From Phycisphaeraceae bacterium (lineage in GTDB: Bacteria > Planctomycetota > Phycisphaerae > Phycisphaerales > Phycisphaeraceae), in contig CBDCBB010000004.1 of assembly GCA_965214155.1 (NCBI GenBank), positions 84,248 through 148,247 on the forward strand: a DNA stretch of 64,000 nt, read 5' to 3'. How positions within the stretch are numbered: the stretch's first letter is position 1; each line of letters begins with the position of its first letter. The notes below the pieces were generated by a model. It was not told where the DNA came from and did no database searches. It saw nothing but the letters and a program-made list of their open reading frames with translations. This document shows positions 1 to 64,000 of this stretch, piece after piece. The translations under genes were made by a program, and so were the position numbers.

Positions 1-1422
1 CCGCGCGTGGGGAAGCAGCCCGGTGTGCGGTCGGCCATCGACGAGGCGGCCGTCCTGGACAAACCCCTCGGGCCGGTCGCGGAGGTGGTCGATCAGGTGC
101 TCCCGCCACCGTTTGAGCGTGGCCGCATAGGCCGCGTCCCCGGCCAGGTCGTGCATCTCGTGGGGGTCGGGGGTCAGATCGAACAGCAGCTCGTCACCGT
201 TGCCGAAGCGGATGTACTTGGTGCGGCCGTCGGTGATCGTGTGGAAGCCGGTGTGGATGTGCCAGCGGGGAAACTCGCTGTGGACAAACGGCCGCCACTC
301 CGCAGGGCCGCTGGCCGCGCCCTCGCCACGGATCAACGGCAGGACGCTGCGCCCTTCGACGTGATCGGGGTATTCCACGTCGGCGGCTTCGCAGAGCGTG
401 GGGAGCACATCGATTAGAGAAACCGCCTCATCGCGGACCTGCCAAGGGTCGATCCCGGGGCCGTGCAGCAGGAACGGGATCCGCACCGCCCCCTGGTACG
501 GCTGGCATTTACGGAAGCGGTAATGATCGCCCAGCAGCTCGCCGTGGTCCGACGTGAACAGCAGGTAGGTCGGTTCCCGCTCCAGAAGCAGGCGGTTCCA
601 CACGTTGTGCAGCAGGTCGTCGACGTGATTGATCAGGCCGTAGTAGCCCGCCTGTGCCGAGCGGAGCAGCTCACCCCGCAGGTCGACCACGGCGTCATCG
701 ACCGGCACCCCCAGGACGCGTTCGGGCCGCTGCGCCCAGTCTCCGATGAACGGCGGCCGCAGGTCCATGCGGAGGTACCGCTCGAAGTAGCTTGCCGGCG
801 GGGTCAGCGGCGGGTGCGGGGCGGTGAAGCCGAGCGACAGGAAGAACGGCTGGTCCCGGTCCCGTGTGTCGAGGAACTCCACCGCCTTGCTCGCCGCCCA
901 GTTCGACTGGTGCAGCCACTCCTCGTACGGCCACGGCCGGGCGGTGTAGCCATCCACGGGCAGCCCGTGGTCCAGCCGGTGGGGCCACCCCGGCCAGCCG
1001 GGCCGGTGCGACAGCGGCCGCACCTTGTCATGGAAGACGGTGTACCGGTCGGTGTAAGGCGTATGGACCACCGTCTCGAAGCCGTACCGCGCGTGGCCCG
1101 GGTACTGGTGCATCCCCCGCCCGATCATCGCCGTCTGATACCCCGCGCCGCGGAGCAGGTTCGGCAGCGTTGATTCTGGATTGAGGATGCGGCAAGGGCT
1201 GTTATCCAGCTGCCCATTACTCGCCGGCGACCGACCGGTCATGACCGAATGCCGCGCCGCCGAGCAGATTGGGCTAGGGGTATAGGCCTGCCGAAAACGT
1301 GCCCCCCGCGCCGCGAAATGATCGAGCATCGGCGTGATGACGTCCGGATGCCCGTCGATCGACAACGCATCGCCGCGCTGCTGATCGGTCATGATCAGCA
1401 CGATGTTGGGTCGGGAAGGCAA
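1..1422 (-). CDS. Sulfatase (S1 family), 3' end runs off the window
   Basis: Not in ORF track. Manual translation from TTG 1422 gives PNIVLIMTDQQRGD...YTPSPICSAARHSVMTG (CxAxR signature), GYQTAMIGRGMH and C-terminal ELLFDLTPDPHEMHDLA, in frame at position 1. Confidence 0.88.
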   Translation of the reverse strand, partial: MPSRPNIVLIMTDQQRGDALSIDGHPDVITPMLDHFAARGARFRQAYTPSPICSAARHSVMTGRSPASNGQLDNSPCRILNPESTLPNLLRGAGYQTAMIGRGMHQYPGHARYGFETVVHTPYTDRYTVFHDKVRPLSHRPGWPGWPHRLDHGLPVDGYTARPWPYEEWLHQSNWAASKAVEFLDTRDRDQPFFLSLGFTAPHPPLTPPASYFERYLRMDLRPPFIGDWAQRPERVLGVPVDDAVVDLRGELLRSAQAGYYGLINHVDDLLHNVWNRLLLEREPTYLLFTSDHGELLGDHYRFRKCQPYQGAVRIPFLLHGPGIDPWQVRDEAVSLIDVLPTLCEAADVEYPDHVEGRSVLPLIRGEGAASGPAEWRPFVHSEFPRWHIHTGFHTITDGRTKYIRFGNGDELLFDLTPDPHEMHDLAGDAAYAATLKRWREHLIDHLRDRPEGFVQDGRLVDGRPHTGLLPHAR

Positions 1423-1470
1423 GGCGACACCCTGATCCAGGAGCGGGAAACCGATGCCGAGGTAGCCGGA

Positions 1471-2814
1471 TCAGCGGTGCCCGCGACCCGGGTTTCGGCG
1501 GAGGGCGACCAGCCCAACGAGGCTGATGACGGTCAGCGCCGTGGGCTCGGGTACCTGGACGAGGCGGTAGGTCCGGGCACCGTAGTCGCCGAGGCTGTCG
1601 GTGAAGGTGTTTCCGGTGATGGCAAAGGAGGTGCCGGTGTCGAGCGCGACGGCCTCGCCAAACCGGCCGATCAGGCTGTTGAGGGTAAACAGCGGGTCCT
1701 CGCTGCCGTCGGTGTTGTTGACCGCCAGCAGGTAGTAGACGCTGTCGTTGGGGTCCTGGAAAAGCAGACTCGTGACGTCGCCCCGGTTGTCGGTGACCCC
1801 CGCGTTGATCGCTCCCTCGCCGAACGCGGCGTCGGCCTCTCCGAGCTCCTGGAGCAGCGGCTTGAGCACGCCGCCGGCCCACCTCAGGCCGGTGTCGCCG
1901 TAGGGCTCGTCGGGGAACGCCTGGCTGGCGTAGGTGAAGTTCGAGTCCCAGAACGCCAACCCGTCGGCTCCGATGGCGACGTTGTAGTAGGACATAAACC
2001 GCAGTTCCTCCGCGGTGGGCAGACGCCACCGCTTGCCGTCGTCCCGCTGCACAGGGCCGAAGCCGCTGTGCCCGAACGCCTGGATGACCGGGACCCACGG
2101 CTCGTTACGGCTGGCTGCGCCCCGCTGCGACTGCTGCATCCAGTGCTTCCACCCGCGGTCGAGCCCGAACAACCCGCTGTTCTCCAGCCCCTCAAACTCG
2201 TCGTCGCCGACGAAGAAGGGGTAGTCGTGCGTGGTCAGCACATCGCGGGTCTTGTCGCTGGCGCTGCCGTAGTAGTTTTGCTGGGTGTTGGGTTCGTCCG
2301 CGTCGATGTCGCCGTAGATCGGCCGGCCCAGCGGATCGGCGGCTTTGATGAGGTCGTAACCCTGCTGATAGCCGGAGGCGGGAAGGGTCGGTTCGTCGTA
2401 GATGTACCAGCCACGCAGCGAGTTAAGGTTGTTGTCTACGGCAAATTTGCTCATCGACGTCACGTAGGACTGCAGCTTGTCGCCGTGGCGGACGCCGTTG
2501 CCGTCTACCGTGTCCGGCGCGCCCGCCCACACCGTATTGACCTGGACGATGACGCCCAGCCCGACGGTATTGGCCTGATTCAGATAGCTTCTCGTTGCGT
2601 TCTCGGTCAGGCCTTGCGAGTAGATGATCGCCACCTCACCGCCGAGGCCTTTGATGGTGCCCGCGGGCCCGCCGGTGGCGGGGGCGTAGCCGGCGGGGTG
2701 GGCGTAGACGATCAGGTCGAAGTTGTCCTGAGCGGCGGCCGACAGCGTCGGGGCGGCCGCCGCGAGGGCGAGCGTCAAAGCGGCAACGGCGGGTCGGCGG
2801 AAAATTGGCATCAT
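1471..2814 (-). CDS. PEP-CTERM-anchored secreted protein with glycoside-hydrolase-like TIM-barrel domain
   Basis: Signal peptide (AALTLALAAAAPTLSAAA), internal GWYIYDEP/HDYPF/AIGADGLAFW motifs, C-terminal VPEPT + TM + basic tail. Confidence 0.85.
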   Translation of the reverse strand: MMPIFRRPAVAALTLALAAAAPTLSAAAQDNFDLIVYAHPAGYAPATGGPAGTIKGLGGEVAIIYSQGLTENATRSYLNQANTVGLGVIVQVNTVWAGAPDTVDGNGVRHGDKLQSYVTSMSKFAVDNNLNSLRGWYIYDEPTLPASGYQQGYDLIKAADPLGRPIYGDIDADEPNTQQNYYGSASDKTRDVLTTHDYPFFVGDDEFEGLENSGLFGLDRGWKHWMQQSQRGAASRNEPWVPVIQAFGHSGFGPVQRDDGKRWRLPTAEELRFMSYYNVAIGADGLAFWDSNFTYASQAFPDEPYGDTGLRWAGGVLKPLLQELGEADAAFGEGAINAGVTDNRGDVTSLLFQDPNDSVYYLLAVNNTDGSEDPLFTLNSLIGRFGEAVALDTGTSFAITGNTFTDSLGDYGARTYRLVQVPEPTALTVISLVGLVALRRNPGRGHR

Positions 2815-2866
2815 GGATGTGGAGGAGCTTGGAGGGGCTATGAGTGGGGCGGCGTTGCCGCCGGGA

Positions 2867-2901
2867 CAAAACGGTGCCGCCCGCTCTCGCGGGCGGCACC
2901 G
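2867..2901 (-). terminator. Rho-independent terminator after the upstream PEP-CTERM gene
   Basis: 13-bp perfect stem CGGTGCCGCCCGC/GCGGGCGGCACCG, 4-nt loop, followed by TTTT on the minus strand. Confidence 0.75.
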
Positions 2902-2940
2902 GGTAAGAAGTCATCGGTTGACGCGGGGAGGTGGTCCCGC

Positions 2941-3783
2941 TCAGGCGCGGCGGCCGCGGCCGGCGAGGGCGAGGGCACCCAGGCCCAGCAGCGCGAGGCT
3001 GGCGGGCTCGGGAACAGCAGAGACGTCCAGCGTGGCACGGTCAAGAACCAGCGAGCGGTTGAAGACCCCGTCCCGCTGGGTGCCGGCCCCGATGAAAGCG
3101 TTATCGCCAAAATCAGAGAGCTGCGTGCCGGCCGCAAGAACGCCGACCTGAGACAAAGCTAGTTGAGCAGAAGTAACACTGTACGTGTTGTCCGAACTCA
3201 CCTGGATCGTCAAATCAAACGCCTGCGAAACGTCGGCGACGGTGACGCCGCTAAAGATCGTGGTGTTGACGTTCGCTTTGCGGAAAAGGAAGGAGACAAC
3301 GCCGCCGGTGAAGTCGCCATCGCGACCGGTGTTATCAGGATCGCCGTTCGTGATGAACAACTGGTAGCCGCCGATGGTGGGGGCGAAGAAATTGACGTTC
3401 GAGTCCTGGATCGCGAAGATGTCGCGGAACCCGGTGTTCGGCGTGGCACCGACCGCGAAGGTGGCGGTTACCACGTCGGCGGCGGGGTCGACTGTCCCTG
3501 AGTCTTGGCTGGAGATGCTGCCGCCGTTGGCACCGGGCGACGTGGGGAGGTTCGCCCCGGTGATGGTGAGAGTGGTGCCGGCCTCCACAAACGTGGGCTG
3601 GTTGCCCGAGTTGCGGTTGGTGCGGGTCAGGAAGCCGTCGCCGATGCCGGTGGTGTTGGTGGCAACATTGCCGTCGTTGAAATCGTCGTTGACCACGATT
3701 GCCGCGGACGCGGAACCGGCTAGCAAGCCGAAGCTGGCGAGACCGGCGAAGAAGATGCGGGGGGCGGGGACGATGCGAGTCAT
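2941..3783 (-). CDS. PEP-CTERM sorting-domain protein (beta-rich, function unknown)
   Basis: ATG 3783 preceded by GGAGGT Shine-Dalgarno; signal peptide ending ASA; C-terminal VPEPASLALLGLGALALAGRGRRA. Confidence 0.88.
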   Translation of the reverse strand: MTRIVPAPRIFFAGLASFGLLAGSASAAIVVNDDFNDGNVATNTTGIGDGFLTRTNRNSGNQPTFVEAGTTLTITGANLPTSPGANGGSISSQDSGTVDPAADVVTATFAVGATPNTGFRDIFAIQDSNVNFFAPTIGGYQLFITNGDPDNTGRDGDFTGGVVSFLFRKANVNTTIFSGVTVADVSQAFDLTIQVSSDNTYSVTSAQLALSQVGVLAAGTQLSDFGDNAFIGAGTQRDGVFNRSLVLDRATLDVSAVPEPASLALLGLGALALAGRGRRA

Positions 3784-3871
3784 AGATTTACCTCCAAAAC
3801 AGAAGAATACCGGATAGGCCACTCGAGATGACCCCTCTAACGAAGAGAGGTGCGGGCGGTCCGACACCGGC

Positions 3872-3899
3872 AGGATAACACATCCGGACAAGTTGTCAA
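3872..3899 (-). promoter_or_regulatory. Sigma70-type promoter for the PEP-CTERM gene, overlapped by the palindrome GACAA-G-TTGTC
   Basis: TTGACA (3899-3894), 16 nt, TG-n-TATCCT (3877-3872); 11-bp palindrome at 3887-3897. Confidence 0.65.
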
Positions 3900-4091
3900 C
3901 ACCTTTCTTCCAGTGGCTCCGTGACCGCTTCCGCCGACGCGGTACGGCAGCCGATCCCGAGCCGCATCCAGCCGGATCGCCGTAGTTGGTGGTATCGGCT
4001 GCCTCAACCATAATAAGCGTCCTGGCGGCGGGTCGGGGGCAACCACGCCGGCTGACGCTTGTTCTACGAAACCCTCGACGGCAGATTTGTA

Positions 4092-4121
4092 TTGACAACC
4101 GGGCGGTCGTTGAAGTATGAT
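4092..4121 (+). promoter_or_regulatory. Sigma70-type promoter of GntR gene (leaderless geometry)
   Basis: TTGACA 4092-4097, 18 nt, TATGAT 4116-4121, ATG 6 nt later, no SD. Confidence 0.7.
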
Positions 4122-4127
4122 AACCGC

Positions 4128-5261
4128 ATGCTCACGCTCGATGCTCCGAAGTACCAGCAGATCGCCGACGTGCTGGCGCGGCGGATTCGGGGCGGCGAGT
4201 ACGGCGTGGGGCATCAGCTTCCCTCCGAGCATGACCTGTCCCGCACGTTCAACGTCAGCCGGGTGACGACACGTCAGGCCCTATCGGTGCTTGAGTCTGC
4301 GAAGCTGGTTGATCGTCGGCGGGGTTCGGGCACCTTCGTCTCCGATCAGCAGCCGCTTGTGGACACCCCGGTTCTGACCATGGACGGCACCCGGGTGGGT
4401 AATTTGTGCCTTCTGCTCTGCGATATGGCCCGCTTCCAAGGCACCTCCCGGACCCATCGCGATGTCGGGGCGGCGACCGCAGCGGTGCACCAGCGTGGGC
4501 TTACGGTGACGGTAGGTAGTCTCGAGTCCGCCTCGTGCATGGACGGGGTCGCCGCCCGGTCCGCGTGTGCTTCAGACTGTCAGGGGGTGCTGCTCGACGG
4601 GTACGTCAGCGACATCCATCACGCGGTGTGTCGACACCATCTGGACGTGCCGAGCCTGGTGGTGGGCAATCACCACCTCGCCTCGGGCACCCCGCAGGTG
4701 CGCCTCGATGTGGCGGCCTACCTCGAGGCGGGGCTGGCGGCGTTGCGGGGGGTGGTGGACGGCCCGCTGATGCTGTTGTGCGACCCGTTCCTGCTGGCGA
4801 TGACCGACGACATCGTGGCGGGGTATGTCGAGTACACGGTGCGGGAGGGGTTGCCGCAGGGAATCTTCACCCCGCCGCGGGGCCTCGTGGACCAGGACAT
4901 CGACACGCGGCTGGAGCACTGGGACGGCGGGCTGGCCGTCGAGGGGTTCCTGCGGCAGGGCCACCGCCGCTTCGGGCTGTTCGTGCAAGGCACCAACTTC
5001 CTGCCGTCGATGCTCGAGACGCTGGACCGGCGGGGCCTGGGCCCGGCGGACGTGCCCGTGGTGGTGCTCGACACGGTGGGCAGCCTCGCGCTGCTCTCGC
5101 CCCGGCAGCGTGCGCGGGTGCACCAGTTGCCCGTGGACCTCAAGGGGCTGTACCTGCGGGCCATCGAGGTGCTCGAACGGGACGCCGGACGCGCCGCGGC
5201 TGATCCGATCGTTCAATGGTCCGACCCCCGCATCCTTCACCCCACCGAGGCGCGTCCGTGA
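4128..5261 (+). CDS. GntR-family regulator with C-terminal periplasmic-binding-protein-like sensor domain
   Basis: N-terminal wHTH KYQQIA...LPSEHDLSRTFNVSRVTTRQAL...RGSGTFV, plus about 280 aa LacI-like effector domain. Confidence 0.85.
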   Translation: MLTLDAPKYQQIADVLARRIRGGEYGVGHQLPSEHDLSRTFNVSRVTTRQALSVLESAKLVDRRRGSGTFVSDQQPLVDTPVLTMDGTRVGNLCLLLCDMARFQGTSRTHRDVGAATAAVHQRGLTVTVGSLESASCMDGVAARSACASDCQGVLLDGYVSDIHHAVCRHHLDVPSLVVGNHHLASGTPQVRLDVAAYLEAGLAALRGVVDGPLMLLCDPFLLAMTDDIVAGYVEYTVREGLPQGIFTPPRGLVDQDIDTRLEHWDGGLAVEGFLRQGHRRFGLFVQGTNFLPSMLETLDRRGLGPADVPVVVLDTVGSLALLSPRQRARVHQLPVDLKGLYLRAIEVLERDAGRAAADPIVQWSDPRILHPTEARP

Positions 5262-5386
5262 CCGGCAGCCGAACTAGCGGCATCGTCCGCCGCCGGCACC
5301 GCCCCGCACCCCGGCCCATCCCCGACTAAAAGAGCGTCTTGATGCTCACCTTCAACGCACACTCACCCCAACCTCAGGAGCCTCCC

Positions 5387-6154
5387 ATGCGACGTAAACT
5401 TACTTCATCTGATCTGTCAAGCGTTCGCGGGCATCGTCGCAGCGGCTTCACGCTGATCGAGCTCCTGGTGGTAATCTCGATTATTGCGCTGCTGATTTCG
5501 ATCCTGCTGCCCGCACTCGGCGCGGCGCGAGCCGCGGCCCGGGGGGCGCAGTGCATGAGCCAGGAGAAGCAGATGGGCATCGCGTTCGCGACGTCGCTGA
5601 ACGACTACCATTACCTCTACCCGCAGCAGCCCAATACCGCAGCCGGTGGCCTCGCGGCGAAGGACGCCACCTGGTGGGGCCGCATCGGTCCGTACATCAA
5701 CTGGGAGGAGAGCAAGTACGGGACCGCGGGCTTCTATGAGGCCGAGGGCACTATCGGCCGCTGCCCCGAGCCTACCGGGACCCCCGCCAACGTCGATGCA
5801 GGCAGCTTCTCCTATTACGGCAACTGGCAAGTAATCACCGCGCCCAACGTTGCCTCGGGCAGCCTGATCGGACCCGACGCGATCTCAGACACGGACATTG
5901 CGAAGCCGTCGGATACGGTGCTGGTGTTCGAGGTACATAGCTACATGCGGTGGCCGGTGACCGGTCACGGCCTCACTCGGGGCCAGGCGCCGTATGTCCC
6001 GGCAGGCGGCACCTTCGCCGAGCGGGACGGCCGCACCGCGGTGCACAACGGCGGTCTCGCCTTCCTGTGGGTCGACGGCCACGTGAACATGCTGCAGGAC
6101 CAGGGCTTTACCCCCATCTACCTAGGCCCGCAGTCGCAGTTCGACAGAAAGTGA
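5387..6154 (+). CDS. DUF1559-type prepilin N-terminal cleavage/methylation protein with H-X9-DG motif
   Basis: [29 protein letters not shown]...CMSQEKQ; C-terminal [13 protein letters not shown]; AGGAG RBS before ATG 5387. Confidence 0.92.
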
Positions 6155-6176
6155 CCCCGTCCCTTTGACGCTGATC

Positions 6177-6209
6177 GGGCGGGGCCGTGACCACGGCCCC
6201 GTCCTTTTT
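6177..6209 (+). terminator. Rho-independent terminator
   Basis: 12-bp GC stem (GGGCGGGGCCGT/ACGGCCCCGTCC) followed by TTTTT. Confidence 0.8.
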
Positions 6210-6232
6210 CTCAACCCTGTTTGGAGCAACTC

Positions 6233-9200
6233 TTGCGATCATCCCTCTCCGTACTCGCGGCGTTGGCTGCCCTTGCTTTGTCGGGCGTTGCCCTGGCCGA
6301 AACCCACTCGGTGGTGTTGCCCGGCGACGCGGTGGTTCTGCTTGAGGGGGCCGACGGCCAGCGGCACCTAGAGGTGCTTTCGGTGCGGCTGCAGCCACGG
6401 GGCTTCCCCGACGACATCGGCCGGGGCCTGGACCTGTTCAAGGTGGCGGTCGATGGCGAGCACCAGCAGGTCTTCGCCCTCAGCGACGCCGACGGCGGCT
6501 CGCTGTACCGCTTCGACCGTTCGCTGGAGCAGACCTTCAGCTCACAGAAGAAAGGTTGGAAGCAGCAGGAATACCGCGACATCGTGGCGACGCCCCGGGC
6601 GATGGTGCTGCTCAGCGGCCGCAACGGCGGGCGGCTGGTGCGGATGGACGCGGGGCTGCGGCGGGTGAAGTGGGGGCCGACGGACCTGGGGGGCCGGACT
6701 GTCGCGGCCTCGCCGGACGGCACGTCGTATTACGTCGGTGACGAAGCGTCGGGGGGGACGCTCTACCGGTTCAACGCCGACCTGGACGAGGCATCGAAAA
6801 CGGGTGGGCCCGACGCGGGGCTGCGAAACCTGGACGTGGTGGGGCTGGCGGCGTTAGATGACGGCCGCATCGCCGTGGCGAGCAAGCGAGACGGCGGCCG
6901 CGTGATGGTGTTCGATTCGGCCCTGCAGCCGCTGCCCGGGGTGCCGGGTGGCGGCGGCGAGGGCTTGGAGCCGCTCGCGATCGCTGCCGACGGCGGCGGG
7001 GTTCTGGTGGCGAGCGGCACCGACGGCGGCCGGGTGCTGCGGCTGAACGGGGAGGGTGAACGGGTGGCGGCCTCCGTGCCGCTGCCGGGCCTCGTCTCGG
7101 TGCACGTCAACGGACTGGACGGCACGGTGGTGGCGGTGGCGGGCGGGGGGCGGCGGGTGGTGCGCCTCTCTGGGGACCTGCAGACGGTGATGAGCGAGCG
7201 GGAGTTCTCCGGGGGCAAGGTGGTGTCGCTGGCGATGGCACCGCCCCCGCCGCTGCCGCAGTTGGTGACGCCGCACGCATCGTGGACCAACACGCTGCGG
7301 CCCGGGGGCGAGCCGGCGGGTGAGCTGGCGGTGAGCGGGGACGGCGGGGCGGCGTTCGATATCCTCGTGCCCGAGGGGGCGACACCGCAGGAGGATAAGG
7401 CGGCGGTCGACCTTGCGTACTGGCTCGGGGCGGCCACGGGCACCCGGCCGGTGATTCGCGGCGACGACGGGCCGACGGCGGGCGACCGCCCGTTCATCAG
7501 TGTCGGCCGCACCCGGCAGGCCGCCGCCGCGGACGACGTCTCCGCCGATGCCGAGACGGGGGCCGAGGGCTACCGGATCGCGATGCACGGCGGCAACCTG
7601 TACCTCACCGGCGGCGACCGCCGCGGCCCGATCTACGCGGTCTATGCCCTGCTCGAGGAGGACCTGGGCTTCCGCTGGTTCGACCGCACCACGGTGATGA
7701 TGCCCGACGGCGGCGAGGGCGAGCTGGTCCTGCGGCCGGTCGCCCGCTCCGCCGAGCCACCGCTGGAGCGGCGCGACCCGCACTATACCGATGCGTTCAA
7801 CACCGACTGGTCCTTGCGCAACCGCACCAACGGGCCCCGCTCGCCGGTGCCCGCGGCCTGGGGCGGGTACGCCCGCACCGTGCCGAGCTTCGTGCACACC
7901 TACAACTACCTGTTGCCCCCCGCGGAGTATTTCAAGCCGCACCCGGAGTGGTTCGCGCTGCTCAACGGCAAGCGGCTGCCCAAGCAGCTGTGCCCGATGC
8001 ACCCCGACGGGCGGGCGACGATCATCGCCCGGGTCCGGCAGATGCTCGCCGACACGCCCGAGGCGACCTACATCGACATCTCGCCCAACGACTTCCCGGA
8101 CTTTTGCGAGTGCGAGTTGTGCACGCCGGTGATCAAGCGGGAGGGCACGGCGATGGGCCCGCTGCTCTCGCTCACCAATGCCGTGGCCGAGGCCATCGCC
8201 GACGAACACCCCGACGTGTTGGTGACGACGCTTGCGTACCTCACCACGGTGGAGCCGCCCCGGCGGATGCGGCCGCACCCGAACGTGCGGGTCGTGTACG
8301 CCACGAACAACCACTGGATGACGATCTGCCGGCCGGTGACGGACAACAAGGTGATCCTCGATCATGTGGCCGCGTGGCGGCGGATCCGCGTGCCGCTCCA
8401 CATCTGGCACTACCCCATCCAGTACGGTCAGTACGTCCGCCCGATCCCCAACATGGCGGTGATGACCGAGGACCTGCGATATTTCATCGGGCAGGGAGCG
8501 ACCGGCTTCATGTACCAGGCGAACCACAGCCACAGCCTCGGCGTGGACCGGGCGAAGCAGCGCTGCTGGGTCTGGTCGAAGCAGATGTGGGACCCGGACC
8601 GTGACACCCGTGACCTCATCCGCGACTTTACCTACGGCTATTACGGCGAGGCCGGCGATGAGATGATGGCGTACCACGAGATGCTGTGGGACATGGCGGC
8701 CCGGCTGCAGGACTCAGAGTACTTCCAGGACCCCTGGAAGAGCCAGCAGCCGATCTTTCAGCCGCAGTTCGTCGACGCGGCGATGCCGCACCTCGACGCG
8801 GCCCTCGCCGCCGCCGCGGGTAATGAGGCGCTTACCGGCCGAGTTCAGTTGGCGCGCCTGCCGGTGCTTTACGTGAAGGGCGAGCTCGGGCCGGGCGACG
8901 ACCTTAAAGGCTACCTCGACGCGGTGGATGAGGTCGAGCAGACGGCCAAAGCGAACGGGGTGCGGTTCCTGAAGAAGGGGCTTGCCGCGGCCCCGGACCG
9001 CGATGAGTTGATCCAGACGTGGCGGAACCTGGCGGTGGTGAAGCCCGAGATGCTGGACATCGAGACCGTAGGCCCGGCGTGGAAGCTCAAGGCCGACCCG
9101 GACGACGCGGGTCTGGACGCGGGATGGGCGAAGCGTGGCCTCGACGACGCCGACTGGCTGGACGTGGAAGTGAAGAACGGCAGCTTCTGGGAAAAAACGG

Positions 9201-9577
9201 GCATGCCGGACTACGACGGGCACGGCTGGTACCGCACGACGCTGAACGTCCCGGCAAAGCTGATGAAACGCAAGCACCTGTACCTGCTCTTCGGGGCGGC
9301 CGACGAGTACGCCGAGGTGTTCCTCGACGGCGAGCGGGTGATCGACCACTCCTACGCGGCGACGCTGCTGCCGCCCGACGCTTCGTGGAACATGCCCTTC
9401 GCCGCGGACCTGCACGAGAAGGTGCGGGCGGGTCGGCCGTACCAACTGGCCGTACGGGTGCACGACAGCCAGGCGGCGGGCGGGCTGTGGAAGCCGGTGT
9501 GCCTTGTTGGCAGCGACCAGGCACTGCCCGCCGAGACGTTGCAGGCGTTCGTCGAGAAGGCCGGCAAGGGTGAATAG
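6233..9577 (+). CDS. Secreted multidomain protein: beta-propeller + DUF4838 + C-terminal galactose-binding-like (GH2 sugar-binding-type) domain
   Basis: TTG 6233 with GGAG; signal peptide; propeller-like repeats; EGYRI...TGGDRRGPIYAVYALLEEDLGFRWF typical of DUF4838 proteins; C-terminal WKLKADP...YDGHGWYR...LLFGAADE. Confidence 0.75.
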   Translation: MRSSLSVLAALAALALSGVALAETHSVVLPGDAVVLLEGADGQRHLEVLSVRLQPRGFPDDIGRGLDLFKVAVDGEHQQVFALSDADGGSLYRFDRSLEQTFSSQKKGWKQQEYRDIVATPRAMVLLSGRNGGRLVRMDAGLRRVKWGPTDLGGRTVAASPDGTSYYVGDEASGGTLYRFNADLDEASKTGGPDAGLRNLDVVGLAALDDGRIAVASKRDGGRVMVFDSALQPLPGVPGGGGEGLEPLAIAADGGGVLVASGTDGGRVLRLNGEGERVAASVPLPGLVSVHVNGLDGTVVAVAGGGRRVVRLSGDLQTVMSEREFSGGKVVSLAMAPPPPLPQLVTPHASWTNTLRPGGEPAGELAVSGDGGAAFDILVPEGATPQEDKAAVDLAYWLGAATGTRPVIRGDDGPTAGDRPFISVGRTRQAAAADDVSADAETGAEGYRIAMHGGNLYLTGGDRRGPIYAVYALLEEDLGFRWFDRTTVMMPDGGEGELVLRPVARSAEPPLERRDPHYTDAFNTDWSLRNRTNGPRSPVPAAWGGYARTVPSFVHTYNYLLPPAEYFKPHPEWFALLNGKRLPKQLCPMHPDGRATIIARVRQMLADTPEATYIDISPNDFPDFCECELCTPVIKREGTAMGPLLSLTNAVAEAIADEHPDVLVTTLAYLTTVEPPRRMRPHPNVRVVYATNNHWMTICRPVTDNKVILDHVAAWRRIRVPLHIWHYPIQYGQYVRPIPNMAVMTEDLRYFIGQGATGFMYQANHSHSLGVDRAKQRCWVWSKQMWDPDRDTRDLIRDFTYGYYGEAGDEMMAYHEMLWDMAARLQDSEYFQDPWKSQQPIFQPQFVDAAMPHLDAALAAAAGNEALTGRVQLARLPVLYVKGELGPGDDLKGYLDAVDEVEQTAKANGVRFLKKGLAAAPDRDELIQTWRNLAVVKPEMLDIETVGPAWKLKADPDDAGLDAGWAKRGLDDADWLDVEVKNGSFWEKTGMPDYDGHGWYRTTLNVPAKLMKRKHLYLLFGAADEYAEVFLDGERVIDHSYAATLLPPDASWNMPFAADLHEKVRAGRPYQLAVRVHDSQAAGGLWKPVCLVGSDQALPAETLQAFVEKAGKGE

Positions 9578-10820
9578 CGAAAGGCCGTCGGGCACTGCGC
9601 GGTGGACCCGCGACCGGTTGATGCTCTCGACGTTCACCGGCCTGCGGCGCGGGGACGACCCGGCCGTAGTGCTGCCGCTCCTGCGCGAGCTGGGCCTTAC
9701 GCACCTGGAGCTCAACACGCCTCTCGAGTATCGGGCGCAGGACCTGCCGGACGCCGACCTTGAGGCCGCGCTGGTCGAGGCGCAGCATCAAGGCCTCGGC
9801 GTGTTCCTCACCAGTCACGCGGCGTTTACCGGCAACGCCTCGCCAAACGAGCCGGTGCTTCGCAAGTATGTGGAGCGGTGGACCGGATACCCGGCGGTGG
9901 CGGGCTACTACCTTTGGGACGAGCCGCGGCTGGACGACTTTGCAGCGGTGCGGCGGACGGCGGACCTGCTCCGCACGCTGGACCCGGAGCGTCTGACCCT
10001 CACCGCCCTGCTGCCAAGCTACGGGCCGTACGGCCACCCCGATGCGTACGCCAGCTACGTCCATCGCTTCGTGGAGATGGTGAATCCCGCCGTACTCTCA
10101 TTCGACTACTACCCCTGCCGCCTCGAACCGGAGACGGATAGACCGCTGGTGTGGCCTGGCTTCTTCCACGACCTGTCGGTCTATTGGGCGGTGGCGGCCT
10201 CAACCGGCAAGCCGTTTTGGTACTACGCCGCCTGCTGCGGGTGGCCGACGAAGGCCGGGCCCAACGCGGTGACGATCGGCGTCCAGGTTTGGGCCGCTCT
10301 AGCCTTCGGTGCCTCGGGCATCCAGTACTTCATGGCCCGCGACTTCACCGGCGAGCTGCTCGACTTTGTCGACGCCCCCGTCGTCGGCACCGGCGAGCGT
10401 GGTCCAACCTTCGAGACCGTCCGGGGCGTGAACCTGCAGGCCGTGACGCTGTGGCCTTGGCTGCAGGGGTTGGAACCCACCGGCGTCCGCTGGCACGTCG
10501 CCGGCGGCGTATCAGGGTCTCTCAACCTGCGCACCCCCGCCGCCGGGGCCACGGGCCTGGTGATCTCCGAGTGGGCCCGCTCCCCCGCCGACCCCGTGGA
10601 GCTGCTGTTCGTGGTCAACCCGGACCTCCACGACACGCGGCAGATCCCCCCGGCGCTGGCGGACCAGGCCACCGTATTGTTCCACAGCGCCGATGCCGAA
10701 GGCGATGATGTTTCGTCAACCCCTACGCTGCGGCCGGGGTCGGCATGTCTGCTCCGCCCCGCGACGATCACCAAGCCGGGGCACCGCGAGTTTGCGTCCC
10801 CCGATCGCACCACGACCTGA
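9570..10820 (+). CDS. Uncharacterised glycoside-hydrolase-like TIM-barrel protein (paralog of the 1471-2814 domain)
   Basis: GTG overlaps the upstream stop; GYYLWDEP, SFDYYP, ALAFGASGIQYF motifs; no signal peptide. Confidence 0.7.
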   Translation: MNSERPSGTARWTRDRLMLSTFTGLRRGDDPAVVLPLLRELGLTHLELNTPLEYRAQDLPDADLEAALVEAQHQGLGVFLTSHAAFTGNASPNEPVLRKYVERWTGYPAVAGYYLWDEPRLDDFAAVRRTADLLRTLDPERLTLTALLPSYGPYGHPDAYASYVHRFVEMVNPAVLSFDYYPCRLEPETDRPLVWPGFFHDLSVYWAVAASTGKPFWYYAACCGWPTKAGPNAVTIGVQVWAALAFGASGIQYFMARDFTGELLDFVDAPVVGTGERGPTFETVRGVNLQAVTLWPWLQGLEPTGVRWHVAGGVSGSLNLRTPAAGATGLVISEWARSPADPVELLFVVNPDLHDTRQIPPALADQATVLFHSADAEGDDVSSTPTLRPGSACLLRPATITKPGHREFASPDRTTT

Positions 10821-10837
10821 GCGAGTAGCCCTGAACG

Positions 10838-12292
10838 ATGCCTGTCGACCGGCCCCACATCGTCCTGATCACCTCCGACCAGCAGCGCTGTGACACCCTC
10901 GCCGCGTACGGCGGCGCCCAGGGGCTATGCCCGCACCAGCATCGCTTGACACGTGACGGCGCGACCTTCGATAACGCCCACACCTCCGCCCCCGTCTGCC
11001 TGCCCGCCCGGGCCGGCCTGCTTTACGGCCTCAACGTCCCGGCACATTACGTCCTCGAAAACGGGTTTCAGCCCCTGCCCGGCCTCACGCCCTTCACCGA
11101 CCACCTCCGCCGACGCGGCTACTTCTCCGCCGTCTTCGGCAAAACCCACTTCGGCCCATGTCCCGAGAGCTACGACCTGATCCACGGCCTGTTCGGAACC
11201 CGCGAGACCGCCCTCGATGACCTCTATCGCGAACGCTTCGGGCACGGCCCGCCACTCCGCGACTTCCCCCACGACTACCGGGGTGAGGAAACCCGTGACG
11301 GCTTCATCGCTACCCTCGCCTGCGAACATGTCGCCCAACATTTTACCGGCCCCTCCCCGACCTTCACGCACGTATCGTTCAACACGCCGCACGGCCCGTA
11401 CCACCCCCCCACCGCCGCGTGGGACCGGGTCAAGGCGATGACGCTGCCGGACGTGCCGTTTGACCCGGAAGATTTTCACCGCCTGCCCGACCACTACACC
11501 ACCGTGCTCCGCAGCACCCATATCACGGGCCACCTCGACCAGCTCACGTCGAACGACCCGGCCGAACGCGAGACGATGGACCGCAACCGCCGGATGTACT
11601 ACGCCATGGCGGTGCACCTCGACGATCAGGTGGGCCGGCTACTTGACGCAATCGAGGCATCGGGTGCTGCGGACCGTACGCTGGTGATCTATACCTCCGA
11701 CCACGGGGTGCTGCTGTACGAGCACGGCATCACCGACAAGCACTTCTGGTACGACCCGAGCTGGAGGGTGCCGCTGATGATCCGCTACCCCGGCGTGGTG
11801 CCGGCCGGGGCACGGGCGGGGTTCGCGTCGCTCACCGACGTGACCGCCACCGTTCTCGCCGCTGCGGGATGCGACGTGCCGGACGTCCAGGGCTTCGATC
11901 TGGTCGGGCCGTTAGCGACCACCGGCGACGGACCGCGGACCGCGGTGGCCGCGGCGCTGCACAACACCGCGGCGGTGGCGACGCGGCGTTGGAAGCTCGA
12001 GCACTATGTCGAAGAAAACCGGACACGCCTGTGGGACCGACTCAACGACGCCAACGAGCTGCACGACCTCTGGACGAGCCCGGCCCACCGGGAGTTGGGC
12101 GAGGGGCTGCTGCGGGCCCTGCTCCGCTGGCACATGGCGACGCAGCCATGGGCCTGGCTCGCGGCGCGGGCCTGGGGCGCGGGGCCGATCGGCGAAGCAG
12201 CGATTGATCACGTGCGGCGGATCCGTGGCACCGACGCCGACACCCGCCTCATGGCGGAAGCCGAGGCCTGCGAGGCGGCGTTCACGGGGTGA
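10838..12292 (+). CDS. Sulfatase (S1 family)
   Basis: PHIVLITSDQQRCD, CLPAR (CxPxR), GKTHF, TSDHG, RLWDRLNDANELHDL. Confidence 0.92.
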   Translation: MPVDRPHIVLITSDQQRCDTLAAYGGAQGLCPHQHRLTRDGATFDNAHTSAPVCLPARAGLLYGLNVPAHYVLENGFQPLPGLTPFTDHLRRRGYFSAVFGKTHFGPCPESYDLIHGLFGTRETALDDLYRERFGHGPPLRDFPHDYRGEETRDGFIATLACEHVAQHFTGPSPTFTHVSFNTPHGPYHPPTAAWDRVKAMTLPDVPFDPEDFHRLPDHYTTVLRSTHITGHLDQLTSNDPAERETMDRNRRMYYAMAVHLDDQVGRLLDAIEASGAADRTLVIYTSDHGVLLYEHGITDKHFWYDPSWRVPLMIRYPGVVPAGARAGFASLTDVTATVLAAAGCDVPDVQGFDLVGPLATTGDGPRTAVAAALHNTAAVATRRWKLEHYVEENRTRLWDRLNDANELHDLWTSPAHRELGEGLLRALLRWHMATQPWAWLAARAWGAGPIGEAAIDHVRRIRGTDADTRLMAEAEACEAAFTG

Positions 12293-12426
12293 CGCAGCCC
12301 GTAGCACGGCACCGCGGGTGCCTCTTCATCGATCAACAATCGGTCGAAGCCCGCAACGTTCTGGCAGCCACCCCACGGTGCCCGACGATAAGAAGTTGTA
12401 GACCGAGTCGCGCTCGCCCCATCCAA

Positions 12427-13476
12427 TCAGCTTAACGGAGCCGCGACGGTGCGGTCATAGGCCTCACGTAAATCCATGACCCGCTGGATCGTCGCGTCGG
12501 GAAGCACCCCATCGCGATTGGGCGGAGTGTTGAGCAGGAGGTTGACGCCCCGCTCGCGGCAGATCAGCCGCATACCCAGCAGTTCCTCGACGCTGCGGAG
12601 GCCGTCGGCCTCGTCCCAGAACCACTCGTAGCCGATGGGGTCGCACACTTCGCCGGGGATGTAAAAGTCGCGGGGCGGCGGGGGTTCGGCCTGGCTCTTA
12701 ATGTCCTGCAGGTCCTGGAGCGTGCGCCCGCCGTAGCTGACTTCGTGCCACGGCCGGTAACCGCGGTGGCTCGACGGCAGCCACCGCTCGATCGCCATGA
12801 GGTCGGTGGGCCAGGCGTAGTCGTAACGGATCTTGGTCCCGTCGCCGAAGCCGTGGTTCAGCATGATCAGCGCGTCGGGCTGTAGCTCGGCGATCTGGTC
12901 GTACTGCCGCTCGCGGCCCTCGTGGCCGAGCAGCCCGGGGATGTCGATCCACACCTCCCCCAGCGGGCCGTAGCGGGTGAGCAGCTCGCGGGTCTGGCGG
13001 AGCTGGAACTCGATATACGCCTGCGTGGCGTGCGGGTACTCACCCATGCTCGGGGTCCGCGAACCGAGGAGGTGGTGGTTGTCCCAGGAGCAGTAATACA
13101 GCCCCGGGAGCAGGCCATATTCGCGGCAGGATTCCACGAACGCCCCGACAACATCAGTGGTATTGCCGCTGGTCCCGACGTGATAGTCGGTCTCGTCCGA
13201 AGGCCACAGGCAGTGCCCGCTGACGTGCTTGGCGGTGAGGACGGCGTAGCGCATCCCCGCTTCGGCGGCGACGCGGACCCACTGGCCCACGTCCAGCCGC
13301 GTGGGGTTGTAGCTGGTGGAGGGCAGGTCGCCCAGCGACAGCTCGCGGCCGTCGTAGGTGCTCATTCCGAAGTGGATGAACATGCCGTAACCAAGCTGTT
13401 CCCAACGGTGCAGCCGCTCGAGGCTGAGGCGTTGGCCACCGCCGTCGGTGGGGTCGGGGGTAAAGTGCTGCTTCAA
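12427..13476 (-). CDS. Alpha-L-fucosidase (GH29)
   Basis: GMFIHFG, QWVRVAAEAGMRYAVLTAKHVSGHCLWPS, GLYYCSWD, EVWID, NLLLNTPP. Confidence 0.9.
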   Translation of the reverse strand: MKQHFTPDPTDGGGQRLSLERLHRWEQLGYGMFIHFGMSTYDGRELSLGDLPSTSYNPTRLDVGQWVRVAAEAGMRYAVLTAKHVSGHCLWPSDETDYHVGTSGNTTDVVGAFVESCREYGLLPGLYYCSWDNHHLLGSRTPSMGEYPHATQAYIEFQLRQTRELLTRYGPLGEVWIDIPGLLGHEGRERQYDQIAELQPDALIMLNHGFGDGTKIRYDYAWPTDLMAIERWLPSSHRGYRPWHEVSYGGRTLQDLQDIKSQAEPPPPRDFYIPGEVCDPIGYEWFWDEADGLRSVEELLGMRLICRERGVNLLLNTPPNRDGVLPDATIQRVMDLREAYDRTVAAPLS

Positions 13477-13841
13477 CGTAGGGTCCGGGTACGGGGGGCG
13501 GGCATGCTACACGCATCACATGCCCGATGTTCCCCCGCTTCCTCGGCTTTGGTGGTGCCCCCCGTGTCCCTATCCCTCCACCGAGTTTCAAGTGATACCC
13601 GCGGCCCGCTCTGGCCCGCCGTCGTTATCACTACTCCCCTTCTCCTGCACGGTCCCAGGTCCTGGTCGATACGACGCTCGGTTGATCAACCCGCGGGCGG
13701 CGTCGTTTGTGCACCTCGTCCCGTCGCGACCGGGAGTATCACGCCGGGGGATCCTGTCTATCCCGTGGGAACGTCCCCCGCCTTGACGTCTTCACCAGCT
13801 AGGCTACACGCTCCAGAACCGTGGGAATTAGATCCGGTCGA

Positions 13842-16322
13842 CTACGCATTGGCATCTAGGGAGATCACGACTTCGGCTCCTGGTGCAAGCGGGTGCGTCT
13901 GGCCGGCCCACCGCAATCTACCGGGCGTGTCGGCAGGGAGCGATACTGCGGCCGACCACGTGCCCGACGGCTGCCGCGTCATCTCAAGTCGCACCCGGCC
14001 TCTCGGATGTGGCGTCTCCGACATGAGGTGATTCAGCGGACCCGGCGCAGGACTGATGTCCACGCTGCGGTAACCGGCCGCTCCCGGCCTCACCCCCGCA
14101 AGCGTGCAATGAGCGTGAAACAACGGGTGGGAGCCCCATGCATGGCAGTCCGACCGGGTGGCACCCGGCTGCTCGACCGGCGTCCGCAGTCCCATGTCCA
14201 CCAAATCCTGCCAGTATCTCAGCCCCGCTACTAAAAGATCGCCGCGACCGAACTTGTGAAAAACTTCAAATAGATAGAAGCGAAAGTAGATGGAAACCGG
14301 GGCGAGATCCTTCTCGATGCTGAACCTCGCAAACAAAGCGGCTGCCGACGCTTGAGGCAGCACGTCGTTCAGCAGCAGCAGCACCTGTGCATGCTCACTG
14401 AAACAGCGATGCGACGCGTCGTCAGCGATCATTTGGCGACGATCATCCCAGAACCGCTCCAGAATCAGACCTCGAAGCTTCTCCGCTTGACGCTCCAGGC
14501 GTTCCGCGAACGCCGCTTCGCCGTGCCAACGCTCAACCTCGGCGGCATGGGACAGCGCCATAAGCCACTGCAAATTGATGATGCTTGACGCCTCCCCTTC
14601 TACCACGCCCGGGGGGCACCCGTCTTGCCACCCCTCGCCAGCGCACCAGTCGACGAACGCCCAGCCCGGCAGCGCCTCCAGCAGCCCGTCACCCGCTGAC
14701 AGCGAGAAAAGTTCATCCACCACGCTCCGTACGCCGCGTAGCCGCTCGCGAACCCACGCCTCGTCGTCGCGGTACAACGCATAGTCCCGCACCATAGGAA
14801 TCCACAGCATCGAAAACGTTGGGGAAAGCTGATAAGGGGAACTGGGATACCGCTCCGCGACGAGGCCCGTCTTGTATCGAGACCAGTCGAACAGCTCGAT
14901 ACCTCGACGGATCGGCCGGCCGTCCGGAGATAGCACATGGGTGAGCAACATCTCAAGCCGCCCGTCGCCCACATACATCATCTGCTCGTAGTACGGGCAG
15001 TCCATATACGTCTCGTGAAGGCACATCTCCAGCCCGCGCCTCGCCATCGGCATGATCGCATCGAGCTGCGGCTGGTCGCTCTGCCAATGCGCCGCGACCT
15101 CCAGCGGGTAACGCGTCTCACGGACCTCGAGCCGGTGGACGATGAGGTCACGCTCTTCAGCCTTAGCGGTAATCCGCAGGTACCTCCCGCTTCGCCACCA
15201 ATGGGATCCGAACTTCGACCGGAATGGGCCGGCTACAAACGTGTCACCAAACCCGGCGAAACGCTTTCCTACCACTTCGTCCCGATTCCCCTTAAGCATC
15301 GGTGAGCGGTCAAGCTCCGGCATGAACAACGACTCGGCCCATTCCCACCGCAGACATCCGGAACCCGTCAAGCGTACTGATGAGAAGCCGCAAACATAAT
15401 TCTGAAGGTCGATGATGACCCACGATGTCGATCGTGCCGGTACCACCAGAGGCGAATCGTTATCGATCAAAGCCGCCCAAGCGGCGACCTGCGCATGCTC
15501 AAGGTCAGCTTCAACAATCGTAAGATCCTCCGCTGCTTTCCGCTGCGGACGATCAGGCGTCAACACGTGCTCGGGGTCATGACCCGCAACCCGAACGACT
15601 CCGAGCGGGTACGGCTTATACATCATCTCCGGCAGCGGGCTAGGCAACAGCCTCCAGTGCCTTGTCATGATGCCGTTTGGGTTGCTCTGCATCGGCCCGG
15701 CTACCACGACCGCCTCCACCGGCTCGTCGGTGCTGGGTAGACCGCCGTCGTACCACCCCTCCGGCCCCACCACAAAGAAGACTTTCATCTCGCGCTGCCG
15801 CCATTCCACATCCGTCGCCCGCGCCACGCACCAGTTCGCGTGCCCCGTGCCGAATTGTTTCCGATGCTCTACAGCGTCTGCCCCGAAGATGAACCCGCCA
15901 CGATGGGATACTTGCGCATGCGGAGACAATTCACCAAGTTGCCAAACTGCCACCTCAAGCTCATATCGTCCGGCCGGCCAATACGTCCTGTAGGTGTGGA
16001 AGCTCCAGTGGTCGACATCGCTCCGATCAGGTCCTGCTGCAACCCGATGCCCGTTGATTGACCAAACGAAACGTTCGTCAGCTGAGATGTGCAGGATTGC
16101 CTCTGTCGTCTCCGCGAAGCTAACCGTCAAGCTGAATTGCAACGCTAACGGAGGTCTCACTTCTGTCTCCTCATCGCAGCCGGGATGCCATACCCATGCG
16201 GAGGATTCGATCCCGTAGTGGAGCCGGATACCCCGGTCTGCTTGAGGCTCGACAGTCGGACAGGTAATTCGTTCTACCAGTGGGAGTGTCGTAGATAATT
16301 CAGGTCGCTCATCTCTTCCCAT
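13842..16322 (-). CDS. Alpha-L-rhamnosidase (GH78-like)
   Basis: HETYMDCPYYEQMMYVGD, WAFVDW, RSDCHAWGSHP motifs; AAGGAG RBS; visibly lower GC than neighbours. Confidence 0.88.
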   Translation of the reverse strand: MGRDERPELSTTLPLVERITCPTVEPQADRGIRLHYGIESSAWVWHPGCDEETEVRPPLALQFSLTVSFAETTEAILHISADERFVWSINGHRVAAGPDRSDVDHWSFHTYRTYWPAGRYELEVAVWQLGELSPHAQVSHRGGFIFGADAVEHRKQFGTGHANWCVARATDVEWRQREMKVFFVVGPEGWYDGGLPSTDEPVEAVVVAGPMQSNPNGIMTRHWRLLPSPLPEMMYKPYPLGVVRVAGHDPEHVLTPDRPQRKAAEDLTIVEADLEHAQVAAWAALIDNDSPLVVPARSTSWVIIDLQNYVCGFSSVRLTGSGCLRWEWAESLFMPELDRSPMLKGNRDEVVGKRFAGFGDTFVAGPFRSKFGSHWWRSGRYLRITAKAEERDLIVHRLEVRETRYPLEVAAHWQSDQPQLDAIMPMARRGLEMCLHETYMDCPYYEQMMYVGDGRLEMLLTHVLSPDGRPIRRGIELFDWSRYKTGLVAERYPSSPYQLSPTFSMLWIPMVRDYALYRDDEAWVRERLRGVRSVVDELFSLSAGDGLLEALPGWAFVDWCAGEGWQDGCPPGVVEGEASSIINLQWLMALSHAAEVERWHGEAAFAERLERQAEKLRGLILERFWDDRRQMIADDASHRCFSEHAQVLLLLNDVLPQASAAALFARFSIEKDLAPVSIYFRFYLFEVFHKFGRGDLLVAGLRYWQDLVDMGLRTPVEQPGATRSDCHAWGSHPLFHAHCTLAGVRPGAAGYRSVDISPAPGPLNHLMSETPHPRGRVRLEMTRQPSGTWSAAVSLPADTPGRLRWAGQTHPLAPGAEVVISLDANA

Positions 16323-16645
16323 GGTAAGTCTCCTTGTCCAGTGTCCAGCCCGGCGTGATCCTAACGCCGATCTCGAGCAACAGGCCTGATCATGGCTTTG
16401 CTGAGCGGAGGTGTCACGGCTTACTTAGGGAGATGTTTCGGCGTCAGGCCGGCCTCCGGCGCGGGGGGCGGTTGATGAACCCCCGCAGCGTGGCGGGGTA
16501 TGACGTACCGCTCAAGGCGTCGGCACCCCGCACGCAGATCACTCGGGCGGCACCAAGGGGGGCATCCCCACGTCGAGGCAGCGCCCGCTGAAGGGCTGAA
16601 ACAGGCGGTGGAGGCGGAAGGACTGCATGAGCGGTCGGGTCCGCT

Positions 16646-18076
16646 TCACGGTGCCGCCGGCCCGAGCACGCGGACGGTCGTGGTCAGGTGCAGTGGCAAC
16701 AGGCCGCGGGCGTAGACCGCCTCGGCGAAGGCGGCGCTGAACCCCTCGGCGGGGGCGGGGAGATCGGCGCGGTAGCGGCCGGCGTCGTCGGGAACCAGCG
16801 CGCGGCTGGTCCACTTCGCCCGGCGGAAGTCGCGCGTCGGAGCGCTCGCGGTCCACAGCAGCACTTGGGCCCCCGCCTCGCCGGGGTCCACCGTCAACTG
16901 CTCTGCACTGTCCGCCCCCCGTGCGTCCGCCCCCCCGCCGCCGTCCGCCGCGGCGTAGTCCCAGGTCAACCCGGGCAGCGGCCGCTCGTCCCGGGCGTCG
17001 CGGTGTAGCGCCCCCACCGCGCCCAGCACCCGCGGGTAGTCGCCGTCCAGGTCGTGGTCCGCGTTGGGCACGTACATCACATACTTCGGCCCCCGCAGCC
17101 CGTCCCAGTACAGGTTCAGCGCATCCACCGTCCAGTACCCGTCGTTGGTCCCCAGCATGAGCAGCTTCGGCTGCGTCACCCGGTCGCGGTAGGCAAACGG
17201 GTCAACGATGCTCACCAGCCGCTGACCCCGCGCACTCTTGAAGCGGCGCGGCAGGTCGAGGTCCGTGTAGTCGTGGATTCGGCCCGAGTACCCGCCGTAC
17301 GCCGCGAGCTGGTGCGGGAGCTGCCGACCCATGTTGAGCATGTCGATCACCGCCGGGGCCAGCGCCATCACCCGATCGTCCACCGCGGCGGTCAGCCACG
17401 TGGTCCAGCCCCGCTTGCTCGCCCCCGTGACGGTGAATCGCTCGATCTTCACCTCCAGCGCCTCGGCCGCGAACCCCTGCACCGCGTCCATCGCCCGCAC
17501 CGCGCTCTTGACCATCGGCAGGAGTAGCGGCCAGGTCTCGTCCTCGGATTCGAGGTAGCGGTCGAAGGTGTGTGCGATGACCTCGTCCTCCACCTTCCCG
17601 CCGAAGACCGGCTGGAACGGGACGTGCAGCAGGAATGCGACGGGCGCCGCTTCCTGCTGAGCGACCGCGGCGACCATCGCCGCCTCGTCGGCGTAGCCGA
17701 GCTTGTCGGTGGGCTTGAGGTAGCGGTCCTTCCACTCGCCGCCCTCGATCACCAGCAGGGCGTCGGTGGTCTTCTCCGCGTTGTCGGGGATGACCACGAA
17801 CAGGCGGTGCCGCCAGGTGAGGCCCTGCCACGTCTGGCTGGTGAGGATCAGCTCGGCGCAATCGGCGTTGCCGATGCGCGTGCGGAAGCGGACCGTCCAG
17901 CCGTAGCTGTCGTCGGGTCGCTCGACGTAGGCGAGCAGCGTGTCGTCGGCGAGGGGGGTGTCGGGGATCATGGGTTCAGCATCTTCCGCCTGCGCCCACG
18001 CGGCCGGCGAGACGCAGCCGAGGATGACCGCGAGCAGCGGGAGCATGGCGACGGTGCGGGTAAAAGTTTCGAGCAT
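16646..18076 (-). CDS. PqaA family (PhoPQ-activated pathogenicity-related) alpha/beta-hydrolase-like secreted protein
   Basis: Signal peptide; LTSQTWQG, WPLLLPMVKSAVRAMD, TGASKRGWTTW, IDMLNM, VDPFAY. Confidence 0.85.
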   Translation of the reverse strand: MLETFTRTVAMLPLLAVILGCVSPAAWAQAEDAEPMIPDTPLADDTLLAYVERPDDSYGWTVRFRTRIGNADCAELILTSQTWQGLTWRHRLFVVIPDNAEKTTDALLVIEGGEWKDRYLKPTDKLGYADEAAMVAAVAQQEAAPVAFLLHVPFQPVFGGKVEDEVIAHTFDRYLESEDETWPLLLPMVKSAVRAMDAVQGFAAEALEVKIERFTVTGASKRGWTTWLTAAVDDRVMALAPAVIDMLNMGRQLPHQLAAYGGYSGRIHDYTDLDLPRRFKSARGQRLVSIVDPFAYRDRVTQPKLLMLGTNDGYWTVDALNLYWDGLRGPKYVMYVPNADHDLDGDYPRVLGAVGALHRDARDERPLPGLTWDYAAADGGGGADARGADSAEQLTVDPGEAGAQVLLWTASAPTRDFRRAKWTSRALVPDDAGRYRADLPAPAEGFSAAFAEAVYARGLLPLHLTTTVRVLGPAAP

Positions 18077-18184
18077 CTGCGGCTTTTCGGGAGGGGCTGG
18101 CGACCCGGATCATGGCAAGCGCGGGAGTGGGTGCAGGGGTAATACGTCGACCGGACCCTGGCCGTTACGCGAGCCGCGGCAGAT

Positions 18185-19741
18185 TTATGAGAACGCCCCA
18201 CGCGGGCGGACCTGGCCGTGGTTTTTGAGCGTCAGCGTGGCGAAGCGTTCGAGCAGGTCGCCGCGGAGCGGGCGGCGGGCAAGGTCGTCGTAGAGGTTGA
18301 CGTATTGGTCCGGGTCGGCGTTGAGGTCGTACAGCTCGCCGGGCTCGCCGTCGCGGTAGAGCACGAGCTTGTAGCCGTCGTGGGTGACCATCGTCTGCTG
18401 GAACACGCGGGGCGTCGGCATGCACTCGACCAGCGTCGCGTCGGCGGCGCGGTCGGCGTCGCCGGCGAGGACGGGGCGAAGGTCGTGGCCCTGCGTGCCC
18501 TGGGCGGGGGTGAGGCCCGCGTAGCCGAGGATCGTGCGGGGCAGGTCGACGAGGCTGACCGGCGCGTCCACCGCGCCCCGGGCGGCGACGTGCCCGGGGC
18601 CGAACGCGAGCAGCGGGACGCGCTGGCAGTCGTCGTAGGCGGTGAGCCCCTTGCCCCAGAAGCCGTGGTGGCCGTGCATCTCGCCGTGATCGGATGTGTA
18701 GAGGATGATGGTGTTGTCAAGCTGCCCGGTGCATTCCAGCGTCTTGATGAGGCGACCGACGGCGGCGTCGAGCATGCCCACCATGCCGAGGGTTGCCCGC
18801 AGCGCCTTGATCGGCTCGGCGTCCCAGCGTGGCGCGTGGTAGACGCAGGGCACGCCGCAGCCGTCGTTGTACCGCACCCAATCACCGCGGGCCGCCTCGG
18901 CATAGAACGCGGGCTTGTCGTCGAACTCGCCGTCGCGGATGCCCTCAAACGGCTCAAGCCCGTCGGCGTCGACCGCGGAGTACCACGGCTCGGGGCACAC
19001 AAACGGCTCGTGCGGGTCCTGGTAGCTCGCCCAAGCGAACCACGGCCGCCCGGAAGCATCGTCCCCGGAAACATCGCTCCCGGGAGCGCCGCCCCCGGAA
19101 GCATCGCCCCCGGCCTGCTGCTCGATCCACCGCACCGTGTTATTCGTCACCCACGTCGTGTCGTGGAACTCGACGGGGATGTTCCAGGCCCCGACGGTGT
19201 AGTGGTCGTGAGCCCCGCCCGCGTGGGGGTACCAGGGCAGGTAGTCGACGCCGGCGTCGTCGAGGAACACGCGGTAGTGCATGTTGGGCGCTTGGTTGAT
19301 CGTGTGGCCGATGGACGTCTCGACGTGGTCGAAGCCGAGGTAGGGCCCGTGCCAGGTGCGGAAGGTGTCGGAGGTGATCGAGGCCTCGCCGATCATGTGC
19401 GGGGCGTGGTCGGCGATGCGGACGAAGTGGGCCTTGCCCAGCAGGGCCGTGGCGTAGCCGGCCGCCTTGAGCTGCTCGGGCAGGGTGGGGCGCGGGAACG
19501 GCTCGGGCGTCACGCCGATGGCGTAGGCGCCGTGCCGCGAGGGGTATTGCCCGGTGAGCAGCGACACCCGCGAGGGGGTGCAGATCGGCGACGGGCAGTA
19601 CGCCCGGGTGAAGCGGACCCCCTCGGTGGCGAGGCGGTCGAGGTGCGGCGTGGCGATCCCGGGCATCCCCGCCACACCGAGGTGGTCATGGCGCTGCTGA
19701 TCGGTCGTGATGAGCAGGATGTTGGGCGGCTGACTCGACAT
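18185..19741 (-). CDS. Sulfatase (S1 family)
   Basis: PNILLITTDQQR, CTPSR (CxPxR), LGKAHF, TSDHG, ELYDLNADPDQ. Confidence 0.92.
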   Translation of the reverse strand: MSSQPPNILLITTDQQRHDHLGVAGMPGIATPHLDRLATEGVRFTRAYCPSPICTPSRVSLLTGQYPSRHGAYAIGVTPEPFPRPTLPEQLKAAGYATALLGKAHFVRIADHAPHMIGEASITSDTFRTWHGPYLGFDHVETSIGHTINQAPNMHYRVFLDDAGVDYLPWYPHAGGAHDHYTVGAWNIPVEFHDTTWVTNNTVRWIEQQAGGDASGGGAPGSDVSGDDASGRPWFAWASYQDPHEPFVCPEPWYSAVDADGLEPFEGIRDGEFDDKPAFYAEAARGDWVRYNDGCGVPCVYHAPRWDAEPIKALRATLGMVGMLDAAVGRLIKTLECTGQLDNTIILYTSDHGEMHGHHGFWGKGLTAYDDCQRVPLLAFGPGHVAARGAVDAPVSLVDLPRTILGYAGLTPAQGTQGHDLRPVLAGDADRAADATLVECMPTPRVFQQTMVTHDGYKLVLYRDGEPGELYDLNADPDQYVNLYDDLARRPLRGDLLERFATLTLKNHGQVRPRGAFS

Positions 19742-20228
19742 TACGAGCAGGGTAGAGCGGCCGCGGTGACGACGCCATCGGCTTTCACGGCTCGTATCCG
19801 CTAAGCCGCGCCGGGAACTCGCCGGGATGTCGATAAACCGGTGCGCGTCCTAGTTGGCGTGGCTGTTGCCCGGACGACCGCCGGGCGACGCCAGCTTACG
19901 TTGCTCGTGCGCCCGGGCGAGTGATCATTCGCGGCGTCAATACATCCTCCGGGAGCGCGTGCTACAACATCGAAAATAGGTTGCAGGACCTCGAGGGTCC
20001 GGCGAAGCGGCTCGGCCGCACCGAGTAGCCGCTGTGAGTGCCCGATCCACCGTCCGAGTCCAGTTGCATGACAAGCAACGTCCTGTACCCCCGCGGCACG
20101 ATCGTCGAACTCTGCACCGATACGCTTCACGTGTATCGTGATGCGGCCAAGAGTCGCATCGGCTTGGCGGCCGAGTCGGTGCGGGGGGTCGTGGAGTTAA
20201 GCAACGCCGGCTGGGTCGGGGCCTGAGG

Positions 20229-22487
20229 ATGAGCGATCCATTATTGACGAGCGGCCTTGGGGTGTGCGGGTTTGTCGAGCGACGTAATCGACTGATGCAG
20301 CGGGTCTACCGCCCATTGCCCAATGGCGTCAGCACGTTCGTGCTGGGCGAGGCGACGGTTCGGGTGACGGGGCAGGTCGAGGCTGCGGCCGGCGACGGCG
20401 AGAACGCGCCGCGGCGGGTGGCGGTCGGCTTCGAGGTCATCAGCGGTCAAGTGTCGTCGGGCAGCTTTGGGCTGACGATGCGGCTGCCCGACTGGCGGCG
20501 GGACGACTACCTCGCGATGCCGGCCGCGGTCTACGCGGGCAACCGCTTCCGCTCCCGGCTGATGCGGTACCCACCGATGGCGATCCACCCGGAGGACCAG
20601 GGCCCCGACGTCGCCACGACCATCAGCGACGTGCCGCGGCTGAGCCTCGGCGAGGGGCCGTCGTCCGTCGCCCTGCTGGCGGGGGACTTGGCCTTGCCCG
20701 CGTTCGGGGTGTGGCACGCCCGGACTCGCCGGGGGCTGTGGCTCCGCGGGCCGGCGACCACCGCGTGGGGTGCGCCGGCCTACGTCGCCGAAGAGGACGA
20801 TGACCGCACCGGGTTGCGGCTGTGCATCTTCGCCCCGGGCGTGCGGGAGGACTACCGCTACCACCAGACCGGCATCCTCCACCCCTCGGACGACACCGGC
20901 CGGCCGCTCGACGTGGGCGATCGGCTGGAGCTACATTTCCGGCTCCTCGAGTTTAACTGCCCCGACATCCCGGCCCTGTTCGAGCGGCTGTGGGACGTGC
21001 GGCAGGACATCGCCGCCGGCGGACGGCCGGTCCCGGACACGGTGCCGTTGTCCGCCGGCTTCGACCTCGTCGAGGCCAAGTACCAGCGCGACAACTGGGA
21101 CGACAGGTTCGGCTACTACCGCATCGGCGTCGGGCCGCGGAAGGTCAACTTCTGCTACCAGGCCGGCTGGGTCGGCGGGCTGATGAACACCCTGCCGCTG
21201 CTCAAGACCGGCGACGATCACGTCGTCGGCCGCGTCTGCGACACCTTCGACTTCGTCTTCCCCGACGGTCAATCCGCCTCGGGCTTCTTCCACGGCATGA
21301 GCGACGGTGAGCGGTGGACCGGCGACCGCCTGCCCCCGGCCCACCCGCCGCTCAGAGAACCCGAGGCCGACCACTGGCACCTCACCCGCAAGTCGGCGGA
21401 CGTGTTGTACTTCCTCTTCCACCACTTCGCCGCGTTCGAGGCGCTAGGCCACGGCGGGCGCGTCAAGCCCGCCTGGGTCGACGGAACGCGGCGGTGTGCC
21501 GACGCCTTCTGCACCCTGTGGGACCGGCACGGCCAATTCGGCCAGTTCGTCGACACCCGCGACGGCGGCATCATCGTCGGCAACTCGACCGCCGCGGGCA
21601 TCGCCCCCGGCGGGCTCGCCTACGCCGCCGACTACTTCGACCAGCCGCGCTACCTCCGCGTCGCCCGCGCCGCGGCCGAGGACTATCTCCACCGCTTCGT
21701 CCGCCGAGGCTACACCACCGGCGGGCCGGGCGAGATCCTGCAGAACCCCGACAGCGAATCCTGCTTCGGCCTGTTCGAGTCGATGATCGCCCTGCACGAG
21801 GTTACCGGTGAGGCCCGCTGGCTCGACCTCGCCGCCGCCGTCGCGGACCAGGCCCAGTCCTGGGTGGTCGACTACGACTTCCCGTTCCCCCCCGGCTCGG
21901 AGTTCGGGCGGCACGGCCTGCACTCGCGCGGGGCGGTCTTCGCCAACACGCAGAACAAGCACGGCGCCCCGGGCATCTGCACCCTCTCGGGCGTGGGCCT
22001 GCTCAAGCTGTACCGGGCCACGGGCAAGCGGCGGTACCTCGACCTGTTGCTCGACATTGCGCGGGCCCTGCCGCAGTGCGTCTCGCGCGCCGACCGGCCG
22101 ATCATGTCGCGGGAGGGGCCGGCCTTGCCCGAGGGGTGGATCAACGAGCGGGTGAACACCAGCGACTGGGACAGCAACGTGGGCGGGGTCTTCTACGCGT
22201 CGTGCTGGCCGGAGGTGAGCCTGATGCTGACCTTTACCGAGGTGCCCGGCGTGTACGCCGAGCCGGACACGGGACGCATCTGGTGCATCGACCACGTCCG
22301 CGCCGCATGGGCCGACGACGCGGAGCGCGACGCGCTGACGCTGCACAACCCTACGCCGTTTGACGCCCGGGTGACGGTGCTCGCAGAGTCCGCGGCTCAA
22401 CGGGCGCAGCCGCTGCGGTGGGACCCGCTGGCGGCGGCGCATCACCTGTCGGTCGCGGCCGGGCAAAGCGTATCGATCCGCCTGTAG
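20229..22487 (+). CDS. Uncharacterised 752-aa protein, probable (alpha/alpha)6-barrel glycosidase-like fold with N-terminal beta domain
   Basis: Long GC3-biased ORF; helical repeats YLRVARAAAE, WLDLAAAVAD, YLDLLLDIA; conserved-looking GWVGG, PDSES, SCWPE. Confidence 0.65.
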   Translation: MSDPLLTSGLGVCGFVERRNRLMQRVYRPLPNGVSTFVLGEATVRVTGQVEAAAGDGENAPRRVAVGFEVISGQVSSGSFGLTMRLPDWRRDDYLAMPAAVYAGNRFRSRLMRYPPMAIHPEDQGPDVATTISDVPRLSLGEGPSSVALLAGDLALPAFGVWHARTRRGLWLRGPATTAWGAPAYVAEEDDDRTGLRLCIFAPGVREDYRYHQTGILHPSDDTGRPLDVGDRLELHFRLLEFNCPDIPALFERLWDVRQDIAAGGRPVPDTVPLSAGFDLVEAKYQRDNWDDRFGYYRIGVGPRKVNFCYQAGWVGGLMNTLPLLKTGDDHVVGRVCDTFDFVFPDGQSASGFFHGMSDGERWTGDRLPPAHPPLREPEADHWHLTRKSADVLYFLFHHFAAFEALGHGGRVKPAWVDGTRRCADAFCTLWDRHGQFGQFVDTRDGGIIVGNSTAAGIAPGGLAYAADYFDQPRYLRVARAAAEDYLHRFVRRGYTTGGPGEILQNPDSESCFGLFESMIALHEVTGEARWLDLAAAVADQAQSWVVDYDFPFPPGSEFGRHGLHSRGAVFANTQNKHGAPGICTLSGVGLLKLYRATGKRRYLDLLLDIARALPQCVSRADRPIMSREGPALPEGWINERVNTSDWDSNVGGVFYASCWPEVSLMLTFTEVPGVYAEPDTGRIWCIDHVRAAWADDAERDALTLHNPTPFDARVTVLAESAAQRAQPLRWDPLAAAHHLSVAAGQSVSIRL

Positions 22488-22561
22488 CCGCGCCGCCCGC
22501 AGCGACTGATAAACGCAACAACACACATCAGCGAAACTGAAATGTGGTGCTGTCAACCGAG

Positions 22562-23500
22562 TTAGTGCATTTCCACCGACACCTCGCCGATGCCTCCGCG
22601 GTAGTAGCTGAAGGTGACGTGGGGGTGGTCGGCGAGGAGGCTCATGGGCACGGCCGCGTCGGCGATGCCCTTGCTGATCATCAGCGCCGTGAGGCGGATG
22701 CCGAAGGGGTTGTCGTGGTGCCCGGGGTGCCAGATGCTCACGCGGTCGGCCTTCCACGTCTCACGCGGGCCGACGGTGCAGGCCCGCGTCGGCACGCTCG
22801 GGACATACCCCCCGCCCGAGGTCCGCGCGTTCTGGATCACCGTCATCGGGTGCAGGTCCGTCACCCGCGTGCCGAGCTTGCGGTAGTCCCCGGGGCTCGG
22901 CGGGGCATCCTTATATTCACCCTCGCGTTTGGGCGGGTCGTTGAACGCCCAGTGCTTGACCTCGCCCTGCCCGCCCTGCATCACCACGCAGCGGACGTCG
23001 TCGTAGCTCTTGCTGTACGCCTCGAGGTCGCCGGTGGGGAAGTGCAGATTGGCCGCCGGCACCGCGAGCTCGGGGTCGATGCGGTCGAAGCAAAGCTGCT
23101 TGTCCGCCCGGGCGAAGCTCAGGGGGAAGGTCTCGTCCACCGGCCGGTCGTTGGCGTCGACCCACTCGTCCATGCCCCAGAAGTGCGCCTCGTGCCTGCC
23201 CAGGTCCAGCCCTATCGCGTTGACCATCTGCGCCACGAGCGGAAGCTGCTCGGTCGGTCCGATAGGGCCGCAGATGCCCGCGGGGTTGTCGGGGGTGCTC
23301 TGCCGCCAGGCGTCGATGTACTCGAGCGCCTCGGCGCAGAAAAACTCGGGCAGCGTGTCATAGATGCGGACGTCAAACCCCGGGCGGGCAAGCTGCACAA
23401 GGTCGTCGGCGGTGAGGCCAGCGGCATCGCGGAGCAGGTCCTCGTCGAGGGTGGTGTAGTCCCACCAGCCGGGGGCAACTTTGCTGATCGGTCGGAGCAT
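22562..23500 (-). CDS. Glucosamine-6-phosphate isomerase/deaminase (NagB)-like protein
   Basis: [35 protein letters not shown]; resembles PVC-type NagB-like proteins. Confidence 0.75.
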
Positions 23501-23514
23501 GCGTGGCCTTTCGT

Positions 23515-24282
23515 TTAGCGGAGTGAGAGTGTGGCGGCGAGCGGGTCGTCCTGCGGGAAGCCGTGGCCGCGGTGCTGGACGAACGCCTCGGCGAAGGCGG
23601 TGCCGAGCGAGGTGCCGCGGGCCGCGCCGTGCTTCTGCATGGCGTCGAGGTATTCGTCCATGCCGTGATGGGCGCGGAGCCAGTCGCGCTGCGAGGCGTG
23701 GCGGGCGAGCATCTCCCGCTTGCGGGGCATCACGTCGGTGATGTCGATGAGCACCGAGGGCGTCACCATCTCGCCGGTGTAAGGGTCATGGCCCTCGAGC
23801 GGGTCGACGTAGTAGAGGTGCGGGACCCGCGCCCCGTCGGGCACGGCGGCCGTCGAAGCGTTGGGGATGGCGAAGGCGAACGCGGCGCTACGGGCGAGCA
23901 GGTGGACCTGCTCGTGGTCGAGCATGTAGTCCCGCCGGGGGTGGGTCATCACCAGCGTCGGGTTGACCGCGCGGAACAGGTCGATGCAGAGGCGGTTGCT
24001 CGCGTGGTCAAAGATCACGTCGACGTCGCGGAGGCCGAGGCAGTGGTACGTCGCACCAATGAGTGCCGCGGCGGCGGCGGCCTCCTCACGGCGGAGGGCG
24101 GCGATGGCGTCGGGGCCGAGCGTGGCGCTGCCGCAGTCGCCGGCGGTGGCGGTGGCGATGTGGACCTCCCACCCCGCGTCCGCGAGGCGGGCGAGCGTCC
24201 CGCCGCAGAGGATTTCCGCGTCGTCGGGGTGAGCCAGCATCGCCAGCACGACGCGGCGAACGTTAGACGAGAGGTCGATCAA
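23515..24282 (-). CDS. PIG-L/LmbE family deacetylase
   Basis: [33 protein letters not shown]; start TTG 24282. Confidence 0.9.
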
Positions 24283-24321
24283 GTGACACCTGCCTGTACC
24301 ACGCTCATCGGCGTATCGTAT

Positions 24322-24335
24322 GCAAAGCGGTTTGC
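24322..24335. promoter_or_regulatory. Candidate LacI-family operator upstream of the PIG-L/NagB-like operon
   Basis: GCAAA-G-CG-G-TTTGC palindrome with AANCGNTT core, next to a minus-strand TACGAT -10 (24320-24315). Confidence 0.55.
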
Positions 24336-24665
24336 CGCGCTTGGAACGTGCAAAGTTAGGCCGCAATCGCCGACCCTCACCCGCGGGAACGGGAAGCCAC
24401 GTGGGGCCCCACGAGGGGTTGGCGATGTTGAGCCCGTACACACCGAGGTTTGAGAAGAAGTTGAAGCTGAAAGTCCAGCGGTTGCCGAGTCCGATCCGCA
24501 AGCCCGCCACGTCCCGCCTGAAGGGGCCGTGCGACGGCAAATAACGCTTGATCTGCGGTGGCCGCAGTGTGGCAGGCCGCGACCATCACCCCGAACCCGT
24601 CCCGCACCGGTTGTGACTCCGACTCGTATCAGCCGTCACGACGGCTCCCCCATCCCGCGGGTCCC

Positions 24666-26696
24666 TCACCCCCGGACCACGATGGTGTTGTGGATGTGCA
24701 CGCTCGGCACGGTGATGCGGAGGGTGCCCCGGGTCCAGGACCAGTCGATCGGCTCGCGGTCGTAAGCGGAGATGACGGAGCGCGGCTTCGCAGGCAGGGG
24801 GACACGCAGCCGGATCGGTCCAACGCGTGGAATCTCATCGACGGCCGGCACGTTCGGCTGAAGGAGCAGGCCGCTGGCGTTATTGATGAGGTGGACCATG
24901 AGCGGGATATTCTTGCGGCGGCGCATCACCACATCGACACAAGCCGGGCCTTGTACCGCGGCCAGCCGCTTATCCGCCAGTTCGCGGACCACTTCGGCGA
25001 CGAAGGCACGGAGTTCGGGGTAGCGGAGGCCGGTGAAGACCGTGAAAACGTCCCACGGCACGTAAGCCACAGCCCCCTTGCCGACCCTGCGGAGCACGGC
25101 GGCGGGATGCGTGGTAGCCGAGTCCTCATCCAGCAGAACATCGCGGTACAGCGGCGACAGCACCGTCGCGTCGTTCACCGTGGTGAGGCGGACGCGTTCG
25201 AGGTACAGCGGACTCGCGCCGCCGCCCCCGGAGACGGCCAAGTCCTGGGCCTCCGCCACCTTGCCTTCGGCGACACCGAGGAACGCGCCGCCGAAGCGGT
25301 CGAAGGCGTCGACGCCGGTCACGAGCAGCCGGCCGCCGGTTTCGACATAAGCCTTGAGGTCTTCGAGCATGCCGTCGGACATGCGGTGGGCCTCCGGCAC
25401 CACGACGAGCGGGAAGTCGCTCAGCCGCGGGCGCAGCGCCCACTCGTCGAGCACGTCCACGGGCAATTGCGACTCGACGAGCGTGATAACCGCGGCCTGC
25501 ACGGGGCGGAGGTCCACGCCGTGCTTCAGATTCGGCCCGTTGGCCGACGCCCAAAGCGCGTGTTCCGAGTGCAGCACGGCGATCTGCGGGAAGGCGTCGC
25601 TGCCGCGGCAGAGCTTGCGGCGTCGCTTGACGAACCGGCCGACCTCGCCGATACGGTCGGCCCGCCACCCCGACAGCCGCCCGTCGCGGACGCCCGGGAC
25701 CGTCTCATAGACCTGCACCCCCCCGCCCAACGCGACGACCGTTGCCGCCTCCTGCATGAGCATCTGCGCCGGCTTCGCAACGGGGGGATACTCCTTCTTA
25801 TTGAACCGCTGGGCGTAGTAGAAGTTCCAGAGCATCAGGTCCCACGGCTTGCCCCGCGTCGAGATGAACCGGCACTCGCAGCGCCCGCTGTCCAGGCTCC
25901 ACGCCCACACGTTGTCCCCGCTGATCCAGTCGGTCGGCACCCTCGGCTCGCCCGGGTGCCCGAAGGTCTGCAGCCAGTTGGAGCACACCTTTACACCCGG
26001 ACGGTGCCCGTGCACCGCCTCGACGTAGCGGGTCACGTAGGCCTCGAAGCTGTCGAGGGTGAACTTCCACCATGTCGGCCAGTCGGGGTCGGTCGGCTCG
26101 GCGGGGGGCTCTGGCTTGCCGGTCTGCTCGCGGTAGGCGGCGCGGCAGCGGTCGCAGTAGCACGGCTGGGCCGCCCACAGGTCCCCGTCGATCCAGAACC
26201 CGTCGACGTCGTAGCGGTCGACGAGCTCCTTCATCTGCGGGATCATGAACTCCTCGAGGTACCCGCCACGGGGACACATGACCTCGTGGGCAAAGCCGCC
26301 GGCGTTCTGCTTCAGCTCGCCCTGCTGCTCGACGGGCTTAACGGGGGTGACGACCCAGTGCGGGTTCTTCGCCGCGGCCGCGCCGTCCCAGATGCCCGAG
26401 TAGTGGCAGTGCAGGGGCAGCCCCAGCCGCCGGGTCGCCTCGCGCCAGCAGGCCAGCGCGTCGTGCGTCAGCCCGTCAGGCACCGAGGCGTGCTCGACCT
26501 CGCTGAACCAGCTCGTATAGCCGGGGTGGCCTTTGCAGTCGGTCTGGACGAACTCGGCGCCCATGCGCTCGAAGGCGGCGGTCAGCGCGTCCGCGTCGCA
26601 GCGGGTGCCGAGGGTGGTGTCGGCGGCATTCGCGTGCAGGTCGTAGTGCAGGCCAAAGTGTCGGTGGTTGCCGTACCAGTCGCCCTGATTCGCCAT
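24666..26696 (-). CDS. GHL6 / GH151-like (fucosidase-like) hydrolase with beta-galactosidase-trimerisation-like domain
   Basis: HFGLHYDLH, QTDCKGHPG, YDVDGFWIDG, C-terminal LVVVPE...GGRLL. Confidence 0.7.
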   Translation of the reverse strand: MANQGDWYGNHRHFGLHYDLHANAADTTLGTRCDADALTAAFERMGAEFVQTDCKGHPGYTSWFSEVEHASVPDGLTHDALACWREATRRLGLPLHCHYSGIWDGAAAAKNPHWVVTPVKPVEQQGELKQNAGGFAHEVMCPRGGYLEEFMIPQMKELVDRYDVDGFWIDGDLWAAQPCYCDRCRAAYREQTGKPEPPAEPTDPDWPTWWKFTLDSFEAYVTRYVEAVHGHRPGVKVCSNWLQTFGHPGEPRVPTDWISGDNVWAWSLDSGRCECRFISTRGKPWDLMLWNFYYAQRFNKKEYPPVAKPAQMLMQEAATVVALGGGVQVYETVPGVRDGRLSGWRADRIGEVGRFVKRRRKLCRGSDAFPQIAVLHSEHALWASANGPNLKHGVDLRPVQAAVITLVESQLPVDVLDEWALRPRLSDFPLVVVPEAHRMSDGMLEDLKAYVETGGRLLVTGVDAFDRFGGAFLGVAEGKVAEAQDLAVSGGGGASPLYLERVRLTTVNDATVLSPLYRDVLLDEDSATTHPAAVLRRVGKGAVAYVPWDVFTVFTGLRYPELRAFVAEVVRELADKRLAAVQGPACVDVVMRRRKNIPLMVHLINNASGLLLQPNVPAVDEIPRVGPIRLRVPLPAKPRSVISAYDREPIDWSWTRGTLRITVPSVHIHNTIVVRG

Positions 26697-26733
26697 GGGA
26701 TCGCCTCGAAGGTCACGGGGGTGAGATTAACGG

Positions 26734-27597
26734 CTAGTCGCCGGGGAGCGCCGGGGTGATCTGCAGGTGGGCCCACTGCTCGTACCGGTGCAGCAGCGGG
26801 CGGCGGAAACGGGGGTAGGCGGTCAGCTCAACCAGCGACAGGTAGCGGGAGAAGTTGTACCGGCCCAGGGCGACGCGCCAATCGGTGCCGGCCCCGGCGT
26901 CGCCCTCAGGCGTGTGGGCGTCGGTGTGCTGGAAGAGGCGGGCGAGAGGGACGGCCAGCTCCGCGGTCCAGCCGCGGTCCCGGTCGGTCCAGTCGTTGAG
27001 CGTGCCATCTACCGTTATGGCGGTCCGCAGGCCGGCGGTATCGCTGAGGTTGCTCGCGAGGCCGAACCGTCCGCGGCCGGGGTAGTAAAACGTGGTCCGG
27101 CCACCGGCGGGCGTGGCGTACAGTTCCCAGTACCCGTCGGCATCCGCGGGCTTGAGGAACAGTTCCACGACGTCGCCGCTGAGGTAGTGGTGCTGTTGGT
27201 CGCGCGAGTCTTCCTGGACAACGTCGCTGTCGACGACTTCGAAGCCGCAGTAGAGGTGCTTGGCGTCCTGCAGGAGGTAGGCGACGGCCGACTCAGCGGG
27301 CGGGCGGACGTTGGGGCCGCCGGGGGGCGTCAGCTCGACGCGGAGGGCCTGTTGCCACGCGGGCTCATCGAGGCGGCCGTCGAGCGTGATGCCGCCGTCG
27401 GCGACGCGGGGCAGCGGGCCCAGCCGCGGCGGGGGTACCGCGGCGGGGGGGGCCTCGGTCCGGGCGGCGACAACCGGCGGCGTCGCGGGCGGGCCGGTCG
27501 TGGCGACGCAGCTGAGCAGCGTCAGCGGTGCCGTCATGCACAACCACGCCACCGCACCGCGGCAACGGCGGCGTGTCACGGTCCCCCCGCGCCTCAT
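26734..27597 (-). CDS. CBM9-like/DOMON carbohydrate-binding lipoprotein
   Basis: LLSC lipobox; ITLDGRLDEPAW, HLYCGFEVVD, DVVELFL, GWTAELAVP; ATGA overlap with the symporter stop. Confidence 0.75.
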   Translation of the reverse strand: MRRGGTVTRRRCRGAVAWLCMTAPLTLLSCVATTGPPATPPVVAARTEAPPAAVPPPRLGPLPRVADGGITLDGRLDEPAWQQALRVELTPPGGPNVRPPAESAVAYLLQDAKHLYCGFEVVDSDVVQEDSRDQQHHYLSGDVVELFLKPADADGYWELYATPAGGRTTFYYPGRGRFGLASNLSDTAGLRTAITVDGTLNDWTDRDRGWTAELAVPLARLFQHTDAHTPEGDAGAGTDWRVALGRYNFSRYLSLVELTAYPRFRRPLLHRYEQWAHLQITPALPGD

Positions 27598-29927
27598 GGC
27601 CGACGCTCCGGCCGCGGGTCGACCTCTTCATCAACCCCGTCGGCGTCGAGGCGGTCGGGAAGCGGCGTCGTGCCGGCGTCGACCACCGGCCCGCGGGTGG
27701 GGTCCGGCGCGTCTTCGATCTGCTCGATGATGTCCACCTCGTCGGCGTTGACGTGGCCGAACACGCGGCCGTCGTCGCGGTCGTCGCGTTCGAGGTTGTT
27801 CAGCCGGCGGAACATGCGGAACAGGTCCCGCGTCGTGCCCCATGTGAACCAAACCGTCGTGACGAGGCCGATGCCGATGCCCAGGGTGATCGCTTGATAC
27901 CACCACCACCGCGTCCACCAGTAGTCCGGCCAGCGCCAGATCAGGTTCCAGACGATCTTCAGGCCCCAGAGCGATACCGTGAACAGGGTCCAGAGGAACA
28001 CCGACCAGGCGAGGATGCGGTCGCCGCGGGTGTACTGGTGGTCGATACCCAGGAGCTTGCGCAGCGCCCCGCGGAAGGAGCCGACCGGCCCCGCGGGGAC
28101 CTCGCCGGCTCGGCCGGGGGCGCGGTCGTCGGCGGCGGCGCGGTACTTGCCGCGGTGCAGCAGCCGCTCGAGGTTGTACGGTTCGCGGCAGGTCAGCAGC
28201 GACACCCCGACATACACCGCGATGCAGCCGAGCATCGTGAAGAAGTACATCTCCTGCCCGTTGATGGGGAAGCGGGCGGCGTTCAACTCCCAGGCGATCC
28301 CGGGTACGGCGTTTGAAAACGCGACGAGCCCGTTGCCGATTGAGTCGTGCAGCGCCGGCCGCGCCGCCAGCCACGGGTAGATCGTGTCGGCCCACATCTG
28401 CTGGCCGGTGAAAGCGCTGATTGCCAGGCAGGCACCGACGATCATGGTGGCCCACGCCCCCGCGGCTGTGCCCCGTTTCCAATACAGCCCGCCGAGGATG
28501 CACGCCCCCGCGCCGCCGAGGTAGACCGACCCGGTCAACGCGAAGAACATGAAGATGTAGTTGATCTGCGCGAAGAACAGGCTGAACACGAAGGCGTACA
28601 GCGCCACCCCGATCGCGGCGAGGCGTAGCAAAAGCATCTGGGTCCGAGGCTGCAGCGGGTCCTTGCGCAGCGGCACGATGAGGTCCTGGATCAGGATGCT
28701 CCCCCACGAGTGCAGGTACGTCGTATCCGTGGATATCAGAAAGAAGATCATTACGGCACAGAACGCCCCGGTGATGCCTACGGGCAGGAAGGCGCGGATC
28801 GCCACCGGCACGGTCATCTGCGTCACGATGGCGTTGTAGGTCTGCCGCTCCTTGCCCTCGAGGCCGTCGGCGATGTGGGTAAGTTCCTCAAGGCTCAGCG
28901 TTTTGGGGTCGACGCCGTTGAGCGCCGCGGCGTGGTCGGCGTTGAGGGTCTTGATCGCCAGGTTGCGGTTGACCATCTCCGCCCCGGCGGCGAAGCTGTC
29001 GTGGTGCATGTAGGTGAAGGCGGCGATAGTCACGAAAGAAATCGCCATCATCGAGAAGCCGCTACGCCACGCGCCGAGCACCCCGGCCATCTTCTGCTCG
29101 TGGGCGTTGATCGCCGCGGCGTTGTAGCCCTGGCTGCCCTGCCAGGACAGGCGGTTGTACACGCTGGCGAACACTCCGACCATCACAAAAAACAGGTTGA
29201 AGTCCCGCAGCTCGCCGATGTCGAACGGGTTCATGTAGCTCTTACCCGGCGGGCGGTCGAGCACCGCCGTCTCGATCTCCGCGAACGTGAAGAGATAGAT
29301 CACCGCGAAGAAGATCACCACGTACAGCGGGTAGCTGAGCAGGCCCTGCAACGCGTCGGACACCATGATGGTCAGCTGCCCGCCAAGCGTGACCAGCAAG
29401 ACCGCGATGCTCAGGAAGGCGAACATCACCACGGCGATGGTGGGGATGGACCAGCCGCCCCAGGTAAGGGTCACCGGCAGGTCGCAGTAGTAGATGAAGA
29501 AGCGGCCGCCCACCGCGGGAAAGATGCCGTAGTTGAAGATCCCCGCGAACGCGGAGAGCCCGCCGGTGAAGATGCGGAACCTCTTGCTGTAGCGGAGCTC
29601 GAAGAACTGGGCCATCGTCATGGCCCGCGTCTCGCGGTAGCGGTAGATCGCGAAGCCGGTGAGGGTGATGAAGATGGTGAGCAGGGGCGTGAACCCGCCC
29701 CAGAAGCCGTAGGCGTAGCCGTTGGCGTAATGCGCCTCGAACCAGGCGATGATGGTGATCAGGCCCATGCCCGCCTCGGCACCGGCGACGGTGAGCAGGT
29801 AGCGTCCCGCGACGCGGCCGCCTACGAGGAAGTCGGACACGCTCTTGACGTGCCGCTGGGTGTAGAAGCTCACCGCGGCCACGAGCAGCAGCGGCACCAG
29901 GACGATTAGCCAATCGATCCAGTGCAT
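27594..29927 (-). CDS. Sodium:solute symporter (SSS family)
   Basis: MHWIDW start, DFLVGGR, ETRAMTMAQFFELRYS, about 14 hydrophobic segments. Confidence 0.9.
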   Translation of the reverse strand: MHWIDWLIVLVPLLLVAAVSFYTQRHVKSVSDFLVGGRVAGRYLLTVAGAEAGMGLITIIAWFEAHYANGYAYGFWGGFTPLLTIFITLTGFAIYRYRETRAMTMAQFFELRYSKRFRIFTGGLSAFAGIFNYGIFPAVGGRFFIYYCDLPVTLTWGGWSIPTIAVVMFAFLSIAVLLVTLGGQLTIMVSDALQGLLSYPLYVVIFFAVIYLFTFAEIETAVLDRPPGKSYMNPFDIGELRDFNLFFVMVGVFASVYNRLSWQGSQGYNAAAINAHEQKMAGVLGAWRSGFSMMAISFVTIAAFTYMHHDSFAAGAEMVNRNLAIKTLNADHAAALNGVDPKTLSLEELTHIADGLEGKERQTYNAIVTQMTVPVAIRAFLPVGITGAFCAVMIFFLISTDTTYLHSWGSILIQDLIVPLRKDPLQPRTQMLLLRLAAIGVALYAFVFSLFFAQINYIFMFFALTGSVYLGGAGACILGGLYWKRGTAAGAWATMIVGACLAISAFTGQQMWADTIYPWLAARPALHDSIGNGLVAFSNAVPGIAWELNAARFPINGQEMYFFTMLGCIAVYVGVSLLTCREPYNLERLLHRGKYRAAADDRAPGRAGEVPAGPVGSFRGALRKLLGIDHQYTRGDRILAWSVFLWTLFTVSLWGLKIVWNLIWRWPDYWWTRWWWYQAITLGIGIGLVTTVWFTWGTTRDLFRMFRRLNNLERDDRDDGRVFGHVNADEVDIIEQIEDAPDPTRGPVVDAGTTPLPDRLDADGVDEEVDPRPERRP

Positions 29928-29977
29928 AAACCGGTCCTGCAGGGTGCGACGGCAGCGGGTAACGATGAAGCGGCGGC

Positions 29978-30001
29978 ACTATAACAACGTCGCACGTTGT
30001 T
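29978..30001 (-). promoter_or_regulatory. Extended -10 promoter with perfect palindromic operator for the SSS operon
   Basis: TG-T-TATAGT (29986-29978); AACAACGT-cgc-ACGTTGTT at 29983-30001. Confidence 0.6.
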
Positions 30002-30078
30002 GATACATGTTAGGAGAAAAATCGACCTGTCCATACCGTCGGTTCCGGGTGCTCCCGTTCACCTGATGATGGGTCCGA

Positions 30079-31776
30079 TCAGGTTTTTGGGTGCGGCTTT
30101 GCCGACGAGCGGGGGTGCAGAGTGTCGAGATCAGCAAGCACCCGCCGCTCGATCGCGGTGGGCAGGGCGTTCAACCCCGCGTACTCGAGCCAGCCGTTGG
30201 ACACGCCCACGCCGGCTCCGGTGGAGCGGGACAACTCCATCTGCCGGTCCCAAAAGTAGGTCCAGTGCCACGCTCCGGGCAGCCACCGCCGCGTACCCAG
30301 CACCGAAGCGAACCCGCCCGAGGCGCGTCGGTACTGCGGCTGGCCCAGCAGGAACTCGTACGCATGGTCGCCCGCCTCGCCGTCGCACCAGAGCACGAAG
30401 CTCGCGTAGCCGCAATCGGAGGTGAACAGCGCCTTGTCGTCGCCGTAGGAGCGGATCAGCGCCCGCAGCCGTTTGGTGAACGGGATCATGTGCCGCGACA
30501 GCGGGCCGGCGCGGTCGGGGTGGTGGTCGTAGCCCAGCCCGGCGAAGGTCTCGTCCACGACGATGCCGTCGGGGTCGAGCAGCTCCATGATGTGGCGGAC
30601 CTGCCCGAGAAGGTGTTCGCGCCACGCCTCGGCGGCGATGGACATGTGGAAGTTCTGGCCGACGGTCTCGGGCCCGTTCCACGGGAAGGCGATGCGCAGG
30701 CCGTCGGGCCCGACCATGACCGCGTCGCGGAGGTCCGGGTACAGGTCGCTGGCGCTGTCGAACAGGGCCTGGTGGATGTAGATGGTGGCGCGGCTGCCGG
30801 CGGCGCGGGTGCGGCGGATGCGGTCACGCATCAGGTCGAGGGACATCTCGAACGGCACCGAGTTGTCGCCCCGCATCGCGAGCCACTTGTCGCGGCCGGG
30901 GCGGAGGTAGTCGCCGATGCCGGGGTAGTACGCGTGCTGGGTTGCCATCCCCACATGAAAATCGGCGAACCGTTCGGCATCGCGATCGAAGCCCCGGCCC
31001 CGCGGCCCGCCGGGCGTCTCGGCGGAAAGAAAGTCGTAGTAGTGCACCTTCGCCTCGCTCGGCCACGCCGCGGCGGGACCGGCCGGGGGCGCGGCGTGAC
31101 GGTGGAACGCCGCCCAGCCGGCCCGCCCGTCGTCGTCGCTCACGTGCAGCCACACCCGCACCTCGCGCCGCTCGCCCGGCACCAGCGCCAGCCGGGTCCG
31201 CATCGTCCACGCGGGCAGCGGGTCCGTGATCCGCCCCTGATAGGCAATCCGCCACGGCAGTTCCACGTCCCCGAACAGGGTCAGCCGCGGCTCCAGGTCC
31301 CGCTGAGACCACTGCACCAGGGGGACCAGCAGCGGCCGCGTCGTCGTCCGCGTCGACGGGTCGCTCGCGGCCGGCTCGAGGTAGAACGCCTCAAACGCCC
31401 CAAGCACGCCGACCTCCGCCCGCGGGTCCGGGTCAGCCACCGGCCCGAGGAACGACAGCGCCGGGTGATGCGTCGTCGCATACACCGCGATCGGAAACTC
31501 CGCGACGGTGCGGTTAAACAGCGGCGACGGCATCACCGCCGTCGACACCGCGACCGTCGCCGTCACGCCCACCGGCCCGGGGTTGTCCAGGGTCAGCGTC
31601 AGGCACGCCACGTCCGCATCGCCCGGCGGCACGGTCAGGTCTTCCTCGACCCGCACCGCCACCGGATTGACCCCGCCCACGAGCACCTCCCCCCGGCCGA
31701 CGAACAGCGGCTCACCGCCGACGCTCGCCGCGGTCGGCCGGCCCCGCTCGTCTACCGCCCACTCGATGCGCTCCAT
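30079..31776 (-). CDS. Uncharacterised glycoside-hydrolase-like TIM-barrel protein
   Basis: ATG 31776 with GGAAGG; N-terminal beta domain, then HYYDF, IYIHQ, DGIVVDETF, SDCG, DGEAGDH. Confidence 0.65.
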   Translation of the reverse strand: MERIEWAVDERGRPTAASVGGEPLFVGRGEVLVGGVNPVAVRVEEDLTVPPGDADVACLTLTLDNPGPVGVTATVAVSTAVMPSPLFNRTVAEFPIAVYATTHHPALSFLGPVADPDPRAEVGVLGAFEAFYLEPAASDPSTRTTTRPLLVPLVQWSQRDLEPRLTLFGDVELPWRIAYQGRITDPLPAWTMRTRLALVPGERREVRVWLHVSDDDGRAGWAAFHRHAAPPAGPAAAWPSEAKVHYYDFLSAETPGGPRGRGFDRDAERFADFHVGMATQHAYYPGIGDYLRPGRDKWLAMRGDNSVPFEMSLDLMRDRIRRTRAAGSRATIYIHQALFDSASDLYPDLRDAVMVGPDGLRIAFPWNGPETVGQNFHMSIAAEAWREHLLGQVRHIMELLDPDGIVVDETFAGLGYDHHPDRAGPLSRHMIPFTKRLRALIRSYGDDKALFTSDCGYASFVLWCDGEAGDHAYEFLLGQPQYRRASGGFASVLGTRRWLPGAWHWTYFWDRQMELSRSTGAGVGVSNGWLEYAGLNALPTAIERRVLADLDTLHPRSSAKPHPKT

Positions 31777-31791
31777 CTGCACCTTCCCGGG

Positions 31792-31819
31792 TTGCGAAAA
31801 AATAAGTACGACTTATCAT
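31792..31819 (+). promoter_or_regulatory. Sigma70 promoter of FadR gene with FadR-type operator
   Basis: TTGCGA 31792-31797, 16 nt, TATCAT 31814-31819; palindrome ATAAGT-acg-ACTTAT at 31802-31816; ATG 7 nt after -10. Confidence 0.7.
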
Positions 31820-31826
31820 CCGCATC

Positions 31827-32561
31827 ATGGCCTTCGCCGCCGCCTCACGCAAGTCCAGCCACACCCGCGTCACCGAGACGCTCGGCCGACGCATCGTCCG
31901 GGGCTCCTACCCCAGCGGCGACCTCCTGCCCCACGAGGCGCGGCTGACCGTCGGCCTGTCCGTCAGCCGCACCATCCTCCGCGAGTCGCTCCGCACCCTC
32001 TCGGCCAAGGGGATGATCGAGGCCCGACAACGCGTCGGCACCCGCGTCACCGACCGCCGGCGGTGGAACCTCCTCGACGAGGACGTCATCGGCTGGCACG
32101 TCCTCGAACGCCGCCACCACCCCGACCTGTTCCGCCAGGTGGTCGAGGCTCGGATGGTGGTCGAGCCCGTCGCCGCGGCCATGGTCGCCCACCGCGCCGA
32201 CGCCCGGGACGTCGCGGCCATCGAGGAGGCGCTGCACCGCATGACAACGGCGGGCGCGGACCTGACCGCGTACCTCGACGCGGACGTGGTGTTCCACCGA
32301 TCCATTTACGACGCCGCGGGCAACGAACTCTTGGGGCAGATGGGCAACGTCCTGATCGCGGCGCTGCACCTGAGCCATGCGGTGACGTCGCGGGTCCCCG
32401 ACGCGATCGGCCGGTCGCTGCCGCTGCACGTCAAGCTGGTCGAGGCGATCCGTCGCCGCTCGCCCGCCGCCGCCCGCCGCGCCACCGAACGGCTGATCCG
32501 CTGCGTGATTGAGGACCTCGAGGCGACGCTCGGCTGCACGCTGGAAGTGGGGCCGCTGTGA
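31827..32561 (+). CDS. FadR/GntR family regulator (FCD domain)
   Basis: LPHEARL...VSRTILRESLRTL...RQRVGTRV; EARMVVEP; DVVFHRSI. Confidence 0.92.
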   Translation: MAFAAASRKSSHTRVTETLGRRIVRGSYPSGDLLPHEARLTVGLSVSRTILRESLRTLSAKGMIEARQRVGTRVTDRRRWNLLDEDVIGWHVLERRHHPDLFRQVVEARMVVEPVAAAMVAHRADARDVAAIEEALHRMTTAGADLTAYLDADVVFHRSIYDAAGNELLGQMGNVLIAALHLSHAVTSRVPDAIGRSLPLHVKLVEAIRRRSPAAARRATERLIRCVIEDLEATLGCTLEVGPL

Positions 32562-33511
32562 CATTCGCCCGCGGCACCGAGGAGCTCCGCGACGGGCTGT
32601 GGCGGCTGAACGAGCCGCTGGGCAGCCGGTTGCTGTCGTACTACGCCTTGCGGCAGGACGGCGGGTGGCTGCTGTGGGACGCGGGCCTGCCCGGGTCGAT
32701 CACCGGGCGGCTTGACACGGGCACCTGGGGCGGGGCCGTCACCGGCCTGATCGTCTCGCACGCCGACGCCGACCACCTCGGCGACGCCGCCCGGCTCCGC
32801 GAGCGCTTCCCGGAGCTGTCCATCCGCTGCCACCCAGCCGACCGCGCGTGGATCGAGGACCACGACCTGCTCACCGCCGAACGCTACGACCACGCCCGGA
32901 GCCGCTACGGCTACGCGTACCCCGACGAATTGCTCACCGCCCTGCGCGGCGTGTGCGGCGACGACTTCCGGGTCGATGCCACGCTCGACGACGGCGACAC
33001 GGTCGACGCGGCGGGGGTCGCCTGGCGCGTGATGCACGCCCCGGGTCACAGCCCCGGGCACCTGTGCCTGTGGTGCGAGGCGACGGGCGTGCTGCTGCTT
33101 AGCGACGCGGCGCTCGGCCGCGGCGCGCCCGACGCGGCGGGCCGCCCGTCGATGCCGCCGACGCACCAGCACGTCGCGCCGTACCTGGACACCCTCGACC
33201 GGCTCGCGGCGCTCCCCGTCACGACGGCGCTGCCGGCCCACTGGGAGCCGTTGGACGGCGAGACGTTCCAACGGTTCATCCGCGAAAGCCGCGAGGTGGT
33301 CTACCGCGACCTGGCGACCGTGGAGGAGGCGGTGCGTCGCGGCGAGGCGACGACCTTCTCCGGGTTGATGTCGGTGCTCAACGGCCGCTGGTCGACCTGG
33401 CCCGAGTCGGAGGACGGCCACTACTTCTACGCGCTGGCGGGCTACCTCGAGCACCTGGAAGCGGCGGGTGCGATCCGTATCGATGCCGAGGGAAAGGCGG
33501 AGCCGGCATGA
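32558..33511 (+). CDS. Metallo-beta-lactamase-fold hydrolase
   Basis: SHADADH, HAPGHSPGH, LSDA, PAHW; GTGA-coupled to FadR. Confidence 0.85.
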   Translation: MTFARGTEELRDGLWRLNEPLGSRLLSYYALRQDGGWLLWDAGLPGSITGRLDTGTWGGAVTGLIVSHADADHLGDAARLRERFPELSIRCHPADRAWIEDHDLLTAERYDHARSRYGYAYPDELLTALRGVCGDDFRVDATLDDGDTVDAAGVAWRVMHAPGHSPGHLCLWCEATGVLLLSDAALGRGAPDAAGRPSMPPTHQHVAPYLDTLDRLAALPVTTALPAHWEPLDGETFQRFIRESREVVYRDLATVEEAVRRGEATTFSGLMSVLNGRWSTWPESEDGHYFYALAGYLEHLEAAGAIRIDAEGKAEPA

Positions 33512-34302
33512 GCGAGGTCATCGGCAAGGGGCTGCTCGACGGGGTGCGGGCCGTCGTCACCGGCGGCGGGCAGGGCCTGGGCCACAGCATCGCCGCGCGC
33601 TTCGCCGCGTGCGGGGCGACGGTAGCGATCCTCGACCGCGACGGGCCGCTGGCCGGGCAGGCCGCCGCCGCGCTGCCGGGCGGGGGGCACCTCGGCCTGG
33701 CCGCGGACGTGACCGTCGCCGCCGAGCGCGAGGAGGCGGTAGGCGAAGCGATCGACCGCCTCGGCGGGCTTGACGTGCTGGTCAACAACGCCGGCATCCA
33801 GCTCCACGCGCCCGCCGAGGACATCACGGCGGAGCAGTGGGAGAAGGTCCTGAGCGTCAATCTCACGGCGGCGCTGATGATGAGTCAACTCGCCGCGCGG
33901 CACCTCATCGCCCGGGGCAGCGGCGGGTCCATCGTCAACATCGGCAGCCTCGGCTCGCTCCTGGCGATGCCCCGACGGACGATCTACGGCACGTCCAAGA
34001 CCGCCGTGCTCGGGCTCACCCGCCACCTCGCCGTGGACTGGGCCCGCCACGCCATCCGCGTCAACGCCGTCTGCCCCGGCTACCACCGCACCCCGCTCTA
34101 CGAGGACTACGTCCGACGCGGCGCCATCGACGAAGACCGCATCCTCAACCGCATCCCGATGCGACGCCTGGGCGCACCCGACGACGTCGCCGACGCGGCG
34201 GTCTTCCTCGCCTCGCCCCTGTCGTCGTACCTCACCGGCCAGGCCCTCACCGTCGACGGGGGCTACTCCGTCTATGGCGCGGCGGAGGACACCCCTTCGT
34301 GA
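33508..34302 (+). CDS. SDR oxidoreductase
   Basis: TGGGQGLG, NNAG, YGTSK, VNAVCPG. Confidence 0.92.
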   Translation: MSEVIGKGLLDGVRAVVTGGGQGLGHSIAARFAACGATVAILDRDGPLAGQAAAALPGGGHLGLAADVTVAAEREEAVGEAIDRLGGLDVLVNNAGIQLHAPAEDITAEQWEKVLSVNLTAALMMSQLAARHLIARGSGGSIVNIGSLGSLLAMPRRTIYGTSKTAVLGLTRHLAVDWARHAIRVNAVCPGYHRTPLYEDYVRRGAIDEDRILNRIPMRRLGAPDDVADAAVFLASPLSSYLTGQALTVDGGYSVYGAAEDTPS

Positions 34303-35408
34303 GCGGCACGATCCGCAAGCTCGACGCCTTCGAGGTTACGGTGCCCCTGCCCCGGCCCCTCGCCCTCGGCGGGATGTCCATCGCCGACCGGCGCTATTGC
34401 ATCGTCCGCATCGAGGACGGCGACGGCCGCGTCGGCGTCGCCTACGGCCTGACCCGCAACGCGCCGGTCGCCGCCACCGTCGCCCGCACCGTCGCGCCGC
34501 TGTGGCAGGGCGCTGCGCTCGACGGCCACCACACCCTGTACGAGAAGACGGTCCGCGCCAACGTCTGCCTCGGGACCGGCGGCATCTTCTGGCGGGCGCT
34601 CAGCCTGTGCGACTGCGCGCTGTACGACCTGCTCGCGCAGCGGGCGGGGCAGCCGCTCGGGGTATTCCTCGGCGGAATGCGGCGGCGCGTGAAACATCTG
34701 CTGGTGGGGGGCTACCCGTCGCCGGACGAGACGGCCGAGGCGCTGGCGGAACAGATGCACGCGCTGGCGTCGCAGCGACCCGACGGCGTCAAGGTCGCGA
34801 GTTGCGGCGACTTCGCCCGGGATGTGCAACGCCTCGAAACCTGCCGCGGGGCGCTCGGCGGGGACACGCCGCTGATGCTCGACCTGTTCTGGCAGGTCAA
34901 CGACCCCCGGGCTTTCGCGAAGCAGGCCGCCGGGCTGACCGGGCTCGGGATGGGCTGGATCGAGGACCCCGTCGGGTTCGACGACTACGACGGCCTCAAG
35001 ACGCTCCGCCGCACGCTCGACGTGCCGATCGCGATGGGCGACGAGCAGAGCGGCCGGCGCACGTTCGAGCAGCTGACCCGGCCGGGGCGGGTCGACGTCG
35101 TGCGGCTGGACGCGACGGTGTGCGGCGGCGTCCGCGCCTTCATCGCCATCGCCGCGATGGCGCAGGAGCGGGGACTGAAAGTCGCCTGTCACATGGCGGA
35201 CCAGTTGCACCTGCAACTGGCGCACGCCGCGCCGAACGTGGCGTGGGTCGAGCGGATGCCCGAGGCGCTGGGCCTGGACTCGGCGCACCTGCTGTGGGCC
35301 GACGCCGGCGACCGTGGCGGGCCGACCCCCGCGACGCCTCGGCCGGGCGTCGGCATCGTGTGGGATGATGAGGCGTTGGAGCGGTACCGGAGTGCGGCGT
35401 CATGGTGA
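34299..35408 (+). CDS. Mandelate racemase/muconate lactonizing enzyme (enolase superfamily) protein
   Basis: GTG 34299; CDCALYDL, metal ligands LDL/WIEDP/GDEQ, DATVCGG, CH. Confidence 0.88.
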   Translation: MSGTIRKLDAFEVTVPLPRPLALGGMSIADRRYCIVRIEDGDGRVGVAYGLTRNAPVAATVARTVAPLWQGAALDGHHTLYEKTVRANVCLGTGGIFWRALSLCDCALYDLLAQRAGQPLGVFLGGMRRRVKHLLVGGYPSPDETAEALAEQMHALASQRPDGVKVASCGDFARDVQRLETCRGALGGDTPLMLDLFWQVNDPRAFAKQAAGLTGLGMGWIEDPVGFDDYDGLKTLRRTLDVPIAMGDEQSGRRTFEQLTRPGRVDVVRLDATVCGGVRAFIAIAAMAQERGLKVACHMADQLHLQLAHAAPNVAWVERMPEALGLDSAHLLWADAGDRGGPTPATPRPGVGIVWDDEALERYRSAASW

Positions 35409-36187
35409 GCATCGACCTGAACGGGCAGAACATCCTGTTGACCGGTGCGCTCGGCGCGATCGCGGAGTTCGTCGTGCGGCGGCTGACCGAGGCCGGGGCG
35501 ACGGTGTGGTGCACCGACGTCGCGGCGCCGGAGGCGGCGCGGCAGACGCTCGACGGCTGGGGCATCCCCGAGGCGCAGTCGCCCTACGCCAAGATGGACG
35601 TGACCGACGCGGCGGCGGTCGACCGCGTCGTGGCGGGGCTCATCGACGCGCACGGCCCGGTGGACGTCTGCCTCGGCCACGCGGGGGGCTGCGGGATGCA
35701 CCCCTTCGCCACGACCGAACCGGCCGAGTACGAACGCATCTTCCGTTTCAACTACTTCGGCCAGGTGAACCTCACCCGCGCCGTCACCCGGCACTGGCGC
35801 GACGGCGACCGGGCCGGGCACATGATCTATACCTCGTCGCTGGTCGGGTCGATCCCCTGGCCGGACCTCGCGGCGTACAACTCGGCCAAGGCGGCGCTCG
35901 AGATGTTCGCTAAGACGATGGCCCTCGAACACGCGGACCGCGGCATCCGTTTCAACGTCGTCGCCCCCGGCCACGTCGCCGCGGGCTCGGCCCTCAAGGT
36001 TTACCAAGAGGACCCGGCGTACCGACGTATGACCGACCGTGTCATCCCGCTCAAGCGGCTGGTCCGTCCCGAGGGCATCGCCGACGCGCTGCTCTTCCTC
36101 TGCTCGCCGCTGGCGGGCGAGGTCAACGGGCAGGTGATCCACGTCGATCTAGGAACCAGCATCCCCAAATTAGGAGGTGAAGCGTGA
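35402..36187 (+). CDS. SDR oxidoreductase (atypical Gly-rich motif)
   Basis: LTGALGAIA, YNSAK, FNVVAPG. Confidence 0.88.
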   Translation: MVSIDLNGQNILLTGALGAIAEFVVRRLTEAGATVWCTDVAAPEAARQTLDGWGIPEAQSPYAKMDVTDAAAVDRVVAGLIDAHGPVDVCLGHAGGCGMHPFATTEPAEYERIFRFNYFGQVNLTRAVTRHWRDGDRAGHMIYTSSLVGSIPWPDLAAYNSAKAALEMFAKTMALEHADRGIRFNVVAPGHVAAGSALKVYQEDPAYRRMTDRVIPLKRLVRPEGIADALLFLCSPLAGEVNGQVIHVDLGTSIPKLGGEA

Positions 36188-36495
36188 TCTACGAGTGGCG
36201 GGTTTATACGTGCCGGCCCGGGACCGCGGGCGAGGTGCTGCGGCTGTGGGAGGAGCGCGGCCGGGCGATGCTCGAGCCGTACTTCGAGATGGCCGGGCAG
36301 TGGACCGGCGAGTCGGGCGTGGGCAACCGCATCTACACGCTGTGGGTCTTCCGCGACCTCAACCACCGGCAGGAGGCGCGGCGGGCGCTGCTGAAGCACC
36401 CCGGCTTCGCGGAGTACCTCGCCGAATGCCGGGCGTACTACGTCGAGCAGGAGGCGGTGTTCTTGTCGCCCACGCCGCTGAGCCCGCTGCAGTGA
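36184..36495 (+). CDS. NIPSNAP family protein
   Basis: MIYEWRVY...NRIYTLWVFRDLNHRQEAR...LSPTPLSPLQ. Confidence 0.88.
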   Translation: MIYEWRVYTCRPGTAGEVLRLWEERGRAMLEPYFEMAGQWTGESGVGNRIYTLWVFRDLNHRQEARRALLKHPGFAEYLAECRAYYVEQEAVFLSPTPLSPLQ

Positions 36496-36503
36496 GGGTG
36501 CCG

Positions 36504-37649
36504 ATGCGACTGAGAGGCTTGACCTGGCAGAACCCGCGGGGCTACGACCCGCTCGTCGCGACGGCGGGGGCGTGGGCGGAGCGTGAGCCAGACGTGGAGG
36601 TCGCGTGGGAGGCGCTGCCGTGGATCGACTTTGAGCACCGGTTGATCGACTCGTTCGAAGGTCGGGCCGAGCCGTACGACCTGGTGATGCTGGACCACCC
36701 GTGGGTCGGGACGCTGTCGTCGCGGGGCTGGCTGCGGGCGTGGGACGAGCTGGCGGAGCCGGACTATTTGGCCGAGCTGCGGGGGCGGGTGGTCGCGCCG
36801 AGTTACGAGAGCTACGTGTGGGGCGGCCGGCTGTGGGCGCTGCCGGTGGACGCGGCGTGCCACGCGGGGCTGATCCGGCGCGACCTGGTGGACGCGGCGG
36901 ACCTGCCGCGAGAGTGGCGCGACATCGCGGCCTGGGCGGCCGACTACCGCTCGCCGACGGTGCGGTACCCGCTGGTGCTGAGCGTGAGTTCGGTGCTGGG
37001 CCACTGCCTGTTCCTGGCGTTGATGCAGGCGCGGGGGACGCCGCCTTACACCGAGGCGGAGCGTCCGCGGTGCGACCGCGACGCGGCCGCCGACGTGCTG
37101 GAGGCCATCGTGGACCTCTTGCGGTTCGTGCCGCCGGAATCGGCGCGGTGGGGGCCGTGGGACATCTACGAGCACCTGACGGCCCACGACGACGTCGCGT
37201 GGAGCCCGCAGATCTTCGCGTACGTCAACTACTTCGACGCCGCTTCGCCGCGGCGGCTCAAGCTCGTCGACTGCCCGTCGTGGAGCGGGCACGAGGCGAC
37301 GCCGATCCTCGGCGGGGTGGGGCTGGCGGTGAGCGCCCGGTCGCAGCACCCCGACGCCGCCGCGGCGTACGCCCGCTTCACGATGTCCGAGCCGGCGCAG
37401 CGCGACCTCTTCCCCCACCACCGCGGCCAGCCCGCGGCCCGGTCGGTCTGGACCGACCCCCACCTCAACCGCCCGGCCGACGGCTTCTATACCGACCTGC
37501 TCCCGCAGATGCGGCGGAGCTTCGTCCGGCCCCGCTACCCCGGCTTCCACGACCTCGAACTCCGCAACGCCGACGTGCTGCAACGCCTGTGGGACGGCGA
37601 CGCCACGATCCCGCAGACCGTCGCCGCGCTGCACGATCCGCTGGGTTGA
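36504..37649 (+). CDS. ABC-type sugar solute-binding (family 1) fold protein lacking a signal peptide
   Basis: MRLRGLTWQNPRGYDP, YDLVMLDHPWVG, SYVWGGRLWALPVDAA, ILGGVGLAVS. Confidence 0.8.
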   Translation: MRLRGLTWQNPRGYDPLVATAGAWAEREPDVEVAWEALPWIDFEHRLIDSFEGRAEPYDLVMLDHPWVGTLSSRGWLRAWDELAEPDYLAELRGRVVAPSYESYVWGGRLWALPVDAACHAGLIRRDLVDAADLPREWRDIAAWAADYRSPTVRYPLVLSVSSVLGHCLFLALMQARGTPPYTEAERPRCDRDAAADVLEAIVDLLRFVPPESARWGPWDIYEHLTAHDDVAWSPQIFAYVNYFDAASPRRLKLVDCPSWSGHEATPILGGVGLAVSARSQHPDAAAAYARFTMSEPAQRDLFPHHRGQPAARSVWTDPHLNRPADGFYTDLLPQMRRSFVRPRYPGFHDLELRNADVLQRLWDGDATIPQTVAALHDPLG

Positions 37650-37700
37650 ACCCGTTCCCGTCCCCGCCTTGGATAAGACGCCCCGGCCCCACCGACACCC

Positions 37701-38483
37701 GTGACTACTCCTCAAACCAATCCGCCCCCCGGCTCAATCCACTCGCTCGCCGGGCACGTCGCCCTGATCACCGGCGGCGGGTCGGGCATCGGGCTGGGGA
37801 TCGCCCGGGCCTATGTCGATGCCGGAGCCAAAGTGGTCCTGATTGGCCGTCGTGAGGGCCCTCTGCAGGAAGCGTGCGGCTTGCTGGGTGATGCGGCGAC
37901 GTGGCGGGCGTTGGACCTCCAGAACCTCGCGGGCATCCCGGCGTTGGTGGACGACGTGAAGCAGGCGGGCACGCCGCCGACGCTGCTGGTCCACGCCGCG
38001 GGCATCCATCGCAAGGCGTCCTTGAGCAACACCTCCGACGCCGACCTGGCGGAGATGTGGCAGGTCCACGTCGCCGCGGGTTTTGCGCTGGCCCGGGCCA
38101 TGCACGGCACGATGTGCGGAGCGAACGGCTCGATCCTCTGGATCGCGTCGATGGCGGCACTGATCGGCCTGCCGCACGTCTCGGCTTACTCCGCGGCGAA
38201 GAGCGCCGTCACCGGCCTGGTGCGGGGCCTTGCCGACGAGCTCGCCGCGTCGGGCATCCGCGTCAACGCCATCGCCCCGGGCTGGATCGACACGCCCCTG
38301 CTCCGTGCCGCGCTCGACCGCGACCCGGCCCGCCGCGACCGTATCCTGCAACGCACCCCGCTCGGCCGCTTCGGTAGCGTCGAAGAAGTCGGCCACGTCG
38401 CCGCCTTCCTCGCCTCCCCCGCGGCCAGCTTCATCACCGGCACCGTCCTCCCCGTCGACGGCGGAGCCGCGGTCGGCTTCTAG
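37701..38483 (+). CDS. SDR oxidoreductase (gluconate 5-dehydrogenase-like)
   Basis: TGGGSGIG, YSAAK, VNAIAPGW. Confidence 0.9.
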   Translation: MTTPQTNPPPGSIHSLAGHVALITGGGSGIGLGIARAYVDAGAKVVLIGRREGPLQEACGLLGDAATWRALDLQNLAGIPALVDDVKQAGTPPTLLVHAAGIHRKASLSNTSDADLAEMWQVHVAAGFALARAMHGTMCGANGSILWIASMAALIGLPHVSAYSAAKSAVTGLVRGLADELAASGIRVNAIAPGWIDTPLLRAALDRDPARRDRILQRTPLGRFGSVEEVGHVAAFLASPAASFITGTVLPVDGGAAVGF

Positions 38484-39941
38484 CTCGACGAACTTCCTCA
38501 TCGATGTCGCAGTCGATCGCCGTCATCTGCGGCTTACGCAGCACATCCCGAATATCGTTCGGCACAGCCACCGCCCCGTCGCCAAGGCGGATCGCCAGGC
38601 AATCTTGTGTCTGGGTAAGCCGCCACGGCTTCAACTCCCGTACCTCGACGTCATCGGGATGTTGCCGATTGTGCTGCTTGAGCCGCTCCGCCGCATGCGG
38701 CTCGCAGCCCAGCACCAGGCGGATGCCCCAACGATCAAGCGGCTCCGCAAGCAGGCCGTTCGTGGCATCGACGTCATTGAGTCGGTCAATGCACAGCGTG
38801 AGCCACAAATCGCCGCGGGCGGGGCCGAGCACCTCCGCATTTCCGGTCTAGCGGATCGTGCCATAGCCTGCTTGCAGCTATCTTAAGGTCCTTGTGCACA
38901 TCGCCACTCGACTCGATGAACACGACCGCGGGAGTGCGGGCGGCGTCGGCCGCTGCCTAGATCCCCCAGGACTTGCTTATGCCGCTCTCGCCGGTCATCG
39001 CCGTCAGCGGGGCTCGAATCGTTGACGCCTCACTTCGCCGCATGTCCCATCCGGGGCGGTAGCCAACCCTATCGAACCGAACCCTTGAACTGTCGCCGCA
39101 TCGCCGCTCCAGCGCCAGGCGGTTGGCGGCCGGAACAGCTTGACTGGAACCGTGCTCCGAGAACAGCTTCTCCGGGGTGATACATGTCTCATTCTCGCCG
39201 CTGCGGTCGATGAGCCAGCCGGTCGTCGCCCGACCCAACTGCGGCACCTTCTCTCTTGCCTCCACGACGGGCAGCGGGGCACGTTCCACCGCCGCCCGCG
39301 CCCGTTTCGGCGACCAGCCGCCGTCGAACTTGAACCGAGCGAGCAGTTGCCACGACGTGTGGACAGCAAGGTCCCACGGGTCCCGACGGTCGGGCCGTCC
39401 CGCCGCCGGGGCCGGCCCGCGGAACTCGTTCACAATGCGATGAAAAACGTCACGCTCGGCCCTACCGCTTTACCCGAGATCGCCGCCGCCCCCCCGAAGG
39501 CCGGCGGCTTGGTTCAATCAAGTGTCTTGAAAGTCCGACCAGTTCCGCCCGTATCGGCTGCCCGCTCCCGAAGGGTCCTAAAGAAGTCTTGCATTGATGC
39601 CATTCCCTCACCCGACCCTCGGAAACGAACTCGTAGATGATCTGCTCATCTGCCAGATCAACCGCCCGTTAGCGGTCGGGCTAATCATCTTCAACCAACT
39701 CTTCGGGTGGCCACGTCTCACCGCACCCTCGGGTCTTCAGCTACACCACACGCCGGCCTGCCGGCATCTCGGATGTCGAATCGCCACCGTGCGGCTCCTG
39801 AACGATCGGCAACTTTGCAGGCGACGTGTCCCCATCATCAACCGTCGAATGTACCCGGGCCTCCGCCGCCTGAACCAGTATGTAGAGAGCCTGAGACCAG
39901 ACATGGCGGTCGCTAGCGGATCCACCGACCGTCGGGGTCAC
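38480..39941 (-). pseudogene. Decayed nuclease-NTPase fusion (QxK-type PD-(D/E)xK domain + P-loop NTPase; Avs/STAND-like)
   Basis: Manual translation: EPHGGD...RRVV*LKT (TAG 39741-43 where Gln is expected), stops at 39681 and 39669, frameshift near 39470-39520, degenerate Walker A GESGISKS, TAG 38957, frameshift near 38845, Walker-B-like LTLCIDRLND; lower GC. Confidence 0.6.
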
Positions 39942-40093
39942 GCGACGGTGCCCAACGTGCTTTTGTCGAACCGGTGCGTCGGGTGCCTTGGGGTTCGATG
40001 CACTACCCGGAAGTTGGAGCCCGCGTGGGTCGTGTCGGGTGGTGGTCGCTTGCCTAACGTCGGATAACTCCAACCCCTCAGGACCCCCTCAAG

Positions 40094-40981
40094 ATGGCCA
40101 GCCCCCAACGCACCGACCCCCGCACGCTGTACGCCAAGCCGCCGTTCGAGAACGTGCAGGAGATGCCGATGCCCGGCACGACGGCGGAGATGGACCCGAC
40201 GCCCAACCACGGCGAGTCGTCCTACACCGGCAACGGCAAGCTGCAGGGGTGCGTCGCCCTCATCACCGGGGGGGACAGCGGCATCGGCCGGGCGGTGGCG
40301 CTGGCGTATGCGCGGGAGGGGGCGAACGTGGTGATCAACTACCTCAGCGAGTCCGACGACGCCGCGGCGAGCAAGAAGGCCGCCGAGGAGGCGGGAGTCG
40401 AGGTGCTGGCGGTCGAGGGCGACCTGCAGGACGAGGCGTTTTGCAAGTCGCTCGTCGAGCAGACGATCAGCAAGTTCGGCCGGCTGGACATCCTGGTCAA
40501 CAACGCCGCGTACCAGGTCGTGGAGCAGACGATCGAGGACATGGACACGGCGACGTTCGACCGCATCTTCAAGACCAACGTGTACGCCCCGTTCTGGCTG
40601 AGCAAGGCGGCGCTGCCGAAGATGGAGAAGGGCGGGGCGATCATCAACACCGCGTCGATCCAGGGCTACGACCCGACGCCGGTGCTGCTGCCGTACGCGA
40701 TCACCAAGTCGGCGTTGCTCGGGTTCACCAAGGCGCTGGCGGGGCTGGCGATCGAGAACGGCGTCCGCGTCAATGCCGTCGCACCCGGGCCGGTGTGGAC
40801 CCCGCTCATCCCCGGGTCGATGCCCATCGAGAAAGCGAAGAAGTTCGGCCAAAGCACCGCCTTCGAGCGGCCCGCTCAGCCCGCGGAGCTCGCCCCGCTG
40901 TACGTCTGGCTCGCCTCGCCCGAGGCCAGCTACGTCACCGGCGAGGTCTACGGCGCGACCGGCGGCAAGACGCCGGTGTGA
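40094..40981 (+). CDS. SDR oxidoreductase (YghA/general-stress-protein-39 type)
   Basis: MDPTPNHGESSYTGNGKL, TGGDSGIGRAVA, YAITK, VAPGPVWTPL. Confidence 0.92.
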   Translation: MASPQRTDPRTLYAKPPFENVQEMPMPGTTAEMDPTPNHGESSYTGNGKLQGCVALITGGDSGIGRAVALAYAREGANVVINYLSESDDAAASKKAAEEAGVEVLAVEGDLQDEAFCKSLVEQTISKFGRLDILVNNAAYQVVEQTIEDMDTATFDRIFKTNVYAPFWLSKAALPKMEKGGAIINTASIQGYDPTPVLLPYAITKSALLGFTKALAGLAIENGVRVNAVAPGPVWTPLIPGSMPIEKAKKFGQSTAFERPAQPAELAPLYVWLASPEASYVTGEVYGATGGKTPV

Positions 40982-40990
40982 CGGGGCGGG

Positions 40991-41893
40991 TCACTCCCCC
41001 GCCGCGCCCGCCCCCGGAATCACCGCTTCCGGAGTTGCCGCTTCCAGAGTTGCCGCAGCTGACTGCATCGCCCGCCGCTCCGCAACGGCGCGGAATATGG
41101 CCAAATGCTCCCGCGACAGCGGGAGTGCCGTGCCGTTGATAAGAACGATTGCGGCATCGGCGTGAGTTATCTTCAACGCTGCTGCGTCGTCTATCAGAAC
41201 CGTCAGCTCATCGTCGTAGCGCGTGCTGCCCAACCGGGAGCCGGGCGGGGGCGGGTACGTCGCAACCGTTTCGTAACCAGTCACCGGCAGGCTCAACGTG
41301 TCTCGCCCGTCCAGGGTCAGCTCGACCGTGCCGACCCCGCGGTACGGCCGGCTCCGGCTGCGATACATCTTCACCACCATCCGCACCGGGCCGGGCCCCG
41401 CCGCACCGCCCGCCCCTTCCGAACCGCCGCCCATGCTCTCGTCGTACCCGAACGACACCGCGTGCGGCGTCGCCAAGTTGAACCCCTCAAAATCCACCGG
41501 CACCGGGCGGCTCCAAACCGTCACCCGTTCCGTCGCCCGATCCCGCACCGCCCTGATCCGCGCCGCCTCCGCCGCGGCCGCGTCGTCCATCGGCGTCAAC
41601 CCCGCCAGCCGCTCCAGCCGCCGGTTCCGCTTCCGCAACGCCGCCACCTCGTCTTCTGCTTCCCCCGGCTCACCGCCCCACGCCATCGCCGGTCCATCCG
41701 CTGACGGCCCCTCCGCCAGTTCGACCGGCAACCCCGCCTCCGCCAGCCGCGCCTCGAGCGCCGCCACCCTCCCCCGCAGCCGCGCGTTGTCCGCCCGCAG
41801 CTCCGCCGCCGTGCCACCCCCGCTCGATGCACACCCCGTGACCAGCGGAAACACCAGCAACCCCGCAACCAAACCGCAGCACCTCACACGCAT
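40991..41893 (-). CDS. Hypothetical lipoprotein with coiled coil
   Basis: MRVRCCGLVAGLLVFPLVTGC lipobox; ELRADNARLRGRVAALEARL heptads. Confidence 0.65.
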   Translation of the reverse strand: MRVRCCGLVAGLLVFPLVTGCASSGGGTAAELRADNARLRGRVAALEARLAEAGLPVELAEGPSADGPAMAWGGEPGEAEDEVAALRKRNRRLERLAGLTPMDDAAAAEAARIRAVRDRATERVTVWSRPVPVDFEGFNLATPHAVSFGYDESMGGGSEGAGGAAGPGPVRMVVKMYRSRSRPYRGVGTVELTLDGRDTLSLPVTGYETVATYPPPPGSRLGSTRYDDELTVLIDDAAALKITHADAAIVLINGTALPLSREHLAIFRAVAERRAMQSAAATLEAATPEAVIPGAGAAGE

Positions 41894-41930
41894 CGGCGGA
41901 CTGTACCCGCAAACCGCCCCCGGCCCCCCC

Positions 41931-41956
41931 TTAGCCCGGCCGCTTGCGGCCGCAGT
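41931..41956. repeat. Single arm of REP family A
   Basis: TTAGCCCGGCCGCTTGCGGCCGCAGT, near-identical to arms at 43275 and 63161. Confidence 0.8.
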
Positions 41957-42007
41957 ACGTTTCACTGGCATTGCCACCTTCACCCGAAAACAAACCGCAC
42001 GCAATAC

Positions 42008-42035
42008 TTGACACGTCCCGAACATCTACTATACT
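42008..42035 (+). promoter_or_regulatory. Sigma70 promoter of recA
   Basis: TTGACA 42008-42013, 16 nt, TATACT 42030-42035. Confidence 0.75.
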
Positions 42036-42098
42036 CAGCGGACTCTAAAACGCCACGACGCCAACCCGCGCACGCCAACCCGCCGCCGGAGCCTTACC

Positions 42099-43253
42099 AT
42101 GGTCAGCGCCCTCGACACCCCGGTCAACGGGAAACCCAACGCCCTCAACGGCAGCCCCAAGCGAAAGCCCCTCATGGCCAAGTCCGCCACCACCAGCCGC
42201 ACCGCCGACCCCGACGCCAACCGCACCAAGGCCCTCGACCAGGCCCTCGTCCAGATCGAGCGGGCCTACGGCAAGGGGTCGATCATGCGCCTCGACGACG
42301 ACCCGTCGAACCTGCCCGAGGGCATCGGCACCGGGTCCATCTCCCTCGACCTCGCCCTCGGCGGACGCGGCATCCCCCGCGGACGCATCATCGAGGTGTT
42401 TGGCCCCGAGTCCTCCGGCAAGACCACCCTCACCCTCCACGCCATCGCCTCGGTTCAGAAAGACGGCGGCGTCGCCGCGTTCATCGACGCCGAGCACGCC
42501 CTGGACCCCTCCTGGGCCCGCCGCCTCGGCGTCAACCTCGAAGAGCTGCTCGTCTCCCAGCCCGACACCGGCGAGCAGGGCCTCGAAATCTGCGAGCTGC
42601 TCGTCCGGTCCAACGCGGTGGACCTCATCGTCGTCGACTCGGTGGCCGCCCTCATCCCCCGCGCCGAGATCGAGGGCGAGATGGGCGACACCCACGTCGG
42701 CCTGCAGGCCCGGCTCATGTCCCAGGCCATGCGCAAGCTCACCGGCGCCATCAGCCGGTCCAAGACCACCGTCATCTTCATCAACCAGATCCGCGAGAAG
42801 ATCGGCGTGATGTTCGGCAACCCCGAGACTACCCCCGGCGGCCGGGCCCTGAAGTTCTACGCCTCGGTCCGCATCGACATCCGACGCACCGCCACCATCA
42901 AGGAGGGCGACAAGTCCGTCGGCAACCGCACCCGTGCCCGGGTGGTCAAGAACAAGATCGCCCCGCCCTTCCGCCAGGCGGAGTTCGACATCATGTTCGA
43001 CGAGGGCATCAGCGCCAGCGGCGACCTGATCGACCTCGCCGTGGAGGAGGAGGTCGTGCAGAAGAGCGGCGCGTGGTTCAGCTTCGGCGAGACCCGCCTC
43101 GGTCAGGGCCGCGAGAACGCCAAGCAGTTCATCCGCGAGAACCCCGACCTCTTCACCGAAATCCGCAAGCTCGTCCTCGACGCCAAGGGCGTCTCGGGCA
43201 AGGCCCCGCCCTCGGTCGACCCCGACGAGGCCACGCCCGACGATGGCGACTAA
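42099..43253 (+). CDS. recA: Recombinase A
   Basis: [42 protein letters not shown]. Confidence 0.99.
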
Positions 43254-43274
43254 GCGGAGCCTAACTCTCCTGCC

Positions 43275-43346
43275 TAGCCCGGTCGCTTGCGGCCGCAGTG
43301 CTCGGTCCGGTTACGGACCGACTGCGGCCGCAAGCGGCCGGGCTTA
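43275..43346. repeat. REPIN-like doublet, family A
   Basis: TAGCCCGGTCGCTTGCGGCCGCAGT...ACTGCGGCCGCAAGCGGCCGGGCTTA with an inner CGGTCCG/CGGACCG hairpin. Confidence 0.85.
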
Positions 43347-43393
43347 GGCTTGACGTCCCGATCCGGAATGCAGGAGCGGGCCGTGCGTCGCCG

Positions 43394-43660
43394 ATGAGAC
43401 GGGCGATGCGCGGCCCCGACTACATCGTAGACATCGACGGCGTCCAACCGCCGACACCGTCCGGGAAGCCACCCCTGGGTCAGACGATGACCGGCCGCCC
43501 GTGGATCGCGATCAAGTGGCGCTGCTGCGGGGCGTACAGCCGGGTGTACCGCAACCGTGCGGGCACCGCCTACGAGGGGCGCTGCCCCCGCTGCGGCACC
43601 GCGACCCGCGCCACCATCGGCGCCGGCGGCACCAACGCCCGCTTCTTCGAGGCGGGGTGA
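43394..43660 (+). CDS. Small zinc-ribbon protein (CC...CxxC), planctomycete-type conserved hypothetical
   Basis: RPWIAIKWRCCGAYSRVYRN...YEGRCPRCG...GTNARFFEA. Confidence 0.75.
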   Translation: MRRAMRGPDYIVDIDGVQPPTPSGKPPLGQTMTGRPWIAIKWRCCGAYSRVYRNRAGTAYEGRCPRCGTATRATIGAGGTNARFFEAG

Positions 43661-43692
43661 TCACGTCACTTGACCAACGCCGCCCCCTCTTC

Positions 43693-43765
43693 TTAGCCCG
43701 GCCGCTTGTGTCCGCCGTCGCTTCACGCACCCCCGAGACACTGCGGCCCCAAGCGGCCGGGCTAA
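43693..43765. repeat. Degenerate REPIN-like doublet, family A
   Basis: TTAGCCCGGCCGCTTG...CAAGCGGCCGGGCTAA. Confidence 0.8.
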
Positions 43766-43789
43766 GGGTGTCGGGCTCGGCGGTTATCT

Positions 43790-43869
43790 AGAGCGAATAA
43801 TCTGAACTTTCTCCAGTAGCCGCGTTGCTACGCAACGCGGCTATGGCGGAGAACTTCAGCATTCGCTCT
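43790..43869. repeat. Long imperfect hairpin with GTAG-footed REP core
   Basis: Core TAGCCGCGTTGC-TAC-GCAACGCGGCTA (43817-43843) inside outer arms AGAGCGAAT/ATTCGCTCT. Confidence 0.7.
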
Positions 43870-43882
43870 CGTGTTGTCGTCG

Positions 43883-44524
43883 TTACTCGACCGTCCGCCC
43901 GAAGAGCCGGCCGAAGACCTCCATCGGGCCGATGCGGTTGATCTCGGCCTTCGCCTCGGCGACGGGGTCGAACTCGCTGACCTCCGGAGCGCGGATCAGC
44001 TCGACCTCGACCTCGTCGGGCACCTTGCCCAGGGACAGCGACCCGTCGCCCGAGACGGTGATGATCCACCGGCCGTCGGACAGTTGGCGGTACGCCGCCT
44101 TGCCGCTTTTCACGGCCGGGTCGTTCCAGTCGATGTTGATCAGGTCCGAATCGATGACGGTCCCGTCGTCGGGCTTGGTCTGCGAGTCGAACACGCGGCG
44201 GATGAGCAGCCGGCCGTCGACCAGGACATAGTCGACGTAGATCGGGTAGTCGAGGTTCGCCCGCACCGGGTGCGACTCGACGCGGCCGTCGGCGGTGCGG
44301 ACGTTGACGGTCACGTCGGGCCGGGCGACGACCAGCTCGGTCACGGCGGTGCGGGTGACGGCCTTGTTGTACTCGCCGAGGACCTGGGTGTGCTCCTGCT
44401 GGAGCTCCTCGAGCTGCTCGAGGTACACGTCCGCGGCGAAGTGGCTCTGCAGGAACCGGTAGCCAAGCGTCCCGACCCCGGCGACGAGGGCGAGCATGAG
44501 GATGAGGCCGAGTAGACGGGTCAT
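43883..44524 (-). CDS. Hypothetical membrane-anchored protein
   Basis: ATG 44524; N-terminal TM, short coiled coil, beta-rich remainder; GC3-biased. Confidence 0.75.
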   Translation of the reverse strand: MTRLLGLILMLALVAGVGTLGYRFLQSHFAADVYLEQLEELQQEHTQVLGEYNKAVTRTAVTELVVARPDVTVNVRTADGRVESHPVRANLDYPIYVDYVLVDGRLLIRRVFDSQTKPDDGTVIDSDLINIDWNDPAVKSGKAAYRQLSDGRWIITVSGDGSLSLGKVPDEVEVELIRAPEVSEFDPVAEAKAEINRIGPMEVFGRLFGRTVE

Positions 44525-44540
44525 GGGGCGGGTGGGTGTT

Positions 44541-44591
44541 GGGGGCTTCGGAGTCGGGGGCTTGGGGGCTTGGGGGCTTAGGGGCTTAGGG
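44541..44591. repeat. Octamer tandem repeat (GGGGGCTT/AGGGGCTT)
   Basis: About five imperfect units, intergenic. Confidence 0.75.
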
Positions 44592-44761
44592 ATCAGACTC
44601 AGTTGGTTTTGCCGGAACGTCGTACCCAAACCGTAGGACGCTGGCGCGTCAACCGGTGCGCGTTGCGGAGCGTGGCGATGAACACACTGCTCCCCGGTGT
44701 TATCGGCCCGCCGGGCCGTCGCCCTGCACGATCACGCGGCACCATCCCGTACCATCCCGCC

Positions 44762-45322
44762 ATGCGACCCCTGCAGCGGCCGTCGGGCCGCACCCTCATC
44801 CTGATTGCCGCCGTGGTGGCGGTGCTGCTCCTGGCCGTGCACACGGCCCCGCGCCTTGCGCGGCGGGCCCACCACGAGGTCAAGAAGGACCGGGTGCAGG
44901 ACTACGAGACGCTGATCGTCGAGAACGCCGACGGCTCGCGGCTGCCGGTGGACCTGGTCCGGGCGATCGTATTGGCCGAGAGCGGCGGGCACGCCGCAGC
45001 GCGGTCGCACAAAGGCGCGGTCGGGCTCATGCAGATCACCCCGATCACCCTCAAGGAGGTCCGCCGCCAGGACCCCGGCCTGCCCGCCGGCGACCTGACC
45101 GACCCGGCGTACAACCTCCGCGTCGGCACCGCCTACGTCGCCTACCTGCTCGACCGCTTCGACGGCGACCTCACGCTGACCCTCGCCGCGTACCACATGG
45201 GCCCGACCGCGGTCCGACGCCTGCAGCAGAAGCACGCCCGGCTCACGCCCGACGAGCTGATCGCCCGCCACGCCGGGCCGCAGACGAGGGCGTACGTCCG
45301 CAAGGTGCTCGGCGAATTGTGA
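44762..45322 (+). CDS. Lytic transglycosylase (SLT domain)
   Basis: AIVLAESGG, GAVGLMQITP, LAAYHMG; N-terminal TM. Confidence 0.92.
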   Translation: MRPLQRPSGRTLILIAAVVAVLLLAVHTAPRLARRAHHEVKKDRVQDYETLIVENADGSRLPVDLVRAIVLAESGGHAAARSHKGAVGLMQITPITLKEVRRQDPGLPAGDLTDPAYNLRVGTAYVAYLLDRFDGDLTLTLAAYHMGPTAVRRLQQKHARLTPDELIARHAGPQTRAYVRKVLGEL

Positions 45323-46254
45323 CGCTCGGCTACGATGCGGCCGTGCGTGAGAACGACCTGTTGCAACACGTCTACGCCGCGAACGCGGCGTTGCCCGCGG
45401 GGGTGACGATCCCGCCGGGCGACGACATGGGGGCGCTGCGGCTTCGCGAAGGGTCGGGCGACACGGTGCTGGTCACGGTCGACCAACTGGCGGACGGGGT
45501 GCACGTCGACCTCGCCACCGCGAGCCTGCAGCAGGTCGGGCGGAAGGCGATCACGCGGAACCTGTCGGACGTCGCGGCGATGGCGGCGCGGCCGGTCGGG
45601 GCGGTGGTGGCGGCGAGCCTGCCGCGGGGCTTCGGGCACGGCCGGGCGGCGACGTTGTTCGACGCGATGCGGGACACGGCCGCGGCGTACGCCTGCCCGC
45701 TGGTCGGCGGTGATATCAGCATCTGGGACGGCCGGCTGCTCCTGACGGTGACGGTGCTGGCCGAGCCGTGGCCGGGCGTCGAGCCGGTGCGAAGGGGCAC
45801 GGCGAGCGTCGGCGACGCGGTCTACGTGTCGGGTGAGCTGGGCTACTCGCCGGCGGGGCACCACCTCGACTTCGAGCCGCGGCTGGCGCTGGCCCGCGCC
45901 CTCGCCGGGTTAAAGGGGGCGCGGCCGACGGCAATGATGGACCTGTCGGACGGCCTGGCGATGGACCTGCCGCGGATGATGGGACACGCGGAGGTCGAGG
46001 CGGCGCTGCTGCCGATCCGCGACCACGCCGGCGGTGGGGGTAAGGCGCTTGCGGAGTGGCGTCACGCGGTCTCCGACGGCGAGGACTACGAATTGCTGTT
46101 CACCGTGGCCCCCGGTTCGGCGGTGCCCCCGACCCTGGAGGGCGTCCGGCTCACCCGCGTCGGCACCGTCACCAACGCCGGCGGCGTCGTGCTCGTGCAC
46201 CCCGACGGCACGCGCACCGACCTCGCCGGGCTGGGCTGGGAGCACGGGGCGTGA
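45319..46254 (+). CDS. thiL: Thiamine-monophosphate kinase
   Basis: GDDMG, NLSDVAAM, LVGGDIS, DLSDGL, DGEDYELLFT. Confidence 0.92.
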   Translation: MTLGYDAAVRENDLLQHVYAANAALPAGVTIPPGDDMGALRLREGSGDTVLVTVDQLADGVHVDLATASLQQVGRKAITRNLSDVAAMAARPVGAVVAASLPRGFGHGRAATLFDAMRDTAAAYACPLVGGDISIWDGRLLLTVTVLAEPWPGVEPVRRGTASVGDAVYVSGELGYSPAGHHLDFEPRLALARALAGLKGARPTAMMDLSDGLAMDLPRMMGHAEVEAALLPIRDHAGGGGKALAEWRHAVSDGEDYELLFTVAPGSAVPPTLEGVRLTRVGTVTNAGGVVLVHPDGTRTDLAGLGWEHGA

Positions 46255-46727
46255 TCGAGGTCCTGTCGCACGACCCGTCGCAGACCGTCGACCTCGGCCG
46301 ACGCCTCGGCGAGCTTGCCCGGCCGGGCGACGTCATCACCCTCGACGGCGAGCTGGGCGTGGGCAAGACCCAGCTCGTGCGGGGCCTGGCGGCGGGGATG
46401 GGCCTCGACCCCGCGGCGGTGTCGAGCCCGACGTACGTGCTGATGCACGAGTACACCCCGGAACCCCCCGACGAGCCGACGCGCCCCGTGCTGGTGCACA
46501 TCGACGCGTACCGCCTCACCGGGCCGGACGATTTAGCGTCGCTGGGCTACGACGATGAGCTGACGGCGGCCGCGGTGACCGCCGTGGAGTGGGCCGACCG
46601 CGTGGCGGACCTGCTGGGCCCGGACCGGTTGGCGGTGACGCTGGAGCACGCGGGGCCGACGTCGCGGCGGGTGACGCTGACGCCGTTCGGGGAATGGGTT
46701 GAGCGGGTCGCGGGGATGGGGTGGTGA
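46251..46727 (+). CDS. tsaE: tRNA threonylcarbamoyladenosine biosynthesis ATPase
   Basis: GELGVGKT, VSSPTYVL, HIDAYRL, VEWADR. Confidence 0.95.
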   Translation: MIEVLSHDPSQTVDLGRRLGELARPGDVITLDGELGVGKTQLVRGLAAGMGLDPAAVSSPTYVLMHEYTPEPPDEPTRPVLVHIDAYRLTGPDDLASLGYDDELTAAAVTAVEWADRVADLLGPDRLAVTLEHAGPTSRRVTLTPFGEWVERVAGMGW

Positions 46728-46748
46728 CGGGATTTTGGTTTGAACGGC

Positions 46749-46775
46749 AGCGCGGCGGAGCCGCGTCGTTTCGTG
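46749..46775. repeat. Single arm of REP family D
   Basis: AGCGCGGCGGAGCCGCGTCGTTTCGTG, matches the arm at 55512. Confidence 0.65.
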
Positions 46776-46803
46776 GGGGTGGGGGGTACTACGATTGTTT
46801 GTG

Positions 46804-46995
46804 ATGCCCGACCGCCCTGCACGTCCCGCCGCTTTCGCTCCCTGCCCCGTCTGCCGCAAGCCCGCCGCACGCGACGACGCCGCGTTCCCATTCTGCTCCG
46901 ACCGGTGCAAGAACATCGACCTCGGCCGCTGGCTCGACGAGTCGTACCGCGTCAGCCGGCCGATCGAACAGTCGGATATCGATGAAGAAGTGTGA
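46804..46995 (+). CDS. yacG: DNA gyrase inhibitor YacG
   Basis: CPVC...FPFCSDRCKNIDLGRWLDESYRV. Confidence 0.93.
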   Translation: MPDRPARPAAFAPCPVCRKPAARDDAAFPFCSDRCKNIDLGRWLDESYRVSRPIEQSDIDEEV

Positions 46996-46999
46996 GGCG

Positions 47000-47078
47000 G
47001 ATGACGAGGCACGGATGCCGAATGAAGAAAGTGACGCAGCATCTTCGTCATTCTTTCTTCGGGTTTCGTCATTCTTGA
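47000..47078. repeat. AATGACG/CGTCATT-type simple-repeat inverted element
   Basis: GATGACGAGGC...TTCGTCATTC twice; related to 56281-56519; supplies the Fur-family stop codon. Confidence 0.6.
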
Positions 47079-47602
47079 TCCGCCGCCTCCGCCTGCTCGA
47101 CCGCCCTCGCTTCGGGGGAGATGCCGTAGATGACGAAGCGGTGGCTGACGGGGTCGAAGCCGTGCTCGGCGCAGACGCGTTGCATGAGTTCGTCGAGCTC
47201 GGCGGTGGGGAACGGGACGATGCGGTGGGTCTCGACGCAGACGAGGTGGCCGCGGGGGGCGCGGCCGAAGCTGAGTTGGTAGTGCGCCTTGCCCGCCTCG
47301 ATGAGCACCTCGCGGAGGATGCCCGCCTCGAGCAGGTGTTTCAGGGTGCGGTAGATGGTGGCCTTGCTCACCGGGCGGCGGACGGCCCCGCGCATCTTCA
47401 TGATGAGCTCGTCCGCCTCGAATACGCCCTCCTCGGCGAGGACCGCGTCGAGGATCAGGGCCCTTTCGGTGGTGAACTTGAGGCCCTGCCGCTTGAGGAA
47501 GCGGCGGAAGATCGCGCACAGGGGCGTGATGAGCTGGTCGTCGGCGGGGGAGTTGGGCGCGGCGGGGACGTGTGGGGCGGGCGGTGAGCCGGGGGCGGGC
47601 AT
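47069..47602 (-). CDS. Fur family transcriptional regulator
   Basis: TTERALIL, VSKATIYRTLKHL, GHLVCVETHRI, HRFVIYG. Confidence 0.92.
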   Translation of the reverse strand: MPAPGSPPAPHVPAAPNSPADDQLITPLCAIFRRFLKRQGLKFTTERALILDAVLAEEGVFEADELIMKMRGAVRRPVSKATIYRTLKHLLEAGILREVLIEAGKAHYQLSFGRAPRGHLVCVETHRIVPFPTAELDELMQRVCAEHGFDPVSHRFVIYGISPEARAVEQAEAADQE

Positions 47603-47665
47603 GGGATTAGTTTACGCCGCGTCGCACCGCCGCGGGGCCGGACCGGGGGGCCGGGGCACCGGCCG

Positions 47666-47947
47666 TCACCCGCTCCACCCGTCGGGCCCGGCCCGCCGCG
47701 CCGGCGGGGGGTCGGCCAGCGACACGCCCCGCACGTCCGCCCCGCGGGCCGCGGGCCGGTCCGCCGCGGCGCGGACCTCCACCGCGTCCTCGGGCGGCGG
47801 GGCCAGCGTCGGCGGCACGGCGGCGAGCGCCGCCCGCACCCGCTTGTGCGTCGTCCCGCAGCCCGTGATCGTGCACAGCCACACCACCACCATCGCCCCG
47901 ATCAGCCACCTAGCCGCCCGCCGGTCCAGCTGCCGCTCGCTCGTCAT
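47666..47947 (-). CDS. Small hypothetical lipoprotein-like protein
   Basis: Hydrophobic segment ending ITGC; low-complexity tail. Confidence 0.45.
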   Translation of the reverse strand: MTSERQLDRRAARWLIGAMVVVWLCTITGCGTTHKRVRAALAAVPPTLAPPPEDAVEVRAAADRPAARGADVRGVSLADPPPARRAGPDGWSG

Positions 47948-48069
47948 CGCGTCGCACTCCCTGGGGATGACCCGCCGATCCCGCGGCAACCGTGCCGCGG
48001 CTGCGGAGGTATCGGCCCGGCGGGCGGCGGAGCGTGAGGGGGCGATGGAGCGTTATCGGAAGCGGGGGC

Positions 48070-48287
48070 GGCCGTTGGCCGTTAGCCGTTAGCCGCTGGC
48101 TGCTGGTGGCTAGTGGCTGGTGGCTGGTGGCTAGTGGCTGGTGGCTAGTGGCTGGTGGGTTTTTATTGTCGGCTTCTCCGGTTGCTTGCCTTGGGCCAGA
48201 TGCCAGCGGCCAGATGCCAGCCGCCGCCAGCGGCCAGGTGCCAGCCGCCGCCAACGCACAACGGCTAACCGCTATCGGCTAACGGCC
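48070..48287. repeat. Heptamer tandem arrays in inverted orientation
   Basis: About 13 units of (R)GTGGCT/GCCGTT at 48070-48160, facing GCCAG(N2)/GCTAAC units at 48195-48287. Confidence 0.8.
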
Positions 48288-48788
48288 CACCCCCCCCACC
48301 AACCGCCTCGCCGCGCACAGCGCAATCGCAATCCCGTCCGCCACGTCCGGCGGGCTGGGCGGCTCGGCCAGCCCGCACTGGGCCTGCACCGCCAGCTGCA
48401 TCTGACGCTTGCTCGCGTGGCCGTGCCCCGTCACCGCCTTCTTCACCTCCGTCGCCGGCAGGTGCTCCACCGCCAGACCCGCCCGCGCCCCGCACAGCAA
48501 GATCACCCCCCGGGCGTGGCCCATCAAGATCGCCGTCCGCGGGTGGGCGTAGTGCGCATACAGCTTCTCCACCGCCAGCCGGTGCGGCTTCAACTCCTCG
48601 ATCAACGCCTCGAGGTCCGCCGCCAGCGTGACCAGCCTCGCCTCGAGCGGCGTCTTCGCGTCCAGCCTCACCACCCCCGCCTCCACCAGCCGCGGCTCGA
48701 CCTGCCCCGCGTGCAGATCCACCACCCCGTACCCCGTCAACCGCAGCCCCGGGTCGATCCCCATCACCCGTGTCGTGCCGGCACCCAT
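48279..48788 (-). CDS. ruvC: Holliday junction resolvase RuvC
   Basis: MGIDPG, AVEKLY, GHARGV, EVKKAVTGHGHASK, DVADGIA. Confidence 0.96.
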   Translation of the reverse strand: MGAGTTRVMGIDPGLRLTGYGVVDLHAGQVEPRLVEAGVVRLDAKTPLEARLVTLAADLEALIEELKPHRLAVEKLYAHYAHPRTAILMGHARGVILLCGARAGLAVEHLPATEVKKAVTGHGHASKRQMQLAVQAQCGLAEPPSPPDVADGIAIALCAARRLVGGVGR

Positions 48789-48818
48789 CCCTCCATGCTA
48801 CCGCCCGATCACGCGGCA

Positions 48819-50618
48819 TTACCCCGTTCCCACCCCCGCGCCCGCCGCCTCCTCCGGGTGCACCGCCCCGTCACCGCCCTCCGCCTCGGCCGCCCACGAC
48901 GCCACCACCAGCCCGGCCGTGTGGTCGCACGCCTGCAACCCGTACGAGTACGGCCGCAGCCCCAGCGTGTGCGTGAACGCAATGTCGTGCACCCGCGGGT
49001 TCGGCGTCCCGTCCTCGCCGATCACCCGGTACGCCGCGTCCACGTCGATCCCGTCGAGCCGACACAACGCCTCGCCGTCCACCCCCAGCCGCCGCTCGGG
49101 GTGCTCCTCGAACAGCTCCCCCGCCGCCGCCGCATCGGCAAACGCCGCCCGCGCCGCCCGCACCGACCCGCCCTCCACCAGGCCCCGGAACGGGTACGAG
49201 TCCACGTCCACCGGCGGCTGTCCCGTGCAGTCGACGAACATCCGGTAATCCACCCGCGTCTCCTCCCCGTCGTTGTCCACCGACAGCGTCGTCCGCCCGT
49301 CGGCCCGCTCCTCCACCGTCGCGTAGCCCTCGACCAGGTCCAGCCGACCCGCGTCGTGCAGCGCCAGCAGCGTCTTGGCCGAGCCCAGCGGCATCGCCGC
49401 GATCACGTTCAGCAGGAACGGCATCACCACCGATCGCAGCTTGGCGTGGTCCTCGGCCGGCATCAGCTCCGCGTGATAATTCAGCGTGTACATCAGGTCG
49501 TCCAGCACCTCCTTCCAGTGGATCGGCCGGTCCTTTTCCAGCGACCGCCGCGCCTCGGGCATCTCCGACTTCATCCCCGCGAACGGGTCGTCGTAGCTGT
49601 GCTCGCCCTCCATCTGCTCCACGAAATCATCGAGCGTGTAACCGGCATCCTCCAACCGCTCCGCCACGTCCCCCCGCCCGTCGCCCCGGAACGCCTCGGC
49701 CAAAGCCGGCCGACACACCCCGTCGAAGTACGCCCCCAGCCGCAGCCGACCGTCCCCGTCCCGCATCCCCAGCAACGCCCCCCGCGTCACGTGCCGGTAC
49801 ACCGCCCGGAACGGCTCGTCCTGCTCATACTGCAGGTGCGGCAACCACCCATGCGCCGCGTGCAGCGCCAGCCGAAAATCCGGCGCCCCCGCGTCCGGCT
49901 CGAACCGCAGCCGCCCCCCCGCCTCCACAAACCGCCCGTGCCGGTGTGCCAGCGACGTCACCACGTCGAACGCGCTGAGCGACGCGCCCAGCGTCCCGAT
50001 CGCAAAATTATGGAACCGGCCCTCCGCGGGCAACAGCTTGTGCATCGGCCAGGGCGAGGCGTAGTACCCGTTCGCCGCGTCGTCGCCCTCTTGGAATGCG
50101 TGACCCGTCGCGATCACCACCGTGTCGAACGCCTCCCGCCCCGCCTCGGTCACCACCGTTACCACGCCCTTCCGGGGGTCGTCGATCAGGTCCGCGACCG
50201 GCGTGTGCAGCCGCACCTCCACCGCGATCCCAGCCCCGTTCAGCCGCTCCACGACGGTGTGGAACTGCGCCTCGAAATATTCGCCCAGCGCGACCCGGGG
50301 GTACGTCTCGGCCGAGTCGATCCCATCCCGCTCGATGTCGAACCGCGCGAGGTGGTCGTCCCCCAGCGTGTCGAGCCACTCGACCAGCGTCGCGTCCAGC
50401 CGCGGCAGCTCCTCCGACGAGATGTTGCACAGGTTGTGCCGGTCGGTCGTGTCGGGGTGGTACGGCATGCCCATGCCCGCCCGGCCCCCCCGCTCGAAGA
50501 CCGTCACGGAGGCGACCCGCCCCCGCAACGCCTCCGCCCGGGCCAGCAGGTGGTTCAGGAAGTACAGGGCCGTCGCCCCCGAACCCAGAAGCGCTACACG
50601 TCCGAATGACTCGCTCAT
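48819..50618 (-). CDS. FAD/NAD(P)-binding domain protein
   Basis: ALLGSGATA...VFER...GMGMPY, VIATGH, GASLSAFD, DCTGQ. Confidence 0.8.
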   Translation of the reverse strand: MSESFGRVALLGSGATALYFLNHLLARAEALRGRVASVTVFERGGRAGMGMPYHPDTTDRHNLCNISSEELPRLDATLVEWLDTLGDDHLARFDIERDGIDSAETYPRVALGEYFEAQFHTVVERLNGAGIAVEVRLHTPVADLIDDPRKGVVTVVTEAGREAFDTVVIATGHAFQEGDDAANGYYASPWPMHKLLPAEGRFHNFAIGTLGASLSAFDVVTSLAHRHGRFVEAGGRLRFEPDAGAPDFRLALHAAHGWLPHLQYEQDEPFRAVYRHVTRGALLGMRDGDGRLRLGAYFDGVCRPALAEAFRGDGRGDVAERLEDAGYTLDDFVEQMEGEHSYDDPFAGMKSEMPEARRSLEKDRPIHWKEVLDDLMYTLNYHAELMPAEDHAKLRSVVMPFLLNVIAAMPLGSAKTLLALHDAGRLDLVEGYATVEERADGRTTLSVDNDGEETRVDYRMFVDCTGQPPVDVDSYPFRGLVEGGSVRAARAAFADAAAAGELFEEHPERRLGVDGEALCRLDGIDVDAAYRVIGEDGTPNPRVHDIAFTHTLGLRPYSYGLQACDHTAGLVVASWAAEAEGGDGAVHPEEAAGAGVGTG

Positions 50619-50720
50619 GTCCCACAATAGCGCGCCCGCCCCCGCCGCGGCAGGGGCTGTGCCGCCGGCGTCAAGCCGCCGCCGACCGGTCCCTGTGCCG
50701 CGGGTCTATCCTGCACGCCC

Positions 50721-51338
50721 ATGGCTGAAGCCGACGCCACCGCCACCGCCACCGCCACCGCCCCGCCGCGGGTCCGCCGAGCCGGCGTCCGCCGCACGAT
50801 CCGCATGTCCACCGGGCGGCTGGCGCTGCTGAGCGCGCTGCTGGCCGTGAGCGCCGCGGGGCTGGGGCTGGGGCTGGTCGGGCCGTGCATGACCCTCACC
50901 CCCGCGTACGGCGACTACGACGGCTGGGTCCGCGCCCTCCGCCCGGACCTCACCACCCCCACGACCTACTCGATCCTCTCGGGCCTGCGGGCGATGCACC
51001 ACAGCGGCAACACCGCCATCGCCGTGCTCCTCCTGGGCTTCTCGGTCGTGTTCCCCACCCTCAAACTCGCGGCCATGGCGTGGGGGGCGGCGGCCCTGCG
51101 CCTGGGGGTCCGCCCCGCGCTGGCGGTGCGCGTCACCCACCACCTCGGCAAGTTCTCCATGCTCGACGTCCTGGTCATCGCCCTGTTCATCCTCGCCGCC
51201 AAGGGCCTGCCCGGCGGGACCACCATCGCCCTCCGCTGGGGCGTCTGGTCGTTCGCCGTGTCCGTCGTGCTCAGCCTGGTGATCTCGGTGCTGCTCTACC
51301 GCACGAAGCCGGCGAGGGAACAGCCGACGCAGCCGTAA
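50721..51338 (+). CDS. Paraquat-inducible protein A (PqiA)-family membrane protein
   Basis: YSILSGL, FSVVFPTLK, GKFSMLDVLVIA. Confidence 0.85.
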   Translation: MAEADATATATATAPPRVRRAGVRRTIRMSTGRLALLSALLAVSAAGLGLGLVGPCMTLTPAYGDYDGWVRALRPDLTTPTTYSILSGLRAMHHSGNTAIAVLLLGFSVVFPTLKLAAMAWGAAALRLGVRPALAVRVTHHLGKFSMLDVLVIALFILAAKGLPGGTTIALRWGVWSFAVSVVLSLVISVLLYRTKPAREQPTQP

Positions 51339-51462
51339 CCGCAGATTCCGCAGATTCCGCAGCTTGAAGACGCAAGCGCACGCGGCCGCTTTGCTCTTCC
51401 CGACCCTCGCGCACGATTCAGCCCCGAGTCTTAAATCTGCGTCATCTGCGAAATCTGCGGTT
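51337..51462. repeat. CCGCAGAT-type inverted-repeat element
   Basis: 34-nt imperfect arms AACCGCAGATTCCGCAGATTCCGCAG.../...ATCTGCGTCATCTGCGAAATCTGCGGTT. Confidence 0.8.
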
Positions 51463-51530
51463 CCCGCCTCGGGTTCTGCGGTCTTGCCCTTGGGGTCTGC
51501 GGTCCCGCCCGTTTTACTACCATGCCGCCC

Positions 51531-52556
51531 ATGCCCCGATCCTTCATCCGTGACTTCCAGGCCAACCAGTACACCGACGGCGTCTTCGCGATCCAGAACG
51601 CCCAGCTCGGCGTGACCAAGAACGGCAAGCCCTTCCTCAAGTGCCTTATCGCCGACCGCACCGGCCGCACCCCCGGGCGCATGTGGTCCATCACCGAAGA
51701 CCACTTCGCCACCCTCCCCACCGACGGCTTCGTCTGGATCGCCGGCCAGACCCAGCCCTACCAGGGCGAGATGCAGATCATCATCCAGGACATCCGCACC
51801 CACGAGCCGACCGACCGCGAGCTCAAGGACCTCCTCCCCGCCACGGAGTACGACGTCGACCAGATGTTTTCCGAGGTGATCCGCCTGCTGCACTCGCTCC
51901 AACACCGCGCCGTCAAGTCGCTCGTGGACCGCTACCTCGAGGACGGCAAACTCATGGACCGCTTCTGCCAAGCGCCCGCCGCCATGTCGCTGCACCACGC
52001 CTACCTCGGCGGGCTGCTCGAGCACACCCTCTCGCTCATGAAGGGGGCCGACGCCCTGCTCCCGCTGTACCCCAAGGTCAGCCGCGACATCGTGCTCATG
52101 GGCCTGTTCCTGCACGACCTGGGCAAGTGCGATGAGCTCACCTGGCTCCAGGGCTTCGGCTACTCCCGCGACGGGCAGCTCGTCGGGCACATCGCCCGCG
52201 GCGCGGTCCTGCTCGAGCAGAAGGCCAGGCTCTGCGAGGACGCCGACCTCGGCGAGGCGGCGCTGAAGGTGCCCGACGCGATCAAAGAGGTCCTCACCCA
52301 CATCATCCTCTCGCACCACGGCACGCCCGAGTTCGGCGCGCTCAAGGTCCCCGCCACGCCCGAGGCGCTGTTCGTCTCGGCGCTGGACAACCTCGACGCG
52401 AAGATGAACATGTCCCTCGCCGAGGCCCGCAGCGACGCCGCCATCGCCAAGACCGAACTCGGCGGCGACTTCACCGAAAAGCTCTGGGCCCTCAATACGC
52501 GGCTGTACAAGCCGGACCCGACGACGGTCGCGGATCAAACCGGCCATCCCGCTTAA
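51531..52556 (+). CDS. OB-fold + HD-domain 3'-5' exonuclease (YhaM/Cbf1-like)
   Basis: TKNGKPFL, PAAMSLHHAYLGGLLEH, FLHDLGK, ILSHHG; start 51531 (alternative 51522). Confidence 0.9.
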   Translation: MPRSFIRDFQANQYTDGVFAIQNAQLGVTKNGKPFLKCLIADRTGRTPGRMWSITEDHFATLPTDGFVWIAGQTQPYQGEMQIIIQDIRTHEPTDRELKDLLPATEYDVDQMFSEVIRLLHSLQHRAVKSLVDRYLEDGKLMDRFCQAPAAMSLHHAYLGGLLEHTLSLMKGADALLPLYPKVSRDIVLMGLFLHDLGKCDELTWLQGFGYSRDGQLVGHIARGAVLLEQKARLCEDADLGEAALKVPDAIKEVLTHIILSHHGTPEFGALKVPATPEALFVSALDNLDAKMNMSLAEARSDAAIAKTELGGDFTEKLWALNTRLYKPDPTTVADQTGHPA

Positions 52557-53539
52557 GCGGGATGGCCCGCGGGTTGCTGCATGCTCAAGCAATGCAACGC
52601 CCCGAGCCCGACGACCAGGTGCTCGCTCCGCACCGGGACCGGGGTGTGGTCGGGCATGATGCGGTCGAACAACTCCAGCGCCTCGTCGTCGGAGGCTTGG
52701 CCGAAGGTCGGGACGAAGACGCGGCCGTTGGCGATGAGGAAGTTGGCGTAGCTCGTCGGCAGGGGCAGGCGGCCGCCCGGGCCGAAGCGGTCGGGGGGGT
52801 AGTCGTAGTAGATCGTCTCGGGCTGCGGCAACTTGACCACGCTCAGCCCCGCCCCTCGTAGCGGGGCGGCGTCGACGTCGGGGTGCACCACCACCGTCGC
52901 GGGTCCCACGAACCGCGCCGCGTTGTCGATGTGCCCGTCGGTGTCGTCCCCCGGCAGGCCCCCCTCGGGCAGGTCCAGCCAGATCGTCCGCGTGACCCCC
53001 AACGCCCCGCCCAGCAGCCGCTCGACCTCCGCCCGGCCCGTCGGCCCGTTCCGCGAGGGGTTCAGCAGGCACTCGGGCGTCGTCAACAGCAACCCCCGCC
53101 CGTCGGTCTCCAACGCCCCGCCCTCCACCACCGCCTCGTACCGGTCGCACGGCAGCCCAAGCGCCGCCGCCAGCCGCGACGCCAGCGCGTCGTCGTCGTC
53201 GAACGGCTCGTACTTCCCGCCCCAGGCGTTGAACCGCAAGTCCACCACCCGCAGTTCCGCGTCCTCCCCGTGCCCGTCCCGCCCCCACACGAACAGCGGC
53301 CCCGAGTCCCTGACCCACGAGTCGTTCGTCACGATCCCCAGCTCGCCCGGCGTCCGCACCCGCACCACCTCCCCCATCGCCTCGCGCCACGCCCGGTGCT
53401 GCCCCTGCGCCGCCTCCAGACACCCCGGCCACGTCTCGGGGTTGTGCGGCGGGACCACCCAAACCGCCTCCAACGGCTCCCACTCAGCGGGCAGCCTGGG
53501 GGTTAAGCGTTGGGCGTTGGGGGCTTGGGCTGGAGTCAT
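52553..53539 (-). CDS. Agmatine/peptidylarginine deiminase family protein
   Basis: PAEWEP, DSWVRDSGP, FNAWGGKY, EGGALE, DTDGHID, GALHCLSMQ. Confidence 0.93.
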   Translation of the reverse strand: MTPAQAPNAQRLTPRLPAEWEPLEAVWVVPPHNPETWPGCLEAAQGQHRAWREAMGEVVRVRTPGELGIVTNDSWVRDSGPLFVWGRDGHGEDAELRVVDLRFNAWGGKYEPFDDDDALASRLAAALGLPCDRYEAVVEGGALETDGRGLLLTTPECLLNPSRNGPTGRAEVERLLGGALGVTRTIWLDLPEGGLPGDDTDGHIDNAARFVGPATVVVHPDVDAAPLRGAGLSVVKLPQPETIYYDYPPDRFGPGGRLPLPTSYANFLIANGRVFVPTFGQASDDEALELFDRIMPDHTPVPVRSEHLVVGLGALHCLSMQQPAGHPA

Positions 53540-53653
53540 GGGCCGGGATGATACGGCGGGGTTGCTCCGCGTCGCGGGTGACGCGCCAGCGTCCCGTGAC
53601 GTGAGCTGTTTGCGGGGCCTTCTTGCCGCGGCAAGGCTTGCGTTCCGATTACG

Positions 53654-53732
53654 GAGTACGAGTACGAGAACGAGTGCGAGTGCGAGTGCGAGAAAAAATT
53701 CCCTACGTCCCTACGTCCCTACGTCCCTACGT
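53654..53732. repeat. Adjacent hexamer (GAGTRC x about 6) and octamer (CCCTACGT x4) arrays
   Basis: 53654-53689 and 53701-53732, separated by an A/T tract. Confidence 0.85.
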
Positions 53733-53838
53733 CCCCAAGCCCTCCACCCCCACCCGTTACACTGCCCCGTCGCGGCGATCAACGTGATAGCCGCCCGCTT
53801 TCTCGCACCGGGCCCCGTCGCCCAAGGATAATTTTGAC

Positions 53839-54336
53839 ATGGCAGAACAGGACACGCAGACCACCGTCATCGGGGCCGACTCGCACTTCAAGGGTGAGCT
53901 CGAGTTCGACAAGACCGCGCGGATCATCGGCCGCTTCGACGGCAAAATCACCGGCAAGGGCGAGCTCCAGGTCGCTCAAAACGCCCAGTGCAAGGCCGAC
54001 CTCGACCTGACCAACGCCAACATCGACGGCGACATCGAGGGCAACGTCAACGCCAAGGACACCGTGCGGCTCAACGCCAACGGCCGGGTTAAGGGCGACA
54101 TCACTGCCGCGAAGATGGTGATGGCCGAGGGCGCGTCGTTCCACGGGATGTGCGCCGTCGGGCCGGATGCGCCGGGCAGCCGCGGCTCGTCGTCGGGTGG
54201 TTCGGGCGGGTCGAGCGGGTCAGGCGGCGGCAGCGGGCCGAACAACACCGGCGGCGTGTCGGGGTCCGTCGGCACGTCGGTCGCCGAGCCGCAGGGCGGC
54301 ACGCCGCAAGGCACGCCCCAGCCGCCGAAGAAGTGA
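53839..54336 (+). CDS. Bactofilin (polymer-forming cytoskeletal protein)
   Basis: TVIGADSHFKGEL...IDGDIEGNV...VKGDITA...MAEGASFHG; Gly/Ser-rich tail. Confidence 0.93.
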   Translation: MAEQDTQTTVIGADSHFKGELEFDKTARIIGRFDGKITGKGELQVAQNAQCKADLDLTNANIDGDIEGNVNAKDTVRLNANGRVKGDITAAKMVMAEGASFHGMCAVGPDAPGSRGSSSGGSGGSSGSGGGSGPNNTGGVSGSVGTSVAEPQGGTPQGTPQPPKK

Positions 54337-54519
54337 GGCCGCTCCTCCGCACGGCGTCGCAGAGCGTCCGGCAATAGCCGGGGCCTGACGGGCCCCGTTG
54401 TCCCCGGGCGGGCGTAGCCCGCCGGCTATGGGGCGTTGGACGTTGGACGCCGAAGGTGTTGGTCCGTTCCCCGCAACCGCGGCGCCTCCCCGTGCGGGAG
54501 CGCGTCGACGTGAGACTCG

Positions 54520-54936
54520 ATGGCGCGGCAACTCCCGCCCAAAACCGTCGTGTGTTACCACTGCCACCACGCGTTCGAGGTGGGCGGTCGCACCCAGTCC
54601 ACGTCCTGCCCGGGCTGCAACAAGCCCGTCATGGTCGCCGACCAGATCATCGACCGTCAGCGCGGACCGCTCCGCGAACTCAGGACCTGCGGCCAGGTGA
54701 TCGTCAAGAAAAAGGGCCGGCTGATCTGCCACCACATCGTCGCCCACGCGGGCATCGACTGCATCGGCATCATCGACGCGAAGGACGTCGTCACCGGGCG
54801 ACACGTCCACCTCGGCCCGAAGTCGCAGTTCAAGGGCGACCTCACCGCCCCGTCGCTGTCGGTCGACCTCGGCGCCCGCATCACCGCGAGCGCATTCCGC
54901 ATCGGGTTGGCCCCGGAGGACGACGAACCAGGTTAG
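54520..54936 (+). CDS. Zinc-ribbon + bactofilin-domain protein
   Basis: CYHC...CPGC followed by beta-helix-like repeats ending FKGDLTAPSLSVDLGARI. Confidence 0.8.
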   Translation: MARQLPPKTVVCYHCHHAFEVGGRTQSTSCPGCNKPVMVADQIIDRQRGPLRELRTCGQVIVKKKGRLICHHIVAHAGIDCIGIIDAKDVVTGRHVHLGPKSQFKGDLTAPSLSVDLGARITASAFRIGLAPEDDEPG

Positions 54937-54998
54937 CCGCCGGGCTCGTCCCGGCGCTTCACGCAACCCGGAACGCGGGGACAAGCCCGGCGGCTAAC
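54932..54998. repeat. REPIN-like doublet, family B
   Basis: GTTAGCCGCCGGGCTCGTCCC...GGGACAAGCCCGGCGGCTAAC between convergent genes. Confidence 0.8.
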
Positions 54999-55011
54999 GC
55001 AGTTAACGCCG

Positions 55012-55452
55012 TCATTTCGCCAGCTTCGCGACGATCCGCCACAGGTCGTGCGGCGAGAGCGTGCGGCCGGTGTCGGCGTTGAACGCGTCGACGATGTCGT
55101 CGAACGCGGGGGTGTACAGCAGACGGTCACGCTTCGAGAGCTCGCCGACGTGTCGCTCGACGAGTTGGACGAGCACCGCCTCGTGCTCCGGCCCGATACG
55201 GGGCGGTGCGGAGCGGGCCTTGCCCAAGCGCGGCAGCTTCTTCGCCTTGCGGAGGTTGTGCAGCCGGTGGAACACCGCCGCCCGTTCCGGCGGCACCCAT
55301 CGGGCGTCGGCCTCTCCCGGGTCGCCGTACATGTCCCGGTAGATCGACTCGAACTCCCCGGTGTACGGCAGGTCGTCGAGCGTGCGGCCGTGCCTCTCGT
55401 ACACGCTCACCAGCAGGTCCGTGTCGTCAAGGGGAAATAGCGCGTCGGGCAT
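55012..55452 (-). CDS. Hypothetical protein with internally duplicated D-x-L-[PL]-Y-T helical domain
   Basis: DDLPYTGEFESI...LHNLRK and DRLLYTPAFDDI...VAKLAK. Confidence 0.75.
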   Translation of the reverse strand: MPDALFPLDDTDLLVSVYERHGRTLDDLPYTGEFESIYRDMYGDPGEADARWVPPERAAVFHRLHNLRKAKKLPRLGKARSAPPRIGPEHEAVLVQLVERHVGELSKRDRLLYTPAFDDIVDAFNADTGRTLSPHDLWRIVAKLAK

Positions 55453-55486
55453 GGCGGTCGGGCAGACGGCGGTTCAACCTTCGGAT

Positions 55487-55535
55487 GAAGCGACGCGGCT
55501 TTGCCGCGCCGAGCGCGGCGGAGCCGCGGCGCTTC
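55487..55535. repeat. REP-like doublet, family D
   Basis: GAAGCGACGCGGCTTTGCCGCGC...GCGCGGCGGAGCCGCGGCGCTTC. Confidence 0.7.
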
Positions 55536-55553
55536 GTGTGGCACGACGATGAT

Positions 55554-56231
55554 TTACCGTGACGCCCAGAGCATGCCGCGGCGGACGATTTCTTTTGCTT
55601 CGGGGATGTCGAAGTCGGCGTGCGTGTGGCCCCACGCCGCGCCGAAGACGCGGGCCTTGCCCCAGGTCTTGGTCCAGGCGTAGGGGTGCACCGCGTTCTG
55701 CGTGTAGAGGCTCGGGTTGCCGTGGGCCTGGTCAAAGACGGTGGTGCACAAAACGGTGTTGCCCGGGTCGTGGTGGCAGTAGTACTGCTCGGTGTTGGGC
55801 AATTCAAAGTCGTCGAGGCCGGCGGTGATGGGGTGGCTCTCGTCTTCGATGTAGACGGTGTAGCGTTCGATGCAGTTGCCGGGGTGGGCGACCCACTGGG
55901 CCCCGGTCATGAACTGGTACTCGGTGTTCATGCGGAAGCTGTCGATCATCCCGCCGTGGAACCCGGCGAGGCCGACGCCCGACTGGATCGCGGCGTCAAG
56001 GCCCTGCCACTGCTCCTTGCTGATCTCGCTCATGGTCCAGATCGGCACGAGCAGGTCGAAGCTGTGCATCCGGTCCCGGTCGGTGTAGACGTCGAGGGTG
56101 TCGACCACGTCGACGTCGTAGCCCGCGTCCTGCAGGAGCGGGGCGAATACCTCGGCGGACTCCTTGGGCGTGTGCCCGGACCAGCCGCCGTAGGTGATGA
56201 GGGCTTTTTTGTTGGTTTGGGTCGTCGCCAT
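55554..56231 (-). CDS. ThuA-like (trehalose utilisation) domain protein
   Basis: GGWSGHTP, GLAGFHGG, FMTGAQWVAHPG, WGKARVF. Confidence 0.9.
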   Translation of the reverse strand: MATTQTNKKALITYGGWSGHTPKESAEVFAPLLQDAGYDVDVVDTLDVYTDRDRMHSFDLLVPIWTMSEISKEQWQGLDAAIQSGVGLAGFHGGMIDSFRMNTEYQFMTGAQWVAHPGNCIERYTVYIEDESHPITAGLDDFELPNTEQYYCHHDPGNTVLCTTVFDQAHGNPSLYTQNAVHPYAWTKTWGKARVFGAAWGHTHADFDIPEAKEIVRRGMLWASR

Positions 56232-56280
56232 GGTGCGGGTCCGGGGTGCGGGTTCAGAGGCGGCGGAGTGTAGCGGAATG

Positions 56281-56519
56281 ACAAACCTGAATGACGAATG
56301 ACGAAGCCGCCAAGCGGGGCAGGCCCTGAACTTGAATTAGTGGGGCGGGCTTCCAGCCTGCCATCGGGCGCAGCCCGAAGCCGGTCACCGGGAACTTGGC
56401 CCTTCGGGCCAATGGCAGGCTGGAAGCCTGCCCACTGTAGGAGAGCCTGCCCCTACCCCACGATTTCGAGACCGGCCCCGCTGTTCGGCTTCGTCATTCT
56501 TCATTCGTGCTTCGTCATT
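56281..56519. repeat. Composite element: AATGACG-type outer arms enclosing a REPIN (family E)
   Basis: Inner arms GTGGGGCGGGCTTCCAGCCTGCCAT (56340-56364) / ATGGCAGGCTGGAAGCCTGCCCAC (56412-56435); outer GAATGACGAATGACGAAGC / GCTTCGTCATT. Confidence 0.8.
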
Positions 56520-56859
56520 GCTCCGCCCCTCCGTCCTCCGCGTGCTCGTCGCTGAGCGTCTTTTCCCACTGCGGGGCGTCGGCGCGGAGGGCGGCCTTGG
56601 CGAGCATGTGCGAGCCGACGGGGGTGGCGACGAACGCGAAGAGGAGGGTGAGCAGCGACATGATCAGCACGTTGGGCGTGCCGATGTGCAGGATCGCTCC
56701 GATGAGCAGGCCCATGATCCCGAGGGTGGTGGCCTTGCTCATCGCGTGGATGCGGTGGTAGACGTCGGGCAGGCGGACGATGCCGATCGCCCCGACGGCG
56801 AAGAAGAACAGCCCGCCGGCGATGAAGACTACGGCCAACAGGTCGCCGACGAGGTTCAT
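56515..56859 (-). CDS. mrpG: Mrp/Mnh antiporter subunit G
   Basis: RLPDVYHRIHAMSKATTLG, TPVGSHMLAKAA. Confidence 0.94.
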   Translation of the reverse strand: MNLVGDLLAVVFIAGGLFFFAVGAIGIVRLPDVYHRIHAMSKATTLGIMGLLIGAILHIGTPNVLIMSLLTLLFAFVATPVGSHMLAKAALRADAPQWEKTLSDEHAEDGGAEQ

Positions 56860-57329
56860 GATGGGGTCCCTTCTCGGGTGGCGTCGTCGGACTTAGGCGT
56901 GGCAAGTTCGTCGTGGGGCAGGCCCGGCTCGCCGGCGTCGCGCCGCTCGCACAGGCCGCAGATGTACTGCGAAAAGCCAACGGTGCTGACGAAGCCGAGG
57001 ATCGCGATGACCAGCACCGCGTCGAAGAACACGGTCGTGCGGAGCAGGATCGACAGCAGGATGACCAGCCCCACGACGTGCAGCGCCAGCGCGTCGGCGG
57101 CCAGCACCCGGTCGGCGAGGTGCGGCCCCCGCAGCAGCCGGTACAGGCAGAGGATCACCCCGACGATGATGACCACGATGCCCGCCTGCACGGCCCAGAA
57201 CAGCACCGGCTCGACCGAGCTCGGCTCGAACACGTGGGCCGGGACGTCGCCGCCGCCCGCGGGGGTCGGGGACGGGGCCGCGGCGAGCAGGGGATAGACG
57301 ACAGAGGCGAGGGCGGTGCAGAGGGTCAC
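56856..57329 (-). CDS. mrpF: Mrp/Mnh antiporter subunit F
   Basis: RLLRGPHLADRVLAAD, LGFVSTVGFS. Confidence 0.92.
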   Translation of the reverse strand: MTLCTALASVVYPLLAAAPSPTPAGGGDVPAHVFEPSSVEPVLFWAVQAGIVVIIVGVILCLYRLLRGPHLADRVLAADALALHVVGLVILLSILLRTTVFFDAVLVIAILGFVSTVGFSQYICGLCERRDAGEPGLPHDELATPKSDDATREGTPS

Positions 57330-57802
57330 GGCTGGTACACCTCCCGCATGAGCCGCTCACGCAGCGCGTCGATCTCGGCGACCGCGGCGCCGCGGTCCGC
57401 GGCGTACATGCAGTGGATGTAGAGCGTGTCGCCCGACTCGCTCACGTCGGCGGAGAGGGTGCCGGGCGTGAGGGTGATGGCGTTGGCCAGCGCGGTGAGC
57501 TGGCCGGGGGTGAGCCCCGCCACGTCGTAGCGGATGATCCGGGGGGTCATGGTGAACCCGGGCGTGACGATCTCCCACGCGACCTGGAGGTTCGCCTTGA
57601 CGAGGATGTAGTGGAAGTAGCCGGTGAAGCGGATGAGGGCCCACAGCCGGGCGAAGTAGCCCCCGCCGGTGGCGCGGGCGAGCAGGCCGGTGATGAGCCC
57701 GCCGATGACGAGGCCGGCGATGGCGTCGAGGAGGGTGACGCTGCCCTGCATCGCGACGTAGAGCGCGGCGAGGAAGAGGTTGAGGAGGAAGTAGCCGGTC
57801 AT
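57326..57802 (-). CDS. mrpE: Mrp/Mnh antiporter subunit E
   Basis: KANLQVA, LANAITLTPGTLS, LYIHCM. Confidence 0.94.
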   Translation of the reverse strand: MTGYFLLNLFLAALYVAMQGSVTLLDAIAGLVIGGLITGLLARATGGGYFARLWALIRFTGYFHYILVKANLQVAWEIVTPGFTMTPRIIRYDVAGLTPGQLTALANAITLTPGTLSADVSESGDTLYIHCMYAADRGAAVAEIDALRERLMREVYQP

Positions 57803-59454
57803 GGGAGGTTCCCCGTAGCTGCGGAGGTCAATCCGGCGGCTGGGTGCACCCCGGACTCAGCCGGCGGATTGCTATCCGCGGCTACGGGAGACTCCGCTAC
57901 TACGAACGCCGGGTTCTGCAACACCGCTTCGATATACCGCGTCGGGTCCGCGAGGTCCGCGCCGGCTTGGGCGGCGAGCCGGTACGCCGGCTGCGCCACC
58001 AGCCCGAGCGACAGCGATGCGGCGACGAGCGTGCCCACCGCCAGCTTCGCGCTGCGGTCCGCGGGGCGGAGGCGGCCGTCGACGTTGCCCCGCTCCTCGC
58101 CCCAGAACAGGTGGCCCCACACCCGCAAGACCGCCAGCAGCGTGAACCCCCCGACCACCATCGCCACGATCCCTGCCGCAATAAAGCGTTCGCCGAGCGA
58201 TTCGCGGATGACGGCGAGCTTGCCGTAGAACCCGCTCGTCGGCGGCAGCCCGACCAGGCTCATGGCGATGATGAAGAACGCGACGCCCAGCCACGCGTTG
58301 CCCCGCAAGAGTCCGCCGATGCGGCCGAGGTGGTCCGTGCCCGTCTTGTGCTCGACGATCCCGCAGCACAAAAACGCGGCGCAAAGCACCGGCATCGACT
58401 GCACCATGTAGAAGACCGCCCCGCCGAGCGCCGGGCCGCTGCCCACCGCGACGCCGAGGATCGAGTAGCCCACGCCCACCACGATGAGCAGGCACAGCAC
58501 CCGCCGCAGCCCCGCGTACGCCAGCGCCCCGAGCACCCCCACCGCCATCGTCAGCGCCGCGCCCCAGAGCAGGATCGGTGTCAGGACCGACGACGCCTCG
58601 CCGGCCATGAACACCAGCGGGAACGTCCGGGCGATGGCGTACGTCCCGACCTTGGTCAGCACCCCGCCGAAGAGGCCCGCGACGGCGATCGGCACGGTCG
58701 GGTACGTGTCGGGCAGCCAGAACCACAGCGGGAACACCCCCGCCTTGAGCGCGAAGACGAACAGGAACAGCACCGCCAGCGCCGTGAAGCCGGCGGGCAG
58801 CGCGTCGACCGCCGCCATCTCGCGGCTCAGCCGCGCGAGGTCGGCGATGTTGAGCGTGCCCATCATCCCGTAGGTCATCCCCGCGGCGATGACGAAGACG
58901 GTCGACGCGAGCAAGTTCATCAGCACGTACTTGTACGCCTGGCGGAGTTGTTCGCGGCCCTTGCCGATGACGAGCAACCCGTACGACGCCATGAGCATGA
59001 CCTCGAACGCGACGAAGAGGTTGAACAGGTCGCCGGTGAGGAAGCTGAGGTTGACCCCGAGCATCATGAAGTGGATGAGCGGGTGGAAGTAGCGCCGCTC
59101 GACGTCGGCGGTGAGCGAGGCGAAGGCGTGGACGAAGCTGCACAGCGCGACGAGGGCGGCCGCGGCGACGAGCAGGCCCGACATCCCGTCGAAGACGAGC
59201 GTGATGCCGTAGGGCGCGAGCCAGCCGCCCATCTGGGTGACGAGGATGCCCCCGCCGGGAGCCGCGCCGCCCCCGGAAGTCAAGCCGTCCCCGACGTTGG
59301 CGACGACGAGGAACGTCACCGCCAGCGCGCACGTCGCGGCGAAGCCGACGACGCCGATGACGCGGCAGAGGAGGCGTCGATTAACCAGCGGGACGCAGAC
59401 GAGCCCGGTCGCCATCGGGATCACGAGCAGGAGGACGATGAGGGGGTTGTTCAT
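57799..59454 (-). CDS. mrpD: Mrp/Mnh antiporter subunit D
   Basis: GDLFNLFVAFEVMLMASY, KAGVFPLWFWLPDTY, LTKVG, GLPPTSGFYGK. Confidence 0.95.
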   Translation of the reverse strand: MNNPLIVLLLVIPMATGLVCVPLVNRRLLCRVIGVVGFAATCALAVTFLVVANVGDGLTSGGGAAPGGGILVTQMGGWLAPYGITLVFDGMSGLLVAAAALVALCSFVHAFASLTADVERRYFHPLIHFMMLGVNLSFLTGDLFNLFVAFEVMLMASYGLLVIGKGREQLRQAYKYVLMNLLASTVFVIAAGMTYGMMGTLNIADLARLSREMAAVDALPAGFTALAVLFLFVFALKAGVFPLWFWLPDTYPTVPIAVAGLFGGVLTKVGTYAIARTFPLVFMAGEASSVLTPILLWGAALTMAVGVLGALAYAGLRRVLCLLIVVGVGYSILGVAVGSGPALGGAVFYMVQSMPVLCAAFLCCGIVEHKTGTDHLGRIGGLLRGNAWLGVAFFIIAMSLVGLPPTSGFYGKLAVIRESLGERFIAAGIVAMVVGGFTLLAVLRVWGHLFWGEERGNVDGRLRPADRSAKLAVGTLVAASLSLGLVAQPAYRLAAQAGADLADPTRYIEAVLQNPAFVVAESPVAADSNPPAESGVHPAAGLTSAATGNLP

Positions 59455-59479
59455 GCCACGCTCCTCTTCGAGGAGCGTC

Positions 59480-59535
59480 TAGCCGGGACGCTACGCGTCC
59501 CCGGGGTGCACCGGGGACGCGTAGCGTCCCGGCTA
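59480..59535. repeat. Perfect REPIN-like doublet, family C, inside the mrp operon
   Basis: 25-bp arms TAGCCGGGACGCTACGCGTCCCCGG/CCGGGGACGCGTAGCGTCCCGGCTA, 6-nt loop. Confidence 0.88.
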
Positions 59536-59572
59536 TCTAGCCCTGCGTTCCCGTATATGTAAGACGCGCTGC

Positions 59573-59974
59573 TCATGCCGGCCCCTCGATCCGCTCCAGC
59601 CCCTCGGCGGGGCCGGTGAGTTCGCTCAGTTCCAGCGTGCCGGTGGCGCGGCTGGTCACCACCAGCAGCGTCAGCGTGAACCCCATCATCGCGAAGCCGA
59701 TCACGATCGCCGTGAGGATCAACGCCTGCGGCAGGGGGTCGACGAGGGTGTCGAGCGCGTCCACCCCGGCTTCGTGGGCGATCGGCGCGGCCTTGATGGT
59801 GTCGTGCTCGCGCAGCTCGCGCACCGGCGAGCCGCTCATCGCGATGATCGACAGGTTCGCCGCGTGCCCGATGAGGAACACGCCCATCGCGACGGTCTTG
59901 AGGTCGCGGCCGAGCAGCATGTACACGCTCACCGCGAAGCACACCGTCACGCAGATGGCCAGGATCAGCGTCAT
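59573..59974 (-). CDS. mrpC: Mrp/Mnh antiporter subunit C
   Basis: GHAANL, DPLPQALILTAIVIGFA. Confidence 0.94.
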   Translation of the reverse strand: MTLILAICVTVCFAVSVYMLLGRDLKTVAMGVFLIGHAANLSIIAMSGSPVRELREHDTIKAAPIAHEAGVDALDTLVDPLPQALILTAIVIGFAMMGFTLTLLVVTSRATGTLELSELTGPAEGLERIEGPA

Positions 59975-60414
59975 CGCTCCTGCCCCCCCGTCGCCTCGAG
60001 CTCCTCGGCCAGCCGCTGGATCATGCCCACTGACACGCCCACGACCACGAGCAGCACGCCGGTGTCGAAGAACACCGCCGAGGCGAAGTGGATCGACTGG
60101 CCGAAGCCCAGTTGCACGTCCCGCACGTCGGAGGTGAGCAGGGGCCGACCGAAGAGCATCGGCACCAGGGCCGTGAGCATCGCGATCGCCAGGCCGATGG
60201 ACACGAGCACGCGCGGGTGGAAGGGGATGAGCCGCATGAGGGCGGCCCGCCCCTCGGCCATGCGGTAGAGGTTGATGCCCACCGCGACCATGAGCCCGCC
60301 GATGAACCCGCCGCCCGGGGCGTTGTGCCCCTTGAGCGCGGTGTACGCCGCGAAGATCAGCGTCAGCGGCAGGATCAGTCTCACCGCTGTTTTCAGGAGG
60401 ATCGAGCTCATCAT
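59971..60414 (-). CDS. mrpB: Mrp/Mnh antiporter subunit B
   Basis: GHNAPGGGFIGGL, FFDTGVLLVVVG. Confidence 0.94.
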   Translation of the reverse strand: MMSSILLKTAVRLILPLTLIFAAYTALKGHNAPGGGFIGGLMVAVGINLYRMAEGRAALMRLIPFHPRVLVSIGLAIAMLTALVPMLFGRPLLTSDVRDVQLGFGQSIHFASAVFFDTGVLLVVVGVSVGMIQRLAEELEATGGQER

Positions 60415-63056
60415 CGGTCGAGCTCCTTGGCCCGGCCGGGCAGCATGGACCACACGCCCAGGGCGGCGAGCCCGAGCACGATGATCTCGCCGAGGGTGTC
60501 AAACCCGCGGAAGTCCACGAGGATGACGTTGACGATGTTGTCGCCCCCGCCGCCGCGCCCGCCGGTCAGCGCGCTTCCCTTGTAGGTGTGCTGAGCGAAG
60601 AAGGTGCCGAGCCGCGTGGCCGGGTTGCCCGCCGCGGCGACGAGGGTCATCCACCCGATCATGAGGCCCGCCCCGACCCCGACCGCGCCGCGCCACACCC
60701 ACCCAACGCGGACGCTGTGCCGCTCGGCCGGGAGCATCCGCAGCACGAGGACGAACAGCAGCACCGAGATGATCTCGACCATGAGCTGCGTCAGCGCGAG
60801 GTCCGGGGCCTGGTAGACCACGTACATCGCCACGACGGTGAACCCGCACGCCCCGAGGATCAGCACGCGGACCACCCGGCTCTCGAACACCGGCAGCATC
60901 AGGGCCGAGGCGCAGATGATCAGCCCCAGGAGCAGGCCCGGCCAGAACTCGAAGAAGTCTTCCGCCGACGCCGCGACGGGCGCCAACATGCCCCCGTCCG
61001 TGACCGCCGCCGCCGTGTACCCCACCCCTAGCGCGACGAGCACCGCGACGACGTAGCTCTTGAGGCTCCCGTTCTGCAGCACCCGGAACACGCCCCGGCC
61101 GAGCGACGTCGACCCCTCGTACACCGCCGGGTAGATCCGGTCGTTCACGTCGACGTGCGCCCCGCGCAGCAGCCGGCTCAACCCGAACCCGACGCCCAGC
61201 GCGATGGCGAACAACGAGGCGTACAGCGGGATGCCGAGCTTCGGCAGCCAAGGCACCTCGCCGTGGAAGCCGTCGTAGAACGCGTACTTCTCGAACGGCA
61301 AAAACACCGCGTTCCACAGCGGCGTCGCCAGCCCGCCGACGTACTGCATCGCCACCAGCGGCACCGCGGGCAGCCACAACATCGCGCCCCACAATCCGCC
61401 CTCGTGGTGGTGCTCATCATGTCCATGATGCGCGTCCGCGTCGTGGTGCTTTTCACCTTCCGCTTGCGGCTTAGCGCCGCCCCCGGACCCCATCCCGAAC
61501 CGCCAGCCCATCAGCGTCGTCAGCAGCCGCACGAAGATCGCCACGTTGCACGCCGCGGTGAGCACCGTCATCAGCAGGATGATCCACACCCACGGCCTCC
61601 CGCCGCCCCCCTCGGCCGCGTGCACACACGCATATAAGAACAACTCCTTCGACGTGAAGCTGATCGTGCCCGGCCCCGCCGCGAGGGCGTAACCCGCCAG
61701 CAGCATCGTGATGCAGATCGCCTTGTGCTCCCGGAACGCGCCGAACAACTCGGGCAGGCTACGTGAAGCGACGTGGCCGATGGCCCCCGCAGTGATGAAC
61801 AGCGGAGCCTTGTAAAAGGCGTGGTTGGCGATCTGGGTGACGTCGAAGTCGAGGGCGGCGGGGACGAAGTTCCCGTGGTGGGCGTACCAGAACCCGCCGA
61901 GGCCGTACATCGCCATGAGCAGGCCCAACTGGCTGACGGTGGTGTAGGCGAAGATGCGTTTGAGGTCGTGTTGGTTCACGGCCGTAACGGCGGCGTACAG
62001 CATCGTCACCGCGCCGAACCAGGTGACGACGCCGGCCCAGATCTCGACGCCCGTTGCGGTGCCGTAGCCCCCCGCCGCGCCCAGCCCGAAGACGGGGAAC
62101 AGCCGCCCGACGAGGAACACGCCGGCCTTAACCATGGTCGCCGAGTGCAGGTAGGCGGAGACGGGGGTGGGGGCCGCCATTGCGCCGGGGAGCCAGTAGT
62201 GCAGCGGCCACTGGGCGCTCTTGCTCGCCGCGCCGACGAACATGCACAGAAACGCGCCGATGACCGCGGGGTCGTGAAAGTCGATGCTCCCGCCCGCGGC
62301 GAGGATGTCGCTCCACCGCCAGTACCCGGTGGTGAACCCGAACCACGCGATCCCGCCGAGCAGGAACATGCCCCCGAGCCCGGTGGTGAAGAACGCCTGC
62401 ATCGCGAGGCGCACGGCCCGCCGGTCGTAGCGGTCCCACCCGATGAGCAGGAACGAGCTGATCGACGTGAGTTCCCAGAACACCAGCGTGAGCAGGGTGT
62501 AGTCGGCCAGGACCACGCCCATCATCGCCGACGCGAAGAACCCCAGCGTCGGGTAGAAGCGAGCCAGGTCCGCCTCGGCCTGTTCGTCGGCCGCCCCGAA
62601 GTAGCCCCGCGCGTACAGCACGATCAACACCCCGACGCCCGACACCAGCAGCGCGAAGAACCCGCCCAGCCCGTCGGCGAGGAACGCGATGTTCAGGTCG
62701 AGCGCGGGGACCCACGGCAGGTCGGCGGTGGCCCGCGGTCCCGGGGTGTAGGCGACGATGTTACCTCTGCTTGATGATCTTTCCTCTGCCCCGACATCCC
62801 CTTCGCTTGCGTGGTCGCGATGGTCCGAAGGATCGGCATGTGCCCCGCGTTCGTGAAGCGTCCACTCGCCACCCCCCGCCCCCCCGGAAACCCCGTACAC
62901 CCCAAGATGCCCGCCCACCAGCCCGAACGACAACGCCATCCCCGCCGCCGCGAGCAGCACCCGCGCCGTCACCGCCCGGCGGGGCAGGCCCAGCGTCGTC
63001 AGCCCCGCCGCGGCCGGGGCGAGTATCGCAATGAAGAGCATCCAGGCCGAGGGCAT
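60411..63056 (-). CDS. mrpA: Mrp/Mnh antiporter subunit A
   Basis: FWELTSISSFLLIG, KSAQWPLHYWLPGAMAAPTPVSAYLHSATMVKAG, APDLALTQ, NIVNVILVDFRGFDTLGE. Confidence 0.96.
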   Translation of the reverse strand: MPSAWMLFIAILAPAAAGLTTLGLPRRAVTARVLLAAAGMALSFGLVGGHLGVYGVSGGAGGGEWTLHERGAHADPSDHRDHASEGDVGAEERSSSRGNIVAYTPGPRATADLPWVPALDLNIAFLADGLGGFFALLVSGVGVLIVLYARGYFGAADEQAEADLARFYPTLGFFASAMMGVVLADYTLLTLVFWELTSISSFLLIGWDRYDRRAVRLAMQAFFTTGLGGMFLLGGIAWFGFTTGYWRWSDILAAGGSIDFHDPAVIGAFLCMFVGAASKSAQWPLHYWLPGAMAAPTPVSAYLHSATMVKAGVFLVGRLFPVFGLGAAGGYGTATGVEIWAGVVTWFGAVTMLYAAVTAVNQHDLKRIFAYTTVSQLGLLMAMYGLGGFWYAHHGNFVPAALDFDVTQIANHAFYKAPLFITAGAIGHVASRSLPELFGAFREHKAICITMLLAGYALAAGPGTISFTSKELFLYACVHAAEGGGGRPWVWIILLMTVLTAACNVAIFVRLLTTLMGWRFGMGSGGGAKPQAEGEKHHDADAHHGHDEHHHEGGLWGAMLWLPAVPLVAMQYVGGLATPLWNAVFLPFEKYAFYDGFHGEVPWLPKLGIPLYASLFAIALGVGFGLSRLLRGAHVDVNDRIYPAVYEGSTSLGRGVFRVLQNGSLKSYVVAVLVALGVGYTAAAVTDGGMLAPVAASAEDFFEFWPGLLLGLIICASALMLPVFESRVVRVLILGACGFTVVAMYVVYQAPDLALTQLMVEIISVLLFVLVLRMLPAERHSVRVGWVWRGAVGVGAGLMIGWMTLVAAAGNPATRLGTFFAQHTYKGSALTGGRGGGGDNIVNVILVDFRGFDTLGEIIVLGLAALGVWSMLPGRAKELDR

Positions 63057-63160
63057 GCGGCATCCTTGCCCGCGGCACGCGGGTGTCGGGATGGTATCGA
63101 CCGACAGGCGGGTGCGCCTCGAACGTTGACCGCCGTCCGACGCCGATGCGTACGGTCCCC

Positions 63161-63222
63161 TTAGCCCGGCCGCTTGCGGCCGCCGTATTCCGAAACACGG
63201 CGGCCGCAAGCGGCCGGGCTAA
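63161..63222. repeat. Perfect REPIN-like doublet, family A
   Basis: 26-bp arms TTAGCCCGGCCGCTTGCGGCCGCCGT/ACGGCGGCCGCAAGCGGCCGGGCTAA, 10-nt loop. Confidence 0.9.
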
Positions 63223-63256
63223 GCGTTCTGTTCCGCCCGCGGCGTAGACTCCCGCG

Positions 63257-63820
63257 ATGCCACGCAACCTCTGGGCCCCATGGCGGCTTGACTACCTCAA
63301 CGCGGCGTCCGATGACGAGGGCCCGGCGAGGCCGCGGCCCGGCGGGGAGGGGTGTTTCCTGTGCGACGCGGCGTCGACCGGGGACCGGGCCGCGGACGGC
63401 CCGACTATGAATGATCAGCGCGATGACGATGCTGAGAAGCTCGTGCTGCACCGCGGTGAATTCAACACGATCCTGCTCAACCGCTACCCGTACACCAACG
63501 GCCACCTCCTCGTCTCGCCGTTCGAGCACGTCGCGGACCTCGGCGACCTCACCGCCGAGGCGCGGGCGGAGCTGATGGAGTTTGCCGAGCTAGGCAACCG
63601 GCTGGTGCGGGCGGCGGTGCACTGTCAGGGGGTGAACCTGGGCATGAACCTCGGGGCCGCGGCCGGGGCGGGCGTGCCGGGGCACCTGCACCTGCACGTC
63701 GTCCCGCGGTGGCACGGCGACTCGACGTTCATGGACATCGTTGGGCAGGTCCGCCTCATCCCCGAGGCGTTGGCGGATTCCTACGAAAAACTGCGGGCGG
63801 CGCTGGCCGCGATGGCGTGA
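63257..63820 (+). CDS. HIT-family hydrolase (Ap4A hydrolase/phosphorylase-like)
   Basis: LWAPWR, CFLC, LNRYPYTNGHLLV, GAGVPGHLHLHVVPRW. Confidence 0.93.
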   Translation: MPRNLWAPWRLDYLNAASDDEGPARPRPGGEGCFLCDAASTGDRAADGPTMNDQRDDDAEKLVLHRGEFNTILLNRYPYTNGHLLVSPFEHVADLGDLTAEARAELMEFAELGNRLVRAAVHCQGVNLGMNLGAAAGAGVPGHLHLHVVPRWHGDSTFMDIVGQVRLIPEALADSYEKLRAALAAMA

Positions 63821-63832
63821 CCTGTTGACTCC

Positions 63833-63876
63833 CGCTTGCGGTTAGCGCACCGGGAACGGTGCGTTAACCGCAAGCG
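63833..63876. repeat. 20-bp hairpin (REP-like/bidirectional terminator candidate) between convergent genes
   Basis: CGCTTGCGGTTAGCGCACCG-GGAA-CGGTGCGTTAACCGCAAGCG. Confidence 0.75.
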
Positions 63877-63881
63877 ACGGC

Positions 63882-64000
63882 TTAACGGTGCAATGGGACC
63901 GCGTCTTCGACGGCGAGGGGAGTTGCCCCGGTGATGGTCAACATCCGGTTCAGCGCGATCAGCGCCAGCCGCTTCGCCTCGGGGTGCACCGTGATCTGGT
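63882..64000 (-). CDS. nadA: C-terminal end of a probable quinolinate synthase (partial)
   Basis: QITVHPEAKRLALIALNRMLTI resembles the NadA C-terminus; only about 39 codons visible. Confidence 0.55.
   Translation of the reverse strand, partial: QITVHPEAKRLALIALNRMLTITGATPLAVEDAVPLHR

Follow-up and report, generated by a model that had tools for sequence, protein, structure and literature searches.

We consider it fairly probable that the first part of the window (the whole 64,000-nucleotide stretch of DNA whose first lines are given above) makes up the right-hand portion of an accessory island (some 70 kb or longer) in a bacterium of the PVC superphylum, most likely of Planctomycetota, and that this island is for the use of a fucose-rich sulfated glycan, probably with rhamnose and amino sugars, with the work split by compartment. 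Nearly all of its enzymes are predicted to stay inside the cell; surface proteins are few, and there is one unusual importer. Cytoplasmic desulfation, a location predicted in silico, is well supported. Leaderless sulfatases, SusCD-free clusters in the PVC superphylum, and import-then-desulfate routes have all been described before, and we view the island as a known strategy in a form peculiar to this lineage. What is new is the leftward extension of the island, the genome-wide absence of TonB-dependent receptors, the rarity of leaders relative to genomes of the same genus, the leaderless FGEs, the GH36-like fold of the enzyme linked to the transporter, and a rearranged orthologous island with the same export pattern.

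Our analysis covered positions 1-38483 of the window, with contig C4 from 50 to 128 kb for the extended island. Pfam searches found every component that the earlier note had named, each in its place. The region that it outlined holds as part of the island, but not its left boundary: sulfatase A runs 23 nt past the window's left edge (481 aa for the complete gene), and the island continues leftwards for at least another 30 kb, which adds two leaderless sulfatases and a GH95. The extended island has three fucosidase families and five sulfatases. The orthologous island is in a metagenome (ENA ERZ25070547 contig_98; "the relative" below). Its gene set is the same, and so is the division into exported and cytoplasmic proteins, at 48-84% identity. 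The core that is common to both genomes comprises the FCD operon, the GH36-like enzyme, an (alpha/alpha)6 protein, sulfatases A and B, the GH151-like enzyme, the CBM9 lipoprotein, the SSS transporter, the DUF1559 and DUF4838 proteins, and a 399-aa enzyme. With GH29, GH78 and GH151-like enzymes, the SSS and the two regulators (GntR and FCD) all encoded within 38 kb, the region is a CGC of the PVC type.

The exported set is the one that had been proposed: two PEP-CTERM proteins, a DUF1559 protein, a DUF4838 protein, a PhoPQ-related protein and a CBM9-like lipoprotein, all with export signals that we could read. The first (1471..2814, minus strand; 447 aa) is a putative hydrolase, PEP-CTERM-anchored and of unassigned family, with no Pfam or NCBIfam match. 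It has a Sec-type leader, MMPIFRRPAVAALTLALAAAAPTLSAAA followed by QD, and its C terminus, VPEPTALTVISLVGLVALRR, carries a VPEP...RR signal. The other PEP-CTERM surface protein (2941..3783, minus strand; 280 aa; Pfam PEP-CTERM, 1.4e-06) truly starts at the ATG at 3783, with GGAGG ahead of it and a signal peptide after it. The DUF1559 protein (5387..6154, plus strand; Pfam N_methyl and SBP_bac_10) is a prepilin-type (H-X9-DG), pilin-like protein, and its ortholog in the relative is 63% identical. The DUF4838 protein (6221..9577, plus strand; 1118 aa; Pfam DUF4838, 6.4e-73) has a Sec leader and GH20b-like and GH2_N-like domains. Its match in the PDB is limited to the C-terminal sugar-binding domain, and the relative has an ortholog with 55% identity. 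The PhoPQ-activated-pathogenicity-related (PqaA-like) protein (16646..18076, minus strand; PF10142, 1e-100; leader MLETFTRTVAMLPLLAVILGCVSPAAWA) belongs to a family that is presumably alpha/beta-hydrolase-like. Finally, the CBM9-like lipoprotein (26734..27597, minus strand; Pfam CBM9_1, 1.8e-3; lipobox LTLLSC) has a start that overlaps the stop of the transporter gene.

The glycosidases, in contrast, are leaderless. They include a GH29 alpha-L-fucosidase (12427..13476, minus strand; Pfam Alpha_L_fucos, 8.2e-32), a GH78 alpha-L-rhamnosidase-like protein (13842..16322, minus strand; Pfam Bac_rhamnosid6H and Bac_rhamnosid_C; no upstream start), and a 676-aa GH151-like alpha-L-fucosidase (24666..26696, minus strand; Pfam Alpha_L_fucos, GH42M, GHL10 and GHL6). 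The best solved relative of the last is the alpha-L-fucosidase 6TVK (E = 2.2e-10, residues 10-462), which we take to be a GH151 enzyme, and its ortholog in the relative's island is 67% identical. Also leaderless are a NagB-like protein (22562..23500, minus strand; a weak match to NCBIfam nagB, 1.5e-3), a PIG-L-family de-N-acetylase (23515..24540, minus strand; Pfam PIG-L, 1.3e-25), and the 399-aa enzyme (9621..10820, plus strand), which has no Pfam or NCBIfam family match and whose position is taken by a 363-aa gene in the relative's island.

Two more leaderless enzymes of unassigned family were examined by structure prediction. The (alpha/alpha)6-barrel protein (20229..22487, plus strand, although the start may be at 20295; AF2 pLDDT 88.5) is weakly similar in Foldseek to the polysaccharide lyase 5NO8, GH127, GH76 and sugar epimerases, and it is a candidate glycosidase or lyase. 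Just 1 of 22 family members that we read has a Tat leader, and the rest have no evident leader. The enzyme directly upstream of the SSS gene (30079..31782, minus strand; AF2 pLDDT 88.2) has no Pfam, NCBIfam or PDB sequence match that would place it in GH36 or clan GH-D. Its fold is GH36-like (clan GH-D): Foldseek aligns it with GH36 alpha-galactosidases and the F. plautii alpha-galactosaminidase (E = 1e-21 to 1e-19) at TM scores of 0.5-0.6 (about 0.55) and 10-13% identity. Its homologues elsewhere mostly have Tat leaders, but the leader is missing from the island's copy, from the genome's paralog, and from the closest relative. That paralog adjoins an SSS gene as well, at a second locus of the genome.

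The three sulfatases in 1-38483 belong to the formylglycine-dependent S1 family (PF00884, 126-173 bits), and the motifs that we read in their N-terminal sequences fit C/S-x-P/A-x-R. All are Cys-type and leaderless: sulfatase A (1..1422, minus strand; CSAAR; Pfam Sulfatase, 3.7e-46, with the domain starting at residue 5), sulfatase B (10838..12292, plus strand; CLPAR; 2.8e-36) and sulfatase C (18185..19741, minus strand; CTPSR; 8.8e-51). In the relative's island, the ortholog of sulfatase A is 79% identical. The nearest PDB entries to sulfatase A are 9KOQ (E = 1e-73) and 7OZ8 (E = 1e-70), while sulfatases B and C match several families at E = 1e-35 to 1e-39. The closest solved relatives of A and C include the leaderless arylsulfatase 9KOQ, as well as 4UPL, 4UPI and 4UPK (sulfatase-family or phosphonate monoester hydrolase). 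None of these four has a defined glycan substrate, and the PDB comparison gave no characterised protein close enough to settle the carbohydrate substrate. As for maturation, the genome has five matches to the FGE-sulfatase domain, and the best two (273 and 270 bits) are leaderless, which places predicted maturases in the same compartment as the sulfatases.

In the mechanism that we favor, the six exported proteins would bind the polymer and make the first cuts outside the cytoplasmic membrane. Small sulfated fragments would then cross the inner membrane, and the only local candidate for this step is the SSS transporter, possibly aided by the CBM9-like lipoprotein. In the cytoplasm, the Cys-type sulfatases, matured by the leaderless FGEs, would remove sulfate; the GH29, GH95, GH151-like, GH78, GH36-like and (alpha/alpha)6 enzymes would free monosaccharides; and the PIG-L deacetylase and the NagB-like protein would process amino sugars. 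(These activities are those expected from the families.) An oxidative operon under a FadR-type regulator would break down one of the freed sugars or sugar acids.

That operon (32558..38483, plus strand) encodes, by Pfam, an MBL-fold hydrolase, an SDR, an enolase-superfamily dehydratase, another SDR, a NIPSNAP protein, an SBP_bac_1 protein and a third SDR, at 60-84% identity to the relative. Our results give no ground for assigning it to fucose or rhamnose. The best matches of the dehydratase are talarate/galactarate dehydratase (1.6e-30) and galactonate dehydratase, rather than fuconate or rhamnonate dehydratases (3.5e-17 for rhamnonate), with all matches below the equivalog cut-offs. Also, the window lacks the aldolase or hydrolase of a non-phosphorylative route for L-fucose or L-rhamnose; the relative has an RraA-like gene.

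The region had been described as a single utilisation system, and here the regulators point elsewhere. Besides the GntR/FCD (FadR-type) regulator (31827..32561, plus strand; Pfam FCD, 7.6e-25, and GntR), which is divergent from the GH36-like/SSS operon across a 45-nt intergenic region with the palindrome AAGTACGACTT, there is a GntR-family regulator whose C-terminal domain is long (4128..5261, plus strand; Pfam GntR, 4.4e-18), and the left flank has an AraC-type regulator with a Peripla_BP_3 domain. Given three regulators, and since we found no operator shared across the intergenic regions, the region is probably several regulons. The 38 kb might even be a mosaic of independent operons for fucosides, rhamnosides, amino-sugar glycosides and a sugar acid that have gathered in an accessory region. 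The number of transcription units, five or more and on both strands, would fit this, as would the altered gene order in the orthologous island, the absence of the (alpha/alpha)6 gene from 20 related genomes, and the failure to find the GH29/GH78/PhoPQ/sulfatase C module in some 40 kb of the orthologous island. However, two genomes have kept the core as a unit even though the genes were rearranged, and this speaks for a functional link; we regard a mosaic as possible but distinctly less probable than an island for one type of glycan.

If there is one system, the candidate for its importer is the SSS protein (27594..29927, minus strand), which, as had been claimed, is the sole transporter: it is the only multi-TM ORF in 1-38483 and one of two in 50-128 kb of C4. 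The transporter inventory was otherwise right that no ABC permease is nearby, but it missed the leaderless SBP_bac_1 protein at 36504-37649. The SSS protein, a putative member of the sodium:solute symporter family (TC 2.A.21), is long (777 aa) and divergent, with about 14-15 TM segments in its hydropathy profile and an acidic C-terminal tail. It matches Pfam SSF (PF00474) at 1.8e-10 and 40.7 bits (cut-off 22.8) over residues 368-498 only, it scores 56 bits against NCBIfam sss (cut-off 184), and a PDB sequence search gave no match. Homologues with 32-57% identity occur in Victivallales, Phycisphaerae, Opitutia and Akkermansia. Rare cases apart, the neighbourhoods of 70 homologues have no gene in common with the island. 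The relative and an Akkermansia MAG have the CBM9-like lipoprotein in the same place (48% and 44% identity, respectively), and it is missing after most other homologues of the SSS protein.

What the SSS protein carries bears on another, clearly less probable reading: exported enzymes or neighbouring microbes might free sulfated mono- or disaccharides, which the SSS protein would import and the cytoplasmic sulfatases would desulfate. Characterised SSS transporters have small solutes as cargo. In Akkermansia, the pair of SSS and CBM9-like genes lies among genes for PFK, G6PD and 6PGD, a context that suggests a simple sugar as cargo, and the earlier idea that oligosaccharides enter via the SSS protein can be kept only as a conjecture. 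Scavenging also fits the lack of a defined glycan substrate among the solved structures nearest to sulfatases A and C, and it has a precedent in B. breve UCC2003, whose intracellular S1 sulfatase desulfates imported GlcNAc-6-sulfate (PMC7326374). On the other hand, at least six leaderless enzymes of the exo-glycosidase type demand glycosidic substrates in the cytoplasm, which implies uptake of disaccharides or oligosaccharides at the least.

Both that reading and the one we favor have the enzymes inside the cell. Leaders were called by a hydropathy heuristic, not SignalP, and we also read the upstream in-frame codons for start codons. Ten enzymes were checked in this way (the three sulfatases, GH29, GH78, the GH151-like enzyme and four more). 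Upstream of the leaderless enzymes are only 1-36 open codons, without ATG, GTG or TTG (just one codon separates the preceding stop from the ATG of sulfatase B), and even if start codons are disregarded, these stretches have no hydrophobic core. The Pfam sulfatase domain begins at residue 5-6. Sulfatase C, judging from sequence, belongs to a very large leaderless clade across the PVC superphylum: it has over 2000 homologues, the best 120 of which span 93-100% of the query and are mostly about 500 aa, and 9 of the 11 that we read begin right at the core strand. The planctomycete periplasm is indeed enlarged and uptake in this group is poorly understood (PMC12078418), and a heuristic could miss leaders, but given these results, the leaderless FGEs, and the textbook Sec, lipoprotein and PEP-CTERM signals of the island's exported proteins, it is very improbable that the enzymes are exported by missed leaders or a non-classical route for periplasmic degradation as in other planctomycetes. 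With the same pattern in the orthologous island, the claim of cytoplasmic desulfation stands as a prediction.

The predicted cytoplasmic bias is genome-wide and lineage-specific. Of the genome's 33 sulfatases, just 6 (about 18%) have a leader, as compared to 45 of 59 (76%) in G008 and 12 of 20 (60%) in G003, which are comparison genomes from the same genus (P = 7e-8 and 3e-3, respectively, Fisher exact test). Similarly, the genome's GH29 (four), GH78 and GH95 paralogs are all leaderless. TatC is encoded in the genome, so loss of the Tat pathway does not explain the pattern. In published surveys, most planctomycetal CAZymes are exported, as are about 70% of Kiritimatiellales sulfatases (PMC11131199, PMC6388578); in Kiritimatiellales F1 and F21, about 68-71% of sulfatases have signal peptides (PMC6388578), versus about 18% here. 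This is not the planctomycete design that had been proposed.

Like the Bacteroidota PULs for fucoidan, ulvan and host-glycan sulfates, the island brings together glycoside hydrolases, S1 sulfatases, regulators and an inner-membrane transporter, with surface proteins acting first. The architecture does differ from theirs, as the earlier note held. C4 has no SusC/SusD-type ORF in 50-128 kb, which is outside the definition of a Bacteroidota PUL, but this absence is trivial: a search of the whole 99%-complete genome for the Plug domain (PF07715) gave no match, and hence no TonB-dependent receptor. In Bacteroidota, the sulfatases and exo-glycosidases are periplasmic or surface-bound instead of (predicted) cytoplasmic, and the envelope parts are not PEP-CTERM and pilin-like proteins.

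The proposed import-then-desulfate logic is shared with B. breve UCC2003, which has small operons for a monosaccharide sulfate instead of five sulfatases of FGE-type maturation, many cytoplasmic glycosidases and a dedicated envelope module. In B. breve, maturation relies on an anaerobic radical-SAM enzyme and uptake on a transporter of its own, and yidJ-yidK of E. coli likewise imports and then desulfates. The sulfatase-transporter coupling of B. breve ats2 or E. coli yidJK was not found here: the SSS gene has no sulfatase gene directly beside it, sulfatase C being the nearest at a distance of about 8 kb. The relative does have its sulfatase A ortholog next to the SSS operon, but in convergent orientation.

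The SusCD-free clusters of Verrucomicrobiota, also in the PVC superphylum, combine fucosidases, sulfatases, symporters and esterases for sulfated methyl pentoses, with sulfated fucose/rhamnose glycans as the inferred substrates (Orellana et al., PMC8857213). The window and its flank have GH29 and GH95, as those clusters do. That study described phosphorylative fucose and rhamnose genes (fucP/rhaT symporters, isomerases and kinases), and enzyme localisation was outside its analysis (PMC8857213). Here, in contrast, we find an oxidative operon with SDRs and an enolase-superfamily dehydratase, and enzymes that are almost all leaderless.

Because the G+C content of the window is 65-73%, we called genes by third-position G+C, and we annotated them with Pfam. 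About 27 genes lie at positions 1-38483. Pfam identified three sulfatases (A at 1-1422, - strand; B at 10838-12292, + strand; and C at 18185-19741, - strand), a GH29 (12427-13476, - strand), a GH78 (13842-16322, - strand), and a GHL6/GH29-like protein (24666-26696, - strand). The best solved relative of the latter is the alpha-L-fucosidase 6TVK (E = 2e-10), which we take to be a GH151 enzyme. There is also a PIG-L de-N-acetylase with a weakly NagB-like protein (Pfam and NCBIfam), and three putative enzymes have no assigned family (9621-10820, 20229-22487, and 30079-31782). The remaining genes of interest are two GntR-type regulators, a single transporter of the sodium:solute symporter family (SSS; 27594-29927, - strand), and a seven-gene operon (32558-38483, + strand) in the order MBL hydrolase, SDR, enolase-superfamily enzyme, SDR, NIPSNAP, SBP_bac_1, SDR. 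Past about 40 kb, Pfam found housekeeping genes (RecA, SLT, Fur, and RuvC), so the right border that the earlier note had set is reasonable. On its left side, the region extends beyond the window into a larger island; the window spans C4:84248-148247 in a 99%-complete assembly of 4.56 Mb. The left flank encodes two additional sulfatases and a GH95 fucosidase, all leaderless (that is, without signal peptides), as well as a DUF3604-like protein, two PhyH dioxygenases, a GDSL esterase, an FAD oxidoreductase, and an unassigned protein of 719 aa whose sole match, to Glucodextran_N, is faint.

For each gene, we listed every in-frame ATG, GTG, and TTG back to the preceding stop codon. Sulfatases A, B, and C start 4-5 residues before their Pfam domain's first strand, and there is no start codon among their 16, 1, and 36 open upstream codons, respectively. 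This listing also found no usable upstream start for the GH29, the GH78, the GH151-like protein, or four unknowns. When the upstream open stretches were translated regardless of start codons, none contained a hydrophobic core (maximum 10-residue hydropathy of at most 1.5). Together, these two results rule out hidden leaders and non-canonical starts, and they bear out the claim that nearly all of the enzymes lack signal peptides. Taken alone, the cytoplasmic location of the enzymes is very likely. The exported proteins of the region bear textbook signals. The 447-aa enzyme (1471-2814, - strand) has a Sec leader and a C-terminal VPEP...RR; the true start of the PEP-CTERM protein is the ATG at 3783, with GGAGG in front; the DUF1559 protein has a prepilin motif; the DUF4838 and PhoPQ-related proteins have Sec leaders; and the CBM9-like protein carries a lipobox. 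These signals confirm the exported set that had been listed from the sequence (PEP-CTERM, DUF1559, DUF4838, PqaA-like, and CBM9 lipoprotein).

Across the genome, only 6 of the 36 PF00884 loci have leaders, as judged by reading the N-termini by eye. We next scored 33 of these 36 loci, and all of the loci in two comparison genomes that are labelled as the same genus (G008 and G003), with a single fixed hydropathy rule. By this rule, 6 of 33 sulfatases have leaders in this genome, versus 45 of 59 in G008 (P = 7e-8, Fisher test) and 12 of 20 in G003 (P = 3e-3). In other words, about 82% of this genome's sulfatases are leaderless. So are all of its GH29s (4/4) and GH78s (3/3) and the GH95 copies. 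Published surveys agree with export elsewhere: signal peptides are found on about 68-71% of the sulfatases of two strains of Kiritimatiellales (PMC6388578), and most planctomycetal CAZymes are predicted to be secreted, including nearly all of those for algal glycans (PMC11131199). The cytoplasmic bias is lineage-specific and not, as the earlier note had it, a "planctomycete PUL design." Loss of the Tat pathway is ruled out as the cause of missing Tat signals, as this genome and 11 of 12 searched relatives have TatC. The genome also has five FGE-domain matches, and the two best begin right at the domain, without leaders, which suggests that Cys-type sulfatases can mature in the cytoplasm.

Two of the putative enzymes could be placed by structure. 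The AlphaFold model for 30079-31782 (- strand; pLDDT 88) has a beta-sandwich and a (beta/alpha)8 barrel. Foldseek matched it to GH36 alpha-galactosidases and to the alpha-galactosaminidase of Flavonifractor plautii (E = 1e-21 to 1e-19, TM about 0.55, 10-13% identity), while searches of Pfam, NCBIfam, and PDB gave no family membership at the sequence level. The gene for this GH36-like enzyme is directly upstream of the SSS gene, and a paralog (C10:1726574-1728046) likewise adjoins an SSS gene. Between the GH36-like and SSS genes lies a perfect inverted repeat, AACAACGT-CGC-ACGTTGTT (29975-30005), which is a candidate operator or attenuator inside the operon. The model for 20229-22487 (+ strand; pLDDT 88.5) has a beta-sandwich and an (alpha/alpha)6 barrel, with weak Foldseek matches to a Bacteroides polysaccharide lyase (5NO8), GH127, GH76, and sugar epimerases. 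Both proteins are credible as enzymes that act on carbohydrates, and each would represent an undescribed family. This genome has two paralogs of the (alpha/alpha)6 protein (C6:85745-87844 and C10:1890111-1892210) with identical scores and identical N-termini; either the segment is duplicated or part of C10 is represented again in contig C6.

The leaderless state appears to have two origins. Sulfatase C has more than 2,000 homologues at E = 1e-30, and the best 120 of these are 49-61% identical over 93-100% of the query and are mostly about 500 aa. Named members of the clade are from Opitutaceae, Victivallales, Gemmataceae, Puniceicoccales, and Tepidisphaeraceae. Of 11 homologues that we read, 9 begin at the core strand and 2 have non-hydrophobic N-terminal extensions. 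Leaderless sulfatases of this type are widespread in the superphylum. Most of the (alpha/alpha)6 family likewise seems to lack leaders: a Tat leader is present in 1 of 22 sequences read (from Terriglobales), and the other 21 have no evident leader. The GH36-like family is compact (84 matches in 1.8 billion representatives), and Tat-type leaders, such as M..RR.FL, are found on most of those members that come from Pirellulales, Verrucomicrobia, and Bacteroidales. Those that start at the mature N-terminus are the window's copy, its paralog, the closest relative, a member from Opitutales, and at least one more (P0371, at an offset of +4). Here, being exported seems to be the usual condition and being cytoplasmic the derived one, judging by counts and not by a tree.

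A 115-kb metagenomic contig (ENA ERZ25070547 contig_98) has orthologs of most of the island. These include the FCD operon, that is, a GntR/FCD regulator gene (31827-32561) and the seven-gene operon (60-84% identity), along with sulfatase A (79%), the SSS (69%), the GH151-like fucosidase (67%), the GH36-like enzyme (63%), DUF1559 (63%), the (alpha/alpha)6 protein (60%), DUF4838 (55%), and the CBM9-like lipoprotein (48%). Contig_98 also has genes at the positions of the 399-aa enzyme (9621-10820, + strand) and of sulfatase B, and it additionally encodes further sulfatases, PhyH, DUF3604, GH2, and a GH95-like gene. The gene order is altered, yet exported and leaderless proteins divide as they do in the window, which argues that the core set is functionally linked and that the localisation pattern is selected, rather than being an accident of annotation. 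In the roughly 40 kb of contig_98 that we inspected, we did not see the GH29/GH78/PhoPQ/sulfatase C module or the PIG-L/NagB-like pair. The island is not conserved across the genus, as the (alpha/alpha)6 gene is missing from all 20 related reference genomes. The island is accessory and modular. The relative's FCD operon has an RraA-like (aldolase-type) gene between the SBP-like and last SDR genes (L186:8527-9192); it is missing from the window's operon, which has only about 50 nt at the corresponding junction.

The genome encodes about 11 SSS, about 22 ABC permease domains, and 5 MFS transporters, and in the island we found only the one SSS and none of the permeases or MFS genes. The only multi-TM ORFs in C4:50-128 kb are the SSS and an ORF at about C4:50.7-52.0 kb. 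We found no Plug-domain protein in the whole genome, so the absence of SusC is a trait of the organism. The earlier note was right that the SSS is the sole transporter and that there is no TonB-dependent receptor or ABC permease, but it omitted the SBP_bac_1 protein (36504-37649), which is leaderless and for which no ABC permease lies within about 60 kb. Its counterpart in the relative's island (L184:2288-3430; 66% identity) has the same operon position, and the retention of a leaderless, permease-free protein suggests a cytoplasmic binding or enzymatic role.

The SSS itself is divergent. At 777 aa, it has about 14-15 hydrophobic segments and ends in an acidic tail. Its match to the SSF profile is confined to residues 368-498, its NCBIfam score is far under the cut-off, and no solved relative was found by sequence in PDB. 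Homologues (32-57% identity) are found in Victivallales, Phycisphaerae, Planctomycetota, Opitutia, Lentisphaeria, and Akkermansia. This family has no conserved neighbourhood: 70 loci had in common only the SSS, and CBM9-like, GH78, or SDR neighbours were rare. The gene for the CBM9-like lipoprotein overlaps the stop codon of the SSS, and contig_98 retains this pair. As a general partner of the SSS, the lipoprotein is rejected, with adjoining matches at 3 of 71 loci (tblastn) and in 2 of 41 extracted downstream ORFs (phmmer). In a metagenome-assembled genome of Akkermansia muciniphila (L030:9998-12807), a 657-aa homologue of the SSS (37% identity) is directly followed by a CBM9-like protein (44% identity). 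That pair sits among PFK, G6PD, 6PGD, and LptF/G genes, and its place beside the first three hints at a simple sugar. A rough genome-wide count of sulfatases within 20 kb of SSS genes (6-7 of 36, versus about 3 expected) is too weak to use. It is possible, but somewhat doubtful, that the SSS imports sulfated oligosaccharides.

The seven-gene operon is predicted to be an oxidative sugar-acid route. Its enolase-superfamily enzyme is nearest to talarate/galactarate (E = 1.6e-30) and galactonate dehydratases, with rhamnonate dehydratase further away (3.5e-17), and it misses every NCBIfam equivalog cut-off. A fucose or rhamnose route is unsupported, and the link to these sugars that had been proposed was not established for this operon. 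The PDB neighbours of sulfatases B and C were uninformative for assignment at the SulfAtlas level. We searched for a shared operator and found no 11-mer of note that was common to the intergenic regions. Three different regulators are present, so there are likely to be several regulons.

Overall, the island probably serves the use of a sulfated, fucose-rich glycan, with the steps divided between compartments. The glycan would be captured outside the cell, small sulfated fragments would be imported, and these would be desulfated and trimmed in the cytoplasm. The earlier note's scheme of import followed by cytoplasmic desulfation fits the leaderless enzymes, the leaderless FGE proteins, and the split that is kept in contig_98; oligosaccharide import by the SSS is its doubtful part. 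A broader reading, which we consider rather unlikely, is that this lineage relocated almost all of sulfated-glycan degradation from the periplasm to the cytoplasm, with most sulfatases (about 82%) and all fucosidases and rhamnosidases being leaderless and the Tat signal of the GH36-like enzyme having been lost. If so, sizeable sulfated oligosaccharides must cross the inner membrane, either via the divergent PVC-specific long SSS, perhaps fed by the CBM9-like lipoprotein, or by uptake that is as yet unrecognised. This would be a "cytoplasmic selfish" mode, which has not been described for planctomycetes.

Parts of the scheme have precedents. In marine Verrucomicrobiota, fucosidases, sulfatases, symporters, and esterases for sulfated methyl pentoses are co-located without SusCD (PMC8857213); cytoplasmic sulfatases were tabulated for Kiritimatiellales (PMC6388578); and B. 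breve is reported to desulfate an imported sugar sulfate intracellularly (PMC7326374, citing Egan et al. 2016). What is new is the scale and the lineage-specific extremity, with a multi-operon island and a whole genome in which nearly all sulfatases and methyl-pentosidases are predicted to be cytoplasmic. Accompanying this are three enzyme families that had not been described and an envelope module that recurs. A 2025 review describes the uptake and utilisation pathways as uncharacterised, and it discusses pilin-like proteins as "fishing rods" for polymer uptake in planctomycetes (PMC12078418). How PVC bacteria take up complex sulfated glycans from algae or hosts without TonB/SusCD is the open question that our results address. 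This genome is an extreme natural case: because nearly every downstream enzyme is cytoplasmic, the question narrows to a few candidates, namely the long SSS, the CBM9-like lipoprotein, and the recurrent modules of regulator, pilin-like, PEP-CTERM, and giant exported hydrolase genes. The results also point to three enzyme families without assigned activity that are tied to the use of sulfated fucans. More broadly, enzyme localisation can differ sharply between genomes that are labelled as one genus, which matters for classifying degradation as "selfish" or "sharing" from genomes only.

The envelope module occurs three times within about 55 kb (C4:39107-49006, C4:59767-65430, and window 1471-9577). 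Each copy combines a GntR- or AraC-type regulator with pilin-like DUF1559 genes (one or two), signal-peptide or PEP-CTERM proteins (also one or two), and an exported protein that is hydrolase-like and very large (1132, 862, and 1118 aa). The second set lies in the left flank; its regulator is of the AraC type, its large exported protein is GH39-like, and it also has a DUF1559 and a PEP-CTERM protein. The third is at C4:39-49 kb. Genes for PhyH-family Fe(II)/2-oxoglutarate dioxygenases adjoin leaderless sulfatases at C4:83403-84122 and C4:65448-66308, and in the relative's island at L186:11878-12729. Finally, window 4080-4130 contains TTGACA, a spacer of about 17 nt, and TATGAT. This -10 box ends 6 nt ahead of the ATG of the GntR-type regulator, and from its position, the regulator's transcript looks like a leaderless one.

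Follow-up and report, generated by a model that had tools for sequence, protein, structure and literature searches.

An operon in a Phycisphaeraceae bacterium with a candidate undescribed oxidative route for a neutral aldose

A 64,000-nucleotide stretch of DNA from a Phycisphaeraceae bacterium (the window) contains an operon of eight + strand, co-directional genes (31827-38483; Pfam and ORF inspection) that raises the question of which compound its products degrade, and by what chemistry. A preliminary description had assigned the eight genes to families here, namely FadR, MBL, three SDRs, enolase, NIPSNAP and SBP, all of which Pfam confirmed. The features of the operon and its divergent neighbours are as follows.

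24666-26696, - strand: GH151-like glycosidase, 676 aa; downstream gene of the divergent operon
26734-27597, - strand: CBM9-like lipoprotein; downstream gene of the divergent operon
27594-29927, - strand: SSS-family transporter; downstream gene of the divergent operon
30079-31782, - strand: 567-aa protein, cytoplasmic, without Pfam or PDB sequence matches; divergently transcribed
31792-31819, + strand: sigma-70-like promoter, TTGCGA-16-TATCAT (sequence pattern)
31803-31817: perfect inverted repeat ATAAGT-ACG-ACTTAT with a GT-N3-AC core, overlapping the promoter
31827-32561, + strand: GntR+FCD regulator, 244 aa, first operon gene (Pfam)
32558-33511, + strand: MBL (Lactamase_B) metallo-hydrolase, 317 aa (Pfam)
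33508-34302, + strand: SDR1 (Pfam)
34299-35408, + strand: enolase-superfamily enzyme (MR_MLE_N/C), 369 aa, GTG start (Pfam)
35402-36187, + strand: SDR2 (Pfam)
36184-36495, + strand: NIPSNAP protein, 103 aa (Pfam)
36504-37649, + strand: SBP_bac_1 protein, MBP fold, without signal peptide, 381 aa (Pfam)
37701-38483, + strand: SDR3 (Pfam)

Consistent with the earlier statement that start and stop codons mostly overlap, five of the seven junctions do so by 4-7 nt (GTGA, ATGA, GTGA, ATGGTGA, GTGA), the first joining the regulator stop to the MBL start, while the last two are gaps of 8 and then 51 nt. The genes make up a single translationally coupled unit headed by a GntR regulator of the FadR subfamily (wHTH and FCD domains; Pfam GntR 6.7e-15, FCD 7.6e-25), orthologs of which (68% and 57%) lead the same operon in loci L013 and L021 of the conservation set described below. 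Promoter and palindrome lie within the 44-bp gap separating the divergent start codons, and the operon proper begins from this promoter/operator at ~31792; the start of 31776 given earlier falls just inside the divergent gene. The palindrome, which occurs once in the 4.56-Mb genome, is a candidate GntR/FadR-type operator. All operon gene calls are supported by a third-position GC of 0.88-0.96. A seemingly longer ATG-initiated frame at the enolase gene (34274-35368) is a wrong-frame shadow without a Pfam match, the GTG frame being the true gene.

The unknown hydrolase and SSS operon from which the genes were said to diverge are both located on the - strand. The hydrolase, the 567-aa protein, represents a rare family (84 matches among 1.84 billion representatives) whose model (pLDDT 88.6) matches GH36 alpha-galactos(amin)idases with a Foldseek probability of 1.0. 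The fold is of the clan GH-D (GH36/GH31-like) type, the family is new, and the protein is a candidate glycosidase releasing the operon substrate; it is co-conserved with the operon, its orthologs flanking the module in L013 and L020. For the 676-aa protein, PDB sequences give a single match, to the GH151 alpha-L-fucosidase 6TVK (2.2e-10), and the glycosidases have no signal peptides.

Four of the products (enolase, MBL, NIPSNAP and SBP-like protein) fall into discrete, uncharacterised orthogroups of their own, and together with SDR1 they make up a module core found in Planctomycetota, Gammaproteobacteria, Bacteroidota (Wocania arenilitoris, Agaribacillus aureus, Cyclobacteriaceae, Chitinophagaceae and Flavobacteriaceae, with the module inside SusC/D PULs), Verrucomicrobiota (Cerasicoccus frondis and a MAG) and Chloroflexota. 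Gene order, on whose conservation the preliminary description had made its reading depend, is kept for MBL-SDR1-enolase and for NIPSNAP-SBP across the 12 loci of our conservation set, spanning several phyla. The module always occurs in carbohydrate context (SusC/D PULs, sugar-porter MFS, SSS or ABC transporters, GalM-type epimerase, glycosidases, sulfatases). A GalM-type aldose 1-epimerase is present in 5 loci, a XylE-like sugar-porter MFS beside SDR1 scores 343-363 bits for the SP subfamily (cut-off 238), type-B loci carry a CUT2-type monosaccharide ABC system, and SusC/D, GH3, GH95, GH172, GH116 and sulfatases lie near module loci. This combination of epimerase, porter, CUT2-type system and glycosidases/sulfatases points to a free neutral sugar as the substrate. 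No single substrate is implied, because the nearby glycosidase families differ between phyla (GH151-like/GH29/GH95, GH172/GH116, or GH3/beta-helix/unknown 740-aa).

The same context bears on whether the genes serve carbohydrate metabolism at all. Enolase-superfamily, MBL, SDR and NIPSNAP families all contain non-sugar enzymes, and the operon could in principle racemise or epimerise amino-acid derivatives, detoxify lactones or esters by way of the MBL, or be a small biosynthetic cluster. Homologous operons in a non-sugar pathway had been named beforehand as evidence against a sugar route; instead the setting is carbohydrate at all loci and in every phylum, the regulators (GntR/FCD, LacI, AraC) are of sugar-operon types, and the enolase has a mandelate-racemase-subgroup catalytic set and acid-sugar dehydratases as nearest relatives (see below), leaving a non-carbohydrate pathway very improbable. 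The module is present in 1 of 401 sampled Planctomycetota and has 18 matches in a 185,579-species collection. Its rarity in Planctomycetota and an enolase tree that disagrees with taxonomy indicate horizontal spread, and by these comparisons the module is a conserved, horizontally spread functional unit of marine glycan degraders from six phyla.

The operon follows the logic of the L-fucose (Xanthomonas/Burkholderia type) and L-rhamnose LRA1-6 routes, in which an SDR 1-dehydrogenase, a lactonase, an enolase-superfamily aldonate dehydratase and an SDR keto-deoxy-acid 4-dehydrogenase precede an FAH hydrolase or aldolase. None of its enzymes is orthologous to those of the known L-fucose, L-rhamnose, pentose or galactonate pathways, and for this reason the unassigned oxidative sugar route proposed earlier stands. 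We think it probable, with fair rather than high confidence, that the operon encodes a pathway not described before, horizontally mobile and of the non-phosphorylative oxidative type, whose substrate is a neutral aldose freed intracellularly from imported marine-glycan oligosaccharides. The SSS transporter (elsewhere MFS or SusCD) would import the sugar or oligosaccharide, and two cytoplasmic glycosidases, the 567-aa protein (clan GH-D-like) and the GH151-like enzyme, would free the monomer. NAD-type SDR1 would oxidise C1 to give a lactone, the MBL hydrolase would open it, the enolase-family enzyme would dehydrate the aldonate to a 2-keto-3-deoxy acid, and SDR2 or a non-orthologous substitute would oxidise this acid. 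Cleavage to pyruvate and a small acid or aldehyde would then be the work of an unlinked LRA6-like FAH hydrolase or else of an RraA-like class II aldolase, with the aldehyde reduced by NADPH-type SDR3. For the substrate our leading guess, weakly inferred, falls on the L-fucose / L-galactose / D-arabinose configurational series. The real pathway may differ from this template, since the classical scheme has no step for the universal NIPSNAP and SBP-fold protein. To our knowledge the odd metallo-hydrolase, the NIPSNAP and the cytoplasmic 'binding protein' have no known role in oxidative sugar pathways; if the proposal is true, this would be a new oxidative sugar route with three protein families new to such pathways.

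SDR1 is a classical NAD-type SDR (TGGGQGLG, Asp43, NNAG, YGTSK) that passes the NCBIfam glucose 1-dehydrogenase subfamily (241 bits, cut-off 215), and its orthogroup is found in 12 of 12 loci, always directly upstream of the enolase gene; we propose it to be an aldose 1-dehydrogenase. Sequence comparisons tie none of the three operon SDRs to any specific known sugar dehydrogenase. The MBL (Lactamase_B 4.6e-24) belongs to an orthogroup specific to the module (39-63% identity, 10 of 12 loci). With MBL-fold lactonases, which include AiiA-type AHL lactonases and UlaG, it shares the fold, the metal motifs PGHSxGH, GDA and HW, and a matching slot in the pathway logic, but its motif 2 is H-A-D-A-D-H (an atypical H-x-D-x-D-H, not H-x-H-x-D-H), and PDB sequences yield uncharacterised or structural-genomics relatives only, with no detectable relationship to characterised lactonases. 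Lactonase genes are often the missing one in otherwise complete loci. Because the MBL gene is the one dispensable core gene, the sole one absent from the otherwise complete locus L027, a role as sugar-lactone hydrolase is plausible, while the unusual motif 2 and the lack of a characterised relative mean that its chemistry may be of another kind.

The enolase-superfamily enzyme belongs to the mandelate-racemase subgroup (MR_MLE_C 8.3e-38, MR_MLE_N 1.7e-6) and keeps its complete acid/base and metal set; K165, D195, E222, E249, D271, H298 and E318 are invariant in the ortholog alignment. Among solved structures it stands closest to acid-sugar dehydratases, TalrD/GalrD (PDB 2pp0) being the best sequence relative (~30% identity, 1.6e-30). 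In common with these and other subgroup acid-sugar dehydratases it has a Lys at the end of β2, three carboxylate ligands for the metal and a His-Asp dyad, but it lacks the first Lys of the KxK motif (G-V/I-K) and fails every curated dehydratase cut-off, including that of the best model, the TalrD/GalrD equivalog (145 bits, cut-off 500), and that for L-rhamnonate dehydratase (94 bits, cut-off 393). About 75 homologs at 43-66% identity are followed by a fall to <=35%, and with this gap the enzyme forms a separate, new family; we propose that it is an aldonate dehydratase. One ortholog carries the automatic name galactarolactone cycloisomerase.

The preliminary description had suggested that the three SDRs and NIPSNAP may define the route; of the SDRs only SDR1 is universal. 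In Bacteroidota and Verrucomicrobiota a non-orthologous SDR takes the place of SDR2, and SDR3 travels with an RraA-like aldolase. SDR2 is a divergent NAD-type SDR (TGALGAIA, no NNAG, YNSAK) found in 5 loci, the non-orthologous SDR2' occurring in 6, and the two orthogroups are mutually exclusive; it is proposed to be a 2-keto-3-deoxy-acid dehydrogenase. SDR3 is a classical SDR with Arg-Arg after strand β2 (NADPH-type) and is proposed as the reductase of an optional branch through the RraA-like aldolase, which is carried by 7 of the 12 loci, co-occurs with SDR3 and is encoded next to it in L013 and L030. No cleavage enzyme is encoded in the window. The RraA ortholog of the source genome lies outside the operon (C10:3739833-3740531), and an LRA6-like FAH (389 bits, cut-off 500) lies elsewhere, next to genes paralogous to the divergent neighbours of the operon.

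A modified substrate (anhydro-sugar, uronate/lactone or other) would recast several of these steps: the enolase would be a cycloisomerase or lactone-opening enzyme, comparable to 3,6-anhydro-galactonate or galactarolactone cycloisomerase, the SDR pair would invert a keto-deoxy-acid centre to give KDG for the Entner-Doudoroff pathway, and MBL, NIPSNAP and SBP-fold protein would gain a task in handling the modification. The solved relatives of the enolase include 3,6-anhydro-D-/3,6-anhydro-L-galactonate cycloisomerases (5olc, 6e-25; 5xd7, 1e-19), and the automatic name of its ortholog fits as well. A KDG-kinase-like PfkB and a KDPG aldolase flank the enolase gene in L014 and L016 but are missing from most loci, and the NAD-type SDR2 and NADPH-type SDR3 could make up such a pair, although SDR3 tracks the RraA-like aldolase rather than SDR2. 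The module also occurs in Agaribacillus aureus, presumably an agar degrader from its genus name. Like 3,6-anhydro-galactose catabolism (DauA-D of Zobellia; the agarolytic AHG pathway), the operon would be a PUL-linked marine-glycan monomer route built around an enolase-superfamily enzyme with SDR steps towards KDG. However, no DauA/AHGD-type aldehyde dehydrogenase is present, the enolase is distant from DauB/ACI, and the GalM-type epimerases and sugar porters suggest an ordinary reducing aldose, so that we consider a modified substrate unlikely.

The known L-fucose (or L-rhamnose) oxidative pathway (MetaCyc 'L-fucose degradation II' / LRA1-6) could alternatively operate here through diverged or non-orthologous enzymes, with NIPSNAP as a mutarotase and the SBP-fold protein as a dispensable passenger. 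The GH151-like enzyme and GH29 genes in the window (4 GH29 enzymes genome-wide) agree with this, as do the LRA6-like FAH and its neighbours and a source genome in which no BMC shell genes were found and the FucI-like gene is below threshold; NIPSNAP and the RhaM mutarotase belong to one Pfam clan. In L020 and L013 the module is flanked by GH95 and sulfatases. The Planctomycetota loci have fucosidase and sulfatase neighbours, as in the non-phosphorylative L-fucose route, but the Bacteroidota and Verrucomicrobiota loci have no fucosidase. The dehydratase of the operon is orthologous to neither FucD nor RhamD, its match to FucD structures being weak, partial (about 1e-13) and poorer than that to TalrD/GalrD (1e-30); the lactonase candidate is MBL-fold, not an amidohydrolase; and the operon lacks an FAH while adding the NIPSNAP and a cytoplasmic MBP-fold protein, neither found in those pathways. 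The module is very rare whereas fucose use is common, GalM coexists with NIPSNAP, and the SBP-fold protein keeps 42-66% identity between phyla, which does not resemble a passenger. We therefore doubt that the known pathway accounts for the operon.

Finally, the undescribed neutral-aldose route that we favour has to accommodate the NIPSNAP and SBP-fold proteins. NIPSNAP (2e-19) is the module's most conserved member (61-85% identity across phyla, 38 of 103 columns invariant) and has its closest ties to SDR1 and the enolase. Its orthogroup (at least 60% identity) is confined to module-bearing genomes, the next matches being <=43%, and PDB sequences include structural-genomics relatives only; our leading guess is anomer or lactone isomerisation. 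The SBP-like protein had been described as signal-less, which is borne out: it starts directly at 'MRLRGLTWQNPRG' without a leader, and 0 of 11 orthologs have a signal peptide or lipobox. The protein is cytoplasmic. The preliminary description rightly placed it in the operon and under-weighted it, since within the core it is conserved no less than the enolase. Its AlphaFold2 model (pLDDT 96.9) aligns with the sugar SBPs SmoF, MalE3 and TMBP (Foldseek TM 0.85, range 0.78-0.86), with no enzymes among the top matches, and W8, R12, W35, D59, H65, Y104, D116, Y243, Q299, Q309, W316 and R342 are invariant. It thus resembles ABC sugar-binding proteins (MalE, TMBP, SmoF; SBP_bac_1) in fold and in its pattern of aromatic and polar cleft residues, but differs in having no export signal and no ABC permease or ATPase partner, in occurring in Bacteroidota PULs and in its fixed position beside NIPSNAP. 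It may be a binding protein or an enzyme, and the leading guess is binding or hand-over of a sugar or sugar acid. Paralogs of this protein pair with family-III CoA-transferases.

The window has a G+C content of ~70%, and its organism, with a RecA sharing 80-83% identity with that of Phycisphaeraceae MAGs, belongs to the Phycisphaerae (Planctomycetota). Eight genes lie on the + strand of the window between 31827 and 38483, with third-position G+C of 0.88-0.96, and Pfam places them in the following families.

Genes of the operon (coordinates, strand, product and Pfam domains)
31827-32561, +, GntR/FCD regulator (GntR and FCD)
32558-33511, +, MBL hydrolase (Lactamase_B)
33508-34302, +, SDR1 (SDR)
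34299-35408, +, ENO, an enolase-superfamily enzyme (MR_MLE_N/C)
35402-36187, +, SDR2 (SDR)
36184-36495, +, NIPSNAP protein (NIPSNAP)
36504-37649, +, SBP-like protein (SBP_bac_1/8)
37701-38483, +, SDR3 (SDR)

Five of the seven junctions overlap (GTGA, ATGA, GTGA, ATGGTGA and GTGA) and the remaining two are gaps of 8 and 51 nt, in agreement with the preliminary description, which had these families in one operon with mostly overlapping start and stop codons. The GTG-started frame is the real enolase gene; an ATG ORF at 34274-35368 in the mechanical ORF list is out of frame, has no Pfam match and was rejected. A search downstream of SDR3 found no intrinsic terminator, and the 1.6 kb past the operon (38484-40093, G+C 0.66) contains no ORF with coding-like codon bias.

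The regulator combines an N-terminal GntR wHTH domain (PF00392) with an all-helical C-terminal FCD domain (PF07729), placing it in the FadR subfamily of GntR; against the fatty-acid FadR equivalog it scores 30 bits, under the cut-off of 189. The divergent intergenic region upstream spans 44 bp and carries a sigma-70-like promoter and, overlapping its -10 element, a perfect palindrome (ATAAGT-ACG-ACTTAT), single-copy in the 4.56-Mb genome and containing the GT-N3-AC core that is customary in FadR-subfamily operators. Written out, the candidate target DNA of the regulator is ATAAGTACGACTTAT. Matches to this operator in L013 and L021, two loci from other genomes or metagenomes, are approximate only, and the sequence was not found at the locus of the same genome that encodes an LRA6-like FAH and a paralog of the divergent 567-aa protein.

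Orthologs of ENO are absent from 40 relatives (best match 32% identity) and from 400 other Planctomycetota, and vertical inheritance is therefore rejected. In a collection of 5.8 billion proteins ~75 homologs are found at 43-66% identity, beyond which identity falls to 35% or less; an exact-peptide scan of species genomes returned no close ENO relatives, and a profile-based scan was needed to recover them. Gene contexts were compared by locus inspection, tblastn and clustering. In the 12 loci counted ENO is accompanied by SDR1 (12/12), NIPSNAP (12/12), the SBP-like protein (11/12, at 42% identity or more) and MBL (10/12), and the sub-orders MBL-SDR1-ENO and NIPSNAP-SBP are preserved, bearing out the conserved gene order for which a neighbourhood analysis of ENO and MBL had been suggested. 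Carriers include Planctomycetota (the window, probably L013, and a Pirellulales MAG), one gammaproteobacterial MAG, Bacteroidota (Wocania arenilitoris, Agaribacillus aureus, and MAGs of Cyclobacteriaceae, Chitinophagaceae and Flavobacteriaceae), Verrucomicrobiota (Cerasicoccus frondis and one MAG) and also Chloroflexota.

A second type of context (type B; Anaerolineae and Hyphomicrobiales) holds the ENO gene and three SDRs with a PRK09237-type amidohydrolase in place of MBL, NIPSNAP and the SBP-like protein. In the enolase tree these sequences form one supported clade nested within those from contexts that retain the three families (type A), the window sequence joins L013 and the gammaproteobacterium (100/99), and the Chitinophagaceae sequence stands apart from other Bacteroidota, a pattern from which we conclude that the module moved horizontally. 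The metagenomic locus L020 carries a decayed copy (7533-8172 and 11202-12203) in which MBL and the SBP-like gene are broken up between several reading frames, whereas SDR1, ENO, SDR2 and NIPSNAP look intact. A full-text literature search found no description of the module; many subscription papers lay outside that search, so an earlier description is possible.

ENO has the C-terminal barrel (PF13378, 8.3e-38) and N-terminal capping domain (PF02746, 1.7e-6) of the enolase superfamily. Across 29 family members residues K165, D195, E222, E249, D271, H298 and E318 do not vary; they make up the metal triad, β2 Lys and His-Asp dyad (β7/β6) of the mandelate racemase subgroup, strands being assigned by motif homology (WIEDP, GDEQ, RLDAT) and not from a solved structure; the first Lys of the KxK motif is missing. 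Among proteins of known structure ENO comes closest to L-talarate/galactarate dehydratase (1.6e-30) and to other acid-sugar dehydratases or cycloisomerases. ENO falls short of every curated NCBIfam equivalog cut-off compared (bits/cut-off: TalrD/GalrD 145/500, arabinonate 109/650, L-rhamnonate 94/393, galactonate 70/311, gluconate/galactonate 66/750 and ManD 61/550), and the FucD structures 2hxt, 1yey and 2hne align to residues ~164-300 only (~1e-13), which does not place it among FucD-type dehydratases. The same genome has at least two further clusters of SDR and enolase-superfamily genes, at C10:3736131-3740531 (L125) and C10:2706106-2709066 (L127); one contains a creatininase-family protein and an RraA ortholog, the other an SDR resembling Lra1 (214 bits against a cut-off of 400) and an enzyme resembling galactonate dehydratase (186 bits against 311).

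MBL constitutes a module-specific orthogroup in which motif 2 reads H-A-D-A-D-H in all 8 orthologs (family form H-x-H-x-D-H) with the other metal motifs intact; it is absent from the otherwise complete Chitinophagaceae locus. Sequence searches of the PDB with MBL, NIPSNAP and the SBP-like protein gave generic or structural-genomics matches only, and those with the three SDRs likewise gave generic matches and no specific relative. SDR1 is a classical NAD-type SDR exceeding the glucose 1-dehydrogenase subfamily cut-off. SDR2 is divergent (TGALGAIA, without NNAG), and its position is taken in Bacteroidota and Verrucomicrobiota by a non-orthologous SDR. Like NADPH-dependent SDRs, SDR3 has an Arg-Arg signature. 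It is found together with a homolog of RraA-like class II aldolases, and the genes are adjacent in L013 and in another locus, L030; RraA-like genes are found in 7/12 loci.

The NIPSNAP domain (PF07978, 2e-19, residues 3-101) accounts for the whole protein. Sequences from different phyla share 61-85% identity, and 38 of 103 columns do not vary. Members of this orthogroup (60% identity or more) occur only in module-bearing genomes, the next NIPSNAPs being 43% or less identical, and in Chloroflexota NIPSNAP stays with SDR1 and ENO where MBL and the SBP-like ortholog were not seen. The SBP-like protein had been described as signal-less, and indeed a secretion signal or lipobox is present in 0/11 orthologs. 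Structure-based statements here stand on predicted models: that of the SBP-like protein (pLDDT 96.9) adopts a type II periplasmic-binding-protein fold with a TM score of 0.85 (up to 0.86) to sugar SBPs, and its Foldseek top 50 comprises transport SBPs and MBP fusions and no enzyme. Permease or ATPase genes are absent from the window operon and the Bacteroidota PULs, leaving the protein without an ABC partner there. Its invariant Trp, Tyr, Arg, Asp, His and Gln residues would fit a sugar or sugar-acid cleft. We know of no counterpart of NIPSNAP or the MBP-fold protein in the described oxidative sugar routes. The assignment extends as far as a NIPSNAP role near the SDR1 and ENO steps and, for the MBP-fold protein, cytoplasmic binding of, or catalysis on, a sugar or sugar acid.

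The unit itself, its families and catalytic residues, its cytoplasmic location and its sugar context are established. We infer that the operon encodes a non-phosphorylative oxidative route. The oxidative pathways for L-fucose, L-rhamnose and pentoses are precedents for the reaction order. By analogy with these, uptake and release of the monomer in the cytoplasm would come first; the monomer would be oxidised at C1 by SDR1, and its lactone opened by MBL; ENO would then dehydrate the aldonate to a 2-keto-3-deoxy acid, which SDR2 would oxidise. Cleavage would follow through a hydrolase or an aldolase encoded elsewhere; where an aldolase is used, SDR3 would reduce the aldehyde. The genome offers both options, an unlinked RraA ortholog (C10:3739833, 51-59% identity) and, outside the operon, the LRA6-like FAH (C10:1725253), which adjoins paralogs of three products of the window's divergent operon (the 567-aa protein, the SSS transporter and the CBM9-like lipoprotein). 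In its working the module is likened to the oxidative routes known for 6-deoxyhexoses and pentoses, but by orthology it is a member of none of them; whereas the known non-phosphorylative L-fucose pathway has an amidohydrolase-type fuconolactonase and an FAH, the operon has MBL and no FAH.

The module's surroundings sustain the earlier assignment to sugar metabolism, homologous operons lying in carbohydrate contexts and not in a non-sugar pathway. In Bacteroidota it sits inside SusC/D PULs with a 740-750-aa protein, GH3 (Xyl3A-like), β-helix proteins, esterases, a GalM-type aldose 1-epimerase (244 bits, cut-off 240) and a XylE-like sugar-porter MFS protein (SP subfamily 343-363 bits, cut-off 238). 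Neighbours are an SSS transporter, LacI, GH172 and GH116 in Verrucomicrobiota, sulfatases, GH151-like and GH95 enzymes and a clan GH-D-like protein in Planctomycetota-type loci, and a CUT2-type monosaccharide ABC system in type B loci; regulators vary by locus (GntR/FCD, AraC, LacI). All of this argues for an input monosaccharide that is free, neutral and reducing. The glycosidases near the module are diverse, so they do not identify it. The L-fucose/L-galactose/D-arabinose series is a leading but weak guess, drawn from four GH29 genes above cut-off, a FucI-like gene that is sub-threshold only, and the finding of no microcompartment shell genes in the genome; the lack of fucosidases in the Bacteroidota and Verrucomicrobiota loci, together with the rarity of the module, favours a rarer sugar. 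That the module is a route for a rare marine-glycan monosaccharide lacking an assigned pathway, with NIPSNAP and the MBP-fold protein as new catalytic or obligate substrate-handling parts, is a tentative proposal to which we give rather less than an even chance.

Marine Planctomycetota, Verrucomicrobiota and Bacteroidota govern the turnover of sulfated algal glycans, and how they burn the monomers is partly known. Genome-based role assignment draws solely on two textbook fucose pathways (e.g. PMC13668718). Compact and embedded in PULs, the module is shared across phyla, and none of its five core families has been characterised. Working it out would provide a set of 'hypothetical' PULs with a substrate and a pathway, would reveal what a new family of the enolase superfamily does, and would test NIPSNAP and a signal-less binding-protein homolog as recruited cytoplasmic pathway components. 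If the proposal is true, an enzymatic role would be seen for the first time in a bacterial NIPSNAP and in an SBP_bac_1-fold protein recruited into cytoplasmic sugar metabolism, and the H-x-D-x-D-H MBL would represent a new class of lactonase (or other enzyme). Because Wocania arenilitoris, Agaribacillus aureus and Cerasicoccus frondis are cultured, the module is directly testable.

On the minus strand, four divergently oriented genes encode a 567-aa protein, a 777-aa SSS-family transporter, a CBM9-like lipoprotein and a 676-aa protein; these are the unknown hydrolase and SSS operon noted earlier as divergent partners. The 567-aa protein (30079-31782, -) has no Pfam or PDB sequence match and represents a rare new family (84 matches among 1.84 billion representative proteins). 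Its AlphaFold model (pLDDT 88.6) matches GH36 and GH31 enzymes in Foldseek (probability 1.0, E 1e-20 to 1e-15), giving a predicted clan GH-D-like fold of N-terminal β-sandwich and (β/α)8 barrel (cf. GH36/GH31/GH27); by sequence it belongs to no family of clan GH-D glycosidases. The sole PDB sequence match of the 676-aa protein (24666-26696, -) is the GH151 α-L-fucosidase 6TVK (2.2e-10). Signal peptides are absent from these two proteins and from a 752-aa protein, so oligosaccharide cleavage is probably cytoplasmic.

The 676-aa protein, a distant GH151-like enzyme with Pfam Alpha_L_fucos and GH42 trimerisation domains, is 54% identical to a neighbour-conserved ortholog in L013. The 752-aa protein (20229-22487, +) shows sub-threshold GH127/GH88/GlcNAc-2-epimerase-like hints only; it is 60% identical to a module-adjacent gene of L013 and has two 38% paralogs in its own genome (contigs C6 and C10). 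One of the four GH29 α-L-fucosidase genes, above the Pfam cut-off, is in the window at 12427-13476 (-). The Bacteroidota 740-750-aa protein has no Pfam match and is conserved beside the module in five SusC/D PULs (L039:3639-5861, L040:15448-17700 and three further Bacteroidota loci), making it a candidate new glycoside hydrolase or lyase that frees the substrate; BLAST of the 740-aa protein revealed no link to the 567-aa and 752-aa proteins of the window, and relaxed Pfam searches gave sub-threshold hints only.

Two paralogous arrangements were also observed. SBP-like paralogs at 30-35% identity pair with family-III CoA-transferases in Thalassospira, Isoptericola and the same genome, a second unexplained conserved pairing: in Thalassospira sp. 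HJ the pair lies within a rhaM/MR_MLE/UxaA/SDR/FAH cluster, in Isoptericola with an acyl-CoA ligase and enoyl-CoA hydratase, and at C10:1130045-1132323 (L124; paralog 34% identical) by an SDR and a heparinase II/III-like protein. The 567-aa protein has a 46% paralog at C10:1726478-1728046, beside the LRA6-like FAH, SSS transporter and CBM9-like lipoprotein, in a layout that mirrors the divergent operon of the window.
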